From contig CAYJVR010000005.1 of NCBI GenBank assembly GCA_964373715.1, forward strand, positions 46,805 through 110,804: a DNA stretch of 64,000 nucleotides, written 5' to 3'. Under the pieces are notes generated by a model. That model searched no databases. It saw only the letters and a program-made list of their open reading frames with translations, and was not told the origin of the DNA. Positions 1 through 64,000 of this stretch are shown here, piece by piece. Position numbers and translations under genes: made by a program. Numbering within the stretch: position 1 is the stretch's first letter; the number at the start of each line of letters is the position of its first letter. The stretch is from an uncultured Planctomycetia bacterium. Its GTDB lineage: Bacteria; Omnitrophota; Gorgyraeia; 1-14-0-20-64-10.

Positions 1-3000
1 CCTGATCCCTGTTTCCTGCGCCACCGCCACGCTCGGGTTAAGCCGGCGGGATTCGGCGACCGATTCCGGGATATCCCTCGTCATGCTGAAAACAACGGAC
101 CGGTTCACCTCTTCGGCCGGAAGGGTCAGCCGGCGGTCGGCCCAGTTGCTCCATAGGGCGGCGTGTAGGCTCTGACCGCGCGCCAGCAACGGGCTGGGAA
201 CACCGGTCGTCTGCAAAATCTGCGACAGTTTCGTCAGGTGATAAACCACCGCCCCGCCGGTCACCTCAACATAAGCGGCAAACGCTTTCTGAAGCGCGGT
301 GGCGTCGGCCGGCGAAAAGCGGGCCTGCAGAGCTTCCGGCGACAACAGTTCTCCGGCGGCCCAACGCTCCCACTCTCCCGCCGTCTCGAATTCACCCTGA
401 GAGGCAGCCAGATGGACCATCATCCCCATCACCGCGGGCTGAAGGTGTTTGGCAATGCCGATCTGGGTCAGTTTCCGGGAATCCTGCAGAGAGGCCACAA
501 ACAATTTGAACAGCAAGTCTTTCGGGATGCAGTAGCCGGTCGTCGGTCCGGCCGAATAAGACTCCCCTTCCTTGATCGCGGCGACCGGCAGGCCGCCCCG
601 CTGGTTGAACTGGAACGCGAGGTCCTCAATGTCTCCGACGCCGAGCCGGCTGACGAAATAGGCCTGCACGTTGCGCACCGCCCGAATCATCGCGGTCCAC
701 TGGTTTTCCGACACCTTCAGGTTCTCCGCCTCCTTGATGTGCCGGATCTGCGGGTTGAAGTTCATCAGCTCGTAAAACCTTTTGGCGTGCGCGGCGGCGA
801 GAACATCGGTGACGCCAACCCACTGCGGCCACACCTCGACCGAGGAACGCTCCCCTTTGCCCAGGTTGACGCGGCTGGGGGCGTAGATCAGGTGGTAGCG
901 CTTGCGCCCCCCGGTCGGACGGAAAGAACCGTCTTTCTTCTCGAGCAAGGTGCCGCTTGAATAGGCATAACGGGGATCCCCCATCGAGGCCTGAAGCTTG
1001 TTCGCGGCGATCGTCTCGCGGCGGGCCGTGGTACGGCTTAAGCCGGAGTGGTTCCTGTACCAGCGGCGCGCCCTGTCCTGCAGTTGAAGCTGGGGTCTTT
1101 GCCGGTCCAACTGGTCCAATACCCGGTGCCGCGCCGCCCACCGGACGGTGCTCTCGAGTTCCCGGCGGTAAAGCTCCGATTCCCGTATCGCCTGGGCAAC
1201 TGCCTGCGGCTGCGGGGTTCCGCCCTTGGTCAGTTGCGCCACACGGTCGGCAAGGTCCGGATCAAGCTGGTTCCTCTCCCACACCTTCGGGACCGCCTCC
1301 TGCTCAAAAGCAGCCCGGGTTCCCTGATCTTTTAAGAGGTTCTCCACCCAGTCCGTATCCGGATGGGCCGGATCAAACTGGAAAGAACCGCCGGCGGCAA
1401 CGGCGTCCGCCTCGGCCGCCTCCACTAACACAGCAAACCGCGCCACCTCCTCCTGAATCGCCAGATGATCGGAAATGACCTGTTGAATCGCCTGCTCCCG
1501 GTTCATCCCCTGGACCTGGTACTGTTCGGCAATCGGCTCGTAACCGAATTCCTGAATAACCTGCCACCCCAGCTGCTGAATCCGCTGGGCATAAGCTTGG
1601 GTCCGGCGGCGGACCTCCCCATCCAGATTTTTGGACCGGACAACGTTCTTGAGAGCCATCTCCTCTTCGAGGACCGTCTGGATGAATCCTTCAACCAGGC
1701 CCGGGGCCTCGGTAGTCAATAAGTGGAATGCCGGCAGAGGCCGGCGCCTCATCATCGCGACCGGCGCCAACCGCTCCGCCTGCGCCTGCAAATCTTTTGC
1801 AGAGGCAAGAGCCTGGGAGATGCTCTCTCGGCACTGATCCGGATAGTTTCCGCTTTCGGGAGCGCCGACCGCGCGCAGGCGCAGAGCTTCGAGCCGGTCG
1901 ATAAAATGCTGTTCGGCCCACCTCTGTTCGGTGTATCTTTCAATCTCTTCGGCCCGCCGGTCAAACTCCCGCGCCAGCCAAGCGGCTGTTAAAGATACCC
2001 GCCGCAGCAACTGCTCTCTTTCGGAGGAATTCACTTCCTGGATCGCCTGGCGGTGGGCCGCCTCCGCCGGCAGTCCCTGCTCGGTCAAAACACGCGCCCT
2101 ATCCAGCAATGCCGGAGTGCTGTAAACCACCATCTCCCGCGCCAGCGCCAGGTGCTCGGAATCCATCGTCTTTTCGATGTTCTGCGCCCAGTAATCGGCC
2201 ATCTGCCGGATCGTCTGCTCAAGACCTTCCTGATCCACCTCAAAAACCGTGACATGTTTGCCGTCCACTTCAATGGTCCGCTCATAGATAAACAGCGGAG
2301 CCGCCTCGATGATGTCGGTCGCTTCCGCCACCCAGTCGTAGCTCGGGCTCATGTAGGTGTTCTGCCCGCCCAACCGGACAAGTTTCCGCAGCGCCTCCTC
2401 CTGCTCCGGCTTTTCCTCAAGCTCGTTCCCTTTGAATTTTTCGGAACCGCTCTTCGAAGGCCTCTGCATCAAAACGCTGTAGGCGGCGGCATACGATTCA
2501 GCCCGGAGGATTGCCTCCTCCAGTTTGTTGATAGCGGCAGCCAATACTCCCGCCTCGGATGAGAATGAGGTCAAGCTCTGCTGGGCTTCCGTAAACTTAG
2601 CGGCCACATCCTGCTGGCGCGGCCGCCGGCCGACCCCTTCCCGACTTGCCTTCACCGCCCGCTCCTGGGACTGGCGAAAAACCTGCCGGGCCTGCGTGTA
2701 GAAGATATCGAGATTTTCCCGCAGCTGCTGGATGGCGCCGGCAAACTGGGTCAAGGAGATGACTTTCCCGGGCCCGTACACCTGTTGGCGGATCCGGCCC
2801 GTGCCCGGACCCACATGGGCCATGAGATCCTTCACGCGTTGAGCCGACTTCCTCAACTCCGGCTGAGCCCACACAGGAGCGGATTTAACCACAGCATCCA
2901 TTCCGGAAAGAAACTGCTCCCCTTTTGCCGCATCCAAAAGTTGTTGGGTTAACTCCACGACCTCCGCCGTTTTAAGAGCGTAACCGCTGTTTCCAAAAAG

Positions 3001-5892
3001 GAAAGCCTGGTTGCCGAAAGCCCGGCTTTCACGTCCGGCCAGCAAAACCGGGTACGGGAAATCCTCCGGAAGCCATTGTTCCCTGACGATGGCGCTCACC
3101 CTGCGGGCGTTTTCCGCTTCAACGTTCCGGTCGAAATCCCGGATCACCTGGTAGGTCGCCTGACGGCGGTCTTCGATATTCTGTTTTTCCAACGCGCGCC
3201 GGAAAGAGAGCCGGTCATACGGCAGATCAATGAGCATCTGGCCGGTCAGCCAGGAAACCCACCTGTCCCGGTAATTCCGCAGCATCTGCATCCGGCCCAA
3301 CACGTCGGCATCCGGCTCGGCATCCATCCGGTCCTCAAGGGTCAGGGTATCCACGTTGGCCAGATCACCCATCTCGGGACTGGGCAAACGGCTGGCATCG
3401 TTAAAGAAGTAGGCCCATGTGTTCCCGTGATCCACCACGGGAGAGTGGAGTACATTCAGAAGTTTTTCCTTTTCGTCCTGGGACATCTGCTGATAGAGCG
3501 CCAGCGTCAGGTGGGCCGCCTCGCGCGCGGAAAAACCGGCCGCCTGGGCAAACTCCTGAAAAAGGCCGACCGCATAAAGGACCGGACGGGCCTCATCGTA
3601 GCGGGAATCGGCCAGTTCGTCGCCGATCGTCGTGTCAAGCCGAAGCGCGGATTCCTCGTCCGTCAAATCCATGGTCATCGCGTGGTTGGCCCGAAGCTGA
3701 ATTGGAAGGCTGTCGGATTCCAATCGGTCGCGAACCCGCTGGACAACCGAAGTATCCTGATAAGCGGCCAACTTCAGGAGGCCTTGCCTGGTCCACTCAA
3801 GAACCCGGGCTGTGGCCGCCTGGTCCTGATCCTGGGCTTCAGCCGTCATCTGTAAGTCGGCAACCGTGCCGGAGGCGAAATTCAACTCAGCCGTACCGAC
3901 CAAGCGGCCGACCTGGCGCTTCGCGACCTGAAGGCCTCCGTCGGTAACGCGGGCGACTTTCGTGGCGAATCCTCTGGCCGGCTTGGTCACAAGGGTAGTT
4001 TCCTCCAAACCGCCCGTCACCGCCGAGGGCCAGATCTCCGTGTTGCCGTTCACGAAGAGTCTGCCGTCCGGCGATGCCTTCAGCATCAGTTTTCCTTTAT
4101 CCGGATCGGCGAAAAGGGGCTGCTGCGTGTCCGGATCGGTCTGGGTGATGGGAACAAGGGTCAATCCTTGAGGCGAGAAAACCGCACCGATAGGACCCAC
4201 CAATTTGAGCGTGCCGCCCCCAGTGAAACCCCGGAACCCCGGCCTCACATCGAGATAAACGGACGGCTCGACCTCCACAGTTACGCCGGCCTGCTGTGTC
4301 AAAACATGAAGCCGCTGACGGCTCTTCTGGTCCCGTGTTCTGGTGGCCCGGACAACCGCCTGGTAATCCTTGGCGGCCCCGTACTGGAGCTGATCCACCT
4401 GCAAAACGCCGAACCGGATATCGGGCTGGCTTCCGACAAAGGTCGGGATATGGGTCGCGAACATCTCAATGTTCCGCCGCTGCTGCCCGAGAAGGTCATC
4501 CCTGTCCCGGTCCACGTGTCGCAACGGCAAAGTGAGCCCGGCGGCGCGCGCGGCGGCTTTTTCAGAGAGCTTGAGTACGCCCGTGTTGAAACCAAACGGG
4601 TCGGTTCCGCTTGCCGCAACGGCCTGGTCTTCAACCTGATTGAAAACCGGCAGACCGGCAATTCCCTTCGCCGCATCCGGCTCCCGCTCCGCCTTTTCGA
4701 TAATCAGGTGCATCACCTGGCCAGACGGCAAAACAACATCCACCAGCGTGCCGCCGACCGGGGATGTCCTCGACACCTTGGCCGTGGCCACCGGCGCTAC
4801 ATCCAGATCAGCACTGGCAGAAAGCACTCGGGCGATGAATTCACCGCTGTTGAGGACCGGGTCGTCCCCGTAAAGCACAAGCCATGATTTTCCCTGCTGG
4901 ATTTTCCTCTTCTGCGCAAACTGGTAGGCCGCCTGGAAAGTGCCAAACGTGCCGTTGGGGTTGCGCAAAATAACGGGTTTATTCGTGCCCGGATCAATCG
5001 ACGTAAGAATCTTCCCGGTCTGAGGATGGAAACTGGGGAAGGTCCCCTGCGCCGTCACGTTGATGCGAACCCTCTTGGAATCAACGAAACGGCTGTTCTT
5101 CCGAATATCGTTGGCCACCGCCTCCGCGCTATCCGGAGCGTCCACCACGATCACCTCGACCCCGCGCGCATCCACAAGCCGCGCGAGCTCCGAAACCTCT
5201 TCGAGCGTCTGCACGATAGGGCTGGTCCCTGAAGGGCCTATCATCACGGTCGGTTTCTCTAGCCGGGTCAGCCTATTCAGCTGTTCCCTCAGCTCGGCCC
5301 ACAAGCTTTTCTTGAACCGGGCCCCGCCTCCTCCGGCTGCCACAACGATGACCGTATTCTCCAGGAGCTGTCTCATTTGCGCATGGCTCCAGGCGTAGGA
5401 CTGAGACTCCCCGATCGGCGTGGTCGATGGGGGGCGATACGCGGAAACATCAAGCGCCTCGATCATTTGCTGAACAGACTGCACCGGCTGATTTAAGACG
5501 ATGCTCACAAGCTGATAAAGCGTGGCTGGAGGATTGACTGGTTTGCCGGCATAATCCGCAAGCCTGGCCAAAACGGTTTTATCTGCGAGGCGGCTCAACT
5601 GATCGCGCAGACGCCTCTTATCCGACTGAGAGAAGGAGCTCCACCCCTCAATCAATTTGGAGGCGGTCAACTCCTCCAAACCAGCCACGGAGGCTGCGTC
5701 CGCCAGCCCTTGAAGGCGCAGCCTCAAATCATCTAAGCCGGCCTGGCCCTCAGGCTGCTGGACGCGAAGGGTCTGATCCCCTTTTTTCCGGTCCTCAGCA
5801 AAGGCGGGAAGAACAGGAGAGAAAATCAGCGCCTGGATAAGCACCCAGGCACTGATTTGATTAACTATATGGTTGGAACGATAAGTTTTCAT
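1..5892 (-). CDS. Giant multidomain protein, 3'-partial (start ATG at 5892; the frame stays open to position 1, so the C-terminus lies beyond the window; at least 1964 codons are present)
   Basis: I translated the minus strand by hand from the ATG at 5892. It reads MKTYRSNHIVNQISAWVLIQALIFSPVLPAFAEDRKKGDQ... and stays protein-like without any stop down to position 1, where the frame is consistent (5892/3 = 1964). It is missing from the ORF track only because it has no in-window stop. All plus-strand track ORFs in this 5.9-kb stretch are short, R/G/P-rich antisense frames. The protein has a signal-peptide-like N-terminus. Tentative motifs include a Gly-rich loop (AAGGGGARFKK) with a downstream FGFNTGVLKL segment reminiscent of UDP-sugar pyrophosphorylases (roughly 4480-5350), and a SAGPTTGYCIPKD motif near the window start. 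Confidence 0.8.
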   Translation of the reverse strand, partial: MKTYRSNHIVNQISAWVLIQALIFSPVLPAFAEDRKKGDQTLRVQQPEGQAGLDDLRLRLQGLADAASVAGLEELTASKLIEGWSSFSQSDKRRLRDQLSRLADKTVLARLADYAGKPVNPPATLYQLVSIVLNQPVQSVQQMIEALDVSAYRPPSTTPIGESQSYAWSHAQMRQLLENTVIVVAAGGGGARFKKSLWAELREQLNRLTRLEKPTVMIGPSGTSPIVQTLEEVSELARLVDARGVEVIVVDAPDSAEAVANDIRKNSRFVDSKRVRINVTAQGTFPSFHPQTGKILTSIDPGTNKPVILRNPNGTFGTFQAAYQFAQKRKIQQGKSWLVLYGDDPVLNSGEFIARVLSASADLDVAPVATAKVSRTSPVGGTLVDVVLPSGQVMHLIIEKAEREPDAAKGIAGLPVFNQVEDQAVAASGTDPFGFNTGVLKLSEKAAARAAGLTLPLRHVDRDRDDLLGQQRRNIEMFATHIPTFVGSQPDIRFGVLQVDQLQYGAAKDYQAVVRATRTRDQKSRQRLHVLTQQAGVTVEVEPSVYLDVRPGFRGFTGGGTLKLVGPIGAVFSPQGLTLVPITQTDPDTQQPLFADPDKGKLMLKASPDGRLFVNGNTEIWPSAVTGGLEETTLVTKPARGFATKVARVTDGGLQVAKRQVGRLVGTAELNFASGTVADLQMTAEAQDQDQAATARVLEWTRQGLLKLAAYQDTSVVQRVRDRLESDSLPIQLRANHAMTMDLTDEESALRLDTTIGDELADSRYDEARPVLYAVGLFQEFAQAAGFSAREAAHLTLALYQQMSQDEKEKLLNVLHSPVVDHGNTWAYFFNDASRLPSPEMGDLANVDTLTLEDRMDAEPDADVLGRMQMLRNYRDRWVSWLTGQMLIDLPYDRLSFRRALEKQNIEDRRQATYQVIRDFDRNVEAENARRVSAIVREQWLPEDFPYPVLLAGRESRAFGNQAFLFGNSGYALKTAEVVELTQQLLDAAKGEQFLSGMDAVVKSAPVWAQPELRKSAQRVKDLMAHVGPGTGRIRQQVYGPGKVISLTQFAGAIQQLRENLDIFYTQARQVFRQSQERAVKASREGVGRRPRQQDVAAKFTEAQQSLTSFSSEAGVLAAAINKLEEAILRAESYAAAYSVLMQRPSKSGSEKFKGNELEEKPEQEEALRKLVRLGGQNTYMSPSYDWVAEATDIIEAAPLFIYERTIEVDGKHVTVFEVDQEGLEQTIRQMADYWAQNIEKTMDSEHLALAREMVVYSTPALLDRARVLTEQGLPAEAAHRQAIQEVNSSEREQLLRRVSLTAAWLAREFDRRAEEIERYTEQRWAEQHFIDRLEALRLRAVGAPESGNYPDQCRESISQALASAKDLQAQAERLAPVAMMRRRPLPAFHLLTTEAPGLVEGFIQTVLEEEMALKNVVRSKNLDGEVRRRTQAYAQRIQQLGWQVIQEFGYEPIAEQYQVQGMNREQAIQQVISDHLAIQEEVARFAVLVEAAEADAVAAGGSFQFDPAHPDTDWVENLLKDQGTRAAFEQEAVPKVWERNQLDPDLADRVAQLTKGGTPQPQAVAQAIRESELYRRELESTVRWAARHRVLDQLDRQRPQLQLQDRARRWYRNHSGLSRTTARRETIAANKLQASMGDPRYAYSSGTLLEKKDGSFRPTGGRKRYHLIYAPSRVNLGKGERSSVEVWPQWVGVTDVLAAAHAKRFYELMNFNPQIRHIKEAENLKVSENQWTAMIRAVRNVQAYFVSRLGVGDIEDLAFQFNQRGGLPVAAIKEGESYSAGPTTGYCIPKDLLFKLFVASLQDSRKLTQIGIAKHLQPAVMGMMVHLAASQGEFETAGEWERWAAGELLSPEALQARFSPADATALQKAFAAYVEVTGGAVVYHLTKLSQILQTTGVPSPLLARGQSLHAALWSNWADRRLTLPAEEVNRSVVFSMTRDIPESVAESRRLNPSVAVAQETGIR

Positions 5893-5942
5893 AGAGATCT
5901 ATTGTCATTCGGATAGACCAGAAAAACCGGGAATCCGGACTT

Positions 5943-8900
5943 TTACGCCTGCAGAGCCAAGGTCGCCCGGTCCACGAACGATTCCCAGAGGGCCAGAGAT
6001 TCCGGCAGCAGCTGGATCCTGAACAGAGCCAACAGAATCTGCTCCAGGGTGCCCGAAACCGACCGGTTCACGCCCACATCCTCCACCTGCCCGACCCCGT
6101 ACACCTGTTTCAGGTAGAAATCGGCCGCCGCTATCGCCGAATCCCGGTTCGGCGTGTTCGCCGCCGTATCGCCGATCCGGAAAATCGAGTTCTCCGAGAA
6201 GCCCATCTCGATCAGCTTCGCCTTCTCCTGCACCGTGTCCACCACGAACGCCACAGGCAACAACTGCCCGTCCGTTGTTTTCACACGGCTTAAAGCCGCT
6301 CCGATCGCCAACCCCTTGACTCCGTCCAGCGTACCGGCCATCACACCCACCGAAAGACTGGCCGTATCGGCCGACGGCAGAGATACTCTCTCCAACATCA
6401 ACTCCAAACCGGTCGGCACGTTGCTGCCGGAAATATTCGTCCGGGCGGCAACGGTCGAAAGAACCGGAGTAAAGATCTCTGTCGGCACCAGAACCGTGAT
6501 TGATTCCAAACCGGCCTGCTGCAGCTGCGGGACGAGGCCGTTGGGCCCTATCACTCTGGGCTGTATCCCCTCGATAGCCGGTTTGCCTCCCTGAGCCGGA
6601 GCGCCGCGGAAATTGGCCCAGGTATCCTGGACAAACGCGTTCTGCTCGGCCGGCGGATGTATCTCGGCGTAATCGGGGATAATCTTTCTTCCGCGGAAAT
6701 CATCCTTCGCCTTGGAAGACTCTATATCCTTCGCCGCCTGCTCCTCCAGCTTCACAAACTCGGCCAGCGCATCGCGCAAAGTGATCCCCGGACGCTCCTG
6801 CGCCAGGGTCTGCCGCTGATGCTCCCATGCCGGATCCGGCGAAGCCTGCGTCAACAGGTTGGCCACCTGAGCCAACTGGCCGGCCTTGGCCAAAGCATCT
6901 ACCCGGTCATAGACCCCGCGCAACGCGTAATGCAGGATAAACCGGCTGTAGGCGTCAATGGCAAGCTGAACGGCATCTGCATCTGTTTTCATGTAGTTTT
7001 TGCCGAGACCCGGAATACCGGGAGCCGTTACCGGCTGTTGATTTTCACCCTCAGGCGTCCAGGTCTGCGGCGTATCGAGATAATATCCGGAAACCGGCGC
7101 CGGCTTGCCCTGGACCGCCTGCAGACGGGCCCTTGCGTCCTTCATAAGATCAACCGTATCCTGACGGAAAACACGGAAATCAAACTGATGCCGCGTCGCC
7201 TTGTTCCGGGAAATATACTTCCCTTCGTTCCGCTTGACGGCAAACAGGTTATCCATGAGAACCCACGCCGGCACAATCTCGTTAAAAGCAGGCGCAAGAC
7301 CGGGCAGGGTTTCTCCCGGGGTATTGATCAGCGCAAACGGGAACGCCACCGTCTGCGGCAGTGTTTTGACGCTCGTCGCAATCAGCAGGTAAGGAGACCC
7401 CGAGAAATTCGACGGATACTTGATATCCACGCTCAAGCCGAAGAAGGTCCCTTCGCCCGGCAAAATCTCCTGGTCCGGTTCCTTCCCTGTGTGGTTCGAT
7501 CCGACATTGGCGCCGTAGCCGATATTCCCCTTTCCTTCAGGCCAAACCGCAGCGATGAGCAACGCCTGATGGTGGAACCCGACAAACGGCCCCACGAGCG
7601 CGGCGGTGACTTCCCCTTCCGCCACCCCGGTGTTCGGACCAAGCACCGAACCGGTCACAAAACCACCCCGTTCGGCATGCGAATGTTCCAGCAAAACGCT
7701 CTCGCGCACCTGGGCGGCAGACTCCACGGAGGAACCCCACTGGATAACCGAGCTTTCCACAATCGCTCCATCGGTGATTTTTGTCTGTTCCGTGTTGCTG
7801 CTTAAAATCGTCGTGTCGCGGACGGCAGCGGCGCCGATGATCTGGGCCCCTTCGCCCACATACACGTTGGACACATCCCGGCTGTTGACGATCCGGGCTC
7901 CCTTTTCCACGATGCCGACCGGAGAAGCCGCGGCCGCCACATACTGCGCGTGCGCCGCGTTGTAGTCGGCCTGGAGGGCCTGATGCTCACGGCTGCGCAC
8001 CACAGCATCCCGGTCCGCCGCAGGAATCTGAGCCGGTTCCACCCCGTTGTACTTCGCGAGCAGTCCTTCATTCACTCCCGAAGTCGCCAAACGGGCCGCC
8101 GCGTCCAACAACATGTCGGCGAACGGCCGGATGATCCGACCAGCACCCTTCACGCCGACCGTTTCAGGGCCGACGGCGATCTTCGTACCGAGGCCGAACG
8201 ACGTCGGCTTCCCGGAGGCGGTCACATCGCCGTTCACGATAATGACGTTCTCCTTCACCACCTGATTAGACACCACAGAGTTGCCGTAGATCAACGGGTT
8301 CGAACCGATCCTGCTGTTGATGACCGTCGAGTCGTAAATTCCGAGCGGCAGGTTCACGCCGGGCTTAACCTCGGCAGTCCCCGTTCCGATGGACCAGATC
8401 TCCACGTCCCCGAAGAACCGGTTGTCCCGAATTTTGGTCAAATCTGTGGACGGTACAACCCGGACGCGGCTCCAATCCTCCGCACTGTTGCCCTGAGACT
8501 CCATCTGGGAAATCTGCGCCGCCGACAACTGGACCGGAGGAACGGCCGACTGCCACTGGCCGGAAACCACCTGCTGGACAGCTTGGAGGAACGGAGAACC
8601 GGCAATCGCCTCCTTGATCGCCTTCACCACGTCGTACTTCTCCTCCAAACCGGCTTGAAACCGATCCTTGATTTCTTGATCCAGACCTTTTTGATGGAGG
8701 GTGGCCATTGGAGTATTTACATCCGCTACAGCCAAAACCACCCGTGGTGCTTGGTTATTCAGTTGAAACGCTTCGGCAAAACCAACCGTACCCTCCATCT
8801 GGAGAGCAGTCAAAACATCCTGAACCAGTTGACCAGGAGCAGGTCTAACGTCTGCGACAACATACATCTTGGATCGCTGAGGATCTCCCGGAAACTCGGT

Positions 8901-11900
8901 GACCACCGTTTGAACTCGGGCCTGGCCTGGAACCGACTGAAGCACGGAGTAGCCTTGGTAGGCTTCAATAATCCCTTCCACTTCTTCATCCGATAATCGG
9001 GACCCGAATTGTGTATGGACGCCGGCTTCGACCGGAGGAACCGCTAAGGCCGTACGGATTGCATCTGCCACACCCAACTCCTGAAGTCTCTGGACCGATT
9101 CCCTCATATCCAAAAGCTCATAGGCAACTCGCATTCGCCCCTCAATCGGCTCTTGAGGATAGTTGTCCGACACAATGTCCTCTATGCTCAATCCTGCATT
9201 CGAGACCACCGTCCCGATGTCCCGGAGTAGTCCACTACGGTCCCACGTGGCGATGGCGATGACAGCGTGTTGGGGATTTCGGCTGTCCGGGTACATCCGA
9301 ACCTGCGGCTGATTGGTTTCAAAAACACCCAACCCCATTTCGAACAAATCGCCCAGAGCTCCTTCCGGAAGTTGTCGGAATGCCGCACCGCGAAGTCTTT
9401 CTCCAAGGAAATCAGCAGGAACCTGAATAAGCCCCGTCGGTGGAATGGCAGGGCCCGGACCCGGGCGGAATGTGGAAACCGGTTCCTGAGGCCCTTCCTC
9501 CAACGCCTCATCCCGGAAATGGCCGAACCTCTCCGCCAAAATTGCCCCAAAGGCCGCCACATTGAAATTCCCCAACGCATCTGTCGCATTCGGAACTGCA
9601 AAAATCCCTTCCGGATCCTGCAGTTCCGGGTTGTTGACCTGCTCTTCAGTAATCGGAGCTAGTTTTACCGGGCCAGCCTCGATAATGGAGCGCCGAATTA
9701 GATTGGTCTGACCTGGACCCGGCTTTTGCACGTTGTCATTGAGCGTAACCAGGAGAAATCGTCCATTCCTGGAGTCATACACTTGAGCATCTGTGTTCGT
9801 AGAGTCGGCAAAGTCGCTGTCTGTCATCACAAAGAGAACCAGGGTATCGTTGTCGAGTGGATATTTTGGGTTCACGCCATACTTAAGCCGATAAGCCGGA
9901 TCATCGGTATTCTCCGAATACTTCTTTTTATTCGGATCCACTGCTGCCAGAGGGCCATGCCACGCCGAGTCGTTCAACTGCGCCTCAGCAAAGATCCCCA
10001 GCATCGACAGAACCCTGGCTAACTCTTTCGCTGCCTCATAGGCCTGGCCGCCGCCGATAATATGAACCTTCCGATATTGGCTTAACTTCCGCAGGAGGTC
10101 TTCCAGGCGTTTTGCGCTGACTCTGTCCGCAAGCACCTCGGCGACCATAGCCGGTACTGTCCGCAAAGAATTCTGGAAATCGGCCGTGTTGCGGCCCAGC
10201 AACTCCCCCATCCTGGCCCCAACCGTTAAGAGAGCCAGATAGGTTAAGGGGTAAACGCTCACGTCATCCACGTCCGCTTCAAGAGAAAGATGGGCCACAC
10301 GGGTCGGATTGAACTTGCTGTCTCTCAAGCCCGAGACATCATCCGAGATCGTGACCAAGGGAACGCCCCGATCCCGCAAACGCTGTGCCAGCGAGATCAT
10401 TCGCTCCTCCGACCTCTCATCCTGCTGTCGAGGCACCTCTGCGCCTGTCCGCAGCTTAAAAGGAAAGGCCACCTGCGGCAGTTGAGCATTCGCAGGACCT
10501 CGGTTCCGGCCTCTGGAAATGAGGAAGACCACCGTGCCTTCATCCACCAGATCCTCAATCCCGCGATCGGTGCTCCGGAAAACCTTAATGTTCTCAATCC
10601 CAGACAAGAGCAACTCGGGCTGGGTGGCCTTAAGTTGCAGGCCGGAAAGGAGTTTCTCCGGTTCTTTCGGATCCGGGAGAAATGAGCTGGGATCCACAAT
10701 GTACTCTCGGCCGTTGAACGAAACCGTTTGAACCGCTTGGGTGACGGAAACCTCTTTGGTCTCCGGCTCTTTGCCTTGAGCGTAAGGGTTCAAGTCCGGT
10801 GCGTAACGGATGGTGTACCTCTTTTCCGCCGAATTATAGGAAGCGCGATAATACCAACCTCCAATCCGGACTCGGACACCTTTCGTATACAACTCCGATC
10901 GAACACCGGAGACGACAGGCTCTGTCCAGCCAAAGGGCCCTACGGCTGCCCCAGCGGCATACTGCGTGGCCTCTTCATCGGTCACGATGACAACCCTCGC
11001 TCTGGGCTCAGGAGCCCCTGCCGCTTTGCTGAACCGCTGGAGAAGCTGCCCAGCTCGCGTCTTATCTTCCGGATGGACCAGAACCCCTTCTGGCCCAGTC
11101 CATCTCTCCAACGCCATATTGAGCAAGAGGGGCAGACGCGAGATCGACTGCTGCCGGGGGGTCTGAAGAGCCGGCCAGGCTCGAGCGAGACCGCGCTGAT
11201 AGTTTCTGAATGAGGCCTGAGACCCTTCCACCTGCCCGGCTTGTTCCTGTGTCGTCACATACCGGGCGGCAGAAGCCTGAATCAGCTCTTCGCGGGAACG
11301 GGCGCCGCTGACCACAACAGACTTCGCTAAGTTTCGCGAGTTGTCGATCTGCGAATCGGTGATTCCATGGGCCCGTGCCAATGCCAGCGAAAACCGAAAG
11401 TACAGCGGTGCGTCTACCAAACCCTGGAGAGTCAAACGAACCCTTGGAACAATCACAAGGTCGATCTTTCCTTGTTCCTGAAGCTGGATCAGGCGCGCCA
11501 GATGCCTGTTATCCTCCGCAAAGGTCTGAACCACAACCTGAATCCCGGCCTGGGTGACCTCATCAATGGCTCTGATAAACTCGTCCAACCGTCCAGGATC
11601 GGTCATGTTGAAGATCGTCGCGACACGCTCCGCCTCGGGCACCTTGGGGTCCGCCGTCCTTAAAAGGAGATTTCGCCAGCTTTCATCCCCGATATCAGCC
11701 GCCTTCCCAACGAGCCAGGCAATTTCTTCTGCCTTGAGTTCTCCCTCAATGTAAATCGGATTGTTCCGGCTGCCGATGACAAGAACCTTCTGCCGATCCT
11801 TCCAGGCACGAGCCACGCGATTCACCAGAGACTCCACATCTTCCCGCGTATCGAGGACCCGGTTCCGGTCCTCCTTCCCCGGTTCGACAATCAGGCCGTA

Positions 11901-14900
11901 CACATGGTCCACCACTTCCCACAGATTTTGAACATAGGCCTTTCGCTCCGCATCCAGCTTCGGATCGCCGCGAAACTGGCTCATCTGAACGCCCAACAAG
12001 GAAAGAGAATATAGGACAGACTCAAAACCCTTTGTTGTTGCCACGGAAGACTCCGGACCGGACTTCACATCAATCACCCCGGCGCTTTCTTTCGAAAGCC
12101 GGCCCATATCCGACCCGGTCTTGCCGGTGACGGACATCATCGACACCCCTTCACTGGAAAACCGGTTGAAAAGTTTGACCGTGGAGGCGGTGCTCCCGGA
12201 CCAGCTCATTCCGACTGCCAAATCAGTCTTCGGATTGAGCTTGATCCCCCGGTTCTGAATATCGACCGGGTCGTAGACAAGTATCTCCACGCCCGGTAAA
12301 AGCTCCCGGAACAACTGCTCGGCCACCATGGCATCCCGCCAGGAGCTTCCCACACCGATCAAGAAGATCCTTCTTAAGTTCTCTAATTTCTGCCCAAAAC
12401 GGTCTCTCAAATAACCCGCGTTCAACGTCGGGATGTTGACCGAAACCGGCTGGCCCTGCTGATTGAAAGCCATGTACGAAACGGCTTGATCCAGAAGGAT
12501 CTTCGGAATCTCATCTATGTGCATCTCCATAAAGGTCCGATAGATTCCCTTGACCCCAAGTTCTGGAGAAACTGTCTCTTCTACCTTCTTCGCCTCCTTC
12601 GTCAATTCCTTTTCGGTCAGCGGAGAGCCGTCGAGGTGGGTGACGTCCACATTCAGGCGGGCAGCGCCCTGCTCATCCAGCCGCCGGGTCACCCGGGCAA
12701 ATTTGTTCAGCTCTTTAAGATGGTAAACATCCACCTTGTATTGTTTTCGGATCGGATCCGCCCTCTGCTCATATTCCCGCAGCGCATGGGTGACCTCCTG
12801 GGCATACTGCTGCGCATTGATCCCTCCTTGGCTGGGAGGTAACTGGCGAAGCTCCCGCAAATGCTCCAGGGTTTTCAACAACTGCTGCTGCATCTCGGAC
12901 AGTTTCCTCGCCGCCTCAGCCACCTCCGGCGCAGGGAAAAGGGCTATCCCGGCCGCATAGTCCGACGTCACAAGAATCCGTTCACCGACCATCACGATAT
13001 CGACCGGCCGGTCATGGCTGACCACGTAAGTCATCAAGGGGCTGTGTAAACTTGTCGCATTCACCCCAAGCTCTGAACCGTCCTCCATCTCCAGGGTTGC
13101 TACACGGAAAGCCACTTCATCCGGATTGATCTCGCGTCGGCCCTGAGCGCGCAAATTCTCCACCACTCTGTTCCAGACCTGGGCCCTGTTGAACTCGTTG
13201 CGGTCCTGGTTTAACTGGCCAAGGAGATTGAGTTTCACCATCAGGCCATCCGCTTCTACCCGGCCGGCCGCCTTATCCATCTCAAACTGCTTCGCCACAT
13301 AGTCCCAATGGACCACAATCGTCCGGGTGTCCGTGACAATGCTGTAGCGGGCTTTTGTCCCAGTCGGTGTTGTCTCCTCTGCCCAGTAATACCCCTCGAA
13401 ATCTTTGAAATACTGCGCTTCCGGTCCCGACTGCTGGAACGCTTCCATATGTTCCTTCCTCAAGGCGCTGTTGATCGTCCCCTTGACCTGGCCGTTGTGG
13501 ACAACGACCCTGCTCTTCGTGTTGTGGGGATGTGCATTCCATCGGCTCGGGTCGCCGGTCATCGCCCAACGGCCGTGCCCGACCACCATCTCTCCCAGGA
13601 GCCGTACCGTGAACTCGGTGACCGCCCCAAGGCTGTAACCCCGGCGATAAGTCCCCCGCTGCGGCTGGGTGGGATTGGAAACCCCTGTATCCACCTGCTG
13701 CTGACGGATCTGGAGAATCCTCTGGTAGACCTTATCCGGCAGGAGGGGAGCCTGGATCACTTGACCGTTCTCGACGATATCCACCTTCTGGGTATGGGCC
13801 CAGTCATGAAACCAGTCGACCAAAGCGGCAAAGGCATGCCCGGGCATATTCAGGTTCCGTTCACGCTTCCAGAAGTCAAACCAATTCTTCCCGCGACCCG
13901 GTACCCGCTCTTCAAACCGCCGCTTCACCTCGGACAACCACTCCGGATGAGCCTGAAACAGGCCGATCAAGCCCCCCTGCATTCGGAAAACATGGCGGGT
14001 CGGATCCACATTGTAATCGGGTGGAACCACAAGCCAGCGGCCCACAAGAAAGTCCATCACCTCATCCCATCGTTCATGCTCCTTTGGCGTCAGCTGCCCG
14101 GAGAGCGCCCGACTGGAGAGGAGGTCATAAACTCGCATGATCTCCTGTGTCTTACCGGGAATCAAACCTTTAGCTTCCTGGAGAGCGTGGGAGAGTTCTG
14201 CCCGGAGAAACAACTGGACAAATTCGGGTGTCAAATCAAACAGACGGCCGATTTCCCGAACAAGATCCGGAAGGTCGTTATGCCGAATCAAGACCTGATC
14301 GCCGGCCCAGACACCGCCGACTCGCCCGACTTGAACGCTGGCTCGTCCTTCAAAAAGATCTCCGAGTGTCGTCCTTGTCAGATCGTAAAGAGGCCAGCGG
14401 CCTGTTCCAATTTGTTCTGAAGTGGGCACGAATTCCATCAGCCCCTCTTCACTCAAAAGCTTAAAACCTTGTAGACGCGCCTCGTGAACCGCCGAAGGCA
14501 GTAGCCACTCTCTTTCTCGGCGCCGCGCTTCTGACCAAGCCCCGGCTGCCTCCTGCCGGTACTGTTCCTTCTGCTGGGGAGAAATCCCTTGTTGACGCGA
14601 ACGGGCCCAGACCAGGCGGCCTCTGTTGATGCTCTCCTGTATTTGCTGTAGCAGATCATGCTGTGGTTGATAGGGGTTTCCTGACATCGTCTTATCGGCA
14701 TGGGGAAATGTCTCTGGGTAGATCGGATAATTGTAAAGATACTGAATCAGAGTACCCGGCTCACCATCTCCCTGCCCCTGGATGTCCATGCCCGCCTTCA
14801 CCACGCGCGGTCCCTCCTCCGTCCACACCAACAAACCGGTGTTGTCCGGAGCCCGGTACTTGAGGCGCAATACCGCGTCCAGAATTGCGCGAATCCCTCC

Positions 14901-16019
14901 ATACTGGCCGAAAACGGAGTTGACGCCGCAGCATCCGACGATCTGTTCCAACGCCTCGGCATCGGCCAAACGGGCCCGGCCCGGAAGGATCTTCGCCAAC
15001 GCCGAATCGTTCAGCGAGGTCCACACCAGCGCGGTCTGGACCGGCTGATTGCTCCGGACAAACTCGCTGATGCTGAACGTCCTGTTGTCCTCTCCGACAA
15101 AAGAGATTTCCGTAGGGGTCGCGTTGACGGAAAAAACACGATCCCGGTCAAGAAGGGAGATCCGCCCGGTGCCGTCAATCGCCAGCGTGACAAAGTGAGG
15201 ATGCGCTTCGTTATCAATGTTCCGCTCCACAGCCACGGTCACCGCCTGCACCTTCCCCTGGTTCTGCCGGATCAGATCAATCGCCTGACGGAAGACAGCC
15301 GCCCCGGTGTCGCTGAAAACAACTCCCTGAGAAGCGCCGCCTCGCGCCGCTCCCATCGAAGCGATCTCATTCAAGTCTAATTGCGCCGATCCGTCCGGAC
15401 CGAGCGGCCGGACCGAGCCGGTGTGAACCGCGTGGCGGGCCGCCATGTACGATTGATCAAAAACCAACCCCGCCGGATCCATCGCAAGAGATGATCCCTG
15501 GTGGTTCCGGGTCACGTACGCGGCGCAGGAAACGCATTGCGGATCCCCCATATCGGCGCCGGCAACGGCCTGCTGAACCGCCGGGTTACCCGGCGCTAAA
15601 AGGGCCGCCATGATCTGGTCCCACATCTTGGTGTTCGAGACCTCTTTGCCGTATTTTGAAAAAAGCAATTCCAACCGGCGGACCGCCTCCGCCTCATTAT
15701 CCAAAGGAGACTGAGGATTCCAGCCGGGCATGGTTTCAGACCAGATCGGATCGGCCGAAAAACGGCCGACAACATTCTTCAAGCTGCCAGTTCCGGTAAA
15801 GGGAGCGGCTATCGTCCGTAACGCCTCTTCCAACCCGGCCAAAACACCGGGGGCTTCCGAAGTCTGGCCGGGGCGCAACGCCCACACCGGGGCAACCTGC
15901 GTCAGAACAACGGACAGCATGGTGACGAAAGCAAACGATTGACGATAACCGGAAAACTTATGAGACCGCATCGATTTAATTCTCCCTATTAAATGATTTA
16001 ACTTCTCGTTTGGACTCAT
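5943..16019 (-). CDS. Giant (3358 aa) multidomain protein. It carries a papain-like Cys/His candidate region near the N-terminus, a GlmS-like glutamine amidotransferase (type 2) module, tandem SIS domains, a third SIS-like domain, an ACT domain and a C-terminal beta-helix module I identify from memory as DUF4954-like
   Basis: ORF-track ORF. N-terminus has a signal-like segment (MRSHKFSGYRQSFAFVTMLSVVLTQVAPVWA). Class II GATase matches: GCCGVNSVFGQYGGIRAILDAVLRLKYRAPDNTGLLVW (about 14900-14930) and HGRWAMTGDPSRWNAHPH / VVVHNGQVKG (about 13480-13590). SIS motifs: WSGSTASTVKLF / VATTKGFESVLYSL (about 12050-12450), VLVIGSRNNPIYIEGELKAEEIAWLV (about 11700-11800) and VHIIGGGQAYEAAKELARVLSMLGIFAEA (about 9980-10060). 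ACT-like segment: AIATWDRSGLLRDIGTVVSNAGLSIEDIV (about 9140-9260). Nucleotides about 6600-8560 encode hexapeptide-repeat sequence that aligns end to end with the stand-alone 663-aa protein at 34525..36516 (GAIVESSVIQWGSSVES ... GFHHQALLIAA ... GYGANVGSNHTGKEPDQEI ... VKRNEGKY). Confidence 0.85.
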   Translation of the reverse strand: MSPNEKLNHLIGRIKSMRSHKFSGYRQSFAFVTMLSVVLTQVAPVWALRPGQTSEAPGVLAGLEEALRTIAAPFTGTGSLKNVVGRFSADPIWSETMPGWNPQSPLDNEAEAVRRLELLFSKYGKEVSNTKMWDQIMAALLAPGNPAVQQAVAGADMGDPQCVSCAAYVTRNHQGSSLAMDPAGLVFDQSYMAARHAVHTGSVRPLGPDGSAQLDLNEIASMGAARGGASQGVVFSDTGAAVFRQAIDLIRQNQGKVQAVTVAVERNIDNEAHPHFVTLAIDGTGRISLLDRDRVFSVNATPTEISFVGEDNRTFSISEFVRSNQPVQTALVWTSLNDSALAKILPGRARLADAEALEQIVGCCGVNSVFGQYGGIRAILDAVLRLKYRAPDNTGLLVWTEEGPRVVKAGMDIQGQGDGEPGTLIQYLYNYPIYPETFPHADKTMSGNPYQPQHDLLQQIQESINRGRLVWARSRQQGISPQQKEQYRQEAAGAWSEARRREREWLLPSAVHEARLQGFKLLSEEGLMEFVPTSEQIGTGRWPLYDLTRTTLGDLFEGRASVQVGRVGGVWAGDQVLIRHNDLPDLVREIGRLFDLTPEFVQLFLRAELSHALQEAKGLIPGKTQEIMRVYDLLSSRALSGQLTPKEHERWDEVMDFLVGRWLVVPPDYNVDPTRHVFRMQGGLIGLFQAHPEWLSEVKRRFEERVPGRGKNWFDFWKRERNLNMPGHAFAALVDWFHDWAHTQKVDIVENGQVIQAPLLPDKVYQRILQIRQQQVDTGVSNPTQPQRGTYRRGYSLGAVTEFTVRLLGEMVVGHGRWAMTGDPSRWNAHPHNTKSRVVVHNGQVKGTINSALRKEHMEAFQQSGPEAQYFKDFEGYYWAEETTPTGTKARYSIVTDTRTIVVHWDYVAKQFEMDKAAGRVEADGLMVKLNLLGQLNQDRNEFNRAQVWNRVVENLRAQGRREINPDEVAFRVATLEMEDGSELGVNATSLHSPLMTYVVSHDRPVDIVMVGERILVTSDYAAGIALFPAPEVAEAARKLSEMQQQLLKTLEHLRELRQLPPSQGGINAQQYAQEVTHALREYEQRADPIRKQYKVDVYHLKELNKFARVTRRLDEQGAARLNVDVTHLDGSPLTEKELTKEAKKVEETVSPELGVKGIYRTFMEMHIDEIPKILLDQAVSYMAFNQQGQPVSVNIPTLNAGYLRDRFGQKLENLRRIFLIGVGSSWRDAMVAEQLFRELLPGVEILVYDPVDIQNRGIKLNPKTDLAVGMSWSGSTASTVKLFNRFSSEGVSMMSVTGKTGSDMGRLSKESAGVIDVKSGPESSVATTKGFESVLYSLSLLGVQMSQFRGDPKLDAERKAYVQNLWEVVDHVYGLIVEPGKEDRNRVLDTREDVESLVNRVARAWKDRQKVLVIGSRNNPIYIEGELKAEEIAWLVGKAADIGDESWRNLLLRTADPKVPEAERVATIFNMTDPGRLDEFIRAIDEVTQAGIQVVVQTFAEDNRHLARLIQLQEQGKIDLVIVPRVRLTLQGLVDAPLYFRFSLALARAHGITDSQIDNSRNLAKSVVVSGARSREELIQASAARYVTTQEQAGQVEGSQASFRNYQRGLARAWPALQTPRQQSISRLPLLLNMALERWTGPEGVLVHPEDKTRAGQLLQRFSKAAGAPEPRARVVIVTDEEATQYAAGAAVGPFGWTEPVVSGVRSELYTKGVRVRIGGWYYRASYNSAEKRYTIRYAPDLNPYAQGKEPETKEVSVTQAVQTVSFNGREYIVDPSSFLPDPKEPEKLLSGLQLKATQPELLLSGIENIKVFRSTDRGIEDLVDEGTVVFLISRGRNRGPANAQLPQVAFPFKLRTGAEVPRQQDERSEERMISLAQRLRDRGVPLVTISDDVSGLRDSKFNPTRVAHLSLEADVDDVSVYPLTYLALLTVGARMGELLGRNTADFQNSLRTVPAMVAEVLADRVSAKRLEDLLRKLSQYRKVHIIGGGQAYEAAKELARVLSMLGIFAEAQLNDSAWHGPLAAVDPNKKKYSENTDDPAYRLKYGVNPKYPLDNDTLVLFVMTDSDFADSTNTDAQVYDSRNGRFLLVTLNDNVQKPGPGQTNLIRRSIIEAGPVKLAPITEEQVNNPELQDPEGIFAVPNATDALGNFNVAAFGAILAERFGHFRDEALEEGPQEPVSTFRPGPGPAIPPTGLIQVPADFLGERLRGAAFRQLPEGALGDLFEMGLGVFETNQPQVRMYPDSRNPQHAVIAIATWDRSGLLRDIGTVVSNAGLSIEDIVSDNYPQEPIEGRMRVAYELLDMRESVQRLQELGVADAIRTALAVPPVEAGVHTQFGSRLSDEEVEGIIEAYQGYSVLQSVPGQARVQTVVTEFPGDPQRSKMYVVADVRPAPGQLVQDVLTALQMEGTVGFAEAFQLNNQAPRVVLAVADVNTPMATLHQKGLDQEIKDRFQAGLEEKYDVVKAIKEAIAGSPFLQAVQQVVSGQWQSAVPPVQLSAAQISQMESQGNSAEDWSRVRVVPSTDLTKIRDNRFFGDVEIWSIGTGTAEVKPGVNLPLGIYDSTVINSRIGSNPLIYGNSVVSNQVVKENVIIVNGDVTASGKPTSFGLGTKIAVGPETVGVKGAGRIIRPFADMLLDAAARLATSGVNEGLLAKYNGVEPAQIPAADRDAVVRSREHQALQADYNAAHAQYVAAAASPVGIVEKGARIVNSRDVSNVYVGEGAQIIGAAAVRDTTILSSNTEQTKITDGAIVESSVIQWGSSVESAAQVRESVLLEHSHAERGGFVTGSVLGPNTGVAEGEVTAALVGPFVGFHHQALLIAAVWPEGKGNIGYGANVGSNHTGKEPDQEILPGEGTFFGLSVDIKYPSNFSGSPYLLIATSVKTLPQTVAFPFALINTPGETLPGLAPAFNEIVPAWVLMDNLFAVKRNEGKYISRNKATRHQFDFRVFRQDTVDLMKDARARLQAVQGKPAPVSGYYLDTPQTWTPEGENQQPVTAPGIPGLGKNYMKTDADAVQLAIDAYSRFILHYALRGVYDRVDALAKAGQLAQVANLLTQASPDPAWEHQRQTLAQERPGITLRDALAEFVKLEEQAAKDIESSKAKDDFRGRKIIPDYAEIHPPAEQNAFVQDTWANFRGAPAQGGKPAIEGIQPRVIGPNGLVPQLQQAGLESITVLVPTEIFTPVLSTVAARTNISGSNVPTGLELMLERVSLPSADTASLSVGVMAGTLDGVKGLAIGAALSRVKTTDGQLLPVAFVVDTVQEKAKLIEMGFSENSIFRIGDTAANTPNRDSAIAAADFYLKQVYGVGQVEDVGVNRSVSGTLEQILLALFRIQLLPESLALWESFVDRATLALQA

Positions 16020-16056
16020 TTTTAAATGAATGCTTTTTTAGTGAATGACCCGACGG

Positions 16057-17877
16057 CTAATTCTTTGAAGGTGTGCCGACATCAACCCCGGCCGCCTCGA
16101 TGAAAGCCACTGGCCGCATTTCGCCCGCCACAGACCCCTTGGACTGGCGGTCTTCTTTATTCTCAGCCCGCAGATCCGGCCCGGGCACTGCCGGGATGCC
16201 GAGCTTCTTCCGGTACGGCTCCGACATAGGAACGTAGGTTTCCTTGAGGACACGGTGGTACTTTTCCGTATCCTCCGCGGTCACCTTTCCCACCTTGGGG
16301 GCGATGACAGCGTAGGAAACTTTCTTGTCCTTGAAGATCCTTTCGAAAACGGGGGTATGGAAACCACCGGCGATCAGGACCGCCACCGGCACCTTGAATT
16401 CCTGTATCCGGGCAAGCGCGTTCTCCACCATGGCTATATCCCGTTTCCGGGCCACTTCATAGAAAGAGCCCATCGCCGGTCTGGCGGCGGAGAGCGGCCC
16501 CGGGATAAGCGTGAAGGTAAAAGGAGGGTTCTGCTTCTCGCCCAAAGAGCGGAGGGTGTCGGCCCACTTGTCCGGCTTGAACTCATCCTTGTGGCTCGCG
16601 TAATAATCGTAGGTCTCGGGCGTCAGCTTAAGCTCCAAAAGGTCGGCCAAAACTCCCACATCTTTCGCCGTAAGGGCCAGAGATTTCTGTTCTTTCGTCT
16701 TGAAATAAGCCCCCTTGACCCGGTCGCTGAGTTTCTCCACCTCGTTGAAGAGAGACGCGTGGTCTATCTCTTCGAAAACGCCGAGATAAGCGATGTACTT
16801 CATTAAAACAGGATACTCAGCCGCTTGTTCAGGCTTCACGTAAACCTTCAAATAGCCGTAAAAGGTGGACGGGCTGATCAACCCCTGTTTGAGCTCTAAA
16901 CTCTGTTTGAGCAGACGATCCGCCTCCGCCTGTGAAAGATTTTTGGACAGCGCGTCGAGAAACTTCACCCGCTCCGTTTCAATCTTTTTAAAATCCAGCT
17001 CCCCTTCCAGCTTGGTGGCGGTAAGAAACCTTTGCAGGTTCGGAAACTCCTCCTGCTTCATCTCCACCTTAAGCGTGCCGGCCTCCTCCGCGAGCATCTC
17101 ATAATGTTTCGAGAGAGGAACCCGGCCGGCCTGGACTTCCAGTTCCCTGTTCTCGAGGTCCTTCACCTCTTTCGGATAAAGCTTTTCCTTCAAGAGGGCC
17201 ACCGCCTGCTGGAACCCCTTGATCGCCTGCCGGGCATTGCCTTGCACCTTCTCGACCGTAAAGAAGGCCTCCATGTTCTGGTCGTAAAGCTCCGGTTTCT
17301 CAACACCGTAAACGGTGAACGGATAATCGGTGGTCAGGTCCAGATAGTTCTCGCCGGAAATCTTGCCGCTCTTTAAAAACTCCTCCGCTACCTGTTTCCG
17401 TTTCTCAAGCGGGGCATAGGCCCGCATATAGGACAAGGAGTCGTTTCGGGAACCTCCCTCCACGAGGATCAGCGCAAGGCCGTGGATGGCGACCAGGTGC
17501 TCCAGCATGCCGGCCAGGTTCTTCTGCGCCTCATAATTGGCGTGAGCATCCTGAATGTGGATAATCAAAGGTTCCCGGGCGCTGTAGGTCTCCTTGATGC
17601 TTCCGTACTGGACAGGAATCCGCAGGGTATCCAACGTCAGGGGGATCTGTTCCTTGGGAGCCTGAATCGGCGCTTGAACGGTGATCTGCGAAGCGGCGGA
17701 GGGATCCTCGATCTTGCCGTGCTGTTCCCAAAAGGTTTTCTTAGGAGAAGAGTCTTCAGCGGCGAAAGAAGTTCCGTCCAGAGGCAAGCCGGCGCAGAGG
17801 GTTATCCCTAAGACAAAGGCGGGAATTCGTTTCCCCCACTCCATTCGGGGATTGATGGATTGGGCTGATTTAGTCAT
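16057..17877 (-). CDS. Secreted hypothetical protein (606 aa). First gene of the operon that continues into the two giant ORFs; the true start is probably the internal Met at 17844 (MEWGKRIPAFVLGITLCAGLPL, signal peptide)
   Basis: Long ORF with a signal-peptide-like N-terminus. Same strand as the giant gene, with only a 37-nt gap. I recognise no family. Slightly more AT-rich than its surroundings. Confidence 0.7.
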   Translation of the reverse strand: MTKSAQSINPRMEWGKRIPAFVLGITLCAGLPLDGTSFAAEDSSPKKTFWEQHGKIEDPSAASQITVQAPIQAPKEQIPLTLDTLRIPVQYGSIKETYSAREPLIIHIQDAHANYEAQKNLAGMLEHLVAIHGLALILVEGGSRNDSLSYMRAYAPLEKRKQVAEEFLKSGKISGENYLDLTTDYPFTVYGVEKPELYDQNMEAFFTVEKVQGNARQAIKGFQQAVALLKEKLYPKEVKDLENRELEVQAGRVPLSKHYEMLAEEAGTLKVEMKQEEFPNLQRFLTATKLEGELDFKKIETERVKFLDALSKNLSQAEADRLLKQSLELKQGLISPSTFYGYLKVYVKPEQAAEYPVLMKYIAYLGVFEEIDHASLFNEVEKLSDRVKGAYFKTKEQKSLALTAKDVGVLADLLELKLTPETYDYYASHKDEFKPDKWADTLRSLGEKQNPPFTFTLIPGPLSAARPAMGSFYEVARKRDIAMVENALARIQEFKVPVAVLIAGGFHTPVFERIFKDKKVSYAVIAPKVGKVTAEDTEKYHRVLKETYVPMSEPYRKKLGIPAVPGPDLRAENKEDRQSKGSVAGEMRPVAFIEAAGVDVGTPSKN

Positions 17878-17887
17878 CGTACATAGA

Positions 17888-17917
17888 AGTATACGGTGTA
17901 GCCTTTAAAAAAGTCAA
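17888..17917 (-). promoter_or_regulatory. Candidate sigma70-like promoter on the minus strand in a 212-bp AT-rich island: -35 TTGACT (17912-17917), 18-nt spacer, -10 TATACT (17888-17893), reading into the 606-aa gene and giant-ORF operon
   Basis: The intergenic region 17878-18089 is strikingly AT-rich compared with the rest of the window. The hexamers were read from the reverse complement. Confidence 0.35.
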
Positions 17918-18089
17918 GGTATAGAATTAAATTTACTACCTATTAATACATCAATGTAACCCATTTAATTACAATATCTTATGACAGACAACCTGGAATT
18001 AACAAGGGGAATCCGCAGAAAGAGAAATATAAACCGAGCAACAAGGGCATTATTGGGAAGGACCCTCTTTAAAAACAGCGGGCAGATCT

Positions 18090-20537
18090 TTACGACAAAG
18101 AAGAAACGGCCGCCTTGCCGGTCCCGCCCTGAGAAGGGTGCTTGGAGTTAGATCCAATCTTTCCTAAAACCGCCTCCACCCGGTGAACCCGACCGTCCTC
18201 ATGGGGAGGAATCAAGTTGCCTTTCAAAACCTTGCCGTCCACGATCAACTGCTTGACGCCGTGAGAAACCCCGTCCGGGTTCTTAATCGTGATCTCGTAA
18301 ACAGAGCCCCGGAAAGGCCGGCGGATCTTCGCCTCTTTCCAGCTTTTCGGGATGCAGGGGTCCACCAAAAGCCCATGAAAATCGCGCCTGGCCCCTAAGA
18401 TCCACTCGGTGGCCCCCACGTACATCCAGGGGGTGGTTCCGGTGTTCCAGGTAAAAGCCCCCTCCCCGAACCGGTCGGCCGAACCGGGCCCGATGATGTA
18501 CTCCGCCCAGACGTACGGCTCCACCTTGTACTTGTCGTGATCCTCCTTGGCCTTCGAAATCGGCAAAAGCTTCGAGAAGGTGTCGTACGCGCTCTCCGCC
18601 CGTTTGATCGTGCAGTCGGCAACCACCTTAAACGCGCAGGCATGGGAGAAAACCGCCGCGTTCTCCTTGGTGCCCGGACAGAAAGAGGTGACGCGCCCGA
18701 TCCCCGGGTTGTACTCGGTGTAGCTGGGCAGGAACAGGGCCGGCCCGTAAGGAGTATCGAGATAGTTATCGATCTTATCCAGGATGCTGGAGAGCCTCTC
18801 CGGAGGGACAACCCCGCTCAAAATCGCCCAGGTCTGGGAGTTAAGCGGCACCTTGCCCTCTTTATTCTCCTGGGAACCGATCCGGCGGCCGTCGTCGTTG
18901 AAAGCGGCCAGGTACCAGGCGCCGTCCCATCCAATCTCATTGATGATCTTGGTCAACTCATCCGCTTTGGAGTGCATCTCATGCGCCACCGCGGTGTCCC
19001 CCAGGAACTCCGCTAATTCCTTCATATGCTTGCAGGCGCGCACTAGGGCCATCCCCAGCCAGACCGACTCTCCCTGGCCCTTGATGCCGACATGATCGTA
19101 GGCATCATTCCAATCGGCGTGGCCGATCAGCGGCAGGCCGTGCTGGCCGCGGGCGTGATAGATGTACCGGACGGCGCGCAGCGCGTGCTCGTAAACGGAG
19201 GCCTCCCCCTTGTCATGGAACGGGATCACCTTGTTCAGGAACTCGGTATCGCCCGTCTCTTTGACGTAGGCGACAATGCTGTACGGCAGCCAGACCGCCA
19301 CGTCAGCCTTTTTGATGACGCCGCCTACTCCCTGGTTCTCCCATGTCCCTTCCACTTCGGAAAAACCGGAAACGGCATGACCGCTCTCATACTGGTAGAA
19401 AACAAGCCTTTCCAGCTTCGCCCGGGCGGTGTTCAGATCAGCGCTGAGCAAACCCTCCACATCCTGCGCCGTATCCCTGTACCCCTGGCCCCCCTCCGCC
19501 CCGTGGTAATGGGAGGTCCCGCGCCAATGGGTGATCGCGTAAAGCTGGTATTTGCCCCACAGGTTGACCATGAGGTTCATCTTGGGATCCGGAGTCTCGA
19601 TCCAGACCTGCTCGAGCTGGTGTTTCCAATAAGCCTTGATCCCCTCGATCTCCTCCTTGCAGGTCTCCACCGATTTGAACCGTTTGACCAGGGTCGGCAC
19701 ATCGTTGCGGTTATCGGTGATGCCGGAGATAACCACAAATTCCTTCGTCTCTCCGGGATTGAGCGCCACGGTGCTCTGCAGGACAGCCACCATATCCTCG
19801 CCGCGGACCGTATGGTTCGAAAGTTTCTTGGCCTTCAGCCCCGCCGGATCGCTGATATCGCCGTACTGGCCGATAAACGCCTCCCTGCGGCATTCGTAGC
19901 TGTCCACCTTCAAGCTGGAGGAGAGGAAGCCGTACCCCGGCTTGTGCCAGGTCTTGAACGGCTGCTTGAAGGCGACAACCGTCTGCAGGTTTTTGTCGTA
20001 AAAAGAATCGTTGTAGAGGCAGAGGATGTTCCGGTAATGGGTCTCCAGGGCCACATCGCCGCAGACCAGCTCGACAAACGGGTAGACCTGGAGCCTCTTC
20101 CTGGCCTTCGAAGCGTTCGTGAGGGAGACGAGCCAGATCTCGACCGGAGTGTCCTTCGCCACGAAATAGGTCACCGAGCCCTTCACGCCGTTGGCGGAAG
20201 CGGATATCTTCGTGTAGCCGAAACCGTGCCGGCACTCCCACTGGTCCAGTTTCTGCCGGCTGGGCTGCCAGTTGAGGCTCCAAACCTTTTCCTTCCCGCC
20301 GGATTTCCGGGCAGGCTCTTTGATGAAAAGATAGCGGCCGGACCGGTCGTTGCTCAGGTGGTCCCACCGGTGGAGCCGGTAATACTTCGGGTCTCTTAAG
20401 TAAGAAAAACCTCCCCCCGTCTGAGAGATGAGGCAGTGGTAGATGTCGTTAAAGAGGTAATTAAACCAGGGACGCGGCGTATTCGGGTTGGTGACGATGA
20501 ATTCCCGCCCGTCTTTGCTAAAGTGTCCGTATTTCAT
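18090..20537 (-). CDS. Glycoside hydrolase family 94 disaccharide phosphorylase (cellobiose or N,N'-diacetylchitobiose phosphorylase; context favours chitobiose)
   Basis: 815 aa. N-terminus MKYGHFSKDGREFIVTNPNTPRPWFNYL and the catalytic-region motif HGLPLIGHADWNDAYDHVG are characteristic of GH94 (compare the Cellvibrio CBP motif HGLPLIGRADWND). The size fits the family. Confidence 0.9.
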   Translation of the reverse strand: MKYGHFSKDGREFIVTNPNTPRPWFNYLFNDIYHCLISQTGGGFSYLRDPKYYRLHRWDHLSNDRSGRYLFIKEPARKSGGKEKVWSLNWQPSRQKLDQWECRHGFGYTKISASANGVKGSVTYFVAKDTPVEIWLVSLTNASKARKRLQVYPFVELVCGDVALETHYRNILCLYNDSFYDKNLQTVVAFKQPFKTWHKPGYGFLSSSLKVDSYECRREAFIGQYGDISDPAGLKAKKLSNHTVRGEDMVAVLQSTVALNPGETKEFVVISGITDNRNDVPTLVKRFKSVETCKEEIEGIKAYWKHQLEQVWIETPDPKMNLMVNLWGKYQLYAITHWRGTSHYHGAEGGQGYRDTAQDVEGLLSADLNTARAKLERLVFYQYESGHAVSGFSEVEGTWENQGVGGVIKKADVAVWLPYSIVAYVKETGDTEFLNKVIPFHDKGEASVYEHALRAVRYIYHARGQHGLPLIGHADWNDAYDHVGIKGQGESVWLGMALVRACKHMKELAEFLGDTAVAHEMHSKADELTKIINEIGWDGAWYLAAFNDDGRRIGSQENKEGKVPLNSQTWAILSGVVPPERLSSILDKIDNYLDTPYGPALFLPSYTEYNPGIGRVTSFCPGTKENAAVFSHACAFKVVADCTIKRAESAYDTFSKLLPISKAKEDHDKYKVEPYVWAEYIIGPGSADRFGEGAFTWNTGTTPWMYVGATEWILGARRDFHGLLVDPCIPKSWKEAKIRRPFRGSVYEITIKNPDGVSHGVKQLIVDGKVLKGNLIPPHEDGRVHRVEAVLGKIGSNSKHPSQGGTGKAAVSSLS

Positions 20538-20592
20538 CTTTTTCCTTGTTTGTTTTTTGTTTTACGCGTGTGATATCTGGCGGCGGGTTTAT

Positions 20593-21798
20593 TTATAAAC
20601 CGGCGAAAACGTCGCGGATAACCAACGAGGCGGCTCCCACGGCGACGCAGTTCTCACCGAGGCGGGCCGGCACGATCTTCACGGCGTTAGCCATCTCTTC
20701 AAAAGAATACATGCGGATCATCTTCTTGACCGCTTCAATCAGAGCAGGGCCGGCAGCCTCAACACCGCCGCCGATGACGACCGCACCCGGGTTCAAGAGG
20801 TTGATCAGGAAAGCGATCCTGACCCCAAGCCGCTCACCGGCCTTCTGGATGACATCCAAAGCCAGCTTATCGCCGTCCTTCCCGGCCTGAATAACAGTTT
20901 CCAGGGTAATCGCTTCAGGTTTCCCTTTGGAGACATCCGACAATTTCGAAACGGCCCCGGCCTTGATCATCTCTCTGGCCTCATCCGGAATCCCGAGATG
21001 CGAAGCCCATGGCTTTAACGCGGAGATATTGCCGATCCAGACATCGGTTACATCAGCCTGCTCCTTGATCGACACCTCGCCGGCAGTGCCGCTGCTGCCG
21101 TGGTAAATCTCCCCGTTGATGATCATGCCGCACCCGACGCCGGAAAACATAAAAAGCATGATGTCCACATCGGTACCGGCACCGAGCGACCATTCGCCGT
21201 AGGCGGCGGTCGTCACGTCATGGTCCAGCTTGACCGGTATTTTGAACTGCTCCTGAAGAAGGGCCGTTATCGGCACGTAGATCGAGGCGACCCCTTCGGT
21301 GCAACGGATGGTGCCGACCTCCCGGTCAATCACTCCGGAGGCACCGATCTGGATGCCTCGCACCTTCTTCACATCGAGATTCGAGGACTTTACCACCTGC
21401 TCCACTTGGTCGATAATGGTTTTCACCACATTATCGGCCGTGTCGCGGGGCCGCAGCGCCTTGGACTGCGCGATGATGGCCCCTTCCAAATCGGAAAGGA
21501 CCGCCCTGATCGTAAACACTCCGAGATCCACCCCGATCACATAGGCCGATTTCGGGTTCAGGACAACGATCGTCGGCCTGCGGCCGCCGGAAGAGATGTC
21601 GAGCCCCTTCTCAATCACGATCCCCTGCTCGATGAAGTTGTTGACGTAGTTGGAAACCGTAACGATGTTCAGCTTGGTCAATTTGGAAATGTCGGTGCGG
21701 GAGATCGGGCCGTAGCGTTTGATCGCCTCCAAAATGGAAACGTTCTTCCGCTCCCGTTCAGTCAACGAATGCTCGTCTGTTTCAACGCCTCGAATCAA
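20593..21798 (-). CDS. ROK-family transcriptional regulator (NagC/Mlc-like: N-terminal HTH plus a ROK sugar-kinase-like domain)
   Basis: 401 aa. HTH region (ILEAIKRYGPISRTDISKLTKLNIVTVSNYVNNFIEQGIV) followed by a ROK fold with a Gly-rich region (VIGVDLG, GASGVID, GCGMIING). Lies directly upstream of the GH94 gene. Confidence 0.85.
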   Translation of the reverse strand: MIRGVETDEHSLTERERKNVSILEAIKRYGPISRTDISKLTKLNIVTVSNYVNNFIEQGIVIEKGLDISSGGRRPTIVVLNPKSAYVIGVDLGVFTIRAVLSDLEGAIIAQSKALRPRDTADNVVKTIIDQVEQVVKSSNLDVKKVRGIQIGASGVIDREVGTIRCTEGVASIYVPITALLQEQFKIPVKLDHDVTTAAYGEWSLGAGTDVDIMLFMFSGVGCGMIINGEIYHGSSGTAGEVSIKEQADVTDVWIGNISALKPWASHLGIPDEAREMIKAGAVSKLSDVSKGKPEAITLETVIQAGKDGDKLALDVIQKAGERLGVRIAFLINLLNPGAVVIGGGVEAAGPALIEAVKKMIRMYSFEEMANAVKIVPARLGENCVAVGAASLVIRDVFAGL

Positions 21799-21974
21799 GG
21801 AAGGACCCCTTCTTTTTCTTTATAACGCTTAGTGAATGGCAAGTGTGGTTCTTTTTACCTGGCTTTACAGGAGTTTTATCATCTCCTGCAAAAGCCCGCT
21901 TGTCAATCAAAAACCTGGCATAAATGCCTTCCGGTGTCATTGCGGGAAAACACAAAGGGCCGACGCGGCAATCT

Positions 21975-22075
21975 CGTCCTGAAACAAAGCGTTGGCCAGT
22001 TGGCCTGTTTGCGAGTTAGCCGGTTAAACGCGCTAACCCACTAACCCGCAAACTCGCTAACCGGCTAACACGGAT
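21975..22075 (-). promoter_or_regulatory. Promoter/operator region upstream of the ROK regulator. It holds a near-palindrome GGCCAGTTGGCC, a near-palindrome TTAGCCGGTTAA, and four to five direct repeats of (G)CTAACC spaced about 9 bp apart
   Basis: Read directly at 21985-22070: ...ttggccagttggcctgtttgcgagttagccggttaaacgcgctaacccactaacccgcaaactcgctaaccggctaacacgg. This is the 280-bp intergenic region 5' of the ROK gene. Confidence 0.4.
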
Positions 22076-22079
22076 GTCT

Positions 22080-23099
22080 TTACCCCCTCTTGAGCAATTC
22101 CTGATAGCACTCGCCTAAAGTCTTCCAAACCGTCTGCGGGTCCTCCGCCCGGATCGAGATGTACGCGGCCCCGTAGTAGCTCCAGGCGGCGAAATTGCGG
22201 ATCCCCGCCGAGTAGCCGGTCTCGATCGCAAGACGGATCTTCTCCTCTTCCCCGCTGGGAATATTGAAGTTGAGTATCCAGAGGTGCGGCTCCTTCCCGT
22301 ACTGGTCCGCCAATTTCTTGATCCGTTTGGCGAAGCGGTCCACAAACGGCCCGACATCGCTCTGGTGCGGCCTCCAGTACGGGTCCGTGCCTATGGACCA
22401 CAGTGTCGGGATCTGCGCTACTTTCTCCCAATCGTTTACCGTCGAGGAATTCTCAAAAGGAAGCAGGCAGACGGACGCCTTCAGCCCTTGCTGAACAGTC
22501 GCGTCGCAGAGAAAATGGGTCGTCTCCACCAGGCACTCTTCTTTAAATGACCTGACCTGAGGGGTCATCCGGTCCGGCATCGGTAGTCCATGCCTCTTTT
22601 TGAATTTCTCCCGGCAGAGCGAGCAGCGGCAGGCCCAGAGCTTGGGGATTTGGTCCTGCCCCTCCGGCTCCGGATAGATCATGAAATGGGGCTCATCCCA
22701 GAAAAGAACATCTGCCCCCAGTTTTTTGCAGGTCCGGATCCATTTCAGGAGGTAATCCCGGAAAACCGGATGGTTCGGGCAGGCTATGGCCAACGACTCC
22801 CCGAGGGAACTGATCTGTCTCAGCGAAAGATTTTTGGCCACAAGGCTGGAGTAGGTCTCCCCCCCAAAGACCTGCCCCACCGCCCAGGGATCCATCCAAA
22901 CTTCCAGGCCGAACTCATGGCACCCCTTGATGATCTCTGCGAAGGCCCCCTGGTAGAACTCCAGGTCCTCCTCGCTGAAGGTCAAAACGATGTAGTTGCA
23001 GCCGGCATCCCGGATGACCTTCAGATCCTCCCGGACCCGCCAGGGAATCCTGTTGCCATAATAGCTGATGCCGAGTTTCACCAGTGTGGGCATGGACAA
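22080..23099 (-). CDS. Hypothetical TIM-barrel protein (sugar-phosphate isomerase/epimerase-like or glycosidase-like), 339 aa
   Basis: ORF in the nag locus between the ROK gene and nagA. N-terminus LVKLGISYYG... with alternating beta/alpha character. I am not confident of the family. Confidence 0.6.
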   Translation of the reverse strand: MSMPTLVKLGISYYGNRIPWRVREDLKVIRDAGCNYIVLTFSEEDLEFYQGAFAEIIKGCHEFGLEVWMDPWAVGQVFGGETYSSLVAKNLSLRQISSLGESLAIACPNHPVFRDYLLKWIRTCKKLGADVLFWDEPHFMIYPEPEGQDQIPKLWACRCSLCREKFKKRHGLPMPDRMTPQVRSFKEECLVETTHFLCDATVQQGLKASVCLLPFENSSTVNDWEKVAQIPTLWSIGTDPYWRPHQSDVGPFVDRFAKRIKKLADQYGKEPHLWILNFNIPSGEEEKIRLAIETGYSAGIRNFAAWSYYGAAYISIRAEDPQTVWKTLGECYQELLKRG

Positions 23100-23132
23100 G
23101 TTTAATGTTTAAAGTTCAAAGTTTAATGTTGG

Positions 23133-24326
23133 TTAGAAACCGCAACGGACAGCCCCTTGCTTCCACGCGGTTTTTCCTCTGATGATGGTTTCCGTAACCT
23201 GGTACTTTGAGTCCCATAATACCAGATCGGCCAGTGCTCCGGGCGCCAGCCGGCCCCTGAACTTCTCAAGGCCAAGTGTGCGGGCGGGGTTCAGCGTCGC
23301 CATCCGGATCGCCTCCGGGAACGTGATCCCCATAAACCCGATCGCGCGGCGCAGCATCCCGTCAAGCAGCAGCGTGGTGCCGAAAAGACTGCCGCGTTCC
23401 GACCCTCCCTTGAGTTGCCAAGCGGAACCGTCCTTCGATTCATACTCGCGGCCGTCGTACGCATAGATGCCGTCCGGAAGCCCCGCGGCCGGCAGCGCGT
23501 CGGTGATCAACACCAGCGCCTCCGGCTTCAGCACGCGGCCGGTCCAGCGCAGCACCTCCGGGTGGACGTGTACGCCGTCGGTGATCAGCTGCACCGTCAC
23601 CCCGTGATCGGTCAGCACAGCGCCGAGAGCGCCCGGCTCCCGGTGATGGAGCCCCCGCATCGCGTTGTACAGATGGGTGACATGGCGGATCCCCTTCTTG
23701 AAACCGGCCTTCGCCTCATCGAACGTGGCGTCGGTATGCCCGAGCGATCCGACCGCGCCCGCGTCTTCGAGCACCGGCAGCAAATCGAGCGCGCCGGGCA
23801 ACTCCGGCGCCATCGTGAACATACGGAACGCCCCCTTGCCGAGCCCGAGCAGGTCCGACAGGTTCTTCCGATCGGGCAACCAGATCCGATCATGCCGGAT
23901 CAGCCCCGCGCGGGCGGGGTTCACGTACGGCCCCTCGACGTGGAGGCCCAGTATCTCGGCCCCTTCGGCGCCGCGGCCGTTGCAGAGCTCCGCGGCGATT
24001 TCGAGGTGGCGGTTCTGCTTCAATTCCCGGCAGACGACCGATGTGGCGAGAAACGAGGTGGTGCCGTGCGCGGCGAGCGTCCGGGAGACCGCCTGCACCG
24101 CTTCAGGGGTCCCTTCCATCAGGTCCCGCCCTCCGGCCCCGTGGATGTGGAGGTCAATCATGCCGGGCGTGATCCATCCGGAAACGGTTTCAGAAGGATC
24201 TTTCGGATCTTGGTCTGCGCGGCCGGCCTCCCCCGCGTAAAAGATCATGTCTCCGTCGATACCGACGGCGCCGTCCTCGATGACCTGCTCCGGCGTGACA
24301 ACCTTACCGAGAAACCACCTCTTCAT
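23133..24326 (-). CDS. nagA: N-acetylglucosamine-6-phosphate deacetylase
   Basis: 397 aa. Amidohydrolase motifs DLHIHGAGG, GHTDATF, HLYNAM and ITDAL. Typical NagA length. Confidence 0.9.
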   Translation of the reverse strand: MKRWFLGKVVTPEQVIEDGAVGIDGDMIFYAGEAGRADQDPKDPSETVSGWITPGMIDLHIHGAGGRDLMEGTPEAVQAVSRTLAAHGTTSFLATSVVCRELKQNRHLEIAAELCNGRGAEGAEILGLHVEGPYVNPARAGLIRHDRIWLPDRKNLSDLLGLGKGAFRMFTMAPELPGALDLLPVLEDAGAVGSLGHTDATFDEAKAGFKKGIRHVTHLYNAMRGLHHREPGALGAVLTDHGVTVQLITDGVHVHPEVLRWTGRVLKPEALVLITDALPAAGLPDGIYAYDGREYESKDGSAWQLKGGSERGSLFGTTLLLDGMLRRAIGFMGITFPEAIRMATLNPARTLGLEKFRGRLAPGALADLVLWDSKYQVTETIIRGKTAWKQGAVRCGF

Positions 24327-24399
24327 GAGTTCTTCTCCGCCTTGGGTCCTGCCGCCTGCGGACTGCTCCGCCGTCCGTCCTCGTCCGCTATAAAAGCGT

Positions 24400-24640
24400 G
24401 GCGGACTGCGGGCGCGGCGGCGGAGGCCTCTCCTCCGGCGTCACCCGCGGCTGCCCTATACCACCTCTCAATCGCAATAAGCAACTGACGCGAGGGGATG
24501 TCCGGCAGAGACATCCCCGTCGGAAGCTGCTTACAAACCGCGGGAGGGGGCGAGGGGATGGTTTCGAAGGCCATCGCCGGACCGAACGGGCACGGATCGT
24601 CCGCCAAAGTTCTGTGGCGGACGAGAGTGAGGGACGGCGT
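24400..24640. repeat. GC-rich intergenic repeat region between the permease and nagA. It has hairpins GTCCGC-N12-GCGGAC (24406-24429), GGAGG-cctct-CCTCC (24443-24457) and GTCCGCCAAAGTTCTGTGGCGGAC (24591-24614), plus a GGTTTCGAAGGC ... GAGAGTGAGGGACGG module also found at 28580-28607
   Basis: Read directly. The 380-bp non-coding gap inside an otherwise compact same-strand gene string is unusual. Confidence 0.5.
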
Positions 24641-24708
24641 TGAGCGCGGCGGCCGCGCAGGGGCCGCAAGCGGGCCTGAGAAACTTTCCCCTCGGCCCCG
24701 CATCGTCA

Positions 24709-26001
24709 TCAGCCGACGGTGGAACCGCGGGTGAGCCCCTCGATGATGTAGCGCTGGAAGCAGAGGAAAACAACAATGACAGGAAGGGAGGTGATCGCCG
24801 AGCCGGCCATCAGATGGACCCAATCCACGCCGTGAAGCGACTTGTAGAGGGCCAAGCCGACCGGCAGCGTGCGCATCTCGACCGTGTTGGTCAGAAGGAA
24901 CGGGTAAAGGAATGTGTTCCAGGAACCCATGAAGGTGTTGATCCCGACAACGGCCAAAGCCGGCTGGGAGAGCGGGACGATCACGCGCGTGAAAATCTGG
25001 AATTCGGAAGCCCCGTCAATCCGGGCCGCCTCCTCAACCGCCAAAGGCAACTTGGAGATGTACTGCCGCATGAGGAAGATGTTAAACGGGGCCACCAGGT
25101 TCGGCACAATCAGCGCCCAGTAGGTGTTCAGCCACCCCAGGTGCTTCATCAGGATGAAGACCGGCACCATCAGCACCTGCGGCGGGATCGCGATCGAACC
25201 GACAATCATGAAGAACATCAGCTTCTTGAACGGAAAGTTCCGGCGGGCGAAAGCATATCCCACCATCGTCGAGAAAAGAAGGTTGCCTAAGGTGACCGCC
25301 AGCGCTATGCCGAAAGAGTTGACGGAATACCGGCCGAACGGGCCGCTGACCAGCACATCCCAGTAGTTGTTCAGCGTCCATTTCCTGAAGACAAACCGGA
25401 TATCATCCAGATAGACCGTTCCGGCCCCCTCATTGAAGCTTAAGGCGAGCTCTTCCGCCTGCCGCTCCGGCAGGTTGGGACTGAGCATCGAGAGGTTGAA
25501 GGCCTTCATCGGGATCCGGACCGTCTCCCAGGAGGTCTTCAACCCGCCGCGCAGAAACCGCTGGATCCCAAGGCTGGCGCTGCGGCCCTTCACGTCCGCC
25601 AGCTCAAGCGTGAAATCCTCCCCGCCGATCTCCCCCTTGACCTTGAACTCAAGGTAAGAAAATTTCCGCATATCCTGCCCGACGCGTGTGACCCACCGGG
25701 CTGGGCCGTCCCCCTTCTCATAACGGATCACCATCCGGCGGTTCTGCCGCAAGACCGGCTCCGCCGGATAAAAAGAGATCTGCACCTTTGAGGTGCCCTC
25801 CGCGCTGACCATAATCGGGCCGCCGATGGAGTTCGTGCTCCCGATCTCAAAGTCAGCCACAAGCACCTCTTCAATCCGCTGGAACAGGGTCCCGGTCGGC
25901 TTCATCGAGGTGTAGAACATCAGGACCAGCGGCAGCAAGGTCAAGACGAGCATCACCGTGAGAATACTGATCGCCACGCTAATCGCCAGCCGCTCACGCA
26001 T
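24709..26001 (-). CDS. CUT1-family carbohydrate ABC transporter permease (MalG/UgpE-like) with a roughly 170-aa periplasmic insertion that carries the carbohydrate-binding-like module
   Basis: 430 aa. TM1, then an insert (about 25390-25900) containing LEFKVKGEIGGEDFTLELAD ... SWETVRIPMKAFN ... LALSFNEGAGTVYLDDIRF, which matches the module of the 40596-45684 paralog array. Then a typical permease core with an EAA-like loop (AVEEAARIDGASEFQIF). Confidence 0.85.
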   Translation of the reverse strand: MRERLAISVAISILTVMLVLTLLPLVLMFYTSMKPTGTLFQRIEEVLVADFEIGSTNSIGGPIMVSAEGTSKVQISFYPAEPVLRQNRRMVIRYEKGDGPARWVTRVGQDMRKFSYLEFKVKGEIGGEDFTLELADVKGRSASLGIQRFLRGGLKTSWETVRIPMKAFNLSMLSPNLPERQAEELALSFNEGAGTVYLDDIRFVFRKWTLNNYWDVLVSGPFGRYSVNSFGIALAVTLGNLLFSTMVGYAFARRNFPFKKLMFFMIVGSIAIPPQVLMVPVFILMKHLGWLNTYWALIVPNLVAPFNIFLMRQYISKLPLAVEEAARIDGASEFQIFTRVIVPLSQPALAVVGINTFMGSWNTFLYPFLLTNTVEMRTLPVGLALYKSLHGVDWVHLMAGSAITSLPVIVVFLCFQRYIIEGLTRGSTVG

Positions 26002-26025
26002 TTCGGAAAACCTCCCCGGCGTTCA

Positions 26026-28284
26026 TCAGGCCGGCTCCTCGTATTTGAACAGGCGCATCTGGACCCACGAGAAACACATCGTGATCATAAACAACAGATA
26101 CCCAACCGCCGCCGCCTGCCCCATGTCGAAACGCTGGAACCCGGCCTGATACAGGTACCAGACAACCGTCGTGGTCGCCCCCAGAGGACCGCCCCGGGTC
26201 ATGGCGAAAATCTCCGGGAAAACCTGAAAGGTATGGATCGTGTTGATCACCACGGCCAGCAGAACAATCGGCCGCAGCTGGGGCAGCGTGATGTGGCGGA
26301 ACTTTTGCCATTCGTTGGCCCCGTCAATCGAGGCCGCCTCGTACAACTCGACCGGGATCGTCTGCAGGCCGGCCAGGAACAAAACCATGTAGTAGCCGAA
26401 ACTCGCCCAGATGTTCATAATCATGATCGCCGGCAACGCCCACTTCGTGTTCAAGAGCCAACTTGGGTTCGGAACCGGCAGGTGGAACATTTGCAGAAAC
26501 TTGTTGATCAAGCCGTCCGGCGCGTAGAGGTAAGTAAAGATCGTCGCGATGACGATCACGGACGTAGCCACCGGAAGGAACATGCCTGCCTGGTAAAGCT
26601 GTTTGAACGGCACCTTGACATTGATCAGCACCGCCGCGAAGAGGGCCAGCATCATCGTGAATGGTATCGTGCCGACAGCGAAAAGGATCGTATTCCCGAG
26701 GGCCTGAAGGAAGGCCGGGTCTCGGATTACATACCAGAAATTACCGAGCCCCACGAAAGCCATTTCGGAGCTCAGAAGGTTATACCGGGAGAAACTCAGC
26801 ACGAAGGAATGAAGCAGAGGGATCAGGTTAAACCCGAAGAAGGTGATCAGCCACGGCGCCAAAAAGGTAAGGTCGATCGCGGTGTTGTACAAACTCAAGC
26901 TCTTCCGCTTGACCATCCCGACCTTACGCCGGCGGATGATGGCGTAGGCGACAAACACCCCGGCCAACCCCAAGAGGAAACAGCCGAACACCACGACATC
27001 GCTGATCCGCCCCTCCATCTTCTGCTCCTGGAGCAGAGGGGTAATCTCGGCCGAGGCCTTCTTGAGCATTGCCTCCGGATCCCTATCGTTTAAGATCACC
27101 TCTTCAATCGCCCGCGTAATCTTCTCCTGGATCTGGGTCCAGTTCGGATGGGCGGGCGGAGCTACCGCGTAGCGAAGCTGCTCGAACATCATCCGGTGTT
27201 CTGGGTGGCTCCTGTAATAAGGATGTTCCATCGCTGCCTTGACCGTTGGAACGATGTTCCGCTGGGCCTCCACGATGGACATCGCCTGCTCCTCCTGTAT
27301 AAGGAAGAGCGAAAGCTTTAAGGCGGCCTCCGGATACTTTGACCCCTTGAGCACCACGATCATCTCCCCGCCGGCAAACGACGCCGGGGTGCCGCGTGCG
27401 GCGGAGGGTTTCGGCAGGAGGCCGACGCCGTAGTTCAAGGTGGGGTTCATCCGCGGAATCAGCGCGAAATTCCAGGAACCGGAGATTTGAATCCCCACCT
27501 TCCCTTCGGCAAAAAACTGGTTAACCTGTTCCTGATGGTGAACCAGCGAGTAAGGCTTTAACGAAGCGTAGAACTTGAGCGCCTCCACCATCGGCGGTTC
27601 ATCCAGAACGCATTTCGTCCATTCCGGATCGAGCACATTCGCCCCATTGCCCCAGGCAAACGGCAGGAACTCCTGCCAAGGGGAATACGGCTCACTCACA
27701 TGGATGCCGAACCCGTAAATATCGGGACCCAGAGCATCCACCGCCTTGGCGGCATTGAGCAACTCCTCCCATGTGGTGGGAGGCTTATCGGAGTCAAGGC
27801 CGGCCTGGGCAAAGAGATTCCTGTTGTAAAAAAAGAGCCGTGTCCCTGCCATCCAGGGAACACCGTAGATCCTGTCCTTGTAGGTGACCGGGTCCCACAA
27901 AAGGTACTGATCCTTAATCGGGGCCACCTGATCGGTAACGTCCCGCAGAACTCCGGAAGAGGCGAACTGAGGCACCATATCCGTGCCGAGTTCGGCCAAA
28001 TCCGGGGCGTTCCCGGCTGCGATCGAGGTGATCAGCTTGTCGAGCCCGAAATCCCAGGAAAGCTGCTGAAAACGGACCCTGATGCCGGGGTTCTGCCGCT
28101 CGAACTTGTCCAGCAGAGAGCGCATGAGTTCTTCGCCCACGGAAAATTCCCAAAAATCAATCGTCACTTCAGCGCTTGCAGGGGACAGGAGACAGGGGGC
28201 AAGGGGAAAGAGGAGGAAAAAGAAAACGACGGCTGCCGAAAGAAGAACGAAAAGCTTTTTCAAACCGTGAATTCGATCGGACAC
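26026..28284 (-). CDS. Fused carbohydrate ABC solute-binding protein (N-terminal, about 430 aa) and MalF/UgpA-like permease (C-terminal)
   Basis: 752 aa. Signal peptide, then an SBP domain (NAPDLAELGTDMVPQFASSG ... GGEMIVVLKGSKYPEAALKL), then six TM segments with an EAA motif (EAASIDGANEWQKFRHITLPQ). The frame is continuous. Confidence 0.85.
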   Translation of the reverse strand: MSDRIHGLKKLFVLLSAAVVFFFLLFPLAPCLLSPASAEVTIDFWEFSVGEELMRSLLDKFERQNPGIRVRFQQLSWDFGLDKLITSIAAGNAPDLAELGTDMVPQFASSGVLRDVTDQVAPIKDQYLLWDPVTYKDRIYGVPWMAGTRLFFYNRNLFAQAGLDSDKPPTTWEELLNAAKAVDALGPDIYGFGIHVSEPYSPWQEFLPFAWGNGANVLDPEWTKCVLDEPPMVEALKFYASLKPYSLVHHQEQVNQFFAEGKVGIQISGSWNFALIPRMNPTLNYGVGLLPKPSAARGTPASFAGGEMIVVLKGSKYPEAALKLSLFLIQEEQAMSIVEAQRNIVPTVKAAMEHPYYRSHPEHRMMFEQLRYAVAPPAHPNWTQIQEKITRAIEEVILNDRDPEAMLKKASAEITPLLQEQKMEGRISDVVVFGCFLLGLAGVFVAYAIIRRRKVGMVKRKSLSLYNTAIDLTFLAPWLITFFGFNLIPLLHSFVLSFSRYNLLSSEMAFVGLGNFWYVIRDPAFLQALGNTILFAVGTIPFTMMLALFAAVLINVKVPFKQLYQAGMFLPVATSVIVIATIFTYLYAPDGLINKFLQMFHLPVPNPSWLLNTKWALPAIMIMNIWASFGYYMVLFLAGLQTIPVELYEAASIDGANEWQKFRHITLPQLRPIVLLAVVINTIHTFQVFPEIFAMTRGGPLGATTTVVWYLYQAGFQRFDMGQAAAVGYLLFMITMCFSWVQMRLFKYEEPA

Positions 28285-28379
28285 AAACAGACTCTCCTCG
28301 GTTGATGAAAGCTTTTAGTCTACCACCGCTTCCATACAATCTCAACCGAACACTGGACTCCTGGAAGGGTATCGGCTGA

Positions 28380-28740
28380 CGCACCGCTCGTCGCCCCCAG
28401 CGAGGGCTCCTCGCTCCGGCATCGGCCTCGCTCGTCCGCCAACGATCGTTGGCGGACACCCTGCCCGCTCAGCCTTCTGACGGTGCGCTATCCGACACCC
28501 TTCCGGGAATCTTCCCAACGTCACCCGTGCTTAAGCAGCTACATAAACAATGTCCAGCCTAAAAAAAAGGGGCGGGGGGAGGGTTTCGAAGGCGAGAGTG
28601 AGGAACGGGGACGGAAGTGTGTGTCCGAGGGACGTCGAACGAAGCGAGCGGGCACGGCTCCCGAAGGGAGAGCGAGCAAGTTCGTCGAGCGCAGTCCGGC
28701 TCGCAGGGACGGACAAGCGACCCAAGGACACACCTTCCGT
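28380..28740. repeat. Highly structured GC-rich intergenic region. It has a perfect 24-nt palindrome GTCCGCCAACGATCGTTGGCGGAC (28433-28456), a GGGTTTCGAAGGCGAGAGTGAGGAACGG module (28580-28607), and nested inverted repeats (GTGTGTCC...GGACACAC, 28616-28731). It shares modules with 24400-24640
   Basis: Read directly. Track ORFs here are R/K-rich junk. The region is flanked by divergent genes. Confidence 0.5.
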
Positions 28741-28763
28741 CGCTGGGCCTCACCTGGAAAGCC

Positions 28764-28792
28764 TTGACCAGAGCCTCTCCGTCAAGGATAAT
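28764..28792 (+). promoter_or_regulatory. Candidate sigma70-like promoter for the HAD gene: -35 TTGACC (28764-28769), 17-nt spacer, -10 GATAAT (28787-28792); ATG at 28818
   Basis: Hexamers and spacing read directly on the plus strand. Confidence 0.4.
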
Positions 28793-28817
28793 AAGCGGTC
28801 TTTAGTGAGAAAAACTG

Positions 28818-29471
28818 ATGAAACCGAACATCCTTATCTCCTGCGATTTTGACGGAACGATCACGCGGAACGACACGTTAGTGGAAATCCTCGACCAGTA
28901 CGGCTCCCCCCGGTGGCGCGAGGTCCAGGCGAAGGTGGTCTCCGGAGAAATGACGATCAGGGAGGGACTCCAGCGGGAGATGGGCTCCATTCAGGCAGAC
29001 ATGGAACAGATCAAGCAGCTGCTCAAGACCCGCGTGGAGCTGGACCCTGGTTTTCCCGCATTCTTTCAGGAGATGCGCACTCTGGGGGTCCCGGTGATTA
29101 TCCTCAGCGGCGGCTTCGATCTGTGCGTCGAAACGGTCATGGGCAGGCACGGGCTCTGGCCTGTCCCTTACCTGGCTAACCGGCTTCACCAGATCAACGG
29201 CTCCTGGGAAGTGGAATACCCTTACCCTTCCGCCGCCTGTTCGGCATGTGGCCACTGCAAGGGGGACCCGATCCGGGAATGGAACCGGCAGGGATACACC
29301 ACTGTCTTCATCGGAAACGGGGTGACCGACCGGTGCGCCGCGCTGGAGGCATCTGTGACATTCGCCAAAGATGAGCTGGGGAGCTGGTGCCGGACGCAAA
29401 AGATCGCAGCGGTGGCCTTCAAATCCTTCACGGAAATCCGGGAAGAACTGGCTCATCGGGGGTGGCTTTAG
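28818..29471 (+). CDS. HAD-superfamily phosphatase, MtnX-like (2-hydroxy-3-keto-5-methylthiopentenyl-1-phosphate phosphatase family)
   Basis: 217 aa. ISCDFDGTITRND (HAD motif I), ILSGGFDL, a CSACGHCKGD cysteine cluster and IGNGVTD (motif IV) mirror B. subtilis MtnX (ICDFDGTIT ... SGGMDFF ... SCKGTCSNQCGCCK ... IGDSVTD). It is the only supported plus-strand gene. Confidence 0.8.
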   Translation: MKPNILISCDFDGTITRNDTLVEILDQYGSPRWREVQAKVVSGEMTIREGLQREMGSIQADMEQIKQLLKTRVELDPGFPAFFQEMRTLGVPVIILSGGFDLCVETVMGRHGLWPVPYLANRLHQINGSWEVEYPYPSAACSACGHCKGDPIREWNRQGYTTVFIGNGVTDRCAALEASVTFAKDELGSWCRTQKIAAVAFKSFTEIREELAHRGWL

Positions 29472-29480
29472 CGGCTGGCT

Positions 29481-31409
29481 TCACCGCTCTGCGGTTTGAG
29501 CAACCGTATTCTGCTTGGACAATTCAAGAGAATCAAGCGATGCCCCCTTTGCGGAAAGGGGCTGAGCGGAGAGGACATTCCCCTTGCGGACTACGAGCTT
29601 ATGGTTCATCTTTTTCGTGATGTAGGCCATAGCTAACCCATCCTGGTCTATGTCGCCCAGCTCCACCTCGGCAAACACCTTATCTTTGACGCTGAGCAAC
29701 ATATTCTCGCCGGCTTTCGCCCACGGCGCATTTTCCACGGAAAGAACCAAGAAACCACCTTTCTTATCAACCCGGCGGACCTTCACAGCCGACGTTTGCC
29801 CCGGAGAGGGGCTTGTTGAAATAGCCCCGATTGCTTTCGAACCCGGTCCTGAAGGAACCTCACTATCAACGGGAACTGACGGCATCTCTTCCCGCGTACC
29901 CGGCTCTTTCGGAAATTCCGCCGGTCTGGACATCTCTCTTTTGAGATCGTTAAGTGCCGACTCACTATTCTGAAGCTGGCCGGTCAGGGTTTTGATCCGC
30001 TCTTCATAACCGGTCTTAAATACCTCACGCTCCTCAAGGCTCTGCTGGTAAGCGGTCTGCGCTTTCTGGAGATTCTTTTCCTTGGCCTTCAGCTGCTCCT
30101 CCTTGGAAAGAATCTCCTTCTGCCGTTCCTGGAGCTCGGACTGCGCCGACGCAAGCTTATCTGACAATTCCTTCATCGCAACCTGTGCCGCTGTGAGATC
30201 CTGCGAAGAAACCTTCCCCTTACTCTGCGTCTCTTTCAAATCTTCCTGAAAACGGGTCAACTCCTGCTGCCGTTCCCAAACTTCCTTCTCCAACGAGGCA
30301 ATCAGTCCCGCAGATTTCTTCCGTTGGGCATAGAGTTCTTCAATCTCCTCTTCCTTGATGGCCAAACCCTCTTTTTTCTCCTGGATCTCCTCCTTCAGCG
30401 CCAGCAGCTCTTTTTCAAACTTAGCCCGGCCGTCCCAATCCCATATTGTCTGCAGCTGTTTTTGAAGGCTTACCAGTTCCTCTTTTTGTTTCTCTTTTTC
30501 CTTCACCAGCGATGCATTAAGGTCCTGCATCTGCCGGAGTTCAACGACTCTGGTTTCGACTCCTTTCTCGGTAAGAACGAGCTTCCTCTGCAAGCTTTCG
30601 ACATTTTCTCTGAGCTTCAGGTTTTCTTTCTGTTCAACATCGAACTGTTTCCGAAGAGCCGCCAGCGTATCTGTCAATATTCCGACCTGCCGGCGGACTT
30701 GTTCCTCCTTTGCCTTGAGAATACTTTCTTCCATCTTCGAAGCAGCGCGCGTGACAACAGCCCCTGGGTTCTCTAAAACAGGCTCCAGAGCAACATCCTG
30801 TGCCCTGGCCGGGACCGCTTCCACGGACGTTTCGGAACCGAAGACTTGCGCGAAGCGGGTCCAGTCAATCTCCGCTTGGCGGGAACCGTCCGACAACTGC
30901 TGGAGGAACTCTTTCAAGAGAGAGACCAAATCCCCGGCTTCCGGATGGCCGGTAAACTGCGATTCCGTTATCCCCAGAAGGGGAACCGCCCAACGGCGGG
31001 CGTAATTGATCTCTTCGGCAGGACCGTAATAATGGATCTGCTTTACCTGAGGCTGTTCGGCCAACTCAATCAGGGCGGAGGTCCATGAGCCGTCGTTCAG
31101 CAGGATATGGGTGCGCTGGGACGCCACATCCCGGAGAACGGGGATATTCCGGACTTTCTCGTCGCTCACCACAACCCAGGTTCCGGGATCCGGCTTAAAG
31201 AGTGCCCTCACCCGGGAAATGGCCTTTTCCTTCTCTCGCTCACTCGGAAGACCCGCTCCTCCGAAAACCGGGGAAGCCGCCTCAAAAGCCGCCGTTGTGC
31301 GGACCGGCGGAACAAACGCGATAATTAAAAAAAGAACGGGAACCGCAACTGATTTTCTGAAAATCAGGCTCACATGCTCTTTCTCCGACTGCTTGAGCCG
31401 GGCATTCAC
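29481..31409 (-). CDS. Membrane-anchored or secreted long coiled-coil protein (642 aa), hypothetical
   Basis: N-terminal hydrophobic segment, about 300 aa of heptad-like E/K/Q/L-rich sequence, and a C-terminal beta-rich domain. Confidence 0.7.
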   Translation of the reverse strand: MNARLKQSEKEHVSLIFRKSVAVPVLFLIIAFVPPVRTTAAFEAASPVFGGAGLPSEREKEKAISRVRALFKPDPGTWVVVSDEKVRNIPVLRDVASQRTHILLNDGSWTSALIELAEQPQVKQIHYYGPAEEINYARRWAVPLLGITESQFTGHPEAGDLVSLLKEFLQQLSDGSRQAEIDWTRFAQVFGSETSVEAVPARAQDVALEPVLENPGAVVTRAASKMEESILKAKEEQVRRQVGILTDTLAALRKQFDVEQKENLKLRENVESLQRKLVLTEKGVETRVVELRQMQDLNASLVKEKEKQKEELVSLQKQLQTIWDWDGRAKFEKELLALKEEIQEKKEGLAIKEEEIEELYAQRKKSAGLIASLEKEVWERQQELTRFQEDLKETQSKGKVSSQDLTAAQVAMKELSDKLASAQSELQERQKEILSKEEQLKAKEKNLQKAQTAYQQSLEEREVFKTGYEERIKTLTGQLQNSESALNDLKREMSRPAEFPKEPGTREEMPSVPVDSEVPSGPGSKAIGAISTSPSPGQTSAVKVRRVDKKGGFLVLSVENAPWAKAGENMLLSVKDKVFAEVELGDIDQDGLAMAYITKKMNHKLVVRKGNVLSAQPLSAKGASLDSLELSKQNTVAQTAER

Positions 31410-31963
31410 TTTTTCAATTCGGTCCTGGTTTTATCCTCTTTTTCAGTAACCTTCCGCAGGGCCTTTTCCGTGACCAACTGGCCCTGGATCGCGTCCCTCT
31501 GGGAAAGCAAAAGATTGTTCTGCCGGGTTAACTGCTCAATGACGGCACTGAGCCTTTTCTTCTCATCGGCCATGGACTGCTTCTCCACCTGCACCCTCTT
31601 CAACTGCGAAGACAAGCTGTCTCTCTCTTCAAGAAGCGTCTTTTTCGCCTGGTTTAAAATCGACTGCTCCTTCTGAATCCGGGAATGAACCGCCTTTAAT
31701 TCCGTGAATTTCTGGTTCAGTTCATTGTAGTCCTGCTGGAGCATTTCCGACTGATAACCCAATGAAGCGTACTCTTCGGAGAGCAGCCTCTTCTTCTCCC
31801 GTGTTTGAGCCAACTGCTTCGACATATTTCCGTTAAAGTAAGCGAGAACGAAAATAGTGGCTACCCACAACAGAGAGCCGCTGATGTAAACGATCCGCCT
31901 TTTCCAGCGTGACGGGGGGACGGGGACTGGAAGAGGGGTGCCCACCGGCTGGTGCTCTACCAC
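31406..31963 (-). CDS. Single-pass membrane coiled-coil protein (185 aa), hypothetical; translationally coupled to the downstream gene (4-nt overlap)
   Basis: TM segment IVYISGSLLWVATIFVLAYF followed by coiled coil. Confidence 0.65.
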   Translation of the reverse strand: MVEHQPVGTPLPVPVPPSRWKRRIVYISGSLLWVATIFVLAYFNGNMSKQLAQTREKKRLLSEEYASLGYQSEMLQQDYNELNQKFTELKAVHSRIQKEQSILNQAKKTLLEERDSLSSQLKRVQVEKQSMADEKKRLSAVIEQLTRQNNLLLSQRDAIQGQLVTEKALRKVTEKEDKTRTELKK

Positions 31964-32298
31964 TTTAGGATCTCCCCCTTAACTCAGACCGAATAGTGCC
32001 GCGAAGAATCTGTCGGCCAAGCAAACAGAGGGAGAATTCCCGCTTACGCACCGGTAAGGACACCGAAGAAAAACTTTGAACAAGCAGAAGAGAACGGCCT
32101 TGCTTTGGACCGCGGACTTGTATTTATCAACACAGCGAGCATACCCCCCCTACCTGGTTGCTGGATATCAGGGAGCCAATCACCCAGAAGGTCATGCTTT
32201 CTCAATGCGCCGGATCTTTTTTGAGTCTAATATTCCCTCTTATACCCTGTCAAGAAAAATTGCGCTAACTGTAAATATCCGTAGGCCTAAAGAGATGC

Positions 32299-33441
32299 TC
32301 ATTCAAACCTTCCCTGGTCCACATGAGACCACCGCAAAGGGGCGAAACTCTGGTCAAACGCGGAGGATACTGGTTCTCCAACGGATAACGCCTTCAGGAA
32401 TTTTTTAAAGGACTCCATTCCCTGTTTGCGCAGCAGCTCCTCCAAAACAAGACGGGCCTCCAGATATGCGCGCTCCACATCGGCCAAATCGACAGGCTGC
32501 TGGAAGTGGGCATCGAGCCACTTTAAAGGAACCCACAGCTCCTGGGTTTTTAACCCTTTCATAATCTCCTCTTCGCGCTCACTCAGCCTCCGCTTGGGTT
32601 CCTTATGCTGGGCAAACCCTTCATGGACCCAAACCGGCAACCGGGCCCCGTAGATTTTATGAAGAAAGGCGTGGGCCAGCTCATGGGTCAGTATGGTCGC
32701 TTCCCGGGGGGTATGCACATCCTCCACCCGCATCCGGATACGGCCGTCATAGAAACCGACCGCCCAGTCAAACCGGGAATTCACTTTCTGGAACTCCCCT
32801 ACCCTATAAAGAATGACCGTCACGCGCGTGGGTATCTCTCCTAACTCCTGCGAAAGGTAGCGGTATTCTCTTTCCAAGACAGAACCGATATGAAGAGCCT
32901 TAGCCCTGTACTCCGGGCTGGGAAAACGGACCTGAAAGTGATCGGTCGCCTCGACCGAAAACAGCCGTTCAACCGACTCGTCCCGCTGCGCCTGGGCGAT
33001 CCGGGCAGCCACAGTCTGCCACTGTGCCTCGGGAACCAGCCCATACGCCTTTTGCCAGGCCGAAATCGCCAGGCCGAAGTTGTTCCTCTCCAGGTAGTAG
33101 AAATCCCCCAAGCGGATCCAGGCCAGCCCGTTATCGGCGTCAACCTCAACAGCCTCCTCCAAAAGATCAAAAGCGCGGCTGACCTCCCCGCCTCTGTCAA
33201 CACAGCTGACGGCAAAATCAGTTAACGCCAAGGAAAGGTTTTTCCTGATCCGGGTATCGCTGGAATCAATCGAGAAGGCTTTTCTCAGAAGAGAAATCGC
33301 CTCCTCAAGACGGCCGGCTTTCGCCGCAAAGATCGCTTGGTTGTTCAGTTCAGAGGCACTGGGAGCGGCGGGTTCGGCGGCCCAAAGAAGAGACGCTGTG
33401 CAGAAAAAGAAGCCGATGAGAAAAAGAGACCTAGGCTTCAA
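32299..33441 (-). CDS. Secreted TPR-repeat protein with a C-terminal HExxH zinc-metallopeptidase-like motif
   Basis: 380 aa. Signal peptide, TPR-like repeats (AIFAAKAGRLEEAISLLRKAFSIDSSDTRI ...) and HELAHAF. Confidence 0.7.
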   Translation of the reverse strand: MKPRSLFLIGFFFCTASLLWAAEPAAPSASELNNQAIFAAKAGRLEEAISLLRKAFSIDSSDTRIRKNLSLALTDFAVSCVDRGGEVSRAFDLLEEAVEVDADNGLAWIRLGDFYYLERNNFGLAISAWQKAYGLVPEAQWQTVAARIAQAQRDESVERLFSVEATDHFQVRFPSPEYRAKALHIGSVLEREYRYLSQELGEIPTRVTVILYRVGEFQKVNSRFDWAVGFYDGRIRMRVEDVHTPREATILTHELAHAFLHKIYGARLPVWVHEGFAQHKEPKRRLSEREEEIMKGLKTQELWVPLKWLDAHFQQPVDLADVERAYLEARLVLEELLRKQGMESFKKFLKALSVGEPVSSAFDQSFAPLRWSHVDQGRFE

Positions 33442-34607
33442 TTTGTGATGATGCGCGGCGGCCTGACCGACTTAGGCCGAGGAGCATTCTTTTGCGTATG
33501 GACAAGGACCGAAAGAACCCTGTAGGCCTCGTCAGGATCTTTGGTGTGGATAAAAACACCTCGGAGCCGTTCCATCTCAGCCGCCGAAAACATCTTCAAG
33601 GTATCCCTGAGAATCTCTCCGATCATCTCCTCCTTTCCGGAAAACGAGGGGGTCTTCGAGACAGCGAAGGGGATCGTCTCGACGCCGATGTAAAAAGATG
33701 TCCCCTCCTGCTTCGCCCGGTTCCGGACAATCTGGGAAACGGAGGCTATATCGTCCGGAACATTTCGGTATGTCATGGAGGCAATTTCCGTGTTTCTGAT
33801 CGGCCTTAACCCGAACACCCTGACACCGCTGGCGGTCACCTGCCCGTTTTCAAACCACCACGGCTCAAAACGAACCAAAACAGGGCCATTAACCACCGGT
33901 TTCCCATCAGGCCGCAGTCGATTCTTGGCGAAGGTTTCCAACGGAGGCAAAACAACCTTTTCCATCATCTCCACGTAAGAGGATAAATTCCCGTCCCAAG
34001 TCTTGCCGGCCTTGCGCTCCTCGGGAGGCAGCGCGTAAGGCTCCACATTCACGGCGAACGCAACCCCCAAGCTTCCCAAATCAAGCTGTCCCAGCTGGGA
34101 AATCAGGTCCTTGTAATGATAATCCACGAATTCCCAGTTCTTCGGCCAATCGTAATTGCCGTCAATAAACCCGATCGTCCTCAAACCCGCTTCAGAAGCC
34201 TGCAGGAGAACCGCCTGCTTCTCCTGCCTGTTCATCTGCCGGAACGGATATCCGCAGATCCAAACGGTATCAATGCCGGCCCGGACAGCGAGAGGGAAAA
34301 AATACTGGTTGTTCACGATAGGCTTCGGATTCCAGACAACGAGTGAAATGCCGCGGTTGGGACCCAGCTTCTGCCGCAAAACGGCCAATTGACCGTCGGG
34401 CTCTTCAAAGGAGGCCGCGCGGACAAGAGGAACAGCGGATAAAAAAATAGCGGCGGCAAAGAAAAAGATCCTCTGCCGCCGCCTGATCGCTTTTATGAGC
34501 CTCATTCGCTCCCCGGAAACACCCTTAAGCTGAAGCCCCCTGGCCGGCATATTGTTTACTGCCGGAATTGGACTTGCCAAGCGCTGAAAGCAGCTGATGG
34601 ATCTCAT
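33438..34607 (-). CDS. Secreted hypothetical protein of the glycoside-hydrolase-like TIM-barrel family; the true start is probably the Met at about 34505 (MRLIKAIRRRQRIFFFAAAIFLSAVPLVRA)
   Basis: Resembles the 316-aa protein at 39649..40599 and the central domain of the 764-aa protein (W.W... IDT ... GFIDGNYDWP compared with YALAGDPRWG). 4-nt overlap with the upstream gene. Confidence 0.6.
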   Translation of the reverse strand: MRSISCFQRLASPIPAVNNMPARGLQLKGVSGERMRLIKAIRRRQRIFFFAAAIFLSAVPLVRAASFEEPDGQLAVLRQKLGPNRGISLVVWNPKPIVNNQYFFPLAVRAGIDTVWICGYPFRQMNRQEKQAVLLQASEAGLRTIGFIDGNYDWPKNWEFVDYHYKDLISQLGQLDLGSLGVAFAVNVEPYALPPEERKAGKTWDGNLSSYVEMMEKVVLPPLETFAKNRLRPDGKPVVNGPVLVRFEPWWFENGQVTASGVRVFGLRPIRNTEIASMTYRNVPDDIASVSQIVRNRAKQEGTSFYIGVETIPFAVSKTPSFSGKEEMIGEILRDTLKMFSAAEMERLRGVFIHTKDPDEAYRVLSVLVHTQKNAPRPKSVRPPRIITN

Positions 34608-36516
34608 TCTTCATCTGTTCCGTGACGGCCCAGGTCTCCTTGATGAAAGAATCCTTGGACGCCGCCTTATGCGCCTGGGTATAATCCTCGATCACTTCGG
34701 CGCCGCGCTTGTCGTCCTTCTCCTTGGAAATCTGGACGTCCTGAGCGATCTTCTCCTGCATTGTGCTCAACTCCTCGAGCAGGGCGACCGGCTCCGCCTG
34801 CGGGAATTCCTGCTTCAGCAACGTTCTTTCATGTTCCCACCGGGCGTTGGAACCCGCGGCGCTTAAAAGCTGCTTAGCCGCCTCTTTGAGGTTCGAGGAA
34901 TTCTTGGAAGCCAAAACCTGAAGCTCCCTCTTCAAACCAAGAAGCACGTAATACCGGATATAGAAGGTATACGCCTCGACCCCTTTCTTCCTGGCGAACT
35001 CGAGAAGCACATTTTTCCCGAGACCCTCGATCTCGTTCGAGGTGTAATAATCTTTCTGGGCCTTGACCTCCAAGCGGCGGCGCGCGCCGACCATCATGTC
35101 TACGATCTCGGGCCGGAAAACTTCAAAGTCGAACGTGGACCTCTTGGCCTTGTTGCGCTTCTGGTACTTGCCCTCATTGCGCTTAACCATGTAGATATTG
35201 TCCGAGAGAACCCACCCCGGCATAATCTCCATATAAGCGGGGGAAACACCCGGATAGGCCGCAGCCGGCGTGTTGATGAGAGAAAACGGGAATTCCACCT
35301 TCTGCGGCAGCATCGTGGCGCCGCTGGCGATGATCGTATAGGGGGAGCCGGTCAAATCGGTGGGGAATTTTATGTTCACGCCCAAACCGAAGAAGGTCCC
35401 CTCCCCCGGCCAAATCTCCTGATCGGGCGCTTTCGCCGTATGGTTGGAACCGACGTTGGCCCCATAGCCGACGTTTCCCTTTCCTTCCGGCCAGAGAGCG
35501 GCGATTAAGAGGGCCTGGTGGTGAAACCCGACGAACGGCCCCAACAGCGCGCTCGTCACCTCCCCTTCGGCAACACCGGTGTTCGGCCCGAGGATGGAAT
35601 GGGTCACCTTGCCGTGCCGTTCGACATGCGAGTATTCCGTCAGATGGGAGGAATCCACAATCGCCCCGCTCGAAACCTCGGAACCCCACTGAAGGATGCT
35701 GTGCTTGACGATCGCGCCCTGAGAGATCTCGGTCGACTCGTCCGAGCTGCTTAAGACCGTGGCGTGAGCCACCAGCTGGGCGCTGTCGATATGGGCTGAC
35801 TCTCCCAAAAAGACACCCACCACCTTAGGGGTGTGCAGGATCGTGGCCGAAGGGCCGATCACGTTGCAGGGGGAGGAAACCTCCTTGACGTACGCCTCGA
35901 TCCCCTTGGCATAGTTCTCCAGCAAGGTCTTATCACCGCGGGAACGGGTGAGGACCCATGCGTCATCAATCGTGAGCTCGGCGAAAAGCTGGACCTCGCG
36001 GCCGCCCGTTTCAATGGCGATCAAAACCTCGAGGCCGTTGGCAAAATTCTCCGTCCCGTCAATCGTCAGGACACCGACATCGAAAAGAACGGCCCCCTCT
36101 CCGATCACGCTGCGGTTGACTAAGCGGACGTTGCGGACAAACGCGTTTTTGCCGACGACGCAGTGCGCCAGCGTGACGTGGGACAAGCCGGTCGGGAAAA
36201 CAGTGCCCTCAACCGCCACCGTCCCGGCAAAAGAAGACAGAAGGACCGGCCCGGCGAAATGGCAGCGGTTTACCCTCTTCGGGTCAAAGCCGGCGCCCGC
36301 CCAGACCTCTTTCCAGTTCTCGGCGGTATTGCCCAGTGCTTTTAGCTGCTTGAGTTGGGCGGCCGTCAACGGCTTATAGCCGGCCTTTTTCAGCCGCGCC
36401 GGCGTGGAAGTAAGAAGAGAATAAGAAGCCTTCGCCTTGGAAACACCCTTTACCAGATCGGAAGAAGAACGGGCCTTTTCAAGAGCTTTGAGAAGATCAT
36501 GATCCGGAAGATTCAT
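34525..36516 (-). CDS. Left-handed beta-helix (hexapeptide-repeat) protein that I identify from memory as DUF4954-like; a stand-alone paralog of the C-terminal module of the 3358-aa giant protein
   Basis: 663 aa. Alignable over essentially its whole length to giant-protein residues encoded at about 6600-8560 (for example HSILGPNTGVAEGEVTSALLGPFVGFHHQALLIAALWPEGKGNVGYGANVGSNHTAKAPDQEIWPGEGTFFGLGVNIKFP against ...GSVLGPNTGVAEGEVTAALVGPFVGFHHQALLIAAVWPEGKGNIGYGANVGSNHTGKEPDQEILPGEGTFFGLSVDIKYP). Lies immediately downstream of nagB. Confidence 0.8.
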   Translation of the reverse strand: MNLPDHDLLKALEKARSSSDLVKGVSKAKASYSLLTSTPARLKKAGYKPLTAAQLKQLKALGNTAENWKEVWAGAGFDPKRVNRCHFAGPVLLSSFAGTVAVEGTVFPTGLSHVTLAHCVVGKNAFVRNVRLVNRSVIGEGAVLFDVGVLTIDGTENFANGLEVLIAIETGGREVQLFAELTIDDAWVLTRSRGDKTLLENYAKGIEAYVKEVSSPCNVIGPSATILHTPKVVGVFLGESAHIDSAQLVAHATVLSSSDESTEISQGAIVKHSILQWGSEVSSGAIVDSSHLTEYSHVERHGKVTHSILGPNTGVAEGEVTSALLGPFVGFHHQALLIAALWPEGKGNVGYGANVGSNHTAKAPDQEIWPGEGTFFGLGVNIKFPTDLTGSPYTIIASGATMLPQKVEFPFSLINTPAAAYPGVSPAYMEIMPGWVLSDNIYMVKRNEGKYQKRNKAKRSTFDFEVFRPEIVDMMVGARRRLEVKAQKDYYTSNEIEGLGKNVLLEFARKKGVEAYTFYIRYYVLLGLKRELQVLASKNSSNLKEAAKQLLSAAGSNARWEHERTLLKQEFPQAEPVALLEELSTMQEKIAQDVQISKEKDDKRGAEVIEDYTQAHKAASKDSFIKETWAVTEQMKNEIHQLLSALGKSNSGSKQYAGQGASA

Positions 36517-36601
36517 TCAAGCCTCCAAATTCCAAGTGGGCCGCCGGAGAAAACCTCTCCGGGCGGCCCACTTTTTGTGAACAGGTTTCCCTTTATCGGG
36601 T

Positions 36602-37369
36602 TTACGACAAAACAAGCACGCGCGGCTCGGCCGGATACTCGCGTGTCAGCTTAGTAGATGCGGCCTTATCGATAGTGATGGTCGCCTTCGGATGCAGCTG
36701 GACAATCGTCGCCGGCACCATCGCGGTGATCGGCCCCTCAACCGTTTTCTGGATCGCTTCAGCCTTTCCAGCGCCGTTGGCAACAAGGACCAGCTGCCGA
36801 GCGTCCATAATAGTCCCAATTCCCATCGTGATTGCATATTTCGGGACCTCATTGAGGTTCCGAAAGAACCGGGCATTATCCTGCCGGGTCTTCTCATCGA
36901 GCGTCTTGACGCGGGTTCTCGAACCGAGCGAAGAACCGGGCTCGTTGAATGCAATGTGCCCGTTGGAACCAATACCCAAAAGTTGAACATCCAAACCGCC
37001 AGACTTGACGATCTGCTCCTCATACCAGCGGCAAAAACCGGGAATATCTTTGGCAGTCCCATCCGGAATATGAACGTTCTTGGAGTTCACGTTAATGTGC
37101 TTGAAAAGGTTTTCCCACATGAAAAAATGGTAGCTCTGGGGATGATCATGCGTGAGGCCGACATATTCATCCAGGTTGAAAGTGACCGTCCGGGAGAAAT
37201 CAAGACCTTCCTCTTTATGCAGCCGGATGAGTTCCTTGTAGGTCCCTAAGGGGGTTGAACCTGTTGCTAACCCAATGATAGCGCGCGGTTTACGGCGGAT
37301 AATATCAGCGATTATCTCGGCCGAAAGCTTCGAAACATCCTCATATGAGTCCTTAATGATCACTTCCAT
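36602..37369 (-). CDS. nagB: Glucosamine-6-phosphate deaminase
   Basis: 255 aa. GLATGSTP, TFNLDEYVGL, GIGSNGHIAFNEPGSSL ... SRTRVKTL and KYAITMGIGTI match E. coli NagB block for block. GGAGGAG lies upstream. Confidence 0.92.
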   Translation of the reverse strand: MEVIIKDSYEDVSKLSAEIIADIIRRKPRAIIGLATGSTPLGTYKELIRLHKEEGLDFSRTVTFNLDEYVGLTHDHPQSYHFFMWENLFKHINVNSKNVHIPDGTAKDIPGFCRWYEEQIVKSGGLDVQLLGIGSNGHIAFNEPGSSLGSRTRVKTLDEKTRQDNARFFRNLNEVPKYAITMGIGTIMDARQLVLVANGAGKAEAIQKTVEGPITAMVPATIVQLHPKATITIDKAASTKLTREYPAEPRVLVLS

Positions 37370-37461
37370 GGCTAAAAAAAACTCCTCCTTTTTTATCTCT
37401 TCTGATTGACCAGCTCTGGGTTTTGGAAGCTGCTGGGGTAAAGATTCTTATATCACGAAAG

Positions 37462-37482
37462 GAAGCCTTCGGTCAAGGCCTT
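37462..37482 (-). terminator. Weak intrinsic-terminator-like hairpin GCCTT-cggtc-AAGGC about 13 nt past the stop of the 37492..38043 gene, flanked by A/T runs on both strands (possibly bidirectional)
   Basis: Read directly: gaagccttcggtcaaggccttttaggcttttt. The stem is only 5-6 bp. Confidence 0.3.
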
Positions 37483-37491
37483 TTAGGCTTT

Positions 37492-38043
37492 TTACCAAGG
37501 GACGCGGGACTCCTTTTCAGGAACTGAACCGAAAGTCTTGTCCACAACTCCATCGAAATTCTCATCCGCCTTCCCGCCGATCGCCTTTGCACCCGATTCC
37601 CCGTAGTAGAACCATGTGTCGGGTTTTCCATCAAAGTTTTTATCCCGGATCACCAGGTCTTTCAAACCATCCTTGTAGAAAACCCAGGCATCCGGCTTAC
37701 CGTCAAAACCCAGATCAAAATGCTCCTTATCCGGCTTCCCATTGACATAGGACCGGAACATATCCGGCTTACCGTCATTGTTCCGGTCCACCTCGGCCCT
37801 CACCGGCTTATCCGCCTCCATAAAGATATGGATCTCAGGCGCGCCGTCGCGGTTCCTATCCCTATCCACACGGATAAGCCGGTCCCCCTCATAAACCCTC
37901 CACTCATCCGGTTTCCCGTCCGAATCGGTGTCTCTGGGTTCCAGCCTCTCCTCGGCCCGCGCCGGCAACGCGCACAAGGCAATGGTCAGCGCCATCGAAA
38001 AGAAGATGCCGAAGACCCCTTTCCTATAGGCTATGCGTTCCAC
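37492..38043 (-). CDS. Secreted repeat protein with about 7 DGKPD/DxDxDG-like (EF-hand-like, putative Ca-binding) repeats, 183 aa
   Basis: Signal peptide, then repeats DSDGKPDEW, DRNRDGAPE, DRNNDGKPDMF, VNGKPDKEHF, GFDGKPDAW, DKNFDGKPDTW and DENFDGVVDK. Confidence 0.65.
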   Translation of the reverse strand: MERIAYRKGVFGIFFSMALTIALCALPARAEERLEPRDTDSDGKPDEWRVYEGDRLIRVDRDRNRDGAPEIHIFMEADKPVRAEVDRNNDGKPDMFRSYVNGKPDKEHFDLGFDGKPDAWVFYKDGLKDLVIRDKNFDGKPDTWFYYGESGAKAIGGKADENFDGVVDKTFGSVPEKESRVPW

Positions 38044-38059
38044 TCTATGCGCCCTCTTT

Positions 38060-38650
38060 TCACTCCAAAAGTTTCAGCGTATCCGCCAGATAACTGACCT
38101 TTCTGTGGAGCTCCTGCCCCGCCGAAGGGAGCTTCTGGAGATCCGCCCGCAGAGCAGACACCGTCTCTTGAAGCGACTTAATCAGGTCTTTCCTCTCACG
38201 GATGCGCGGGCCCAACTGGGCCGTCACCTCGTTGATCAACTGGGCGACATCCTTCAGCTCGTCGTAGGGACGAAGCACCAGGGGCGCCAAATCGAACTCC
38301 CCTTTCGCCATGAGCCTCAAGTAGCGCTTAATACGCACCAGCGGACCTGCGACCGTGTGGGAAAGAAACAGCGTGATGAGGATCGCCACCGGCAGGATGA
38401 GCAGGAACCCGATCGACAGGCGCACATAAATCAAACGGAGGATTTCAACAAGACGCCCCTGAGGATAGACCTGGGAGAGCCTTTCGACCAGATGAACCCA
38501 GCCGGTGTTATAGACGATGCCGAGCGATATGCCGAAGAAAACAAGCAGGAGCAGGAAGGTGACGACCATGTATCGCACCTGGAGCGATACATCGGTGATA
38601 AACTGCGCACGCCGGAATTTACCCCCCATGCCTTTATTCCTCCTTATCAA
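38060..38650 (-). CDS. Small two-TM membrane protein with a HAMP-like domain, 196 aa (start may be the internal Met)
   Basis: TM1 VVTFLLLLVFFGISLGIVY, TM2 IGFLLILPVAILITLFL, then a HAMP-like segment SHTVAGPLVRIKRYLRLMAKGEFD and a coiled coil. Confidence 0.6.
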   Translation of the reverse strand: MIRRNKGMGGKFRRAQFITDVSLQVRYMVVTFLLLLVFFGISLGIVYNTGWVHLVERLSQVYPQGRLVEILRLIYVRLSIGFLLILPVAILITLFLSHTVAGPLVRIKRYLRLMAKGEFDLAPLVLRPYDELKDVAQLINEVTAQLGPRIRERKDLIKSLQETVSALRADLQKLPSAGQELHRKVSYLADTLKLLE

Positions 38651-38704
38651 AATAACTGCCGTTCCACGGACGAACAGACAAACTTCCCTTAGGAATGGAT
38701 ACGA

Positions 38705-39652
38705 TCATTCCCTCTTGACCATAATATCGCGGCGAATGACGAGGGGAACATCCCCCTTCGCCTCTTTGAAAAGCTTGCGTGCTTCGGCTAACGGCATATA
38801 CCGTGTAGGAAAGCCGTTGATCTCGACAATCCTGTCCTGCATAAGAAGACCCGCCTTCACGGAGGCCCCTTTCGGATCCTCCTCCTTCACCGTTAACCCC
38901 AAAGGCTCCATCGTGAGTTCCATGCCGGGCCATTTGGCCTTTTTATCCGATTTGGAAAGAAGGACTTTGCGCCCGATAGTCACCCTGACGGGAGAACCGG
39001 CAGGCCCCAGAAGAGTCTTTGCCAGCTCCTCAACCGTCATGAAAGAAAGCGAGTATCCCCAAGCGGTCACTAAAGAGTCGCCGACCGCTATGCCGGACCT
39101 GGCCGCCAACGAATTGGGCTTAACAGCCTGGACCTCCGGCCGGTCCACCTTGATTTGAACGGTGAGCCCCCAACGGTTCTGGAGCACCCCCACTGGATCA
39201 GGATAATCTTCGGCCGCTTGCGCCTTGCGCTTGAGATCGGCTAGCCGGTTCAGCGAATCTTCCGCGTTGAAAAAACCCGGCTGAATCTGCAGAGCGCGCC
39301 TGTAGAACATTTGGGCCGTCGTGAAATTCTTTTCCTCGATCGCCTGGTTGCCCATAAACAGATAATTGCGCTCCGGATCGTCGTAGAAAACCTCCTGGAT
39401 ATCTTTGCGGAGGATCGTCCATTCTCCCGCCTCAGTGCTGACAACGATCCGGTCATGATGTTCTTCGATCACCAACCCTTTCAAGTTCTCGCCGGACTTG
39501 TAATAGACCACGTCAGCATAAGAAGGACACGCGACAAAAGACATGAGCAAGAAAAACAATCCCGCAAGAAGAACGAACCGGTTCTTTCTTCCCTTGCCCC
39601 CCGCCCCCTGTCTCCCGTCTCTTCGCACGGATTCACTCATGCGGCACCTCAA
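38705..39652 (-). CDS. Secreted protein with two PDZ-like domains, 315 aa (probable start at MSESV...)
   Basis: Signal or TM segment FVLLAGLFFLLMSFVA. PDZ-like segments GLTVQIKVDRPEVQAVKPNSLAARSGIAVGDSLV and GLTVKEEDPKGASVKAGLLMQDRIVEINGFP. Confidence 0.6.
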   Translation of the reverse strand: MRCRMSESVRRDGRQGAGGKGRKNRFVLLAGLFFLLMSFVACPSYADVVYYKSGENLKGLVIEEHHDRIVVSTEAGEWTILRKDIQEVFYDDPERNYLFMGNQAIEEKNFTTAQMFYRRALQIQPGFFNAEDSLNRLADLKRKAQAAEDYPDPVGVLQNRWGLTVQIKVDRPEVQAVKPNSLAARSGIAVGDSLVTAWGYSLSFMTVEELAKTLLGPAGSPVRVTIGRKVLLSKSDKKAKWPGMELTMEPLGLTVKEEDPKGASVKAGLLMQDRIVEINGFPTRYMPLAEARKLFKEAKGDVPLVIRRDIMVKRE

Positions 39653-40599
39653 TCCTTGGCCAGTTTACGATAACTTTCGTAATGATGGATGGCTATCCCG
39701 CCGAAACTAGACTTGTGGCCGAAAGCAATGTTGACCTTCTTGATCTCCCGCGTCAAATCCGCATAGGTCTGCCCCCCGAACGTGACGTAGGCCGGGAAAA
39801 GCCCATCCTGGGTTTCCTGTCCAACGACAACCGTTTTGCCGGTCGCCTCCGCGTAATCAATCTCCTTCTGGACCAGTTGGATCGTTCCGTCGGGGCCTTC
39901 GGCAAAATTCCGGTAGGCAAGAACCGTCACGGAATCCACCATATCCAGCACGTGTTGGGAAGCCGCTTTAATCTGCCCATGCCAGAGAATACGGTAGTTC
40001 GGGTCGTCGTCAAACCAAAAAGGGATATCCGCGCCAAAATGCAGAGGCTTCGGATCAAGCTGCAGGAGTTCAGCTATTTTTGCGTTGAGATCAAGGAATC
40101 CGCCCAGAAGTTCGGCCGGCCTCTCATTCCAGGATTTTGACAGGAGGTAGACTTCGATATCGGTGTGGATGCCGTCGAAACGTTCCTGGGAGGAAACAGC
40201 GGCATTAAGCTGGCGGACCGATTCGACCCATTGCATGGGGATAGGATGGTAGCGGGTCATCCCCCATCGGGGATCACCCGCCAGCGCATAGACCATCAAA
40301 CCGGACGAATGGGCCTGGCGGTTGAAATCCCGATAGACCTGGTCCATGGGGGCCTTGAGGTTATAGGCCGCCATGTAGAGGGTATCAATACGGTGGACGC
40401 GGCAGAAATCAAGGAGCTGGGCCCGGGAGTCCGCTCTTACTAAAACAGCGGCATCCCAAACCCACATCGCACGGGAGGGCCCCTCCAGGACAGCCGGCGC
40501 AGAATTGACGGCGGCAGGGGGAAAAAGAACCGCCGCCGCGGCAACAACCCGCAGCAGGCCGAAAAACCAACTCCGCTGTCCCGTTTTAGAGATCGTCAC
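39649..40599 (-). CDS. Secreted glycoside-hydrolase-like TIM-barrel protein, 316 aa; homologous to the central domain of the 764-aa protein
   Basis: Signal peptide. Colinear similarity to 764-aa residues TWVWKYDP ... GGLAIHCYDSYRLL (here AMWVWDAA ... GGIAIHHYESYRKL). Confidence 0.65.
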   Translation of the reverse strand: MTISKTGQRSWFFGLLRVVAAAAVLFPPAAVNSAPAVLEGPSRAMWVWDAAVLVRADSRAQLLDFCRVHRIDTLYMAAYNLKAPMDQVYRDFNRQAHSSGLMVYALAGDPRWGMTRYHPIPMQWVESVRQLNAAVSSQERFDGIHTDIEVYLLSKSWNERPAELLGGFLDLNAKIAELLQLDPKPLHFGADIPFWFDDDPNYRILWHGQIKAASQHVLDMVDSVTVLAYRNFAEGPDGTIQLVQKEIDYAEATGKTVVVGQETQDGLFPAYVTFGGQTYADLTREIKKVNIAFGHKSSFGGIAIHHYESYRKLAKD

Positions 40600-41510
40600 T
40601 CCAGAGAGAGGTCGTCAAGATAAACCGTCCCGGCATGCCCGGCATCCGTGAACAGATCCCCCTCAAAAACGATCGAAATTGCCGCCAGCTGGGAATGGTC
40701 AATGAAGTACTCATCCAAAGGAATGGTTGCTTTCTGCCATTCCTTTGTGATCTTACCCTTAGGCAGATATTTGCCGATTTCCTGGGATTTGACGGAATCT
40801 CCGACCCGGTCCCAGTGCCTGTCCGAAACGCCGACAACGAAGTTTTCATCCCCATTCTCGCCGCGGACCCAGAAGGTAACCGCCTTGTAGTCCGTCGCGT
40901 CGAGGAACTGCTCCTCCACGGGGCCGGGGTTCGGGTTTTCCGCAGTCGGGGCAACCAAAGCGCCCGGAGATTTTAACAGCGTGTAGTAGCCGCACCACCC
41001 GCCGGAATCATACGGCCCTCCCTGATTCTGCTTCTCATACCGGAGCAGGAGGACCTGGGTCCGCCTTCCCTCGACCGTCTCCTCCCTCCTGCTGACCATA
41101 GCCTTAGATGGGGCCTTGATGAAAACGTTGGCCCTGTTGTCCATTTTGTTCTTGATCTCAGACCCCTCAAAATCGTCCACAACCAGCTTCGGCTGAGCCG
41201 ACGGAGCGAGCGTTGACGCGGAGACCTTCGCCGAACCGGCGGGAGCCACGACCTGCCCCGCCGCAGGAGCCGCCACGGACTCAGCGGCCGCAAATGTCGC
41301 CGAAGAAACGATCCCCCCGATCAGCGCGGCGCCGAGCGCCCATCCGACAACATTGCTTTTTGAGCTTTTCACGAACTGAGCGTTCATCGTACTCTCCTCC
41401 TTACTCGAGTGTGACATCGTCCACATAAATCGTGCCGGTCCCCGCGCCGCCGGGGAGAACCGACCCTTCAAAACAGATGGCAATCGAAGCCAACTCTTTG
41501 AGATCCACAA
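40596..41510 (-). CDS. Secreted protein with one CBM-like beta-sandwich module (GGWCGYYTLL family); the real start is probably MNAQF at about 41387
   Basis: Signal peptide VVGWALGAALIGGIVSSATFAAA. Module GGWCGYYTLL ... TFWVRGENGDENFVVGVSD ... EWQKATIPL ... GTVYLDDLSLE. Confidence 0.7.
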   Translation of the reverse strand: MWISKSWLRLPSVLKGRFSPAARGPARFMWTMSHSSKEESTMNAQFVKSSKSNVVGWALGAALIGGIVSSATFAAAESVAAPAAGQVVAPAGSAKVSASTLAPSAQPKLVVDDFEGSEIKNKMDNRANVFIKAPSKAMVSRREETVEGRRTQVLLLRYEKQNQGGPYDSGGWCGYYTLLKSPGALVAPTAENPNPGPVEEQFLDATDYKAVTFWVRGENGDENFVVGVSDRHWDRVGDSVKSQEIGKYLPKGKITKEWQKATIPLDEYFIDHSQLAAISIVFEGDLFTDAGHAGTVYLDDLSLE

Positions 41511-42036
41511 GGAATGTACTTAAAGGAACCGTGGCCTTCTGCCACTCGGTGGTCAGCTTGCCCGCCGGCAGATATTTGCCGATCTCTTCCGACTTCACCG
41601 AATCACCGACTTCGTCCCAATGCCTATCCGCGACACCAAGCACAAAATTCTCGCCGCCCGTCATCCCTTTGACCCACAGCGTAATCGTCTGGAACGTAGT
41701 GGCGTCGAAATAGCGGGACCCGGCTTTCAGCAGAGTGTAGTAGCCGCACCACCCGCCGGAATCGTACGGCCCTCCCTTGGCCTTTTTATCATACTTCACC
41801 ATCAGCGCTCCGGCCCCTTCATGAACCTGTTCTTTGACCCGAAGAGCCAAGGCCCGCGAGGGCTCCTGAACGTAGGTGTTTGACCGACCGCCCATTTTGT
41901 TGGCGGAACCTTCAAAATCGTCTATGACCTGCATCGCATGGGCGGACCCGATCCCCCACAAGAGAAAACCCGCGATAGAAAAAACAATGCCGAAAAACCG
42001 AACCGATTCTTTTCTCATGGCGTTTATTCTCCCCAA
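41401..42036 (-). CDS. Secreted protein, single CBM-like module paralog, 211 aa (start probably at 42018)
   Basis: GGWCGYYTLL ... LWVKGMTGGENFVLGVAD ... EWQKATVPL ... GTIYVDDVTLE. Confidence 0.7.
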   Translation of the reverse strand: MGRINAMRKESVRFFGIVFSIAGFLLWGIGSAHAMQVIDDFEGSANKMGGRSNTYVQEPSRALALRVKEQVHEGAGALMVKYDKKAKGGPYDSGGWCGYYTLLKAGSRYFDATTFQTITLWVKGMTGGENFVLGVADRHWDEVGDSVKSEEIGKYLPAGKLTTEWQKATVPLSTFLVDLKELASIAICFEGSVLPGGAGTGTIYVDDVTLE

Positions 42037-43358
42037 TCCTTGAGCATATCCTCTTGACTCTTGCGGATAAACCGCAGGTTATCGATAAACAAAGCCCCCT
42101 TCCCCGGCCTGGGGAAGTTGATCACAAATGATCCCATCTGAGTCCAATCTAGCTTACCAAAATCGGACAGCGGTATCACTACTTCTTGCCAATCGGCCGT
42201 CACTCCGTTCGGCAGGTACTTGTCCACCGTCCCCGCCTTGACGGAGTCGCCTATCGTCAGCCACGACTTGTCGGCCATGCCGACCTCAAAAAACTCCCCC
42301 CCCTTTTCGCCGCGCACCCAGAATGATACGCTTTTGTAGGGGGTCAAGTCAAAATAAGCCCCGTCAATCTGGTTCAACAGCGTGTAGTAGCCGCACCAGC
42401 CGGTCGTGGATTTGTCCACACCAAGCCTCAAAGACCTGCCCTTATCGCCAAAGTGCGGCTCGGCCACGCGGCTGAACTCGCACACCGAAGGAAGCCTCTT
42501 GTAGGCGTTCGCCTTCCTGCCGAGAAGATTCAAGTCGCAGTGGTCAAAATCGTCCAGCAGGAGCTCCCCCTTCTCCATGATCTGCGATTCCCGGTCCACC
42601 AGCAGGTCTTTATGGAACTCAATGTCCGACACCCAGAAAGCACCCTCGCCGTCTTCGTTGAAATTAAAAACGATCGTGTACACCTTATTCAGGTCGGCCC
42701 CGAAAAAATCTTCCAGAGGGACCACCACCTTCTGCCACTCGGTGGTAACGCCGTTGGGCAGGTACCGGTAGATGGACCCGGCAATGACCGCGTCTTCTCT
42801 CTTGTTCGAGATCGTGTCGTTCATGCCGACCTCAAAGGTCTCACCCCCCTTTTTTCCCTTGATCCAAAAGGTCATCGTCAAATATTGGCTGACATCGGCC
42901 AAAATCACCACGTAACCGCCGGTAAAAGCAGGGAACGGGGTCTTCAAATACCGGAAATACATACCCTCGCCCGATTTGTCGGTCCGGTAGATTTTCCTGT
43001 CAAAGAAAACACCGTATTTGCACGGCTTCATCGCGTACCCGCCGATCCGGCCGCGTTGGGCGAACTGCAGCTCCCCCCAAAAAAGCTCAGTCCCTTCCGG
43101 CAGCGGCGGCACATCTCTTAAAGGAACCCCGCCGTCTATCGACACCTGTGTGATATTGGGAAAAGTTCCCCTGGGAGGCGCCACAGAGGCGGCAACCGCG
43201 GGGGCCGGCGCAACCGGAACTCCCTCGGCCTCCGCCGCTTCAGCGGGGCGGGGGGCGGGAGACAGGGGGCACGCAAGAAGAAAACTCAATCCGCTCATCC
43301 AGAGTATTTTTCCTATCCCGTGGCCCATGCCCCGCGCCCCCTGTCTCCCTCGCCCCAT
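42024..43358 (-). CDS. Secreted protein with two tandem CBM-like modules, 444 aa
   Basis: Module 1: FWIKGKKGGETFEVGMND ... EWQKVVVPL ... FWVSDIEFH. Module 2: TGWCGYYTLL ... FWVRGEKGGEFFEVGMAD ... DWQEVVIPL ... LFIDNLRF. Confidence 0.7.
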   Translation of the reverse strand: MGRGRQGARGMGHGIGKILWMSGLSFLLACPLSPAPRPAEAAEAEGVPVAPAPAVAASVAPPRGTFPNITQVSIDGGVPLRDVPPLPEGTELFWGELQFAQRGRIGGYAMKPCKYGVFFDRKIYRTDKSGEGMYFRYLKTPFPAFTGGYVVILADVSQYLTMTFWIKGKKGGETFEVGMNDTISNKREDAVIAGSIYRYLPNGVTTEWQKVVVPLEDFFGADLNKVYTIVFNFNEDGEGAFWVSDIEFHKDLLVDRESQIMEKGELLLDDFDHCDLNLLGRKANAYKRLPSVCEFSRVAEPHFGDKGRSLRLGVDKSTTGWCGYYTLLNQIDGAYFDLTPYKSVSFWVRGEKGGEFFEVGMADKSWLTIGDSVKAGTVDKYLPNGVTADWQEVVIPLSDFGKLDWTQMGSFVINFPRPGKGALFIDNLRFIRKSQEDMLKDWGE

Positions 43359-43389
43359 CCCTCCTGCCCCCTGTCCCGCGTCTCTTGTC

Positions 43390-45684
43390 TCATTCTTTCA
43401 GCTCCACAATATTAAAAGAGGTGGGATCTCCCCACTGGCGCTCCGGAGAAGTGGAGACGAGACATTTCTGAGGCTGTCTCGCCTCATCGGTGTCTGATCC
43501 GTCAAACATCATCCCGAACCGGAAACCGGCCTGAAGTTTCTTCGTGTTGAGGACCCCTCCCTGCAGCGCATACTGCTCTTTCGATATCTTTCCAGGCAGG
43601 GGGGCATCCCCCGCCGCGGCGGGCTCGACACCCACCTTCTTTGTGATGTTCTGGAAGAGCAGCGCAACCGGGATCCGGACTTCAAGGTTGTAACCATTCT
43701 GGGTTTTCTTGGCGGCGATCTTGGCCTGCTCCAGTATCTTGGCGTCCACCGAGGGGACCCAAACGTAGATCTCCGGGGGGATCGCTTGGAAATTGCCCGG
43801 GCTGAACCCGAACTGGAAATCATCGGTGGAGTTCACCGCCTCCTTATAATCCCCGTAGAGATCGGCGTCGAACCACACTTCGAGATGGTCCCCCTCCCAC
43901 ATGTCGGCGCTGGCCTTTTCCTGGACGATGGCGTTGTCCGTAGTCTCCACCGCCATCAGAACTGCGTCCGGCTCCCATTTCAGCGCAAACTTGAAAGAAA
44001 CGTCATGGGGGCCAGCCCAAGCGCCGACACCGTAGACAACCTGCTGTTTTTTATTGAGGGTGATCCACTCCGCATCAGCCCAATCGGCCAACTCCGCATC
44101 GACCACCACCGGCGCCTTGGTCTTGGCGGCAAAAAGTTTCGGAATCTTCTCGGAACGTTCCCGGGTCGGCACATTGCGCCCTTTCTGGAGGAGGCGGTAG
44201 CTGTCGTAGCAGTGGATCGCCAGCCCGCCGAAACCGGGGGCCTTCATGTAGGTTTCGGCCACCTTCTTCAGCTCCTGCTCCATCTCGGCCCAGCCCTCTT
44301 CGTAGAAGGTGTTGCGGCGCTTGCCCTGGTTCATTTGGATCAGATCCTGCGTCTCGACGCCGATCACGATCTTCTTACCGGCCCGGTTGGCCATGTCTAT
44401 GTGGAAACGGGCGTTCTCAACGATGTCGGTGGTGGTGTCGTAGTAATCCATCAGCGCGGCGTAGTCCACCTGCTTGAGTATTCCCTCCTCAAGCTCGGGG
44501 GAGTTCTTGTAAAAAACGGGGATCGCCACGCCGAAGTAAAAGTGGTGGTCCCCCTTCTCCTTATCAATCATCTGCCGGAGATCGACCAGCACTTCGAGGA
44601 AATCGGCTTTCAGTTTCTCCCGGTCGCCTGTCTCCCAATCGGAGGTGAGGTACGGCTCGATGTCGAGCGACACCCCGTCAATCTTTTCCTCTTTCGGCCT
44701 CACCTTGTTGAACTCCAGATAGCCCCCCACCCAGTTGAGCACTTGGTGGTGGTTCGCCTTCAGCGCCCAGAGGGGGTTGCCCTGAAGGGCCTCCACCTCG
44801 ATGCCGCGGGAATGGGCCTCCCGGATGAATTCGGCCAAACCGTCCTGGTAAGACTGGGGAGTCTTGTTGATCGGGTCCTCGCCCAGATAGATGTACATCG
44901 CCTCGATCGCGGTTGCTTCGCAGAAATTGAGCAGCTCCTTTCTGATCTCTTTGCTGTTGACCGGGTCGTATTTCCAGACCCAGGTATAGCGCTTGTAGCG
45001 GGTATCCTTATCGGCCTTAGGGCTGTTCTCCTTTTGAATGTTTTCCACTTCTGCGTCGTAATCGAACGCGATGTCGTCAATCTGGATCGCCCCTTTGCCT
45101 TCATAGCGGAACCAGAGGACGAGCGACCCCATCCGCTTCATGTTGATGTCGGAACGCAATCCGGCGAGAGGGACCTTTACCTGCTGCCATTCGGTCGTCA
45201 CCCCTTGCGGGAGGAAAGACATGATGGAGCCGGCATAGACCGAGTCAATCTCCAGGTCCTGCATATTGTCGTCTGCCATGCCGATGTCGAAGCGCTCGCC
45301 CCCGTTCTCCCCCTTCACCCAGAAAGTCAAGGCGTTGTGCCTGGAAACGTCAATGCCGTTCAGCAAGGTGTACCAGCCGCACCAGCCGCCCGATTTGGAG
45401 AACTCCAAACGCAGGACCCGGCCTTTCTTGTCCGGACGGGTATCCGACACCTTGGTGATGACAGTATAGGAAGGGCGGCGGGCCCAGGTCCCCTGAAAAG
45501 CGTCGAGCCGGTTATTCCGCTCAGCGAAAAGACCTTGGGTAGCTCCTGTCTCGAAGTCGTCTACCAGTATAGCCTTGGGGGAAACCGGCTGTTCGGCGGC
45601 AACAACCCTCTTTCCCGAAAAGAGGATATAACCTCCTAGGAATAAACTGATAACGACCCGTTTCTGATGGGAAACCATAGTCAT
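43390..45684 (-). CDS. Secreted multidomain protein (764 aa): N-terminal CBM-like module, a glycoside-hydrolase-like TIM-barrel domain, and a C-terminal CBM9/DOMON-like domain; the start is probably the Met at 45678
   Basis: GGWCGWYTLL ... FWVKGENGGERFDIGMAD ... EWQQVKVPL ... IQIDDIAFD, then a glycoside-hydrolase-like TIM-barrel region homologous to 39649..40599, then a C-terminal region with W/aromatic-rich CBM9-like character (ADWADAEWITL ... LKWEPDAVLMAVETTD). Confidence 0.75.
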   Translation of the reverse strand: MTMVSHQKRVVISLFLGGYILFSGKRVVAAEQPVSPKAILVDDFETGATQGLFAERNNRLDAFQGTWARRPSYTVITKVSDTRPDKKGRVLRLEFSKSGGWCGWYTLLNGIDVSRHNALTFWVKGENGGERFDIGMADDNMQDLEIDSVYAGSIMSFLPQGVTTEWQQVKVPLAGLRSDINMKRMGSLVLWFRYEGKGAIQIDDIAFDYDAEVENIQKENSPKADKDTRYKRYTWVWKYDPVNSKEIRKELLNFCEATAIEAMYIYLGEDPINKTPQSYQDGLAEFIREAHSRGIEVEALQGNPLWALKANHHQVLNWVGGYLEFNKVRPKEEKIDGVSLDIEPYLTSDWETGDREKLKADFLEVLVDLRQMIDKEKGDHHFYFGVAIPVFYKNSPELEEGILKQVDYAALMDYYDTTTDIVENARFHIDMANRAGKKIVIGVETQDLIQMNQGKRRNTFYEEGWAEMEQELKKVAETYMKAPGFGGLAIHCYDSYRLLQKGRNVPTRERSEKIPKLFAAKTKAPVVVDAELADWADAEWITLNKKQQVVYGVGAWAGPHDVSFKFALKWEPDAVLMAVETTDNAIVQEKASADMWEGDHLEVWFDADLYGDYKEAVNSTDDFQFGFSPGNFQAIPPEIYVWVPSVDAKILEQAKIAAKKTQNGYNLEVRIPVALLFQNITKKVGVEPAAAGDAPLPGKISKEQYALQGGVLNTKKLQAGFRFGMMFDGSDTDEARQPQKCLVSTSPERQWGDPTSFNIVELKE

Positions 45685-45707
45685 GCCCCTTTTATAAAAT
45701 TATACCA

Positions 45708-45733
45708 GTAAAAAGCCGGAATGTAGTTTCCGG
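45708..45733 (-). terminator. Rho-independent terminator for the giant-gene operon, overlapping a -10-like TATAAT (45699-45704) for the downstream 764-aa gene. Minus-strand stem CCGGAA-ACUACA-UUCCGG followed by CUUUUU
   Basis: Read directly: plus strand ...gtaaaaagccggaatgtagtttccgg.... It lies about 80 nt past the stop of the 2437-aa gene. SD-like AAGGGG sits 7 nt before the ATG at 45678. Confidence 0.55.
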
Positions 45734-45814
45734 AACTATTTATATTGTATGGACTTCTGATCTGAAACTCGCTGAATTGGCAGAAAAATGCACAAAAACA
45801 ACAACCCGGGGAGC

Positions 45815-48800
45815 TTAGGCGAAGACCGCCAGGTAAGTTTTGCCCTTCAGATCCTGAAAAGTCATCAGGCCCAGAAGCTTGACGCCCGCGTCTTCATAGC
45901 CGCGCAGGGCCAGCAAAATAACGGCGGCGGGATTGACCCTCTGCACATCGTCCAGCCAAATCTCCATCAGAGGAAGATCCAGCGGATTAGCCACAGTCTG
46001 ATCCATCCCTAAATCCTTGAAGATAACGCCCGGCTTTTGATACTCCTCCGAAGGCTGCAGCGGAATGGCCACCACGCGGATCAGCGCGCGCAGATCATCC
46101 GGAAGCTCTCCGCCGAATTTTCTCTCCAAGCTGGACACCAAAGAACTCTGGGAATAAACATTCACCGAAGAGGGGATCTCTCTCACCCAGACGGTGTTTG
46201 CCCCGGAAGGAATCCGAGCCATCTGATCGGGGGTAAGTGTTTCTAAAAATTCCTCAACCGAAATCCGTTGAAGATCTTCCAAACCGGCGGAAGGGGAGGA
46301 CCGGTCTTGACGGTTAATACGGTACAAAACGTATGCGGCCAAACCACCGAAGGCGGCTCCCCCCAACGCCCAACTCCACCAAGGGATATCGAGAGAGGAA
46401 ATCTGAGCCTCCTCGGCAACCGGAACCACCGCGCCGTCTCTGGGCAGAACAACCTGGACAGGAACGGGAACCGGCGGAACAATGGCCACGTCATGGCTAC
46501 GGAAGGTCACCTCCAACCGTCCCATCTCCTCGTTGTAAACCACTCGGAGTTCCTTAACAACGGGAATCTGCCGGGCGCCAACCCATTCGAAAACAGCGGG
46601 AAGGCGAGGGCCGGTTTCGTCTTTCTTGCCGCCCAACGCGGCCTCCCCCTTGGGCCCGTAAGTAACCAAGCCTCCCCGATAAAGTGTCCCGAAAATCGTT
46701 CTGCCGGCGCCATCCACACCTTCCGGCTCAAAAGGAAGTGGACCATCCGTTCCATCCACTTTTTTGTTGTAGGTCGCAATCGGAATCTCCCGAGTGATCA
46801 CGCCAATCAGAGACTCTCCCTGATAGGTCAGGTAGGCAACCAACCCATGCGTCGGAGCAAGGGCTCTCTTGGCATCGTTCGGATCGGTCCGGATAACAAG
46901 CCCCAGACGAGCCCCGCGGGTGTCAACTGTCAGGCCGTCCGAAACCACCCGGTAAGGACCGGTGACCAAGTCCCCGACCGGGCCGATCGTGTAAACCGAA
47001 TAGGTTTGACGGCCTTCGGCATAAGGAGCGCGCCCGGAAATCTTGACGGTCCGCTCAACGGGAAGAAGAATTCCGCCCTTCTCGACGAAGCGCAAACCCT
47101 TGGCCCATCTATCGCCCGATTCAAAAACCGGATCCACGAGCCAGACCTGCTGCGTGCTGGCGGTCATCACCGGCACAATCTCCCCATCTTTTCCGTGGAC
47201 CCTGACATAACCGAGGAGGTTCGCGCCCGGGCCGAACGGGTCAAGCACGTTTTGCGCCGCGGGCAGAGACACCGGGAAGAGACTCGGGGAGACCAACGGC
47301 TCCCCATTCTTGTCTCTTTCCTTATCTTGCGCCAGGTGGATTTTTAGCCTATCCCGCTCCGCCTCCAATACCTTGGCATGCGCGCCCAACCCCTGCCCGA
47401 TCAAACCGGAGAGATCCACACCGACCGCTCCGCGCAAAACAGGAAGGGTCGGAGGCCCCCGGCGCAAATCCCTCAAAAGAAATTCCATCAGCTCTATCCG
47501 GCGCTGTTCCTCGAGTAAAACCGCCTTGTTGACGGCGGCTTGGGCAATTTTAGCCTGATCGACCGTCTTGGCATCAAGAAGCTGGACTTGAGCCTTCTTC
47601 ATGCCGATCTGGACCTCCCACACCCGTTCAAGGTAACGGAGCGATTCCCGCATTCTGGAATAATCGGGGGAAGCACCCTGGGCGGCGAGATCCGCGCGCC
47701 CCTGCGCGATCTGAAGAGCGAGCTGGTCCGCCTCCTGCTGAAGACGCCCCTTTCCCCGCGCCTGAAAAGAGGAGGAAACCGCTTCGATCTTCATCGCGTC
47801 TGGAACCGGCGCCGCCACACCCGGGAAAACCGAAGGCATCAGCCCTTCCCAGCCGAACAACCCGGGAGAATTCTCGTTGATCATGATCCTTCCGGCCACA
47901 TGGGTAAAGGCACTCTGCTGGTAACCGCTCTGGGCCGCCGCCGCCTGATCCCGGTAGCGGGCGGTTTGTTTGGTCTGATAATCAACCCCTTTTCTGCCTT
48001 TTTCCAGACGGGCCTGCTGGTACTGAAGACCCTCGCTCGCTTTGGCTAAGCGGTTTTGCTGGTAAACTACCCCTTGCTGCGCGCTGCCCAACTGCCGGGT
48101 GAAATAATTCACACCTTCCATCGCGTCAAGCATCGCTTTTCTCTTGGCCGATGGATTGTTGCCGACCGGCATACGCAGAGCATCCACATGGGCTTGTTTG
48201 GCCTGATTCAGCTGAAACTGCATGTTCGCCTCCGCCTGCAGAGCCTGCCGAAGCGCAAACTCCGCCTGCATCATATCCACAAGCGCTCCACGGATCGCGA
48301 TCTGTGCCGCCACAACTTCGGTCTCGGCCTCCCTCACCCGGCCCGGCTGCGCCGACAGTTCCTGATAAGCGAGATTCATGTTGACATACGCCTGCTGGAC
48401 CTCCAACAGGCTGAGCGCCGCTCCGCGGAAAGCGGTGCCGCTGCCTAAAAGGTCCTCTCCAGGCACCGTCACCGACGGAGGCAGCGGCAGCCCAATGCTG
48501 TCGAGCCCCTGAAGATTCGCGAGCCGGTCCTCCCAGCGCTTCACCTCTTGCTGTTCCTGCTGCTGCGCCAGATGAACCCGTTTCGCATCCCCCTGCGCCG
48601 GCATCGGAATGCTCGCCTGCGCTTTGGCCTGAGCAAGCTGCGCCTGCGCCACAAGGAGGCAGGCAGCATTAATCTCCTTCTGCGCTTTGGCCTGAGCCGC
48701 CTTGTCATCTGGAGGAACCAATACAAGGGCCCGGCGGGCCTGAGTTTCTCCCTGGAGCGCCTGAAGCACGGGAATCTGCAGCGGCAGCAGCTTCGCCTGA

Positions 48801-51800
48801 CGCGCCAACCCATCTCTCTCCTGCTGGGCGACTCTCTTCTGGGTGTCGGCGCTTCGCCAATCGCGCTGAGCCGCTTGTTGTTCCGACAGATCAACCGCCA
48901 ATCGCTGACGGTCCAACGCCTCGTTCAATCTCCTTTGCGCCTGCCCGACTCCAGGATGGTCCTGAGCCGCCTGAGCGGCATAGGCCGCCTCCCGCTGATA
49001 CCTCTGTTGGTCTATCTTCAGAAGATCTCCCCGCAGTTCCCACAACCGGGCCAAACGGGCCTGGATTCTTCCTTGAAGTTCTTTTTGCGCGGCAGGCTCT
49101 AATTTTCCAGCGGAGACCGTCACAAACGGCACATCCTGCGCGGCCGGCCCCGAGAGAAGACCTCCCCTCTGAGGCAAAAGCAGGCGGCCGTTCTGGAGAA
49201 AATCCTGGGAGAGCAGTTCCTGCTCTTCCAGCATCTTCATCTGGATCTCCGCCTTCTGCTGAGACTCTTGGAAGAACCCTCGGGTCGACTGGAAATACGG
49301 ATCCTGCGGGGCCAGTGGTTCCAGTTGAGCGACCACGCGGTCGAGAAAAACGGCCAACGCCTTCTGATTGTCCTTTGCCGTCAGAAAAACCCGGGCCGTC
49401 TCCGCCCGGAGTTGTTTCTCCAAAACCGGCCTGTCGGCCGGCGCCACCTTCTGAAGTTGTCCGGCGAGGTCCCTCGCCTTCTGGATTTGGGACACCACCG
49501 CTTGCTCCTGCAAGGCGGTCATCTTTTCGTAAGCCGGCAAAATCTGGCTGGCGGCATAAGTCTTATCCTGAGTCTGGACAAATGGAACCTGCCCGGCTCC
49601 CTTATCGGCAGGCCTCTCCTCCGCAAGCCCATTGGCCGCGGGTGCTTGAGGCAGATTGGCAAGCATGGCCGCGGACACCGTGGAGCTGTCGCCGGCTATT
49701 TTCCGGACCAAGCCGGTCTGATCAATCAAACCGACGCCGACATATTTCTTCGAATCGGCATCCAGCGCGACCAGTTGGCCGCTCTCGGCGGGATGCGGCA
49801 GAACATAAGCGGTCCGTCCATCCACCGGGGCGGTGAGAATTCCGTTGGGGCTCACCTCCGTCTTGATGTTCTTAATCTCAATCGGCTTCCCCTGAACATT
49901 CGGCCGCCATCCGTCGTAAGGATTCGCCGGAGGAACCGGGAGATGCTCGAGAAGAACGGGAGAAAGGATTGACGCATCCCGGCCGGCCGGCGTAATTTTT
50001 CCGTCCCTCATCAGATAAGCGGCCGTGATGTATTCATTCTGGAACGGATCCAAGACAACCAGCTGCCCATACCTCATCTGGTCCGGCAAAAGATAGGCAG
50101 TCTGCCCCTGATAGGTTGTGGCGAGAAGCCCGTTGGCCTTTTCCTCCGCCGCAAAGGAAAGCTTGATGGGCGCGCCTTCCGCCGTGGGCCGCCAACCCTT
50201 GAGAGGATTCTCCGGAGGCGGCGGAAGCAGCGACACCAGGCTTTGCGCCAGCGGCGCCTGATTGCTTCCAACCCCCTCGACACTCCCATCCCGCAGAATA
50301 AACGCTACCGTTTCGTATTGATTCCAAATCGGATTGATCGCAACCAGTTGGCCGTATCTGCCGGCGTAAGGGGCAACATAGGCGGACTGCCCGTGATACA
50401 TCGTTTTCAAGATTCCGTTGGGACCCACCTCGGTCTCCAAGTTTTTAAGCTTGATTTGCTGTACCCCATCCACCGTGGGACGCCAGTTGGCGGCCGCTTT
50501 TTCCGGCGGCGGCAAATTCCGCAGGATCGCCGGGGTAATGCTCGAATCGCCCCCGGCAACCGCCGAAAGAGCCCCGGCCCGGTTCAGATAGGCCACCGTG
50601 GCGTAATCGTTGGTGGCCGGATCCACGGCCACCACCTGTCCGTAGGCGCTCCGGTGAGGCATGAGGTAGCCGGTGCGGCCGTCATTCAACGTTATTGTCA
50701 GCAAACCGTTGTGCCCCGTTTTCGTTTTAAGCGATGAGAGATTGACCGGACGGCCCTCCTCCATCGTGGGCCGCCAATTCTTCAGGTGGTCGGGCGGAGG
50801 GGCCGGCAAAAGTTTGACCATATCCGCCGGCGGGTCGTCCCTGTCCACTCCCGCGGACCCAATACTGCCGTCGCTGCGGAGGTGCGCTACTGTCTGGTAC
50901 TGGCCTGTTACCGGATCCATAGCGACAAGCTGGCCGTAGGTTCTCTCGTGCGGCAGAATGTAGGCGGTTGTTCCGTCGTATCTGGTTTTCAAAAACCCGG
51001 AAGGATCGGGCACCGCATCAAACTTCAGCGCAATCGGTCGATTATCCTGGCCGGTAGGCCGCCATGTGACGATAATTTCGGGCGGAGGAACTCCCCCCGG
51101 ACCGATTCCCGGGCCCGCCAATGGACCCGGCAGAGGCCCATTGCCTCCTTGGACAATGGTCTTTCCCTCTTTTTTCTCTTTTTCCTTTTCCTTCGTTGGC
51201 TCTTGCTTTTGCTCTTTCTCAACCACAGCCAGATTCAAGACATCCTGCGCAACCGCCAGGGAATTATCGCCGGCACCCAGCACAACAGGCGCAACAACGG
51301 CCTGTTCCCCGCGATTCTGAGGAAGTTCCACCGCGCTTCCCAATTGGATATCCATGTTATCCAAAGGATCTCCAAGCACTCCGAGCTGAAGGTCATTCGG
51401 AACCCCGCCATTCAGAGAATCGGCTCCTATGGCCGGCGCGTTGGCAGTCATCGCTCCAAGCCCGAAGAGCCCCGCCATGACCGCCGCCGCATACCCCAAC
51501 CGCCTCATAACGGGAGCCCACCGGAGCAGGAAAGATTCCTGCGGCTCTTGAAGGGCCCCCGAGGAGGAAACGGTTTCCAACTGCTGCCGCGCCAGCGCTT
51601 CCGTTTCCTTCCCTTCCAGCTCAAATTCGGTTTCTATCCGGTTGGCAAGGACCGGCCGCACCACAGAGGCAATCTTCTCCGATTTCAAGAGAGCGGCCAC
51701 CCCCGCAGGAAGCCCGTCGAAGATCTGCTCGACCGGCGCCCCGGTCACAGAGAATAGGCGGGGGGAATCCGGCGAAAGACGGGTCTCAATGATGTGGAAC

Positions 51801-53128
51801 TTCTTGGAAGAGGTGCCGAAAACATCCTCGCCGTACCCCTGTTGGTGGCTTCCCATCAGAACAACAGCCGTCTCATAGCCGGCCTTCTTTAACTCTTTTG
51901 CCTTCTCAACGGCGGCCTCACTGACGCCGACCGGGACAACCTCCGTCTGCAGCTGTTTGATCCGCCGCTTCGTATCGGAATTCTTCCAATTCAGGTTGAC
52001 CGCATCGCCCGCTTCTTGAGACAGCCGCTTCTCGATAACCGCGACAAGTTCCGGATAGAAACTCTCAAAGATCATTTCGGTGAGGGTATCCATCCTCAAG
52101 CGGGTCCCCCAACGCTGGCGCAGCTTTTCCTTAAACCGGTCAAACGCCCCTTCCGAGAAAGAGCCCGGGCGCAGCTCCTTCTCAAGTTCATCGAGATAAA
52201 AATAAAGCTGCTCCCTGAGTTTTCGGGAGGTCATCCCCTCCTGGGAAACAGCCTTTTGGAGGCGCCCAGCCAGATTTTCGGAGAACCGTTTAGACCAGCG
52301 TTCGGCCTTTTCAATTTGAGCGTCCCTCTGGAAATTCCCCAGAGAAACCAAGCGGTTCATGTAGGTCCTCTGAACAAGCTTGAAAAAGCGCTCCTCGAAA
52401 AGAGTCTGGAGGAAATTCCTCATCTTCTCCTCTTCGGACTTCCCCGAGAAAGCGGCCCATCCCTTGTCGTTTAAGACACCCGCGCGCATGTCGAGGAGAC
52501 GGTTCACCGCCGCCTCCAAACGGCCTTCTTCCAGTGTTCCAAAGTAAGAGTTCTCCCGCAGCCACCGGGACACCGCATTCCGGTCGGCAAAAAAGTCCTC
52601 AAGGAGCTCCCTGAAAGGACGCTCGGAAAGCTGCCCTGATTGGAGAGGCGGCGTACGAAGATATTGAATGAAGGATCCTTCGGAGATCCCTTGGGCCAGA
52701 TCACCGGCAATCCGGCGGTCTCTCTCCACATTGTCCCGGGCAAGCTGTTCTTCGGAATTCTGTGATTGTTGTCCGAAGGAGAGCAGAACCGCTTTCTTCC
52801 CGCGGGGATCCTGGACCAAAATAAAATCCCGGTAAGCCCAGCTTTGGGCGTCGGCTCCCAGAGCCGGAATATCGGCCTGGACTTTCCGGGCTGCCAGAGA
52901 GCCTTTCAAAGAAGCGTTGAGTTCCTCGAGGCCGGCCCCCTGCTCCCCCACCTGGATACCCCTTAAGGTATCCGACGTTTCCGATGAGGCAAAGACAAAA
53001 GGGTCCTGAGCCAGGCTGAAAGCGGCGATGAGCGAGGAAGAAACAATTTTTAAGAAAAGAGGGCGCTGAGTCATCTCTCCCCCGTCACGCCAAGCTGTCC
53101 AGGTAAGCCTGCACCTTCTGAAAATCAA
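45815..53128 (-). CDS. Giant (2437 aa) secreted, membrane-anchored protein. It has five tandem repeats of about 105 aa, a long Q/A-rich coiled-coil region, a conserved periplasmic C-proximal module, a TM helix and a cytoplasmic tail; the probable start is the Met at 53074
   Basis: Signal peptide MTQRPLFLKIVSSSLIAAFSLA. Repeats WRPT..G.PI ... G.TAY.LP ... YGQLVA.DP ... Y.TVA.L encoded at about 49600-51100. K/E low-complexity run (KEKEKEKKEGK, 51165-51200). The conserved module GLVTYGPKGEAALGGKKDETGPRLPAVFEWVGARQIPVVKELRVVYNEE (about 46400-47150) is shared with the next two genes. TM helix WWSWALGGAAFGGLAAYVLY. Confidence 0.8.
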   Translation of the reverse strand: MIFRRCRLTWTAWRDGGEMTQRPLFLKIVSSSLIAAFSLAQDPFVFASSETSDTLRGIQVGEQGAGLEELNASLKGSLAARKVQADIPALGADAQSWAYRDFILVQDPRGKKAVLLSFGQQSQNSEEQLARDNVERDRRIAGDLAQGISEGSFIQYLRTPPLQSGQLSERPFRELLEDFFADRNAVSRWLRENSYFGTLEEGRLEAAVNRLLDMRAGVLNDKGWAAFSGKSEEEKMRNFLQTLFEERFFKLVQRTYMNRLVSLGNFQRDAQIEKAERWSKRFSENLAGRLQKAVSQEGMTSRKLREQLYFYLDELEKELRPGSFSEGAFDRFKEKLRQRWGTRLRMDTLTEMIFESFYPELVAVIEKRLSQEAGDAVNLNWKNSDTKRRIKQLQTEVVPVGVSEAAVEKAKELKKAGYETAVVLMGSHQQGYGEDVFGTSSKKFHIIETRLSPDSPRLFSVTGAPVEQIFDGLPAGVAALLKSEKIASVVRPVLANRIETEFELEGKETEALARQQLETVSSSGALQEPQESFLLRWAPVMRRLGYAAAVMAGLFGLGAMTANAPAIGADSLNGGVPNDLQLGVLGDPLDNMDIQLGSAVELPQNRGEQAVVAPVVLGAGDNSLAVAQDVLNLAVVEKEQKQEPTKEKEKEKKEGKTIVQGGNGPLPGPLAGPGIGPGGVPPPEIIVTWRPTGQDNRPIALKFDAVPDPSGFLKTRYDGTTAYILPHERTYGQLVAMDPVTGQYQTVAHLRSDGSIGSAGVDRDDPPADMVKLLPAPPPDHLKNWRPTMEEGRPVNLSSLKTKTGHNGLLTITLNDGRTGYLMPHRSAYGQVVAVDPATNDYATVAYLNRAGALSAVAGGDSSITPAILRNLPPPEKAAANWRPTVDGVQQIKLKNLETEVGPNGILKTMYHGQSAYVAPYAGRYGQLVAINPIWNQYETVAFILRDGSVEGVGSNQAPLAQSLVSLLPPPPENPLKGWRPTAEGAPIKLSFAAEEKANGLLATTYQGQTAYLLPDQMRYGQLVVLDPFQNEYITAAYLMRDGKITPAGRDASILSPVLLEHLPVPPANPYDGWRPNVQGKPIEIKNIKTEVSPNGILTAPVDGRTAYVLPHPAESGQLVALDADSKKYVGVGLIDQTGLVRKIAGDSSTVSAAMLANLPQAPAANGLAEERPADKGAGQVPFVQTQDKTYAASQILPAYEKMTALQEQAVVSQIQKARDLAGQLQKVAPADRPVLEKQLRAETARVFLTAKDNQKALAVFLDRVVAQLEPLAPQDPYFQSTRGFFQESQQKAEIQMKMLEEQELLSQDFLQNGRLLLPQRGGLLSGPAAQDVPFVTVSAGKLEPAAQKELQGRIQARLARLWELRGDLLKIDQQRYQREAAYAAQAAQDHPGVGQAQRRLNEALDRQRLAVDLSEQQAAQRDWRSADTQKRVAQQERDGLARQAKLLPLQIPVLQALQGETQARRALVLVPPDDKAAQAKAQKEINAACLLVAQAQLAQAKAQASIPMPAQGDAKRVHLAQQQEQQEVKRWEDRLANLQGLDSIGLPLPPSVTVPGEDLLGSGTAFRGAALSLLEVQQAYVNMNLAYQELSAQPGRVREAETEVVAAQIAIRGALVDMMQAEFALRQALQAEANMQFQLNQAKQAHVDALRMPVGNNPSAKRKAMLDAMEGVNYFTRQLGSAQQGVVYQQNRLAKASEGLQYQQARLEKGRKGVDYQTKQTARYRDQAAAAQSGYQQSAFTHVAGRIMINENSPGLFGWEGLMPSVFPGVAAPVPDAMKIEAVSSSFQARGKGRLQQEADQLALQIAQGRADLAAQGASPDYSRMRESLRYLERVWEVQIGMKKAQVQLLDAKTVDQAKIAQAAVNKAVLLEEQRRIELMEFLLRDLRRGPPTLPVLRGAVGVDLSGLIGQGLGAHAKVLEAERDRLKIHLAQDKERDKNGEPLVSPSLFPVSLPAAQNVLDPFGPGANLLGYVRVHGKDGEIVPVMTASTQQVWLVDPVFESGDRWAKGLRFVEKGGILLPVERTVKISGRAPYAEGRQTYSVYTIGPVGDLVTGPYRVVSDGLTVDTRGARLGLVIRTDPNDAKRALAPTHGLVAYLTYQGESLIGVITREIPIATYNKKVDGTDGPLPFEPEGVDGAGRTIFGTLYRGGLVTYGPKGEAALGGKKDETGPRLPAVFEWVGARQIPVVKELRVVYNEEMGRLEVTFRSHDVAIVPPVPVPVQVVLPRDGAVVPVAEEAQISSLDIPWWSWALGGAAFGGLAAYVLYRINRQDRSSPSAGLEDLQRISVEEFLETLTPDQMARIPSGANTVWVREIPSSVNVYSQSSLVSSLERKFGGELPDDLRALIRVVAIPLQPSEEYQKPGVIFKDLGMDQTVANPLDLPLMEIWLDDVQRVNPAAVILLALRGYEDAGVKLLGLMTFQDLKGKTYLAVFA
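49600..51100 (-). repeat. Intragenic tandem array: five repeats of about 105 codons each in the 2437-aa gene (WRPT ... TAY.LPH ... YGQLVA.DP ...)
   Basis: The repeat units are recognisable in the translation and in the DNA (for example the recurring ...ggccgcca... motif encoding WRP at each unit start). Confidence 0.7.
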
Positions 53129-56100
53129 CCTTGAATTCGGCAGCGTAAAGAACGAATCCCATCTCTTCCAAAATCTTCTTCATCACCTCGAATCCGACCG
53201 ACGGATGGATCGGAACAAAACCGGCCATTCCGCTAAACGACTCCTCAAGGCTTCTTAACGCCGCCTCCCGGTCTCCGCCGTACGCTTCGACCGACACCAC
53301 CCGGTACTGATCTTCCCGCAATCCAGATTCCCTGAACAAACGGTTCAAACCTTCCGCCACCGTCAATCGGTTGGTCAACACCGCCACCGGAACTCCGGAC
53401 TTTGCGACGAACGGAGCCCATGCGACGTATCCGGCATCCTGGCCGGGGTACTGGGTCTCATCAAACAGGAAAACTCTCGGCGTTTCCACATCAGCGGAAG
53501 GGAATCCGACCTGGACCTGGCGCACCGCAGGGATCGCCTCGGCCGCCGTCCGCTGCTGAATATCCGCCCACAAGATCGCAGCCGCCATTGAAATATTCGA
53601 ATCCGGCCCGACCGACAATTCCCTCAGATCCCGGCTTAGCCCGCCTGTTTGAAGAAGCACCGCTCCCTCCAACTCTCCGGGCAGACGGCGCAACCCTTCC
53701 GCCACCGTGGCCACCGGCAAATCTTCCTCCTTTCCTGCCTGAGGCAGAGACTCCACCGGGTGGTGCGTCATCGAAAGGATCGGTCTGCCCATAACTTCAT
53801 CAAACACGATCCGAATTTCCGGCTGTGCCAGAAGAATGCGGGCGCTGGTTCTTTCATAAAGGATGGGCAGCTTCTCTCCGGGTTCGTTCTTTTTGCCTCC
53901 GAAGTACGTTTCTCCCTTCGGACCGTATGTCACCGGGCCGCCGACATACAACCGGCCGAACTGCATCCTCCCCTCCTCGTCAAACACGAGAGAAGCCAGC
54001 GGAATCGGCGCTTCCTTGCCGTCTTTCCCCTTCTGGTTGTAAACCTCGAGAGAAACGTGCCGGGTGGTCACTCCGACCGGCACAGGCTCCAGAATGGTCT
54101 CCCCTTTCGGCCCCCGGACCGGTCTCACCTGATAGGTGACGTATCCCACAAACCCCTGCGTGGGGGGCAGGAGTTTGGCCGGATCCTTGGGGTCTCCTTT
54201 GGCGAGAAGCCCCAGACGGATTGCCTCCGGGCCGACCGAATAGATCCCCGTGCCGCCGACGACCCAGTAGTAGCCGCTCTGCTCCTCGTACCGCCAATCT
54301 CCCTGGACGGCAATGACATACTCCTTAGGCCCGAACTCCGTAAAAGCGGCCACCGCCAGCAGCCTTTCTTTGGGAATCGACCGGCCCTCTCCCGGGAGTC
54401 CTTTCGGGATGATCACCCGAGTCGTTGAGATCTTCCGGTCTCCGCCCTCCGGCAGGTAGCGGGGGCGGGAGAGCCACATCCACTGCCCTTCGCCGGAAAT
54501 CACCGGGATGGCAATCTGTTTCTCCCCTTTCTGCACCCAGACGACACCCGACAACGGCGTGCTGCCCTTGTCGCCCAACAGCAGCTGCAGGCTGTCGGCC
54601 GAGGGGTGGGTCGATACCGCCGCTCCCAACGCCGGCAAAGGGATTCCTGCCTTCTGCAATTCCTGGTAAAACTTCTTCTGGTCATTGAGCTGGGTCTGGA
54701 TCGATCGGTCGGCCGCCACCAGTTCCATCCAAGTTGGGATATGGTTGAAGAAAATGTTGCTCTTCCTTTGATACAAAGCCAGGCGGTCCTCCCGATATTC
54801 GAGGCGGATGCCGACCCGGGTCAACTCGGCATCGATCTGATCGAAAAGGGCCTGCTCGTACGCTTTTCGCGCCTCCAGAAAACCCTTGCCGCTTTCCTCC
54901 ATATCAACTAAAACAATGAGTTTCTTCCGAACATTCGATTGGGCCTTTTTCACATCCGAGCCGTGCATGACGTCGATCCAGTTCTCATAGCTGATGCCGG
55001 ACATGTACCCCTTCCTCTTCGCTAATTCCGGATGAGCCGCCTGGTAAAGACCGTACTCCTTGTGCGCCTCCTCGGAAAGCTTGTCGGCCTCGGCTTGAAT
55101 GACGGCCACCCGCTGCTGCTTCAACTGGCCGGGAACTTTCAGGAGCTTTTCGTACAGTTTACGCGCCTCCGCCTCATCGGCGGGAGTCGGCAACCCGATC
55201 ACCACCGGAGGAACAAGCGCCTGGAAATTGAGCAGGCTGGAGCGGGGCTCCTGCACAGCAAGCGGAAAGGTCGGCATCCCCAATTCGGTCAGAGATCCGA
55301 AAACCTCCTGAACCGTCTTGAGGCCGTCTGCATCGATCTGGGCGATCGCGAGGGCCACCTTATCGTCGGACCCAATCCAGACGGGAAGCAGTTTGGCAGA
55401 CGTGGTTTTCCCAACCTGTACCGCAAGCTGGTCGACACGGAACTTGGCCTGCCCGATCATCGCCTCCAGATGTTTCCGGTTCGCGTCATCCAACGCCAAC
55501 TGAGCAAACAGCTGGCCATCGGGAGTCGTCGCCTTGACGAGGGTCCGCTGGGCCGCCAAAACTTTTCGGCCGGCCGCCCGAACGCTGTTGAGTTTCTCGT
55601 GGTACTCGGCGGAATCAAATGCCCTGCCGGCGATGTAGCCCAACTTGTTCTGCCGGGCCGTCCAGTAATAATAGAGGCTGGCGATCGTATCGTCGGCTTC
55701 GGTCATCTGAGATTCAAGATCGAGAAGCCGGTCGATACGATCCCGGGCCGAAGCGATGACCCCCTCCTTTTCCTCTTTCGTGAGCGCCTTTGCCGGCGGA
55801 GCAATGACCGGCACCATCTCTCGGATGTCGAGCAAAGAAACCCCTTCCGGTTGGATTCCGGGAAGCGGCAGGTAAGAGCCCAGCTTTCCGAGGTCGGCAT
55901 AGAGGAGCCTCATCTCTTTGAGCTGGTCGACGTGGATCCCGATCTTCTCGCGGAATCTCGCCAGCGATTCCTCGCGGGCCTTCACCGACCCGACAATCCC
56001 CTCCCTAAACTTGATGTCGGCTCGGTCGGACCAGGTATCCAGCTTCAGCTTGTGCTCCCAATAACCGATCTCCGCGCTCAGCTGGTCGTCGATTGCCCTC

Positions 56101-56819
56101 TGCAGTTCGCCGTACAGCGCGGCCCGGTTCTTCAGCGGAGCGGTCAAGAACTTCTGCTGAATCGAAAGGACCTGCTTTTCCTGAGAGGCGACCGGCGTCC
56201 GCTCCAGCGCAAGGTTCGCGTACTCGGAGTCGGCCCGGCTGGCGTACCCTTTAGCGAGCTGAAGCTGGATCCAGACCGCCCATTGACGGTTCAATTCCAG
56301 AGGAACATCGGCCCGTTTGGATTGCTCCTCCAGCATCTTGATCTGGAGGTTTCTCAATGCGGTATCGTCGATCACTCCACTGTGCACAGCGGCAAGCAGA
56401 GGGTCCACCGCCGGAAGAGGGACCGCCTTCTTCGGCGGCTCCGGCGGTTTGAGTCGTCCCGGGTCCTGAAAAACGACGTTGCCCTTGGGATTATCGGCCG
56501 GAGGAGGATTCCCTGTCGGCAGGTAGGTAAACCAAAGAATTCCTCCGAACAAAAGAGCAAGAGCCGTCGCGGAAAAAATCCCCCAGCGTCTCCCGTTCGA
56601 ATTCTCTTCGAGACCGCCCAGGGAATCGATCGGAGCGACCATCTGCTGCGCGGGAGCCGGCCGGAGCTGGTTGACCAGATCCTGCAAACCGCTGTCGGTC
56701 TGCTCAGCCACCTGGGTGGTTCTCAAAGCAAAAACGGGGGTGCTCTGGCCTAAGCTGACGCTTAAGACCAACACCCCCACAAGAATTTTTCTTCCGATAC
56801 CAAGCCGTTTCATACCCAT
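53085..56819 (-). CDS. Giant (1244 aa) secreted protein with an N-terminal TM anchor, a long helical region, the conserved C-proximal module, and a C-terminal domain about 70% identical to that of the upstream giant; start probably at 56813
   Basis: Signal and TM segments. Module GGPVTYGPKGETYFGGKKNEPGEKLPILYERTSARILLAQPEIRIVFDE (about 53700-54450). C-terminus ... DAGYVAWAPFVAKSGVPVAVLT ... KVQAYLDSLA. A GGGGGAAGG SD-like purine run precedes the start. Confidence 0.8.
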   Translation of the reverse strand: MGMKRLGIGRKILVGVLVLSVSLGQSTPVFALRTTQVAEQTDSGLQDLVNQLRPAPAQQMVAPIDSLGGLEENSNGRRWGIFSATALALLFGGILWFTYLPTGNPPPADNPKGNVVFQDPGRLKPPEPPKKAVPLPAVDPLLAAVHSGVIDDTALRNLQIKMLEEQSKRADVPLELNRQWAVWIQLQLAKGYASRADSEYANLALERTPVASQEKQVLSIQQKFLTAPLKNRAALYGELQRAIDDQLSAEIGYWEHKLKLDTWSDRADIKFREGIVGSVKAREESLARFREKIGIHVDQLKEMRLLYADLGKLGSYLPLPGIQPEGVSLLDIREMVPVIAPPAKALTKEEKEGVIASARDRIDRLLDLESQMTEADDTIASLYYYWTARQNKLGYIAGRAFDSAEYHEKLNSVRAAGRKVLAAQRTLVKATTPDGQLFAQLALDDANRKHLEAMIGQAKFRVDQLAVQVGKTTSAKLLPVWIGSDDKVALAIAQIDADGLKTVQEVFGSLTELGMPTFPLAVQEPRSSLLNFQALVPPVVIGLPTPADEAEARKLYEKLLKVPGQLKQQRVAVIQAEADKLSEEAHKEYGLYQAAHPELAKRKGYMSGISYENWIDVMHGSDVKKAQSNVRKKLIVLVDMEESGKGFLEARKAYEQALFDQIDAELTRVGIRLEYREDRLALYQRKSNIFFNHIPTWMELVAADRSIQTQLNDQKKFYQELQKAGIPLPALGAAVSTHPSADSLQLLLGDKGSTPLSGVVWVQKGEKQIAIPVISGEGQWMWLSRPRYLPEGGDRKISTTRVIIPKGLPGEGRSIPKERLLAVAAFTEFGPKEYVIAVQGDWRYEEQSGYYWVVGGTGIYSVGPEAIRLGLLAKGDPKDPAKLLPPTQGFVGYVTYQVRPVRGPKGETILEPVPVGVTTRHVSLEVYNQKGKDGKEAPIPLASLVFDEEGRMQFGRLYVGGPVTYGPKGETYFGGKKNEPGEKLPILYERTSARILLAQPEIRIVFDEVMGRPILSMTHHPVESLPQAGKEEDLPVATVAEGLRRLPGELEGAVLLQTGGLSRDLRELSVGPDSNISMAAAILWADIQQRTAAEAIPAVRQVQVGFPSADVETPRVFLFDETQYPGQDAGYVAWAPFVAKSGVPVAVLTNRLTVAEGLNRLFRESGLREDQYRVVSVEAYGGDREAALRSLEESFSGMAGFVPIHPSVGFEVMKKILEEMGFVLYAAEFKVDFQKVQAYLDSLA

Positions 56820-56838
56820 CCTTCCCCCAACCTCGGCG

Positions 56839-59800
56839 TTACGCCAAGCTGTCCAGGTAGGACTGCACCTTCTGAAGGTCTACTTTGAAATTTTCGCTGA
56901 TAACGACAAATCCCATCTGCTCCAGAACACGCTTCATCATCTCGAACCCTACTGTCGGCTGCACCACCGGGAAAGAGGAGGCCCCCACGAGGAGGTTCTC
57001 TAACGCAGCCAGGGCTTGTTGGCGGTCTCCGGCAAACTCCTCCAGGGAGACCACGGCATAGCTATCCGCAGACAAGCCTGTTTCACGGAAGAGTTTCTTT
57101 AACCCTTCCGCCACAGCCGCCTTTTGCGTAAGAACCGCCACAGAGGCGCCCGACTTCGCGACAAACGGCGCCCAGGCAATATATCCCGCGTCCGTGCTTT
57201 CATAGAGCGTCTCATCGAACAAAAGACCCGTCAGCTCCACCGCATCCGCAGGCCGGAAATCAGCCCGTATCGCCTGGACCGCCGGAACGGCGTCCGCTTC
57301 AAGACCGGTCTGAATTTCGCTCCGCAGAGCGCCGGCTTCAATCCCAAGATCCAGATCAGGGCCGTGGGCCATTTGGCCCAGCGCCCGGCTGAGCTCTCCA
57401 ACCTGACCAGGAATGATCGCCGCTCCCCGCAGTTCCACCGACAACTGCTGAAGAAGAGGCACGGTGGCGACGGTTTCTGTTGTCCGCGCCAGCTCCTCCA
57501 AACCGGCGCCGGGAGTGGTACCAGGCGGAGTGGTATCGTCAGGTTCAACCGGAGGAGCCGGCGGTTCATCCGTGCCGGAAGATTCAACCGGCGGAGCGGC
57601 TGTTTGATCCGCGGCGGTCGTATCGGTCGTGGTTACCGGCGATTGCGCCGAGGTGCCGGTTCCCTCGCCTTGTCCGCGGCGCAGAATCCTCCGGCCGATG
57701 ATCCAGCCCAAACCCAATGTCGCCAAACCGGCAACCGCCAATCCGCCGATGGTGAGAAGCGACCACCCCTGTCCTTCAATTTCTTCTTGAGCCTGCGGCT
57801 GCTGAATGGGCTGAATGGGAGCCGGGGCCTGCGGAAGCGCATGGTCATGGTTTCTAAAGGAGACGATCAACAACTGGGCCTGCTCGTCATAAACAATCCG
57901 GACCTCTTTGATAACCGGAACGGTCCGGGCGCCGACCCGCTCAAAAACAGGAACAAGGCGCTGGCCGGCATTGTCCTGACGGCCGTACTGGGCCACACCC
58001 TGGTCACCGTATGTCACCAAACCGCCCGTGAAAAATTCGCCGTAAGAGGGCCTGCCGTCAGCGCCGGGCCCGATTGAGGAGAGACGGATCGGTGCTTCAC
58101 GGCCTTCCACCCGCCGGTTGTAGGCCTCCAGAGGAATTTGCTGGACCACGACACCGATCGGCGCGTATTCCCGGCGCGTTCCGCCGGTGGCGGTCGGCAT
58201 CATCCGAACCGCATAGGCGGCGAATCCGATCAGGCCGTGCGTCGAAGGCAACTGCCTGGTTGGATCGGCCGGATCAGGCCGGATCACGGTTCCCAACCGG
58301 ATCGCCTCGGTATTCGAATCAAGTGTGATGCCCCCCTCCAGCGCCTCCACACGGTAATAGCCGGACCTGAGCTGATACGGCTTCAGCCCCCAGGAGGTCA
58401 CATAGAGCCGCTTGCCTACCGTTCCCCCTCTCTGCGGACCTTCCAAAGCTCCGGTGTCAGACCGAACCTGCTGGAAATATTCAGGCAGAATGAAGTTCCC
58501 TTCGGCCGGCTCGCCGCGCCGGATCCGGAGCATCCGGTGCTCCGCAGCCCAATCGTTCACTTCTCCGAGAACCGGAGGACCGGCCAGCCAAACCCACCAG
58601 GCTCCCGGCAGCACCAGCATCGACCGTTCATCTCCGTGCACGCGGGCCGTGCCGACCCCCAATTGGGTGGCATCCAACACCAGTTTCAAAGATTCCGGCG
58701 AAGCAGAAGAGGTGGAGGATCCAGTCGGCTTATCGAAATCGATCAGCGGAAACCCGTTTTCCCTGAACCGGGTATTGAGCTGAACCCGGGCATCCAGCTC
58801 GTTCTTCCGGAGAGTCAAAGCTTCGGCCTGCGCCCGGAAGAAATCAATCTCTTCCCGGCTGTAGGGGGCCGAAGGAGCGCTCGCCGTCCGCACCCGCTCG
58901 TTCAGCACCGCCACCCTGGCGGTGATCCGGGTTCTCTCCCGGTTGGTCACTTCGACGATTGCCAATTCGTATCGGTCCACCGCGGCTGTGAAGCTCTCCT
59001 GATTGGTCGCGCGAACAATCGCCTTTTCCGCCAGAGCAAGCACCTTTCGGGCCTCATAGAGCCGCGTTTCGTTCCGCATGTCGGCCGCATCGTCCCCAGC
59101 CCACCTGCCTATCGCATTCCTGGCCAAAAGCCGCTCGATCCGCTCTGCATCTTCGTTGAGTTTTGCGATCTCTAAATCCGCAACGGCGGCCTTATCATCG
59201 AACATTTCCATCTGAATGTTCCACGCGTTGATCTCCAACTCCGCGATCTGTTCCGCCTCCAATTCCTCCGTCAAGCCGATCTGTGCCGGCTGAATCAGGG
59301 CCTGAATATCGATCGCCCCTGAGATCGTGTCCGTGGTCTGAAGTATGGAGGCCGGGAACCCGAGTTGGCGAAGGATCTCATCCAACTGCTGCTGCTTCAA
59401 AATCAGGCGCCGCTGAACCTGGACCTTCCTGAGTTCATATTGGGCGTCGCTGTGTTCCTGTCTGCTGGTCGCTCCTCTCTCAAGCAGCCAAGCCTGGCGG
59501 TTAAACTCCGCTTGCCGATAGGTGACTCGAGCGCCGGCCAAGAGAACCAAGGAACCGGTCTGTTCGATGATCGCGGCATCCAAGCGCTGTTGGGCCTGCA
59601 AAAGATTGGCCGGCCTGCCGGCGGCTCCCCGAGGGTGATCGATCCCGCCGGCTACCAGCAGTATCCACTGCTGGGCCGTCAACACGTTCTTGAGGGAAGT
59701 AAACTGGGTGGCCTGAGCATTGAGGAAGGCTGCCGCTTCCCGTTCAGAAAGGGAAATGGCACGACGCGCGTACAAGTCTGCCGCCCTCTGATAAATCCGG

Positions 59801-62800
59801 CGCCGGATGTCGATGTGCACATCCAGCCGGTCCTTCTCGATCTCTAAGATGTTGAAAAGGTGCAGGCGGACCGACCGAAGCAAACGGTTTTTCTCTTCAT
59901 CGGTGAGCCGCGGCATCTGACCGGGCAAAGGAGGCACGGCATCCCGGATGTTGGCTCCAATCTCTACGCTGGACATCCGGGCCACCGGAAGCGGCATATA
60001 GCCGCCGATCTGGGCCAGGTCCGCATACATCCGGGCCAACTCCTGCAAAAGCCTGAGTTGGTGGCCAGAACCCTGAAAAGAAGCGCCGATCAGATCGGCC
60101 TCCTCCCGGGAGATCGAATTCAAACGGAGCAGCCTCTGGGCCCGATCGTTCTGCTCCGTGAAAAAGCGCTGGACCGCCTCCGCGCTCCGAATGGCGGCCT
60201 CAATTTGGGCCCGAATCGAATCGGTCACCTCTCCGGGGCGCGGGTCCGTTCCGGACAGGTAGGAGCGCAGAAGAGCCAAGACCTGCCCCTCCGCCGCAAT
60301 CAACGGCCCCATCTCCACGGCGGCCATCGCCTCCTGGAGCTCCTCGAGGCTGATCGCGCCGCTGCCGCGCAACCTTCGATACCGCTCCAGATTGGCCTGC
60401 AAGAAACGCAGACGGGGCTGGGCAAAGGCAGCCTGATTGGCCAGCAGGGTTCCCTGCAGATCCCGGACGGACTGAGTGGTCGGATCGGGCGGAATCTGAG
60501 CGTTGGTCTCAGGGGGGTCGACCAGCGAAGCGGCGGTCAGCAACGCGGCGCCGGCAAAAAACGCTTTCAAGAATTCCCGCCGGTCCGGATTCAACGTATC
60601 CACAGGGGGATCCCCTTCAAGACCGGCGACCGGCGCGGCCCCCATCGGCCGGGCGAGAACCACTTCTAACTTATTAAGGACATCCTTCGAAGCGATGATC
60701 AGATGGTCTTTACCCGCTTGACGAAGAATCCTGTTGATCGCGCGCAGATGCGGCTGCGCGTCGGTAATCAACGCCTCGCGGCCTCCCCAACTGGGCGGAA
60801 AGAATTGAATGCCGACGAGTGTGACCGTCTTCATATCCGAAACTCGGCGGCTCTGGCTCAAGTGGAACGTCGGCGTATCGGCGATCGGCCCGACCGTTCC
60901 GTTCTGCTCGGCCAGCCAGACGGCGGATAAAGCCATCCGAGGATCAATGAATGTCCCCTGCAGAAGACGCTCCATGACCGCTAAATCGTTCAAAGTCTGA
61001 CCCGGCGCAATCTGGGCAGGACCGGCGAGGGCACCCCGGTCTATCTGAATCCGCTCGATCTGCCGGGCCAATGCTCCGCCTCTGTGCTGGTCAATATGGG
61101 CAAACATCAGATACCAGAGAAGTGCCTCGATTTCGGCGGGAGCATACGCCCCCACGACACGGCTGAACAAAGGAGACAACGTACCGGCGCTCAATAGATA
61201 GCTGTAGACGCTCGCCCCACTGGCGCCGGCGGTGGAAACCTCATTCCGGTCAAAAGCCTCCAACGCGCTCGTGATAGAGATAAAGAAATTAAGCTGCTGG
61301 TCACTGCTGAGGTGGGCCACATCCGCCAGAACACCGGAGATATCGGAAGCGGCTCCCGAACGAAGGACCGTGTTCGCCCGCTCCATCCCCATCCCCTTGG
61401 CAAAGAGCATCGCCCTCTGCATCGCGTCTTCGTCATCCCGCATCCGGAGCATCTCGTAGAGGAGTTTCCTCTCCAGCCACAGAGAGACCGCGGGCGAGGA
61501 GGGAAGTCCGGCCGGGTTGAGCAACATCATTTCATTGACGCCGGTATCCTCGGCCAGCGTCCTGCTCGGATAGGCCTCACGGGTCATGCGGCCGCTGTTA
61601 AGATAATTGAGCTCGGAGAGAACCCGGGTCCACGCCGGCTCGTTGGCCAGGCGCAGAGCCACGGTAATAGGAAGTGCGCTCGCGTCCGCCGCGGTCGCGC
61701 TGCGCTCAAAAAGGGTCACCTTCCCATAAGGCAGGCCGGGAGGTAGCGGACCGAACCAGAGGGGCCAATCCACATCATGGATCATCCCCTGGAACATCGT
61801 GACCGGCTGTCCCGCATTAGCGGCCAGGATACGGGCATCGAGGCTGTAGAGCAACGACCGGGTCGGGAGTACATTGTCCAGAGGCCTGATGATCAGCCGG
61901 AGAAGAACCTGATAGATGACCCATTTCGCGAAACCGGGGATCAGGGAGAGGCTCCGGATGCCGTCCCCGCGCCATCCCTCATCCACCCATTGATCCAGCC
62001 GGTAGCCGTCCTTCCCGTCAAAGCTGTGCCAGGAGCTGACCGCGGCCCGCAGGGCAAGGAAAAGGACCAGTCCGGTCGCCGCCGCCGTAATTAAAAGAGC
62101 CAAGGGGGTCGCCAGACCCAGGCCAACGAGAGCTCCCTTCAACAGCGTGAAACCGCCCGTGGCGGCCCACCACCCAATCCCAGCGCTCGCGGCGGTTCCC
62201 AAAACGCGGTTCAGGAAACGGCCGACCGGTCCCAGAGAATCCAACGCGTGGCTGAGGTGATAAAGTATGCCGTCAACGATCGGGAACCGGTGCGGCCTTA
62301 TCCCGGGATTGAACATGCCGGAATAGCGCATCTCCGGCGAGATAAACAGCCCGCCCCGCAAAGAGGAGACCCCTCCCCTGCCGCGCTGAGCCATCGTCCG
62401 GACGACCGAATCGGTGTCCGGCTGAAGATGGCTCTCTTGGCGCAGAAGCCACTCCACGTACGGCTCGGTCGAGCCGGAATCCAGATAGGCCTGGACCGGG
62501 TTGTCATGCGTCGAAGAGATCCGTATGCCCCCCATCGCGGTGGCCGGAGAGCTCCATCCCCACGACCGGCGCCGTTCATTCACCCGGTCCCGGAGACTGG
62601 CAGGAAGCAGATTATTCAAGAGGTAATGCGGCGTGGCATGGCCGTGATGATCCCGAAACCACATCATGATCCTCTGCTTATTGCCCAAACTCGGAACACC
62701 GGGATCATGCGAACCATAGTTCAGCGCGGTGATAAGGTCCGGCGGCTGGCCGGCGGCCGCCCGGTGCCCTTCCACGATCCGGACCATCACGTACTGCGCC

Positions 62801-64000
62801 GCCTGACGGTCCGCCTGGGGAACCTGCCTGAAGATGCCGCTGATCAAACCGACATAAATATCTTCCCATTCCGATTCCGGTATATTGGGGTTTTCGTCGT
62901 AACGGGCTGGGCTGGCGCCGCGGCCTAATTCGATCGTCCACTGCAGCAGATTCGGAATCTCCTGCAGGGCCGTCACACCTCTCTGCAGGAAATCCCTCTC
63001 GGAGCCGTTGGCATCCGCCTGCGCAATTTGTCCAATCGTTCCGGTGGCCCGCTCCACGAGGTCCTGCACATGTTCCGGATCGTAATCGTACCGGTAGCTC
63101 GAAATAATCGGATCGGCCCTGTTTTTCCAAAAGGAGATCGGCACCGGAGTCCGGAAGAACGGCTCCAGAGCAAAACGGGAGAGGGCGAAGAAACCCAGCA
63201 ATCCAAGCCAGCCAACCCCACCAGTAAAGAAAAGAGCAATGCCGATCCACAAAGGAGGAGAGGTGTAATACCATGCCCGGGAGACAACCGCCCGGGCTAC
63301 AGGAACAGCCCCAACGATCGCTCCTGTCACGAACCCGATTGCCGCGCCAACCGGCCCGCCGGCCAGGAATCCGGCGGCGGCTCCCCACAAACCGGCAATA
63401 AAGCTGTTCTTGGCACGAACCCGGATCGGTTCCGGTCTATCCGCATCAGGCCAGCCTTCGGCCCACCGTCTCAACGTAAGAATATCGGAAATCCGGTAGA
63501 GGGCCTGCCGGATCTGCCCGCCTCTCCAGGCATTGGCGTCCCATCCCAGCCGGGGTCCCATATGGAAAAAGCCGTTAGTGTTCCAATTTCCGGCTGCCGC
63601 CGGCGCGGAGGCGGCTTCCGTCCCCTCTTCCAATCCGGACCGAGGGCCTCTCACGCGGTCACTGCGCCGCCACCTTGCCATATCCAGATAAGCGTTTCGG
63701 GCAAGCTGGGACTGATTTCTCCTGGCGGCCGACACCGCATCATGCGCCTGCATCACTTCAGCCGCCGATCCCTGCTGCCACGGGGTCACACCGCGCAGAA
63801 CGACATTCCCCTGCCCGTCCATCTCCGGAGCAACCCGGTAAATCCCGTGCAGGATGGCCAAGGCCAAACCCATGCGGGCGGATTTCGGCGTCTGGACCAG
63901 CGATGGGCCGAACCAAGCGTCAAACTTGCTGGGATGGTCCGATATGCGGGTTTGTCCATCCACCCCCGATTCAAAATTGATCCAGGTGTGAAGACCGACC
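56839..64000 (-). CDS. Giant protein, 5'-partial (the frame is open beyond 64000; at least 2387 codons in window). It has a polytopic membrane N-terminal region, a long helical/coiled-coil region, the conserved periplasmic module, a TM helix, a P/T-rich linker and a conserved cytoplasmic C-terminal domain
   Basis: The track ORF begins at a GTG at 63963, but the reading frame continues without a stop to the window edge. Multiple TM helices early (FIAGLWGAAAGFLAGGPVGAAIGFVTGAIVGAV ...). Module GGLVTYGDQGVAQYGRQDNAGQRLVPVFERVGARTVPVIKEVRIVYDEQ (about 57850-58600). TM helix GWSLLTIGGLAVAGLATLGLGWIIG. C-terminus ... DAGYIAWAPFVAKSGASVAVLT ... KVQSYLDSLA. Confidence 0.8.
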   Translation of the reverse strand, partial: VGLHTWINFESGVDGQTRISDHPSKFDAWFGPSLVQTPKSARMGLALAILHGIYRVAPEMDGQGNVVLRGVTPWQQGSAAEVMQAHDAVSAARRNQSQLARNAYLDMARWRRSDRVRGPRSGLEEGTEAASAPAAAGNWNTNGFFHMGPRLGWDANAWRGGQIRQALYRISDILTLRRWAEGWPDADRPEPIRVRAKNSFIAGLWGAAAGFLAGGPVGAAIGFVTGAIVGAVPVARAVVSRAWYYTSPPLWIGIALFFTGGVGWLGLLGFFALSRFALEPFFRTPVPISFWKNRADPIISSYRYDYDPEHVQDLVERATGTIGQIAQADANGSERDFLQRGVTALQEIPNLLQWTIELGRGASPARYDENPNIPESEWEDIYVGLISGIFRQVPQADRQAAQYVMVRIVEGHRAAAGQPPDLITALNYGSHDPGVPSLGNKQRIMMWFRDHHGHATPHYLLNNLLPASLRDRVNERRRSWGWSSPATAMGGIRISSTHDNPVQAYLDSGSTEPYVEWLLRQESHLQPDTDSVVRTMAQRGRGGVSSLRGGLFISPEMRYSGMFNPGIRPHRFPIVDGILYHLSHALDSLGPVGRFLNRVLGTAASAGIGWWAATGGFTLLKGALVGLGLATPLALLITAAATGLVLFLALRAAVSSWHSFDGKDGYRLDQWVDEGWRGDGIRSLSLIPGFAKWVIYQVLLRLIIRPLDNVLPTRSLLYSLDARILAANAGQPVTMFQGMIHDVDWPLWFGPLPPGLPYGKVTLFERSATAADASALPITVALRLANEPAWTRVLSELNYLNSGRMTREAYPSRTLAEDTGVNEMMLLNPAGLPSSPAVSLWLERKLLYEMLRMRDDEDAMQRAMLFAKGMGMERANTVLRSGAASDISGVLADVAHLSSDQQLNFFISITSALEAFDRNEVSTAGASGASVYSYLLSAGTLSPLFSRVVGAYAPAEIEALLWYLMFAHIDQHRGGALARQIERIQIDRGALAGPAQIAPGQTLNDLAVMERLLQGTFIDPRMALSAVWLAEQNGTVGPIADTPTFHLSQSRRVSDMKTVTLVGIQFFPPSWGGREALITDAQPHLRAINRILRQAGKDHLIIASKDVLNKLEVVLARPMGAAPVAGLEGDPPVDTLNPDRREFLKAFFAGAALLTAASLVDPPETNAQIPPDPTTQSVRDLQGTLLANQAAFAQPRLRFLQANLERYRRLRGSGAISLEELQEAMAAVEMGPLIAAEGQVLALLRSYLSGTDPRPGEVTDSIRAQIEAAIRSAEAVQRFFTEQNDRAQRLLRLNSISREEADLIGASFQGSGHQLRLLQELARMYADLAQIGGYMPLPVARMSSVEIGANIRDAVPPLPGQMPRLTDEEKNRLLRSVRLHLFNILEIEKDRLDVHIDIRRRIYQRAADLYARRAISLSEREAAAFLNAQATQFTSLKNVLTAQQWILLVAGGIDHPRGAAGRPANLLQAQQRLDAAIIEQTGSLVLLAGARVTYRQAEFNRQAWLLERGATSRQEHSDAQYELRKVQVQRRLILKQQQLDEILRQLGFPASILQTTDTISGAIDIQALIQPAQIGLTEELEAEQIAELEINAWNIQMEMFDDKAAVADLEIAKLNEDAERIERLLARNAIGRWAGDDAADMRNETRLYEARKVLALAEKAIVRATNQESFTAAVDRYELAIVEVTNRERTRITARVAVLNERVRTASAPSAPYSREEIDFFRAQAEALTLRKNELDARVQLNTRFRENGFPLIDFDKPTGSSTSSASPESLKLVLDATQLGVGTARVHGDERSMLVLPGAWWVWLAGPPVLGEVNDWAAEHRMLRIRRGEPAEGNFILPEYFQQVRSDTGALEGPQRGGTVGKRLYVTSWGLKPYQLRSGYYRVEALEGGITLDSNTEAIRLGTVIRPDPADPTRQLPSTHGLIGFAAYAVRMMPTATGGTRREYAPIGVVVQQIPLEAYNRRVEGREAPIRLSSIGPGADGRPSYGEFFTGGLVTYGDQGVAQYGRQDNAGQRLVPVFERVGARTVPVIKEVRIVYDEQAQLLIVSFRNHDHALPQAPAPIQPIQQPQAQEEIEGQGWSLLTIGGLAVAGLATLGLGWIIGRRILRRGQGEGTGTSAQSPVTTTDTTAADQTAAPPVESSGTDEPPAPPVEPDDTTPPGTTPGAGLEELARTTETVATVPLLQQLSVELRGAAIIPGQVGELSRALGQMAHGPDLDLGIEAGALRSEIQTGLEADAVPAVQAIRADFRPADAVELTGLLFDETLYESTDAGYIAWAPFVAKSGASVAVLTQKAAVAEGLKKLFRETGLSADSYAVVSLEEFAGDRQQALAALENLLVGASSFPVVQPTVGFEMMKRVLEQMGFVVISENFKVDLQKVQSYLDSLA

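What the first reader, a model, noticed from the sequence alone, without database searches (positions are those of the whole stretch)
45815..64000. Operon of three consecutive giant envelope-protein genes sharing a conserved periplasmic module, with a tandem duplication of the cytoplasmic tail domain
The genes 56839..>64000, 53085..56819 and 45815..53128 are separated by only about 10-20 nt, have SD-like purine runs, and end with a clean intrinsic terminator at 45708-45733. This is one transcription unit longer than 18 kb. All three products contain the same module of about 250 aa (..YGxxGxA..G...PxFE.VGAR..PV.KE.R.VY.E..) placed just before a TM helix. The first two genes also share a C-terminal domain of about 170 aa that is roughly 70% identical (...DAGY[IV]AWAPFVAKSG ... 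KVQ[SA]YLDSLA), and the DNA is still about 75% identical over 53085-53420 and 56839-57180. The third gene has a different tail but adds five tandem repeats of about 105 aa (49600-51100). I recognise no family for the shared modules. The architecture, with a membrane-embedded N-terminus, long coiled coils and a conserved juxtamembrane module, suggests a giant cell-surface or trans-envelope structure
Basis: seen in the sequence. Interest (0 to 1): 0.8.

Follow-up and report, generated by a model that had tools for sequence, protein, structure and literature searches.

The report
Omnitrophota operon of giant envelope proteins
Three back-to-back very large genes from an uncultured Omnitrophota bacterium encode related membrane proteins built from previously undescribed parts, and in several genomes they sit next to sugar-binding and amino-sugar utilisation genes, so they probably form a cell-envelope scaffold for capturing glycans, though this has not been tested.

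Summary

The family is very rare: 35 hits among 1.84 billion representative proteins. Every member that carries a source name (six) is from Candidatus Omnitrophota. Pfam, NCBIfam and PDB sequence searches found nothing significant.

In four other genomes or contigs, a giant gene is likewise followed by a stalk-plus-module gene or genes. In three genomes the array is followed by a CBM9/CBM30 gene, here ahead of a GlcNAc/chitobiose cluster.

Most likely these are a heteromeric extracytoplasmic envelope scaffold linked to glycan capture. That function is inferred, not shown.

Side finding: all giants here share a leader, a 13-fold enriched [AS]GLEE junction motif, and a C-terminal alanine.

The parts
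56839..64000 (-). Gene A, C-terminal 2,386 codons. The full gene has 4,997 codons and its start lies about 7.8 kb beyond the window end.
   Evidence: The reading frame stays open to the window end. Logan contigs L001/L007/L008 call a 4,997-aa product, P0002.
60499..60633 (-). Junction inside A: the motif PVAGLEGD, then a Tat-like signal-anchor DRREFLKAFFAGAALLTAASL..TNA|Q. This starts a B-like unit (aa 3737-4997).
   Evidence: The unit aligns with B, P0005 and P0007 over about 900 aa.
58663..60435 (-). A stalk: three ~200-aa helical repeats, each ending in L..L...G.P.P....S.LD
   Evidence: Alignment. hhalign between repeats gives 97%, 89% and 56% probability.
57826..58671 (-). A beta-module (aa 4388-4669)
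57694..57768 (-). A membrane helix after the module (WSLLTIGGLAVAGLATLGLGWIIG), followed by RRILRR
56842..57453 (-). A tail type 1: three helices plus a Rossmann-like alpha/beta domain ending in YLDSLA. It is preceded by an AGLEE motif at about 57493-57504.
53085..56819 (-). Gene B (1,244 aa, or 1,242 from the second ATG). Order of parts: leader, SGLQD/GGLEE motifs, anchor helix (56520-56585), stalk (54573-56339), beta-module (53739-54554), tail type 1 (53088-53693). There is no helix between module and tail.
   Evidence: The orthologue P0004 is 51% identical over 1,042 aa.
45815..53074 (-). Gene C (2,419 aa, ATG at 53074). Order of parts: leader plus AGLEE, five 96-97-aa repeats (49625-51070), helical region (47240-49597), beta-module (46472-47236), helix (46322-46387), AGLED, tail type 2 ending in YLAVFA (45818-46291).
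   Evidence: The orthologue P0006 is about 42% identical. The C tail is not detectably related to tail type 1.
45716..45733 (-). Weak intrinsic-terminator-like hairpin followed by a T-run, downstream of C
38705..45684 (-). Conserved downstream neighbours: a CBM9/CBM30/CBM11 protein, three CBM30 proteins, a 316-aa protein, and a tandem-PDZ protein with a signal peptide. These are probably functional partners.
   Evidence: Pfam hits. The same gene order follows the C-like gene in MAG GCA_023818695.1. A CBM9 gene follows the module protein P0022 in GCA_964373295.1.

Best explanation
A, B and C are co-transcribed paralogues of a rare large-protein family whose named members are all Omnitrophota.

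Each unit is built in the same order:
1. a Sec-type leader;
2. an [AS]GLEE motif;
3. a Tat-like RR signal-anchor helix;
4. a stalk of three ~200-aa helical repeats;
5. a ~270-aa all-beta module of apparently new fold;
6. in A and C only, a second membrane helix;
7. an alpha/beta C-terminal cap ending in alanine.

A carries such a unit fused behind a ~3,700-aa polytopic membrane protein.

I infer that stalk and beta-module lie outside the cytoplasmic membrane. I further infer that the three paralogues assemble through these shared parts into a heteromeric envelope or cell-surface scaffold. That scaffold would work with the adjacent secreted CBM9/CBM30 proteins, the PDZ protein and the GlcNAc/chitobiose import and catabolism genes to bind and process glycans, either chitin-like material or prey cell wall.

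Shown: homology, architecture, rarity, lineage and synteny. Inferred: topology, assembly, co-transcription and function.
For: - Paralogy: E 1e-34 to 1e-55.
- Packing: gaps of 10-19 nt with SD-like runs; a 296-nt AT-rich region with TTGACG-17-TATTAT lies upstream of A.
- Triplicated helical stalk.
- Confident all-beta model without a PDB neighbour.
- Charge bias places stalk+module on the non-cytoplasmic side at 13 of 13 flanking helices.
- The family has only 35 representatives among 1.84 billion proteins. All six members that carry a name are Candidatus Omnitrophota.
- A giant gene followed by stalk-module gene(s) recurs in L006, L009 and L012. L010 has the reverse order, module protein first.
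- CBM9/CBM30 genes directly follow the array in three genomes, at only 25-50% protein identity between orthologues.
- GH94, NagA, NagB, a ROK kinase and a sugar ABC importer lie downstream in the window.
- The literature links Omnitrophota giant proteins to carbohydrate import genes and proposes roles in prey adhesion and wall digestion (10.1101/2023.11.21.568195).
Against: - No domain has a known function, and no binding or catalytic residues were identified.
- Topology is unresolved. A Sec-like leader in front of a Tat-like anchor is topologically awkward.
- B and P0006 lack the helix between module and tail, so the tail would sit on different sides of the membrane in different paralogues.
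- Tail type 1 also caps a nucleotide-sugar multi-enzyme protein and follows a J domain, which suggests a cytoplasmic location.
- A terminator-like hairpin and a promoter-like TGGTATAAT separate C from the CBM genes. The link to glycans therefore rests on synteny only.
- No expression data are available.
Confidence: 0.45

Rival explanations
1. Polyprotein or cassette reading. The large ORFs are strings of independent units that are cut at, or recombine at, [AS]G-LEE junctions. Cleavage would free N-termini that begin 5-15 residues before a Tat-type RRxFLK signal. It would also free the tail domains, so the gene products act as several smaller exported and cytoplasmic proteins.
For: - The motif G[LM]E[ED] occurs 90 times against 6.8 +/- 2.6 expected in 38 proteins. 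Position -1 is restricted to A/S/T/V/G.
- The motif sits after leaders, just before Tat-like anchors and before tails.
- A's C-terminal unit is the size and architecture of free-standing B, P0005 and P0007. It is preceded by a tail-like ...LEVVLA plus AGLEGD.
- Orthologues carry different tails after the motif: C versus P0006.
- Cleavage would remove the Sec-leader/Tat-anchor topology conflict.
- Others have raised possible processing of Omnitrophota giants by C39 or S8 peptidase domains.
Against: - No protease is encoded in the operon, and no peptidase domain was found.
- There is no proteomic evidence.
- The motif also occurs inside folded tail domains, for example xGLEEVxxYLxSLA in the last helix. 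Not every copy can therefore be a cleavage site.
- It could be a favoured helix-capping or linker sequence that spread by domain shuffling.
Confidence: 0.2
2. Cytoplasmic-face scaffold. The leader is cleaved or acts as an anchor, the second helix returns the chain to the cytoplasm, and stalk, module and tail are cytoplasmic. They would then organise the membrane-tethered multi-enzyme giants encoded nearby.
For: - Simple sequential insertion after a Sec signal predicts this topology for B.
- Tail type 1 is fused to NTP-transferase, GHMP kinase and epimerase domains (P0026) and lies next to a DnaJ domain (P0014).
- The other two giants in the window carry the same leader in front of sugar-metabolism enzyme domains or enzyme-like sequence that would need cytoplasmic cofactors.
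Against: - All 13 flanking helices would violate the positive-inside rule.
- The RRxFLK motifs with AxA sites look like genuine export signals.
- In A, C, P0005 and P0007 the tail would then end up outside.
Confidence: 0.15
3. Periplasmic adaptor-like conduit. The N-terminal anchor, long helical hairpins and membrane-proximal beta domain would work like membrane-fusion proteins of tripartite export systems, bridging the inner and outer membranes for secretion.
For: The layout is broadly similar: anchor helix, long helical region, beta domain. Motifs such as RYRRLRGSGAISLEELQEA recall adaptor hairpins, but that resemblance is from my memory only.
Against: - No HlyD, adaptor or lipoyl Pfam hit, even at E = 1.
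- No PDB sequence or fold match.
- A regular-expression scan for the hairpin motif found none in A or B.
- The beta module is C-terminal and is followed by a second helix.
- No pump or outer-membrane partner is encoded in the array.
Confidence: 0.07
4. Artefact: assembly-collapsed repeats, pseudogenes or chance ORFs.
For: None found.
Against: - Contigs from at least two sequencing runs agree to 1 base in 28 kb.
- The copies are far too divergent to collapse.
- Intact orthologues exist in other genomes at 25-51% identity.
Confidence: 0.01

Closest known systems
Giant membrane-anchored proteins of Omnitrophota (Archaeovorin and Dockerin types, West-Roberts et al. 2023; multi-enzyme and repeat-scaffold classes, Nielsen and Lui 2026)
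   Same: - Same phylum, judged from named relatives.
- Signal peptide plus membrane helices.
- Several very long genes in a row.
- Location next to solute-binding, ABC-import and glycoside-processing genes.
- Mostly unannotatable sequence. In the 2026 catalogue, 137 of 916 long proteins have no Pfam hit.
   Different: - Size is 1.2-5 kaa, below those catalogues' thresholds (at least 10 or 30 kaa).
- No SecA_DEAD, C39, dockerin, TSP3, glycosyltransferase or hydrolase domains.
- The beta-module, triplicated stalk, tail domain, leader, GLEE motif and C-terminal alanine do not appear in the sections I read or in term searches of the 2026 paper.
Periplasmic adaptor (membrane-fusion) proteins of tripartite pumps, HlyD/AcrA type
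   Same: An N-terminal anchor, a long alpha-helical periplasmic region and a beta-rich membrane-proximal domain.
   Different: - No sequence or fold similarity was detected.
- Domain order differs, and a second helix and a cytoplasmic tail are present.
- No pump partner is encoded.
Dual Sec/Tat-targeted membrane proteins (actinobacterial Rieske protein Sco2149; from my own knowledge)
   Same: An internal twin-arginine motif precedes a membrane helix that exports a C-terminal domain, after earlier hydrophobic segments.
   Different: Here only one hydrophobic segment precedes the RR motif, where the Rieske case has an even number. The dual-targeting mechanism therefore does not transfer directly.
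Polymorphic proteins whose variable C-terminal cassettes follow a short conserved motif (CdiA VENN, Rhs PxxxxDPxGL; from my own knowledge)
   Same: A short conserved peptide ([AS]GLEE) precedes C-terminal domains that differ between orthologues.
   Different: - The tails have no conserved polar or catalytic residues.
- No immunity-like genes are present.
- The motif also occurs at N-termini and internally.

Membership tests
Omnitrophota giant proteins (Archaeovorin / Dockerin type, West-Roberts 2023) | Gene longer than 90 kb (product above 30,000 aa) | tested here: not met
   A is 4,997 aa, B 1,242-1,244 aa and C 2,419 aa.
Omnitrophota giant proteins (Archaeovorin / Dockerin type, West-Roberts 2023) | SecA_DEAD domain, or GT/GH/methyltransferase/NUDIX sets, or dockerin plus TSP3 repeats | tested here: not met
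   No significant Pfam or NCBIfam hit in A (in-window part and full length), B or C.
Omnitrophota giant proteins (Archaeovorin / Dockerin type, West-Roberts 2023) | Omnitrophota origin, with numerous membrane helices and/or a signal peptide | tested here: met
   All six named relatives are Candidatus Omnitrophota. A has about 20 hydrophobic segments, and all three have signal-like leaders. The lineage of the window itself is inferred from 42-51% identical syntenic orthologues.
Omnitrophota giant proteins (Archaeovorin / Dockerin type, West-Roberts 2023) | Type II/IV secretion-like locus upstream; carbohydrate import and hydrolase genes downstream | tested here: inconclusive
   Downstream genes are present: CBMs, an ABC importer, GH94, NagA and NagB. 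Upstream of A there is another large gene of at least 964 aa, and the contig ends there.
Periplasmic adaptor / membrane-fusion proteins (HlyD family) | Profile match to HlyD_D23, HlyD_3 or Biotin_lipoyl_2, or fold match to a solved adaptor | tested here: not met
Periplasmic adaptor / membrane-fusion proteins (HlyD family) | Adjacent inner-membrane pump and outer-membrane factor genes | tested here: not met
   None in the array. The only transporter in the window is a sugar-importer type, SBP_bac_1 plus BPD_transp_1.
Tat (twin-arginine) exported proteins | S/T-R-R-x-F-L-K motif, a moderately hydrophobic h-region and an AxA cleavage site | tested here: met
   A aa ~178-205 reads NRRDFLKAG...RKVQA|Q, and aa ~3748-3778 reads DRREFLKAFF...TNA|Q. 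P0005 has TRRDFLKGL...ANA|H. The Pfam TAT_signal hit is weak (E 0.06). B has only RRWGIF.
Tat (twin-arginine) exported proteins | Signal located at the N-terminus of the exported polypeptide | tested here: not met
   The signal is always preceded by a Sec-like leader plus GLEE, or, inside A, by 3,700 residues. The feature would be met only if cleavage occurs.
Short-chain dehydrogenase / Rossmann NAD(P)-binding domains (for the tail) | Gly-rich dinucleotide-binding loop and catalytic Tyr/Lys | tested here: not met
Polymorphic toxin systems (CDI / Rhs) | A toxin C-terminal domain with an adjacent immunity gene, and a TPS/Rhs/VENN core | tested here: not met
   No such Pfam domains in A, B or C. 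The genes following each tail are the next paralogue or a CBM gene. A TPS domain occurs only in a neighbouring gene of L006.

The most novel reading that the evidence does not exclude
Large and giant proteins of Omnitrophota may follow a common grammar that has not been described:
- a conserved Sec-like head (h-region, AxA site, invariant LR, then [AS]GLEE);
- cargo units that often begin with a Tat-type RRxFLK signal 5-15 residues after a GLEE motif;
- an alpha/beta cap ending in a C-terminal alanine.

On this reading [AS]G-LEE would be a processing site or a recombination joint, making these ORFs bacterial polyproteins whose pieces are sorted to different compartments. The A-B-C operon would be a compact example. 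Its beta-module would be a new extracytoplasmic fold.
Probability: 0.2. Interest if true: 0.8.

Novelty: new variant of a known kind. Interest (0 to 1): 0.55.

Why it matters
How Omnitrophota make, export and use their enormous proteins is an open question. The published catalogues start at 10-30 kaa, and most of that sequence cannot be annotated.

This operon offers smaller, tractable representatives of 1.2-5 kaa with clearly delimited parts:
- a beta-module with no solved structural neighbour;
- a triplicated stalk;
- a swappable C-terminal cap;
- a short, strongly enriched junction motif that sits exactly where export signals begin.

If the motif marks cleavage, it would explain how giant ORFs are handled and would make the question testable by N-terminomics. 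The conserved linkage to CBM proteins and amino-sugar catabolism also gives a concrete hypothesis about the material these ultra-small, host-dependent bacteria attach to or feed on.

Tried and rejected
- **Word-indexed search with B (5.8 billion proteins):** returned only B itself.
- **Profile of the 20 leaders:** only two short hits, because the profile is too short for that database size. Uninformative.
- **Module patterns against GTDB species representatives and JGI metagenomes:** no confirmed relatives. The 13-sequence module alignment was too divergent to make patterns.
- **AFDB fold library:** unavailable.
- **Literature search for AGLEE/GLEE motifs:** only irrelevant hits.
- **PDB sequence-profile searches** with module+tail, the whole B-like unit, the C repeats, the tail and the module: nothing below E 0.03.
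- **hhalign of tail type 1 against ten other C-terminal domains:** all below 2% probability. The tails are different domains and share only the terminal ...L..xA ending.
- **Regular-expression test for adaptor-like hairpin motifs:** negative in A and B.
- **Rfam and TRF on the region:** negative.
- **Assembly collapse, pseudogenes and recent duplication:** considered and rejected.
- **Toxin/immunity cassette reading of the variable tails:** rejected. There are no catalytic residues and no immunity-like genes.
Full report
**1. What is in the sequence**

Three long ORFs lie head to tail on the minus strand.
- The A-B gap is 19 nt and is preceded by GGGGGAAGG. The B-C gap is 10 nt and is preceded by GGGGGAGAG.
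- C starts at ATG 53074 (2,419 aa), not at the TTG at 53128. The database copy P0003 has exactly this length.
- A does not start in the window. Its frame is open to position 64000. A Logan contig that is 99.994% identical to the window calls a 4,997-aa product.
- Upstream of A, outside the window, there is a 296-nt AT-rich spacer. It contains a TTGACG-17-TATTAT promoter-like site and a GC hairpin with a T-run. Before that lies another large gene of at least 964 aa.
- Downstream of C there is a 6-bp hairpin with a U-run. It is weak (-11.2 kcal/mol, z = -1.1). A TGGTATAAT box follows, ahead of the next gene.
- The array is therefore one compact unit of about 26 kb. Co-transcription is inferred from spacing only.

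**2. The shared blocks are real**

- blastp: A-B tail 48% over 244 aa (E 3e-55); A-B 27% over about 900 aa (E 3e-54); A-C and B-C 33-35% over about 275 aa (E about 1e-34).
It is 53% over the last 170 aa and 60% over the last 120 aa. DNA identity is 63% over the stated 340 nt, and 76% only in the last 123 nt. Of the last 150 codons, 44 differ synonymously and 65 non-synonymously. The duplication is therefore old.
- C carries five repeats of 96-97 aa (window 49625-51070) at 33-43% identity. TRF sees nothing at the DNA level.
- Collapse artefacts are excluded. Three Logan contigs from at least two runs carry the same A gene. The two retrieved have the same A-B-C order and differ at one base in 28,186.

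**3. Anatomy**

The region that A and B share is a repeating unit, clearest in B-like proteins.
- It opens with a signal-peptide-like leader ending in an AxA-type site, followed by an invariant LR.
- An [AS]GLEE motif follows.
- A hydrophobic anchor comes 5-15 residues later, preceded by RR. In A this is a textbook Tat motif, present twice: NRRDFLKAG...RKVQA|Q near the N-terminus and DRREFLKAFF...TNA|Q at aa 3748.
- A Pro-rich linker comes next.
- The stalk consists of three ~200-aa helical repeats, each ending in L..L...G.P.P....S.LD...L.P. hhalign between repeats gives 97%, 89% and 56% probability.
- The beta-module follows the stalk.
- In some members a W-flanked Gly/Ala-rich membrane helix comes next, followed by a basic cluster.
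- Another [AS]GLEE precedes the C-terminal domain.

A is a ~3,700-aa polytopic protein with about 20 hydrophobic segments, fused to one such unit. The junction reads ...LEVVLARPMGAAPVAGLEGD. C has the leader, an unrelated ~600-aa region, the five repeats, a weaker version of the helical region, the module, a helix and a different tail.

B has no helix between module and tail. Nor does P0006, the orthologue of C. P0005, P0007 and the A-like protein of L006 do have one.

**4. Structure**

- AlphaFold2 on a 13-sequence alignment models the module as all-beta with long hairpins (pLDDT 81, pTM 0.79).
- The tail alignment has no Gly-rich loop and no conserved polar residues. I read it as a binding or capping domain, not an enzyme.
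- Pfam, NCBIfam and PDB sequence profiles are negative for every part.

**5. Distribution and lineage**

- A profile of module plus tail found only 35 proteins among 1.84 billion representatives.
- Six of these carry names, and all are Candidatus Omnitrophota MAG proteins.
- No GTDB species representative encodes the module.
- Orthologues: B-P0004 51%, C-P0006 about 42%, and the A N-terminal region against P0019 and the L010 protein 32-33%.

**6. Conserved neighbourhood**

| Locus | Source | Gene order |
|---|---|---|
| L002 | MAG GCA_023818695.1 | C-like gene, CBM9/CBM30, three CBM30 genes, a 299-aa gene, PDZ, two small genes, NagB, DUF4954 (same order as window 34525-45684) |
| L012 | GCA_964373295.1 | 5,257-aa giant, module protein P0022, CBM9/CBM30 gene |
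| L006 | JGI contig | A-like, B-like (P0007), 1,972-aa TPS-domain protein |
| L009 | GCA_016196355.1 | A-like P0019, 2,874-aa stalk+module protein, enzyme-bearing giant |
| L010 | ENA contig | module protein P0013, then an A-like giant |

The pairing of a giant polytopic protein with stalk-module proteins, and its linkage to secreted CBM proteins, is thus conserved. Orthologues across these genomes are only 25-50% identical. Further downstream the window encodes a sugar ABC importer (one permease is fused to CBM30), NagA, a ROK kinase and a GH94 phosphorylase.

**7. Topology**

- At all seven anchors preceding a stalk, Lys/Arg are on the N-terminal flank.
- At all six helices following a module, Lys/Arg are on the C-terminal flank, and acidic residues face the module.
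- By the positive-inside rule, stalk and module are extracytoplasmic.
- Two problems remain. The Sec-like leader upstream of the RR anchor does not fit this topology unless it is removed or is not a true membrane span. The tail would be cytoplasmic in A and C but external in B.
- Tail type 1 also ends P0026, which carries a leader, NTP-transferase, galactokinase-like GHMP kinase and NAD epimerase domains. It also follows a DnaJ domain in P0014. That argues for a cytoplasmic location in those proteins. I could not resolve this with the tools available.

**8. Side finding that bears on the interpretation**

- All five giant ORFs in the window carry the same head: A, B, C, the 3,358-aa SIS/ACT/DUF4954 protein at 5943-16019, and an ORF starting near 5892 that runs off the window start.
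- G[LM]E[ED] occurs 90 times in 38 family proteins against 6.8 +/- 2.6 expected. Position -1 is limited to A/S/T/V/G.
- The motif is absent from the 20 ordinary genes in the window when a small residue at -1 is required. Without that restriction, two DGL(Q/E) matches occur, at 40902 and 22140.
- At least seven C-terminal domain types end in alanine (...YLDSLA, YLAVFA, ALSVLA, ALRSA, TLALQA...). Those tested against tail type 1 show no detectable relationship to it. Among the 20 ordinary proteins only 2 end in alanine.
- Orthologues can carry different tails after the motif: C versus P0006.
- These facts suggest cassette shuffling and/or proteolytic processing at the motif. I rank that as the main rival and as the most novel reading.

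**9. Comparison with what is known**

- Large and giant membrane proteins of Omnitrophota, often near carbohydrate import genes, have been described. They are proposed to act in prey adhesion and wall digestion (10.1101/2023.11.21.568195).
- A 2026 catalogue reports signal-peptide plus TM architectures and many proteins without any Pfam hit (10.64898/2026.06.07.730766).
- The proteins studied here are below those catalogues' size thresholds and lack their hallmark domains.
- Term searches of the 2026 paper found no occurrence of 'motif', 'chitin' or 'CBM'. The sections of both papers that I read do not describe the module, stalk repeat, tail, leader, motif or C-terminal alanine rule.
- I therefore class this as a new variant of a known kind.

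**10. Verdict**

The best explanation is an Omnitrophota-specific heteromeric envelope scaffold linked to glycan capture (confidence about 0.45). The polyprotein/cassette reading (about 0.2) and a cytoplasmic-scaffold reading (about 0.15) remain open.

Noticed in passing
window 5943-16019 (-), 1-5892 (-), and genes A, B and C; family proteins P0001-P0035: The motif [ASTVG]-G-[LM]-E-[ED] ('AGLEE') is enriched 13-fold (90 observed against 6.8 +/- 2.6 expected). With a small residue required at -1 it occurs only in the giant ORFs of the window. It sits after leaders, 5-15 aa before Tat-like RR anchors, and before C-terminal domains.
   Followed up: partly
window 15800-16019, 56721-56819, 52982-53074, ~5700-5892; L007 3193-3500: All five giant ORFs share an N-terminal head: basic n-region, hydrophobic stretch, AxA-like site (for example PVFA, PVWA, PAGYA), an invariant LR, a Q/E-rich stretch, then GLEE. 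Two subtypes exist: ...TVFAFTLTSxLPAGWA...DQTLRVQ, and ...PxFALRxxQVxEQ.
   Followed up: partly
window 5943-16019 (-): A 3,358-aa ORF carries the same leader in front of two SIS domains, an ACT domain and a DUF4954/left-handed beta-helix (GlmU-like) region. It ends in ...ATLALQA. It is a fused sugar-metabolism multi-enzyme protein sitting behind a secretion-like signal.
   Followed up: partly
window 1-5898 (-): Another giant ORF of at least 1,964 aa starts at about 5892 (MKTYRSNHIV...) and runs off the window start. It has the same leader and two GLEE-type motifs, and part of its sequence looks enzyme-like (not scanned against Pfam). The ORF list does not show it because it is open-ended.
   Followed up: partly
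C-termini of A, B, C, the 3,358-aa ORF, the L007 upstream gene, P0005, P0006, P0007, P0013, P0022 and P0029: C-terminal domains of at least seven types all end in a hydrophobic-x-x-hydrophobic-x-Ala carboxy-terminus. Those tested show no detectable relationship to tail type 1. Only 2 of 20 ordinary proteins in the window end in Ala. This could be a degron or a PDZ/tail-specific recognition signal.
   Followed up: partly
window 38705-39652 (-): A tandem-PDZ protein with a signal peptide and a lipobox-like FVAC, and no protease domain, is conserved in the same position in MAG GCA_023818695.1. It is a candidate reader of the conserved C-termini.
   Followed up: no
window 24709-28284 (-): The ABC sugar importer has unusual fusions. 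One gene joins a solute-binding protein (SBP_bac_1) to a permease. The second permease carries a CBM30 domain.
   Followed up: no
window 16057-24326 and 34525-37369 (-): A GlcNAc/chitobiose-type catabolic set is present: GH94 phosphorylase, ROK regulator/kinase, NagA-like amidohydrolase, NagB (glucosamine-6-P isomerase) and a DUF4954 hexapeptide protein.
   Followed up: no
L007 2897-3192 (upstream of gene A, outside the window): In the 296-nt AT-rich spacer, a TTGACG-17-TATTAT promoter-like site is followed by a GC-rich hairpin with a T-run (GCGCCCCGCATAGCGGGGAGCAGTTTTTTT) about 95 nt before the start codon of A. It may be a leader or attenuator, or the terminator of the upstream gene.
   Followed up: no
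L006 9490-15408: In a JGI contig, the B-like gene P0007 is followed by a 1,972-aa protein with a two-partner-secretion (TPS) domain. This suggests that secreted filamentous proteins are part of some versions of the array.
   Followed up: no
window 63963: The ORF tool lists gene A with a GTG start at 63963, although the frame is open to the end of the window. The listed 2,374-aa length is an artefact.
   Followed up: yes
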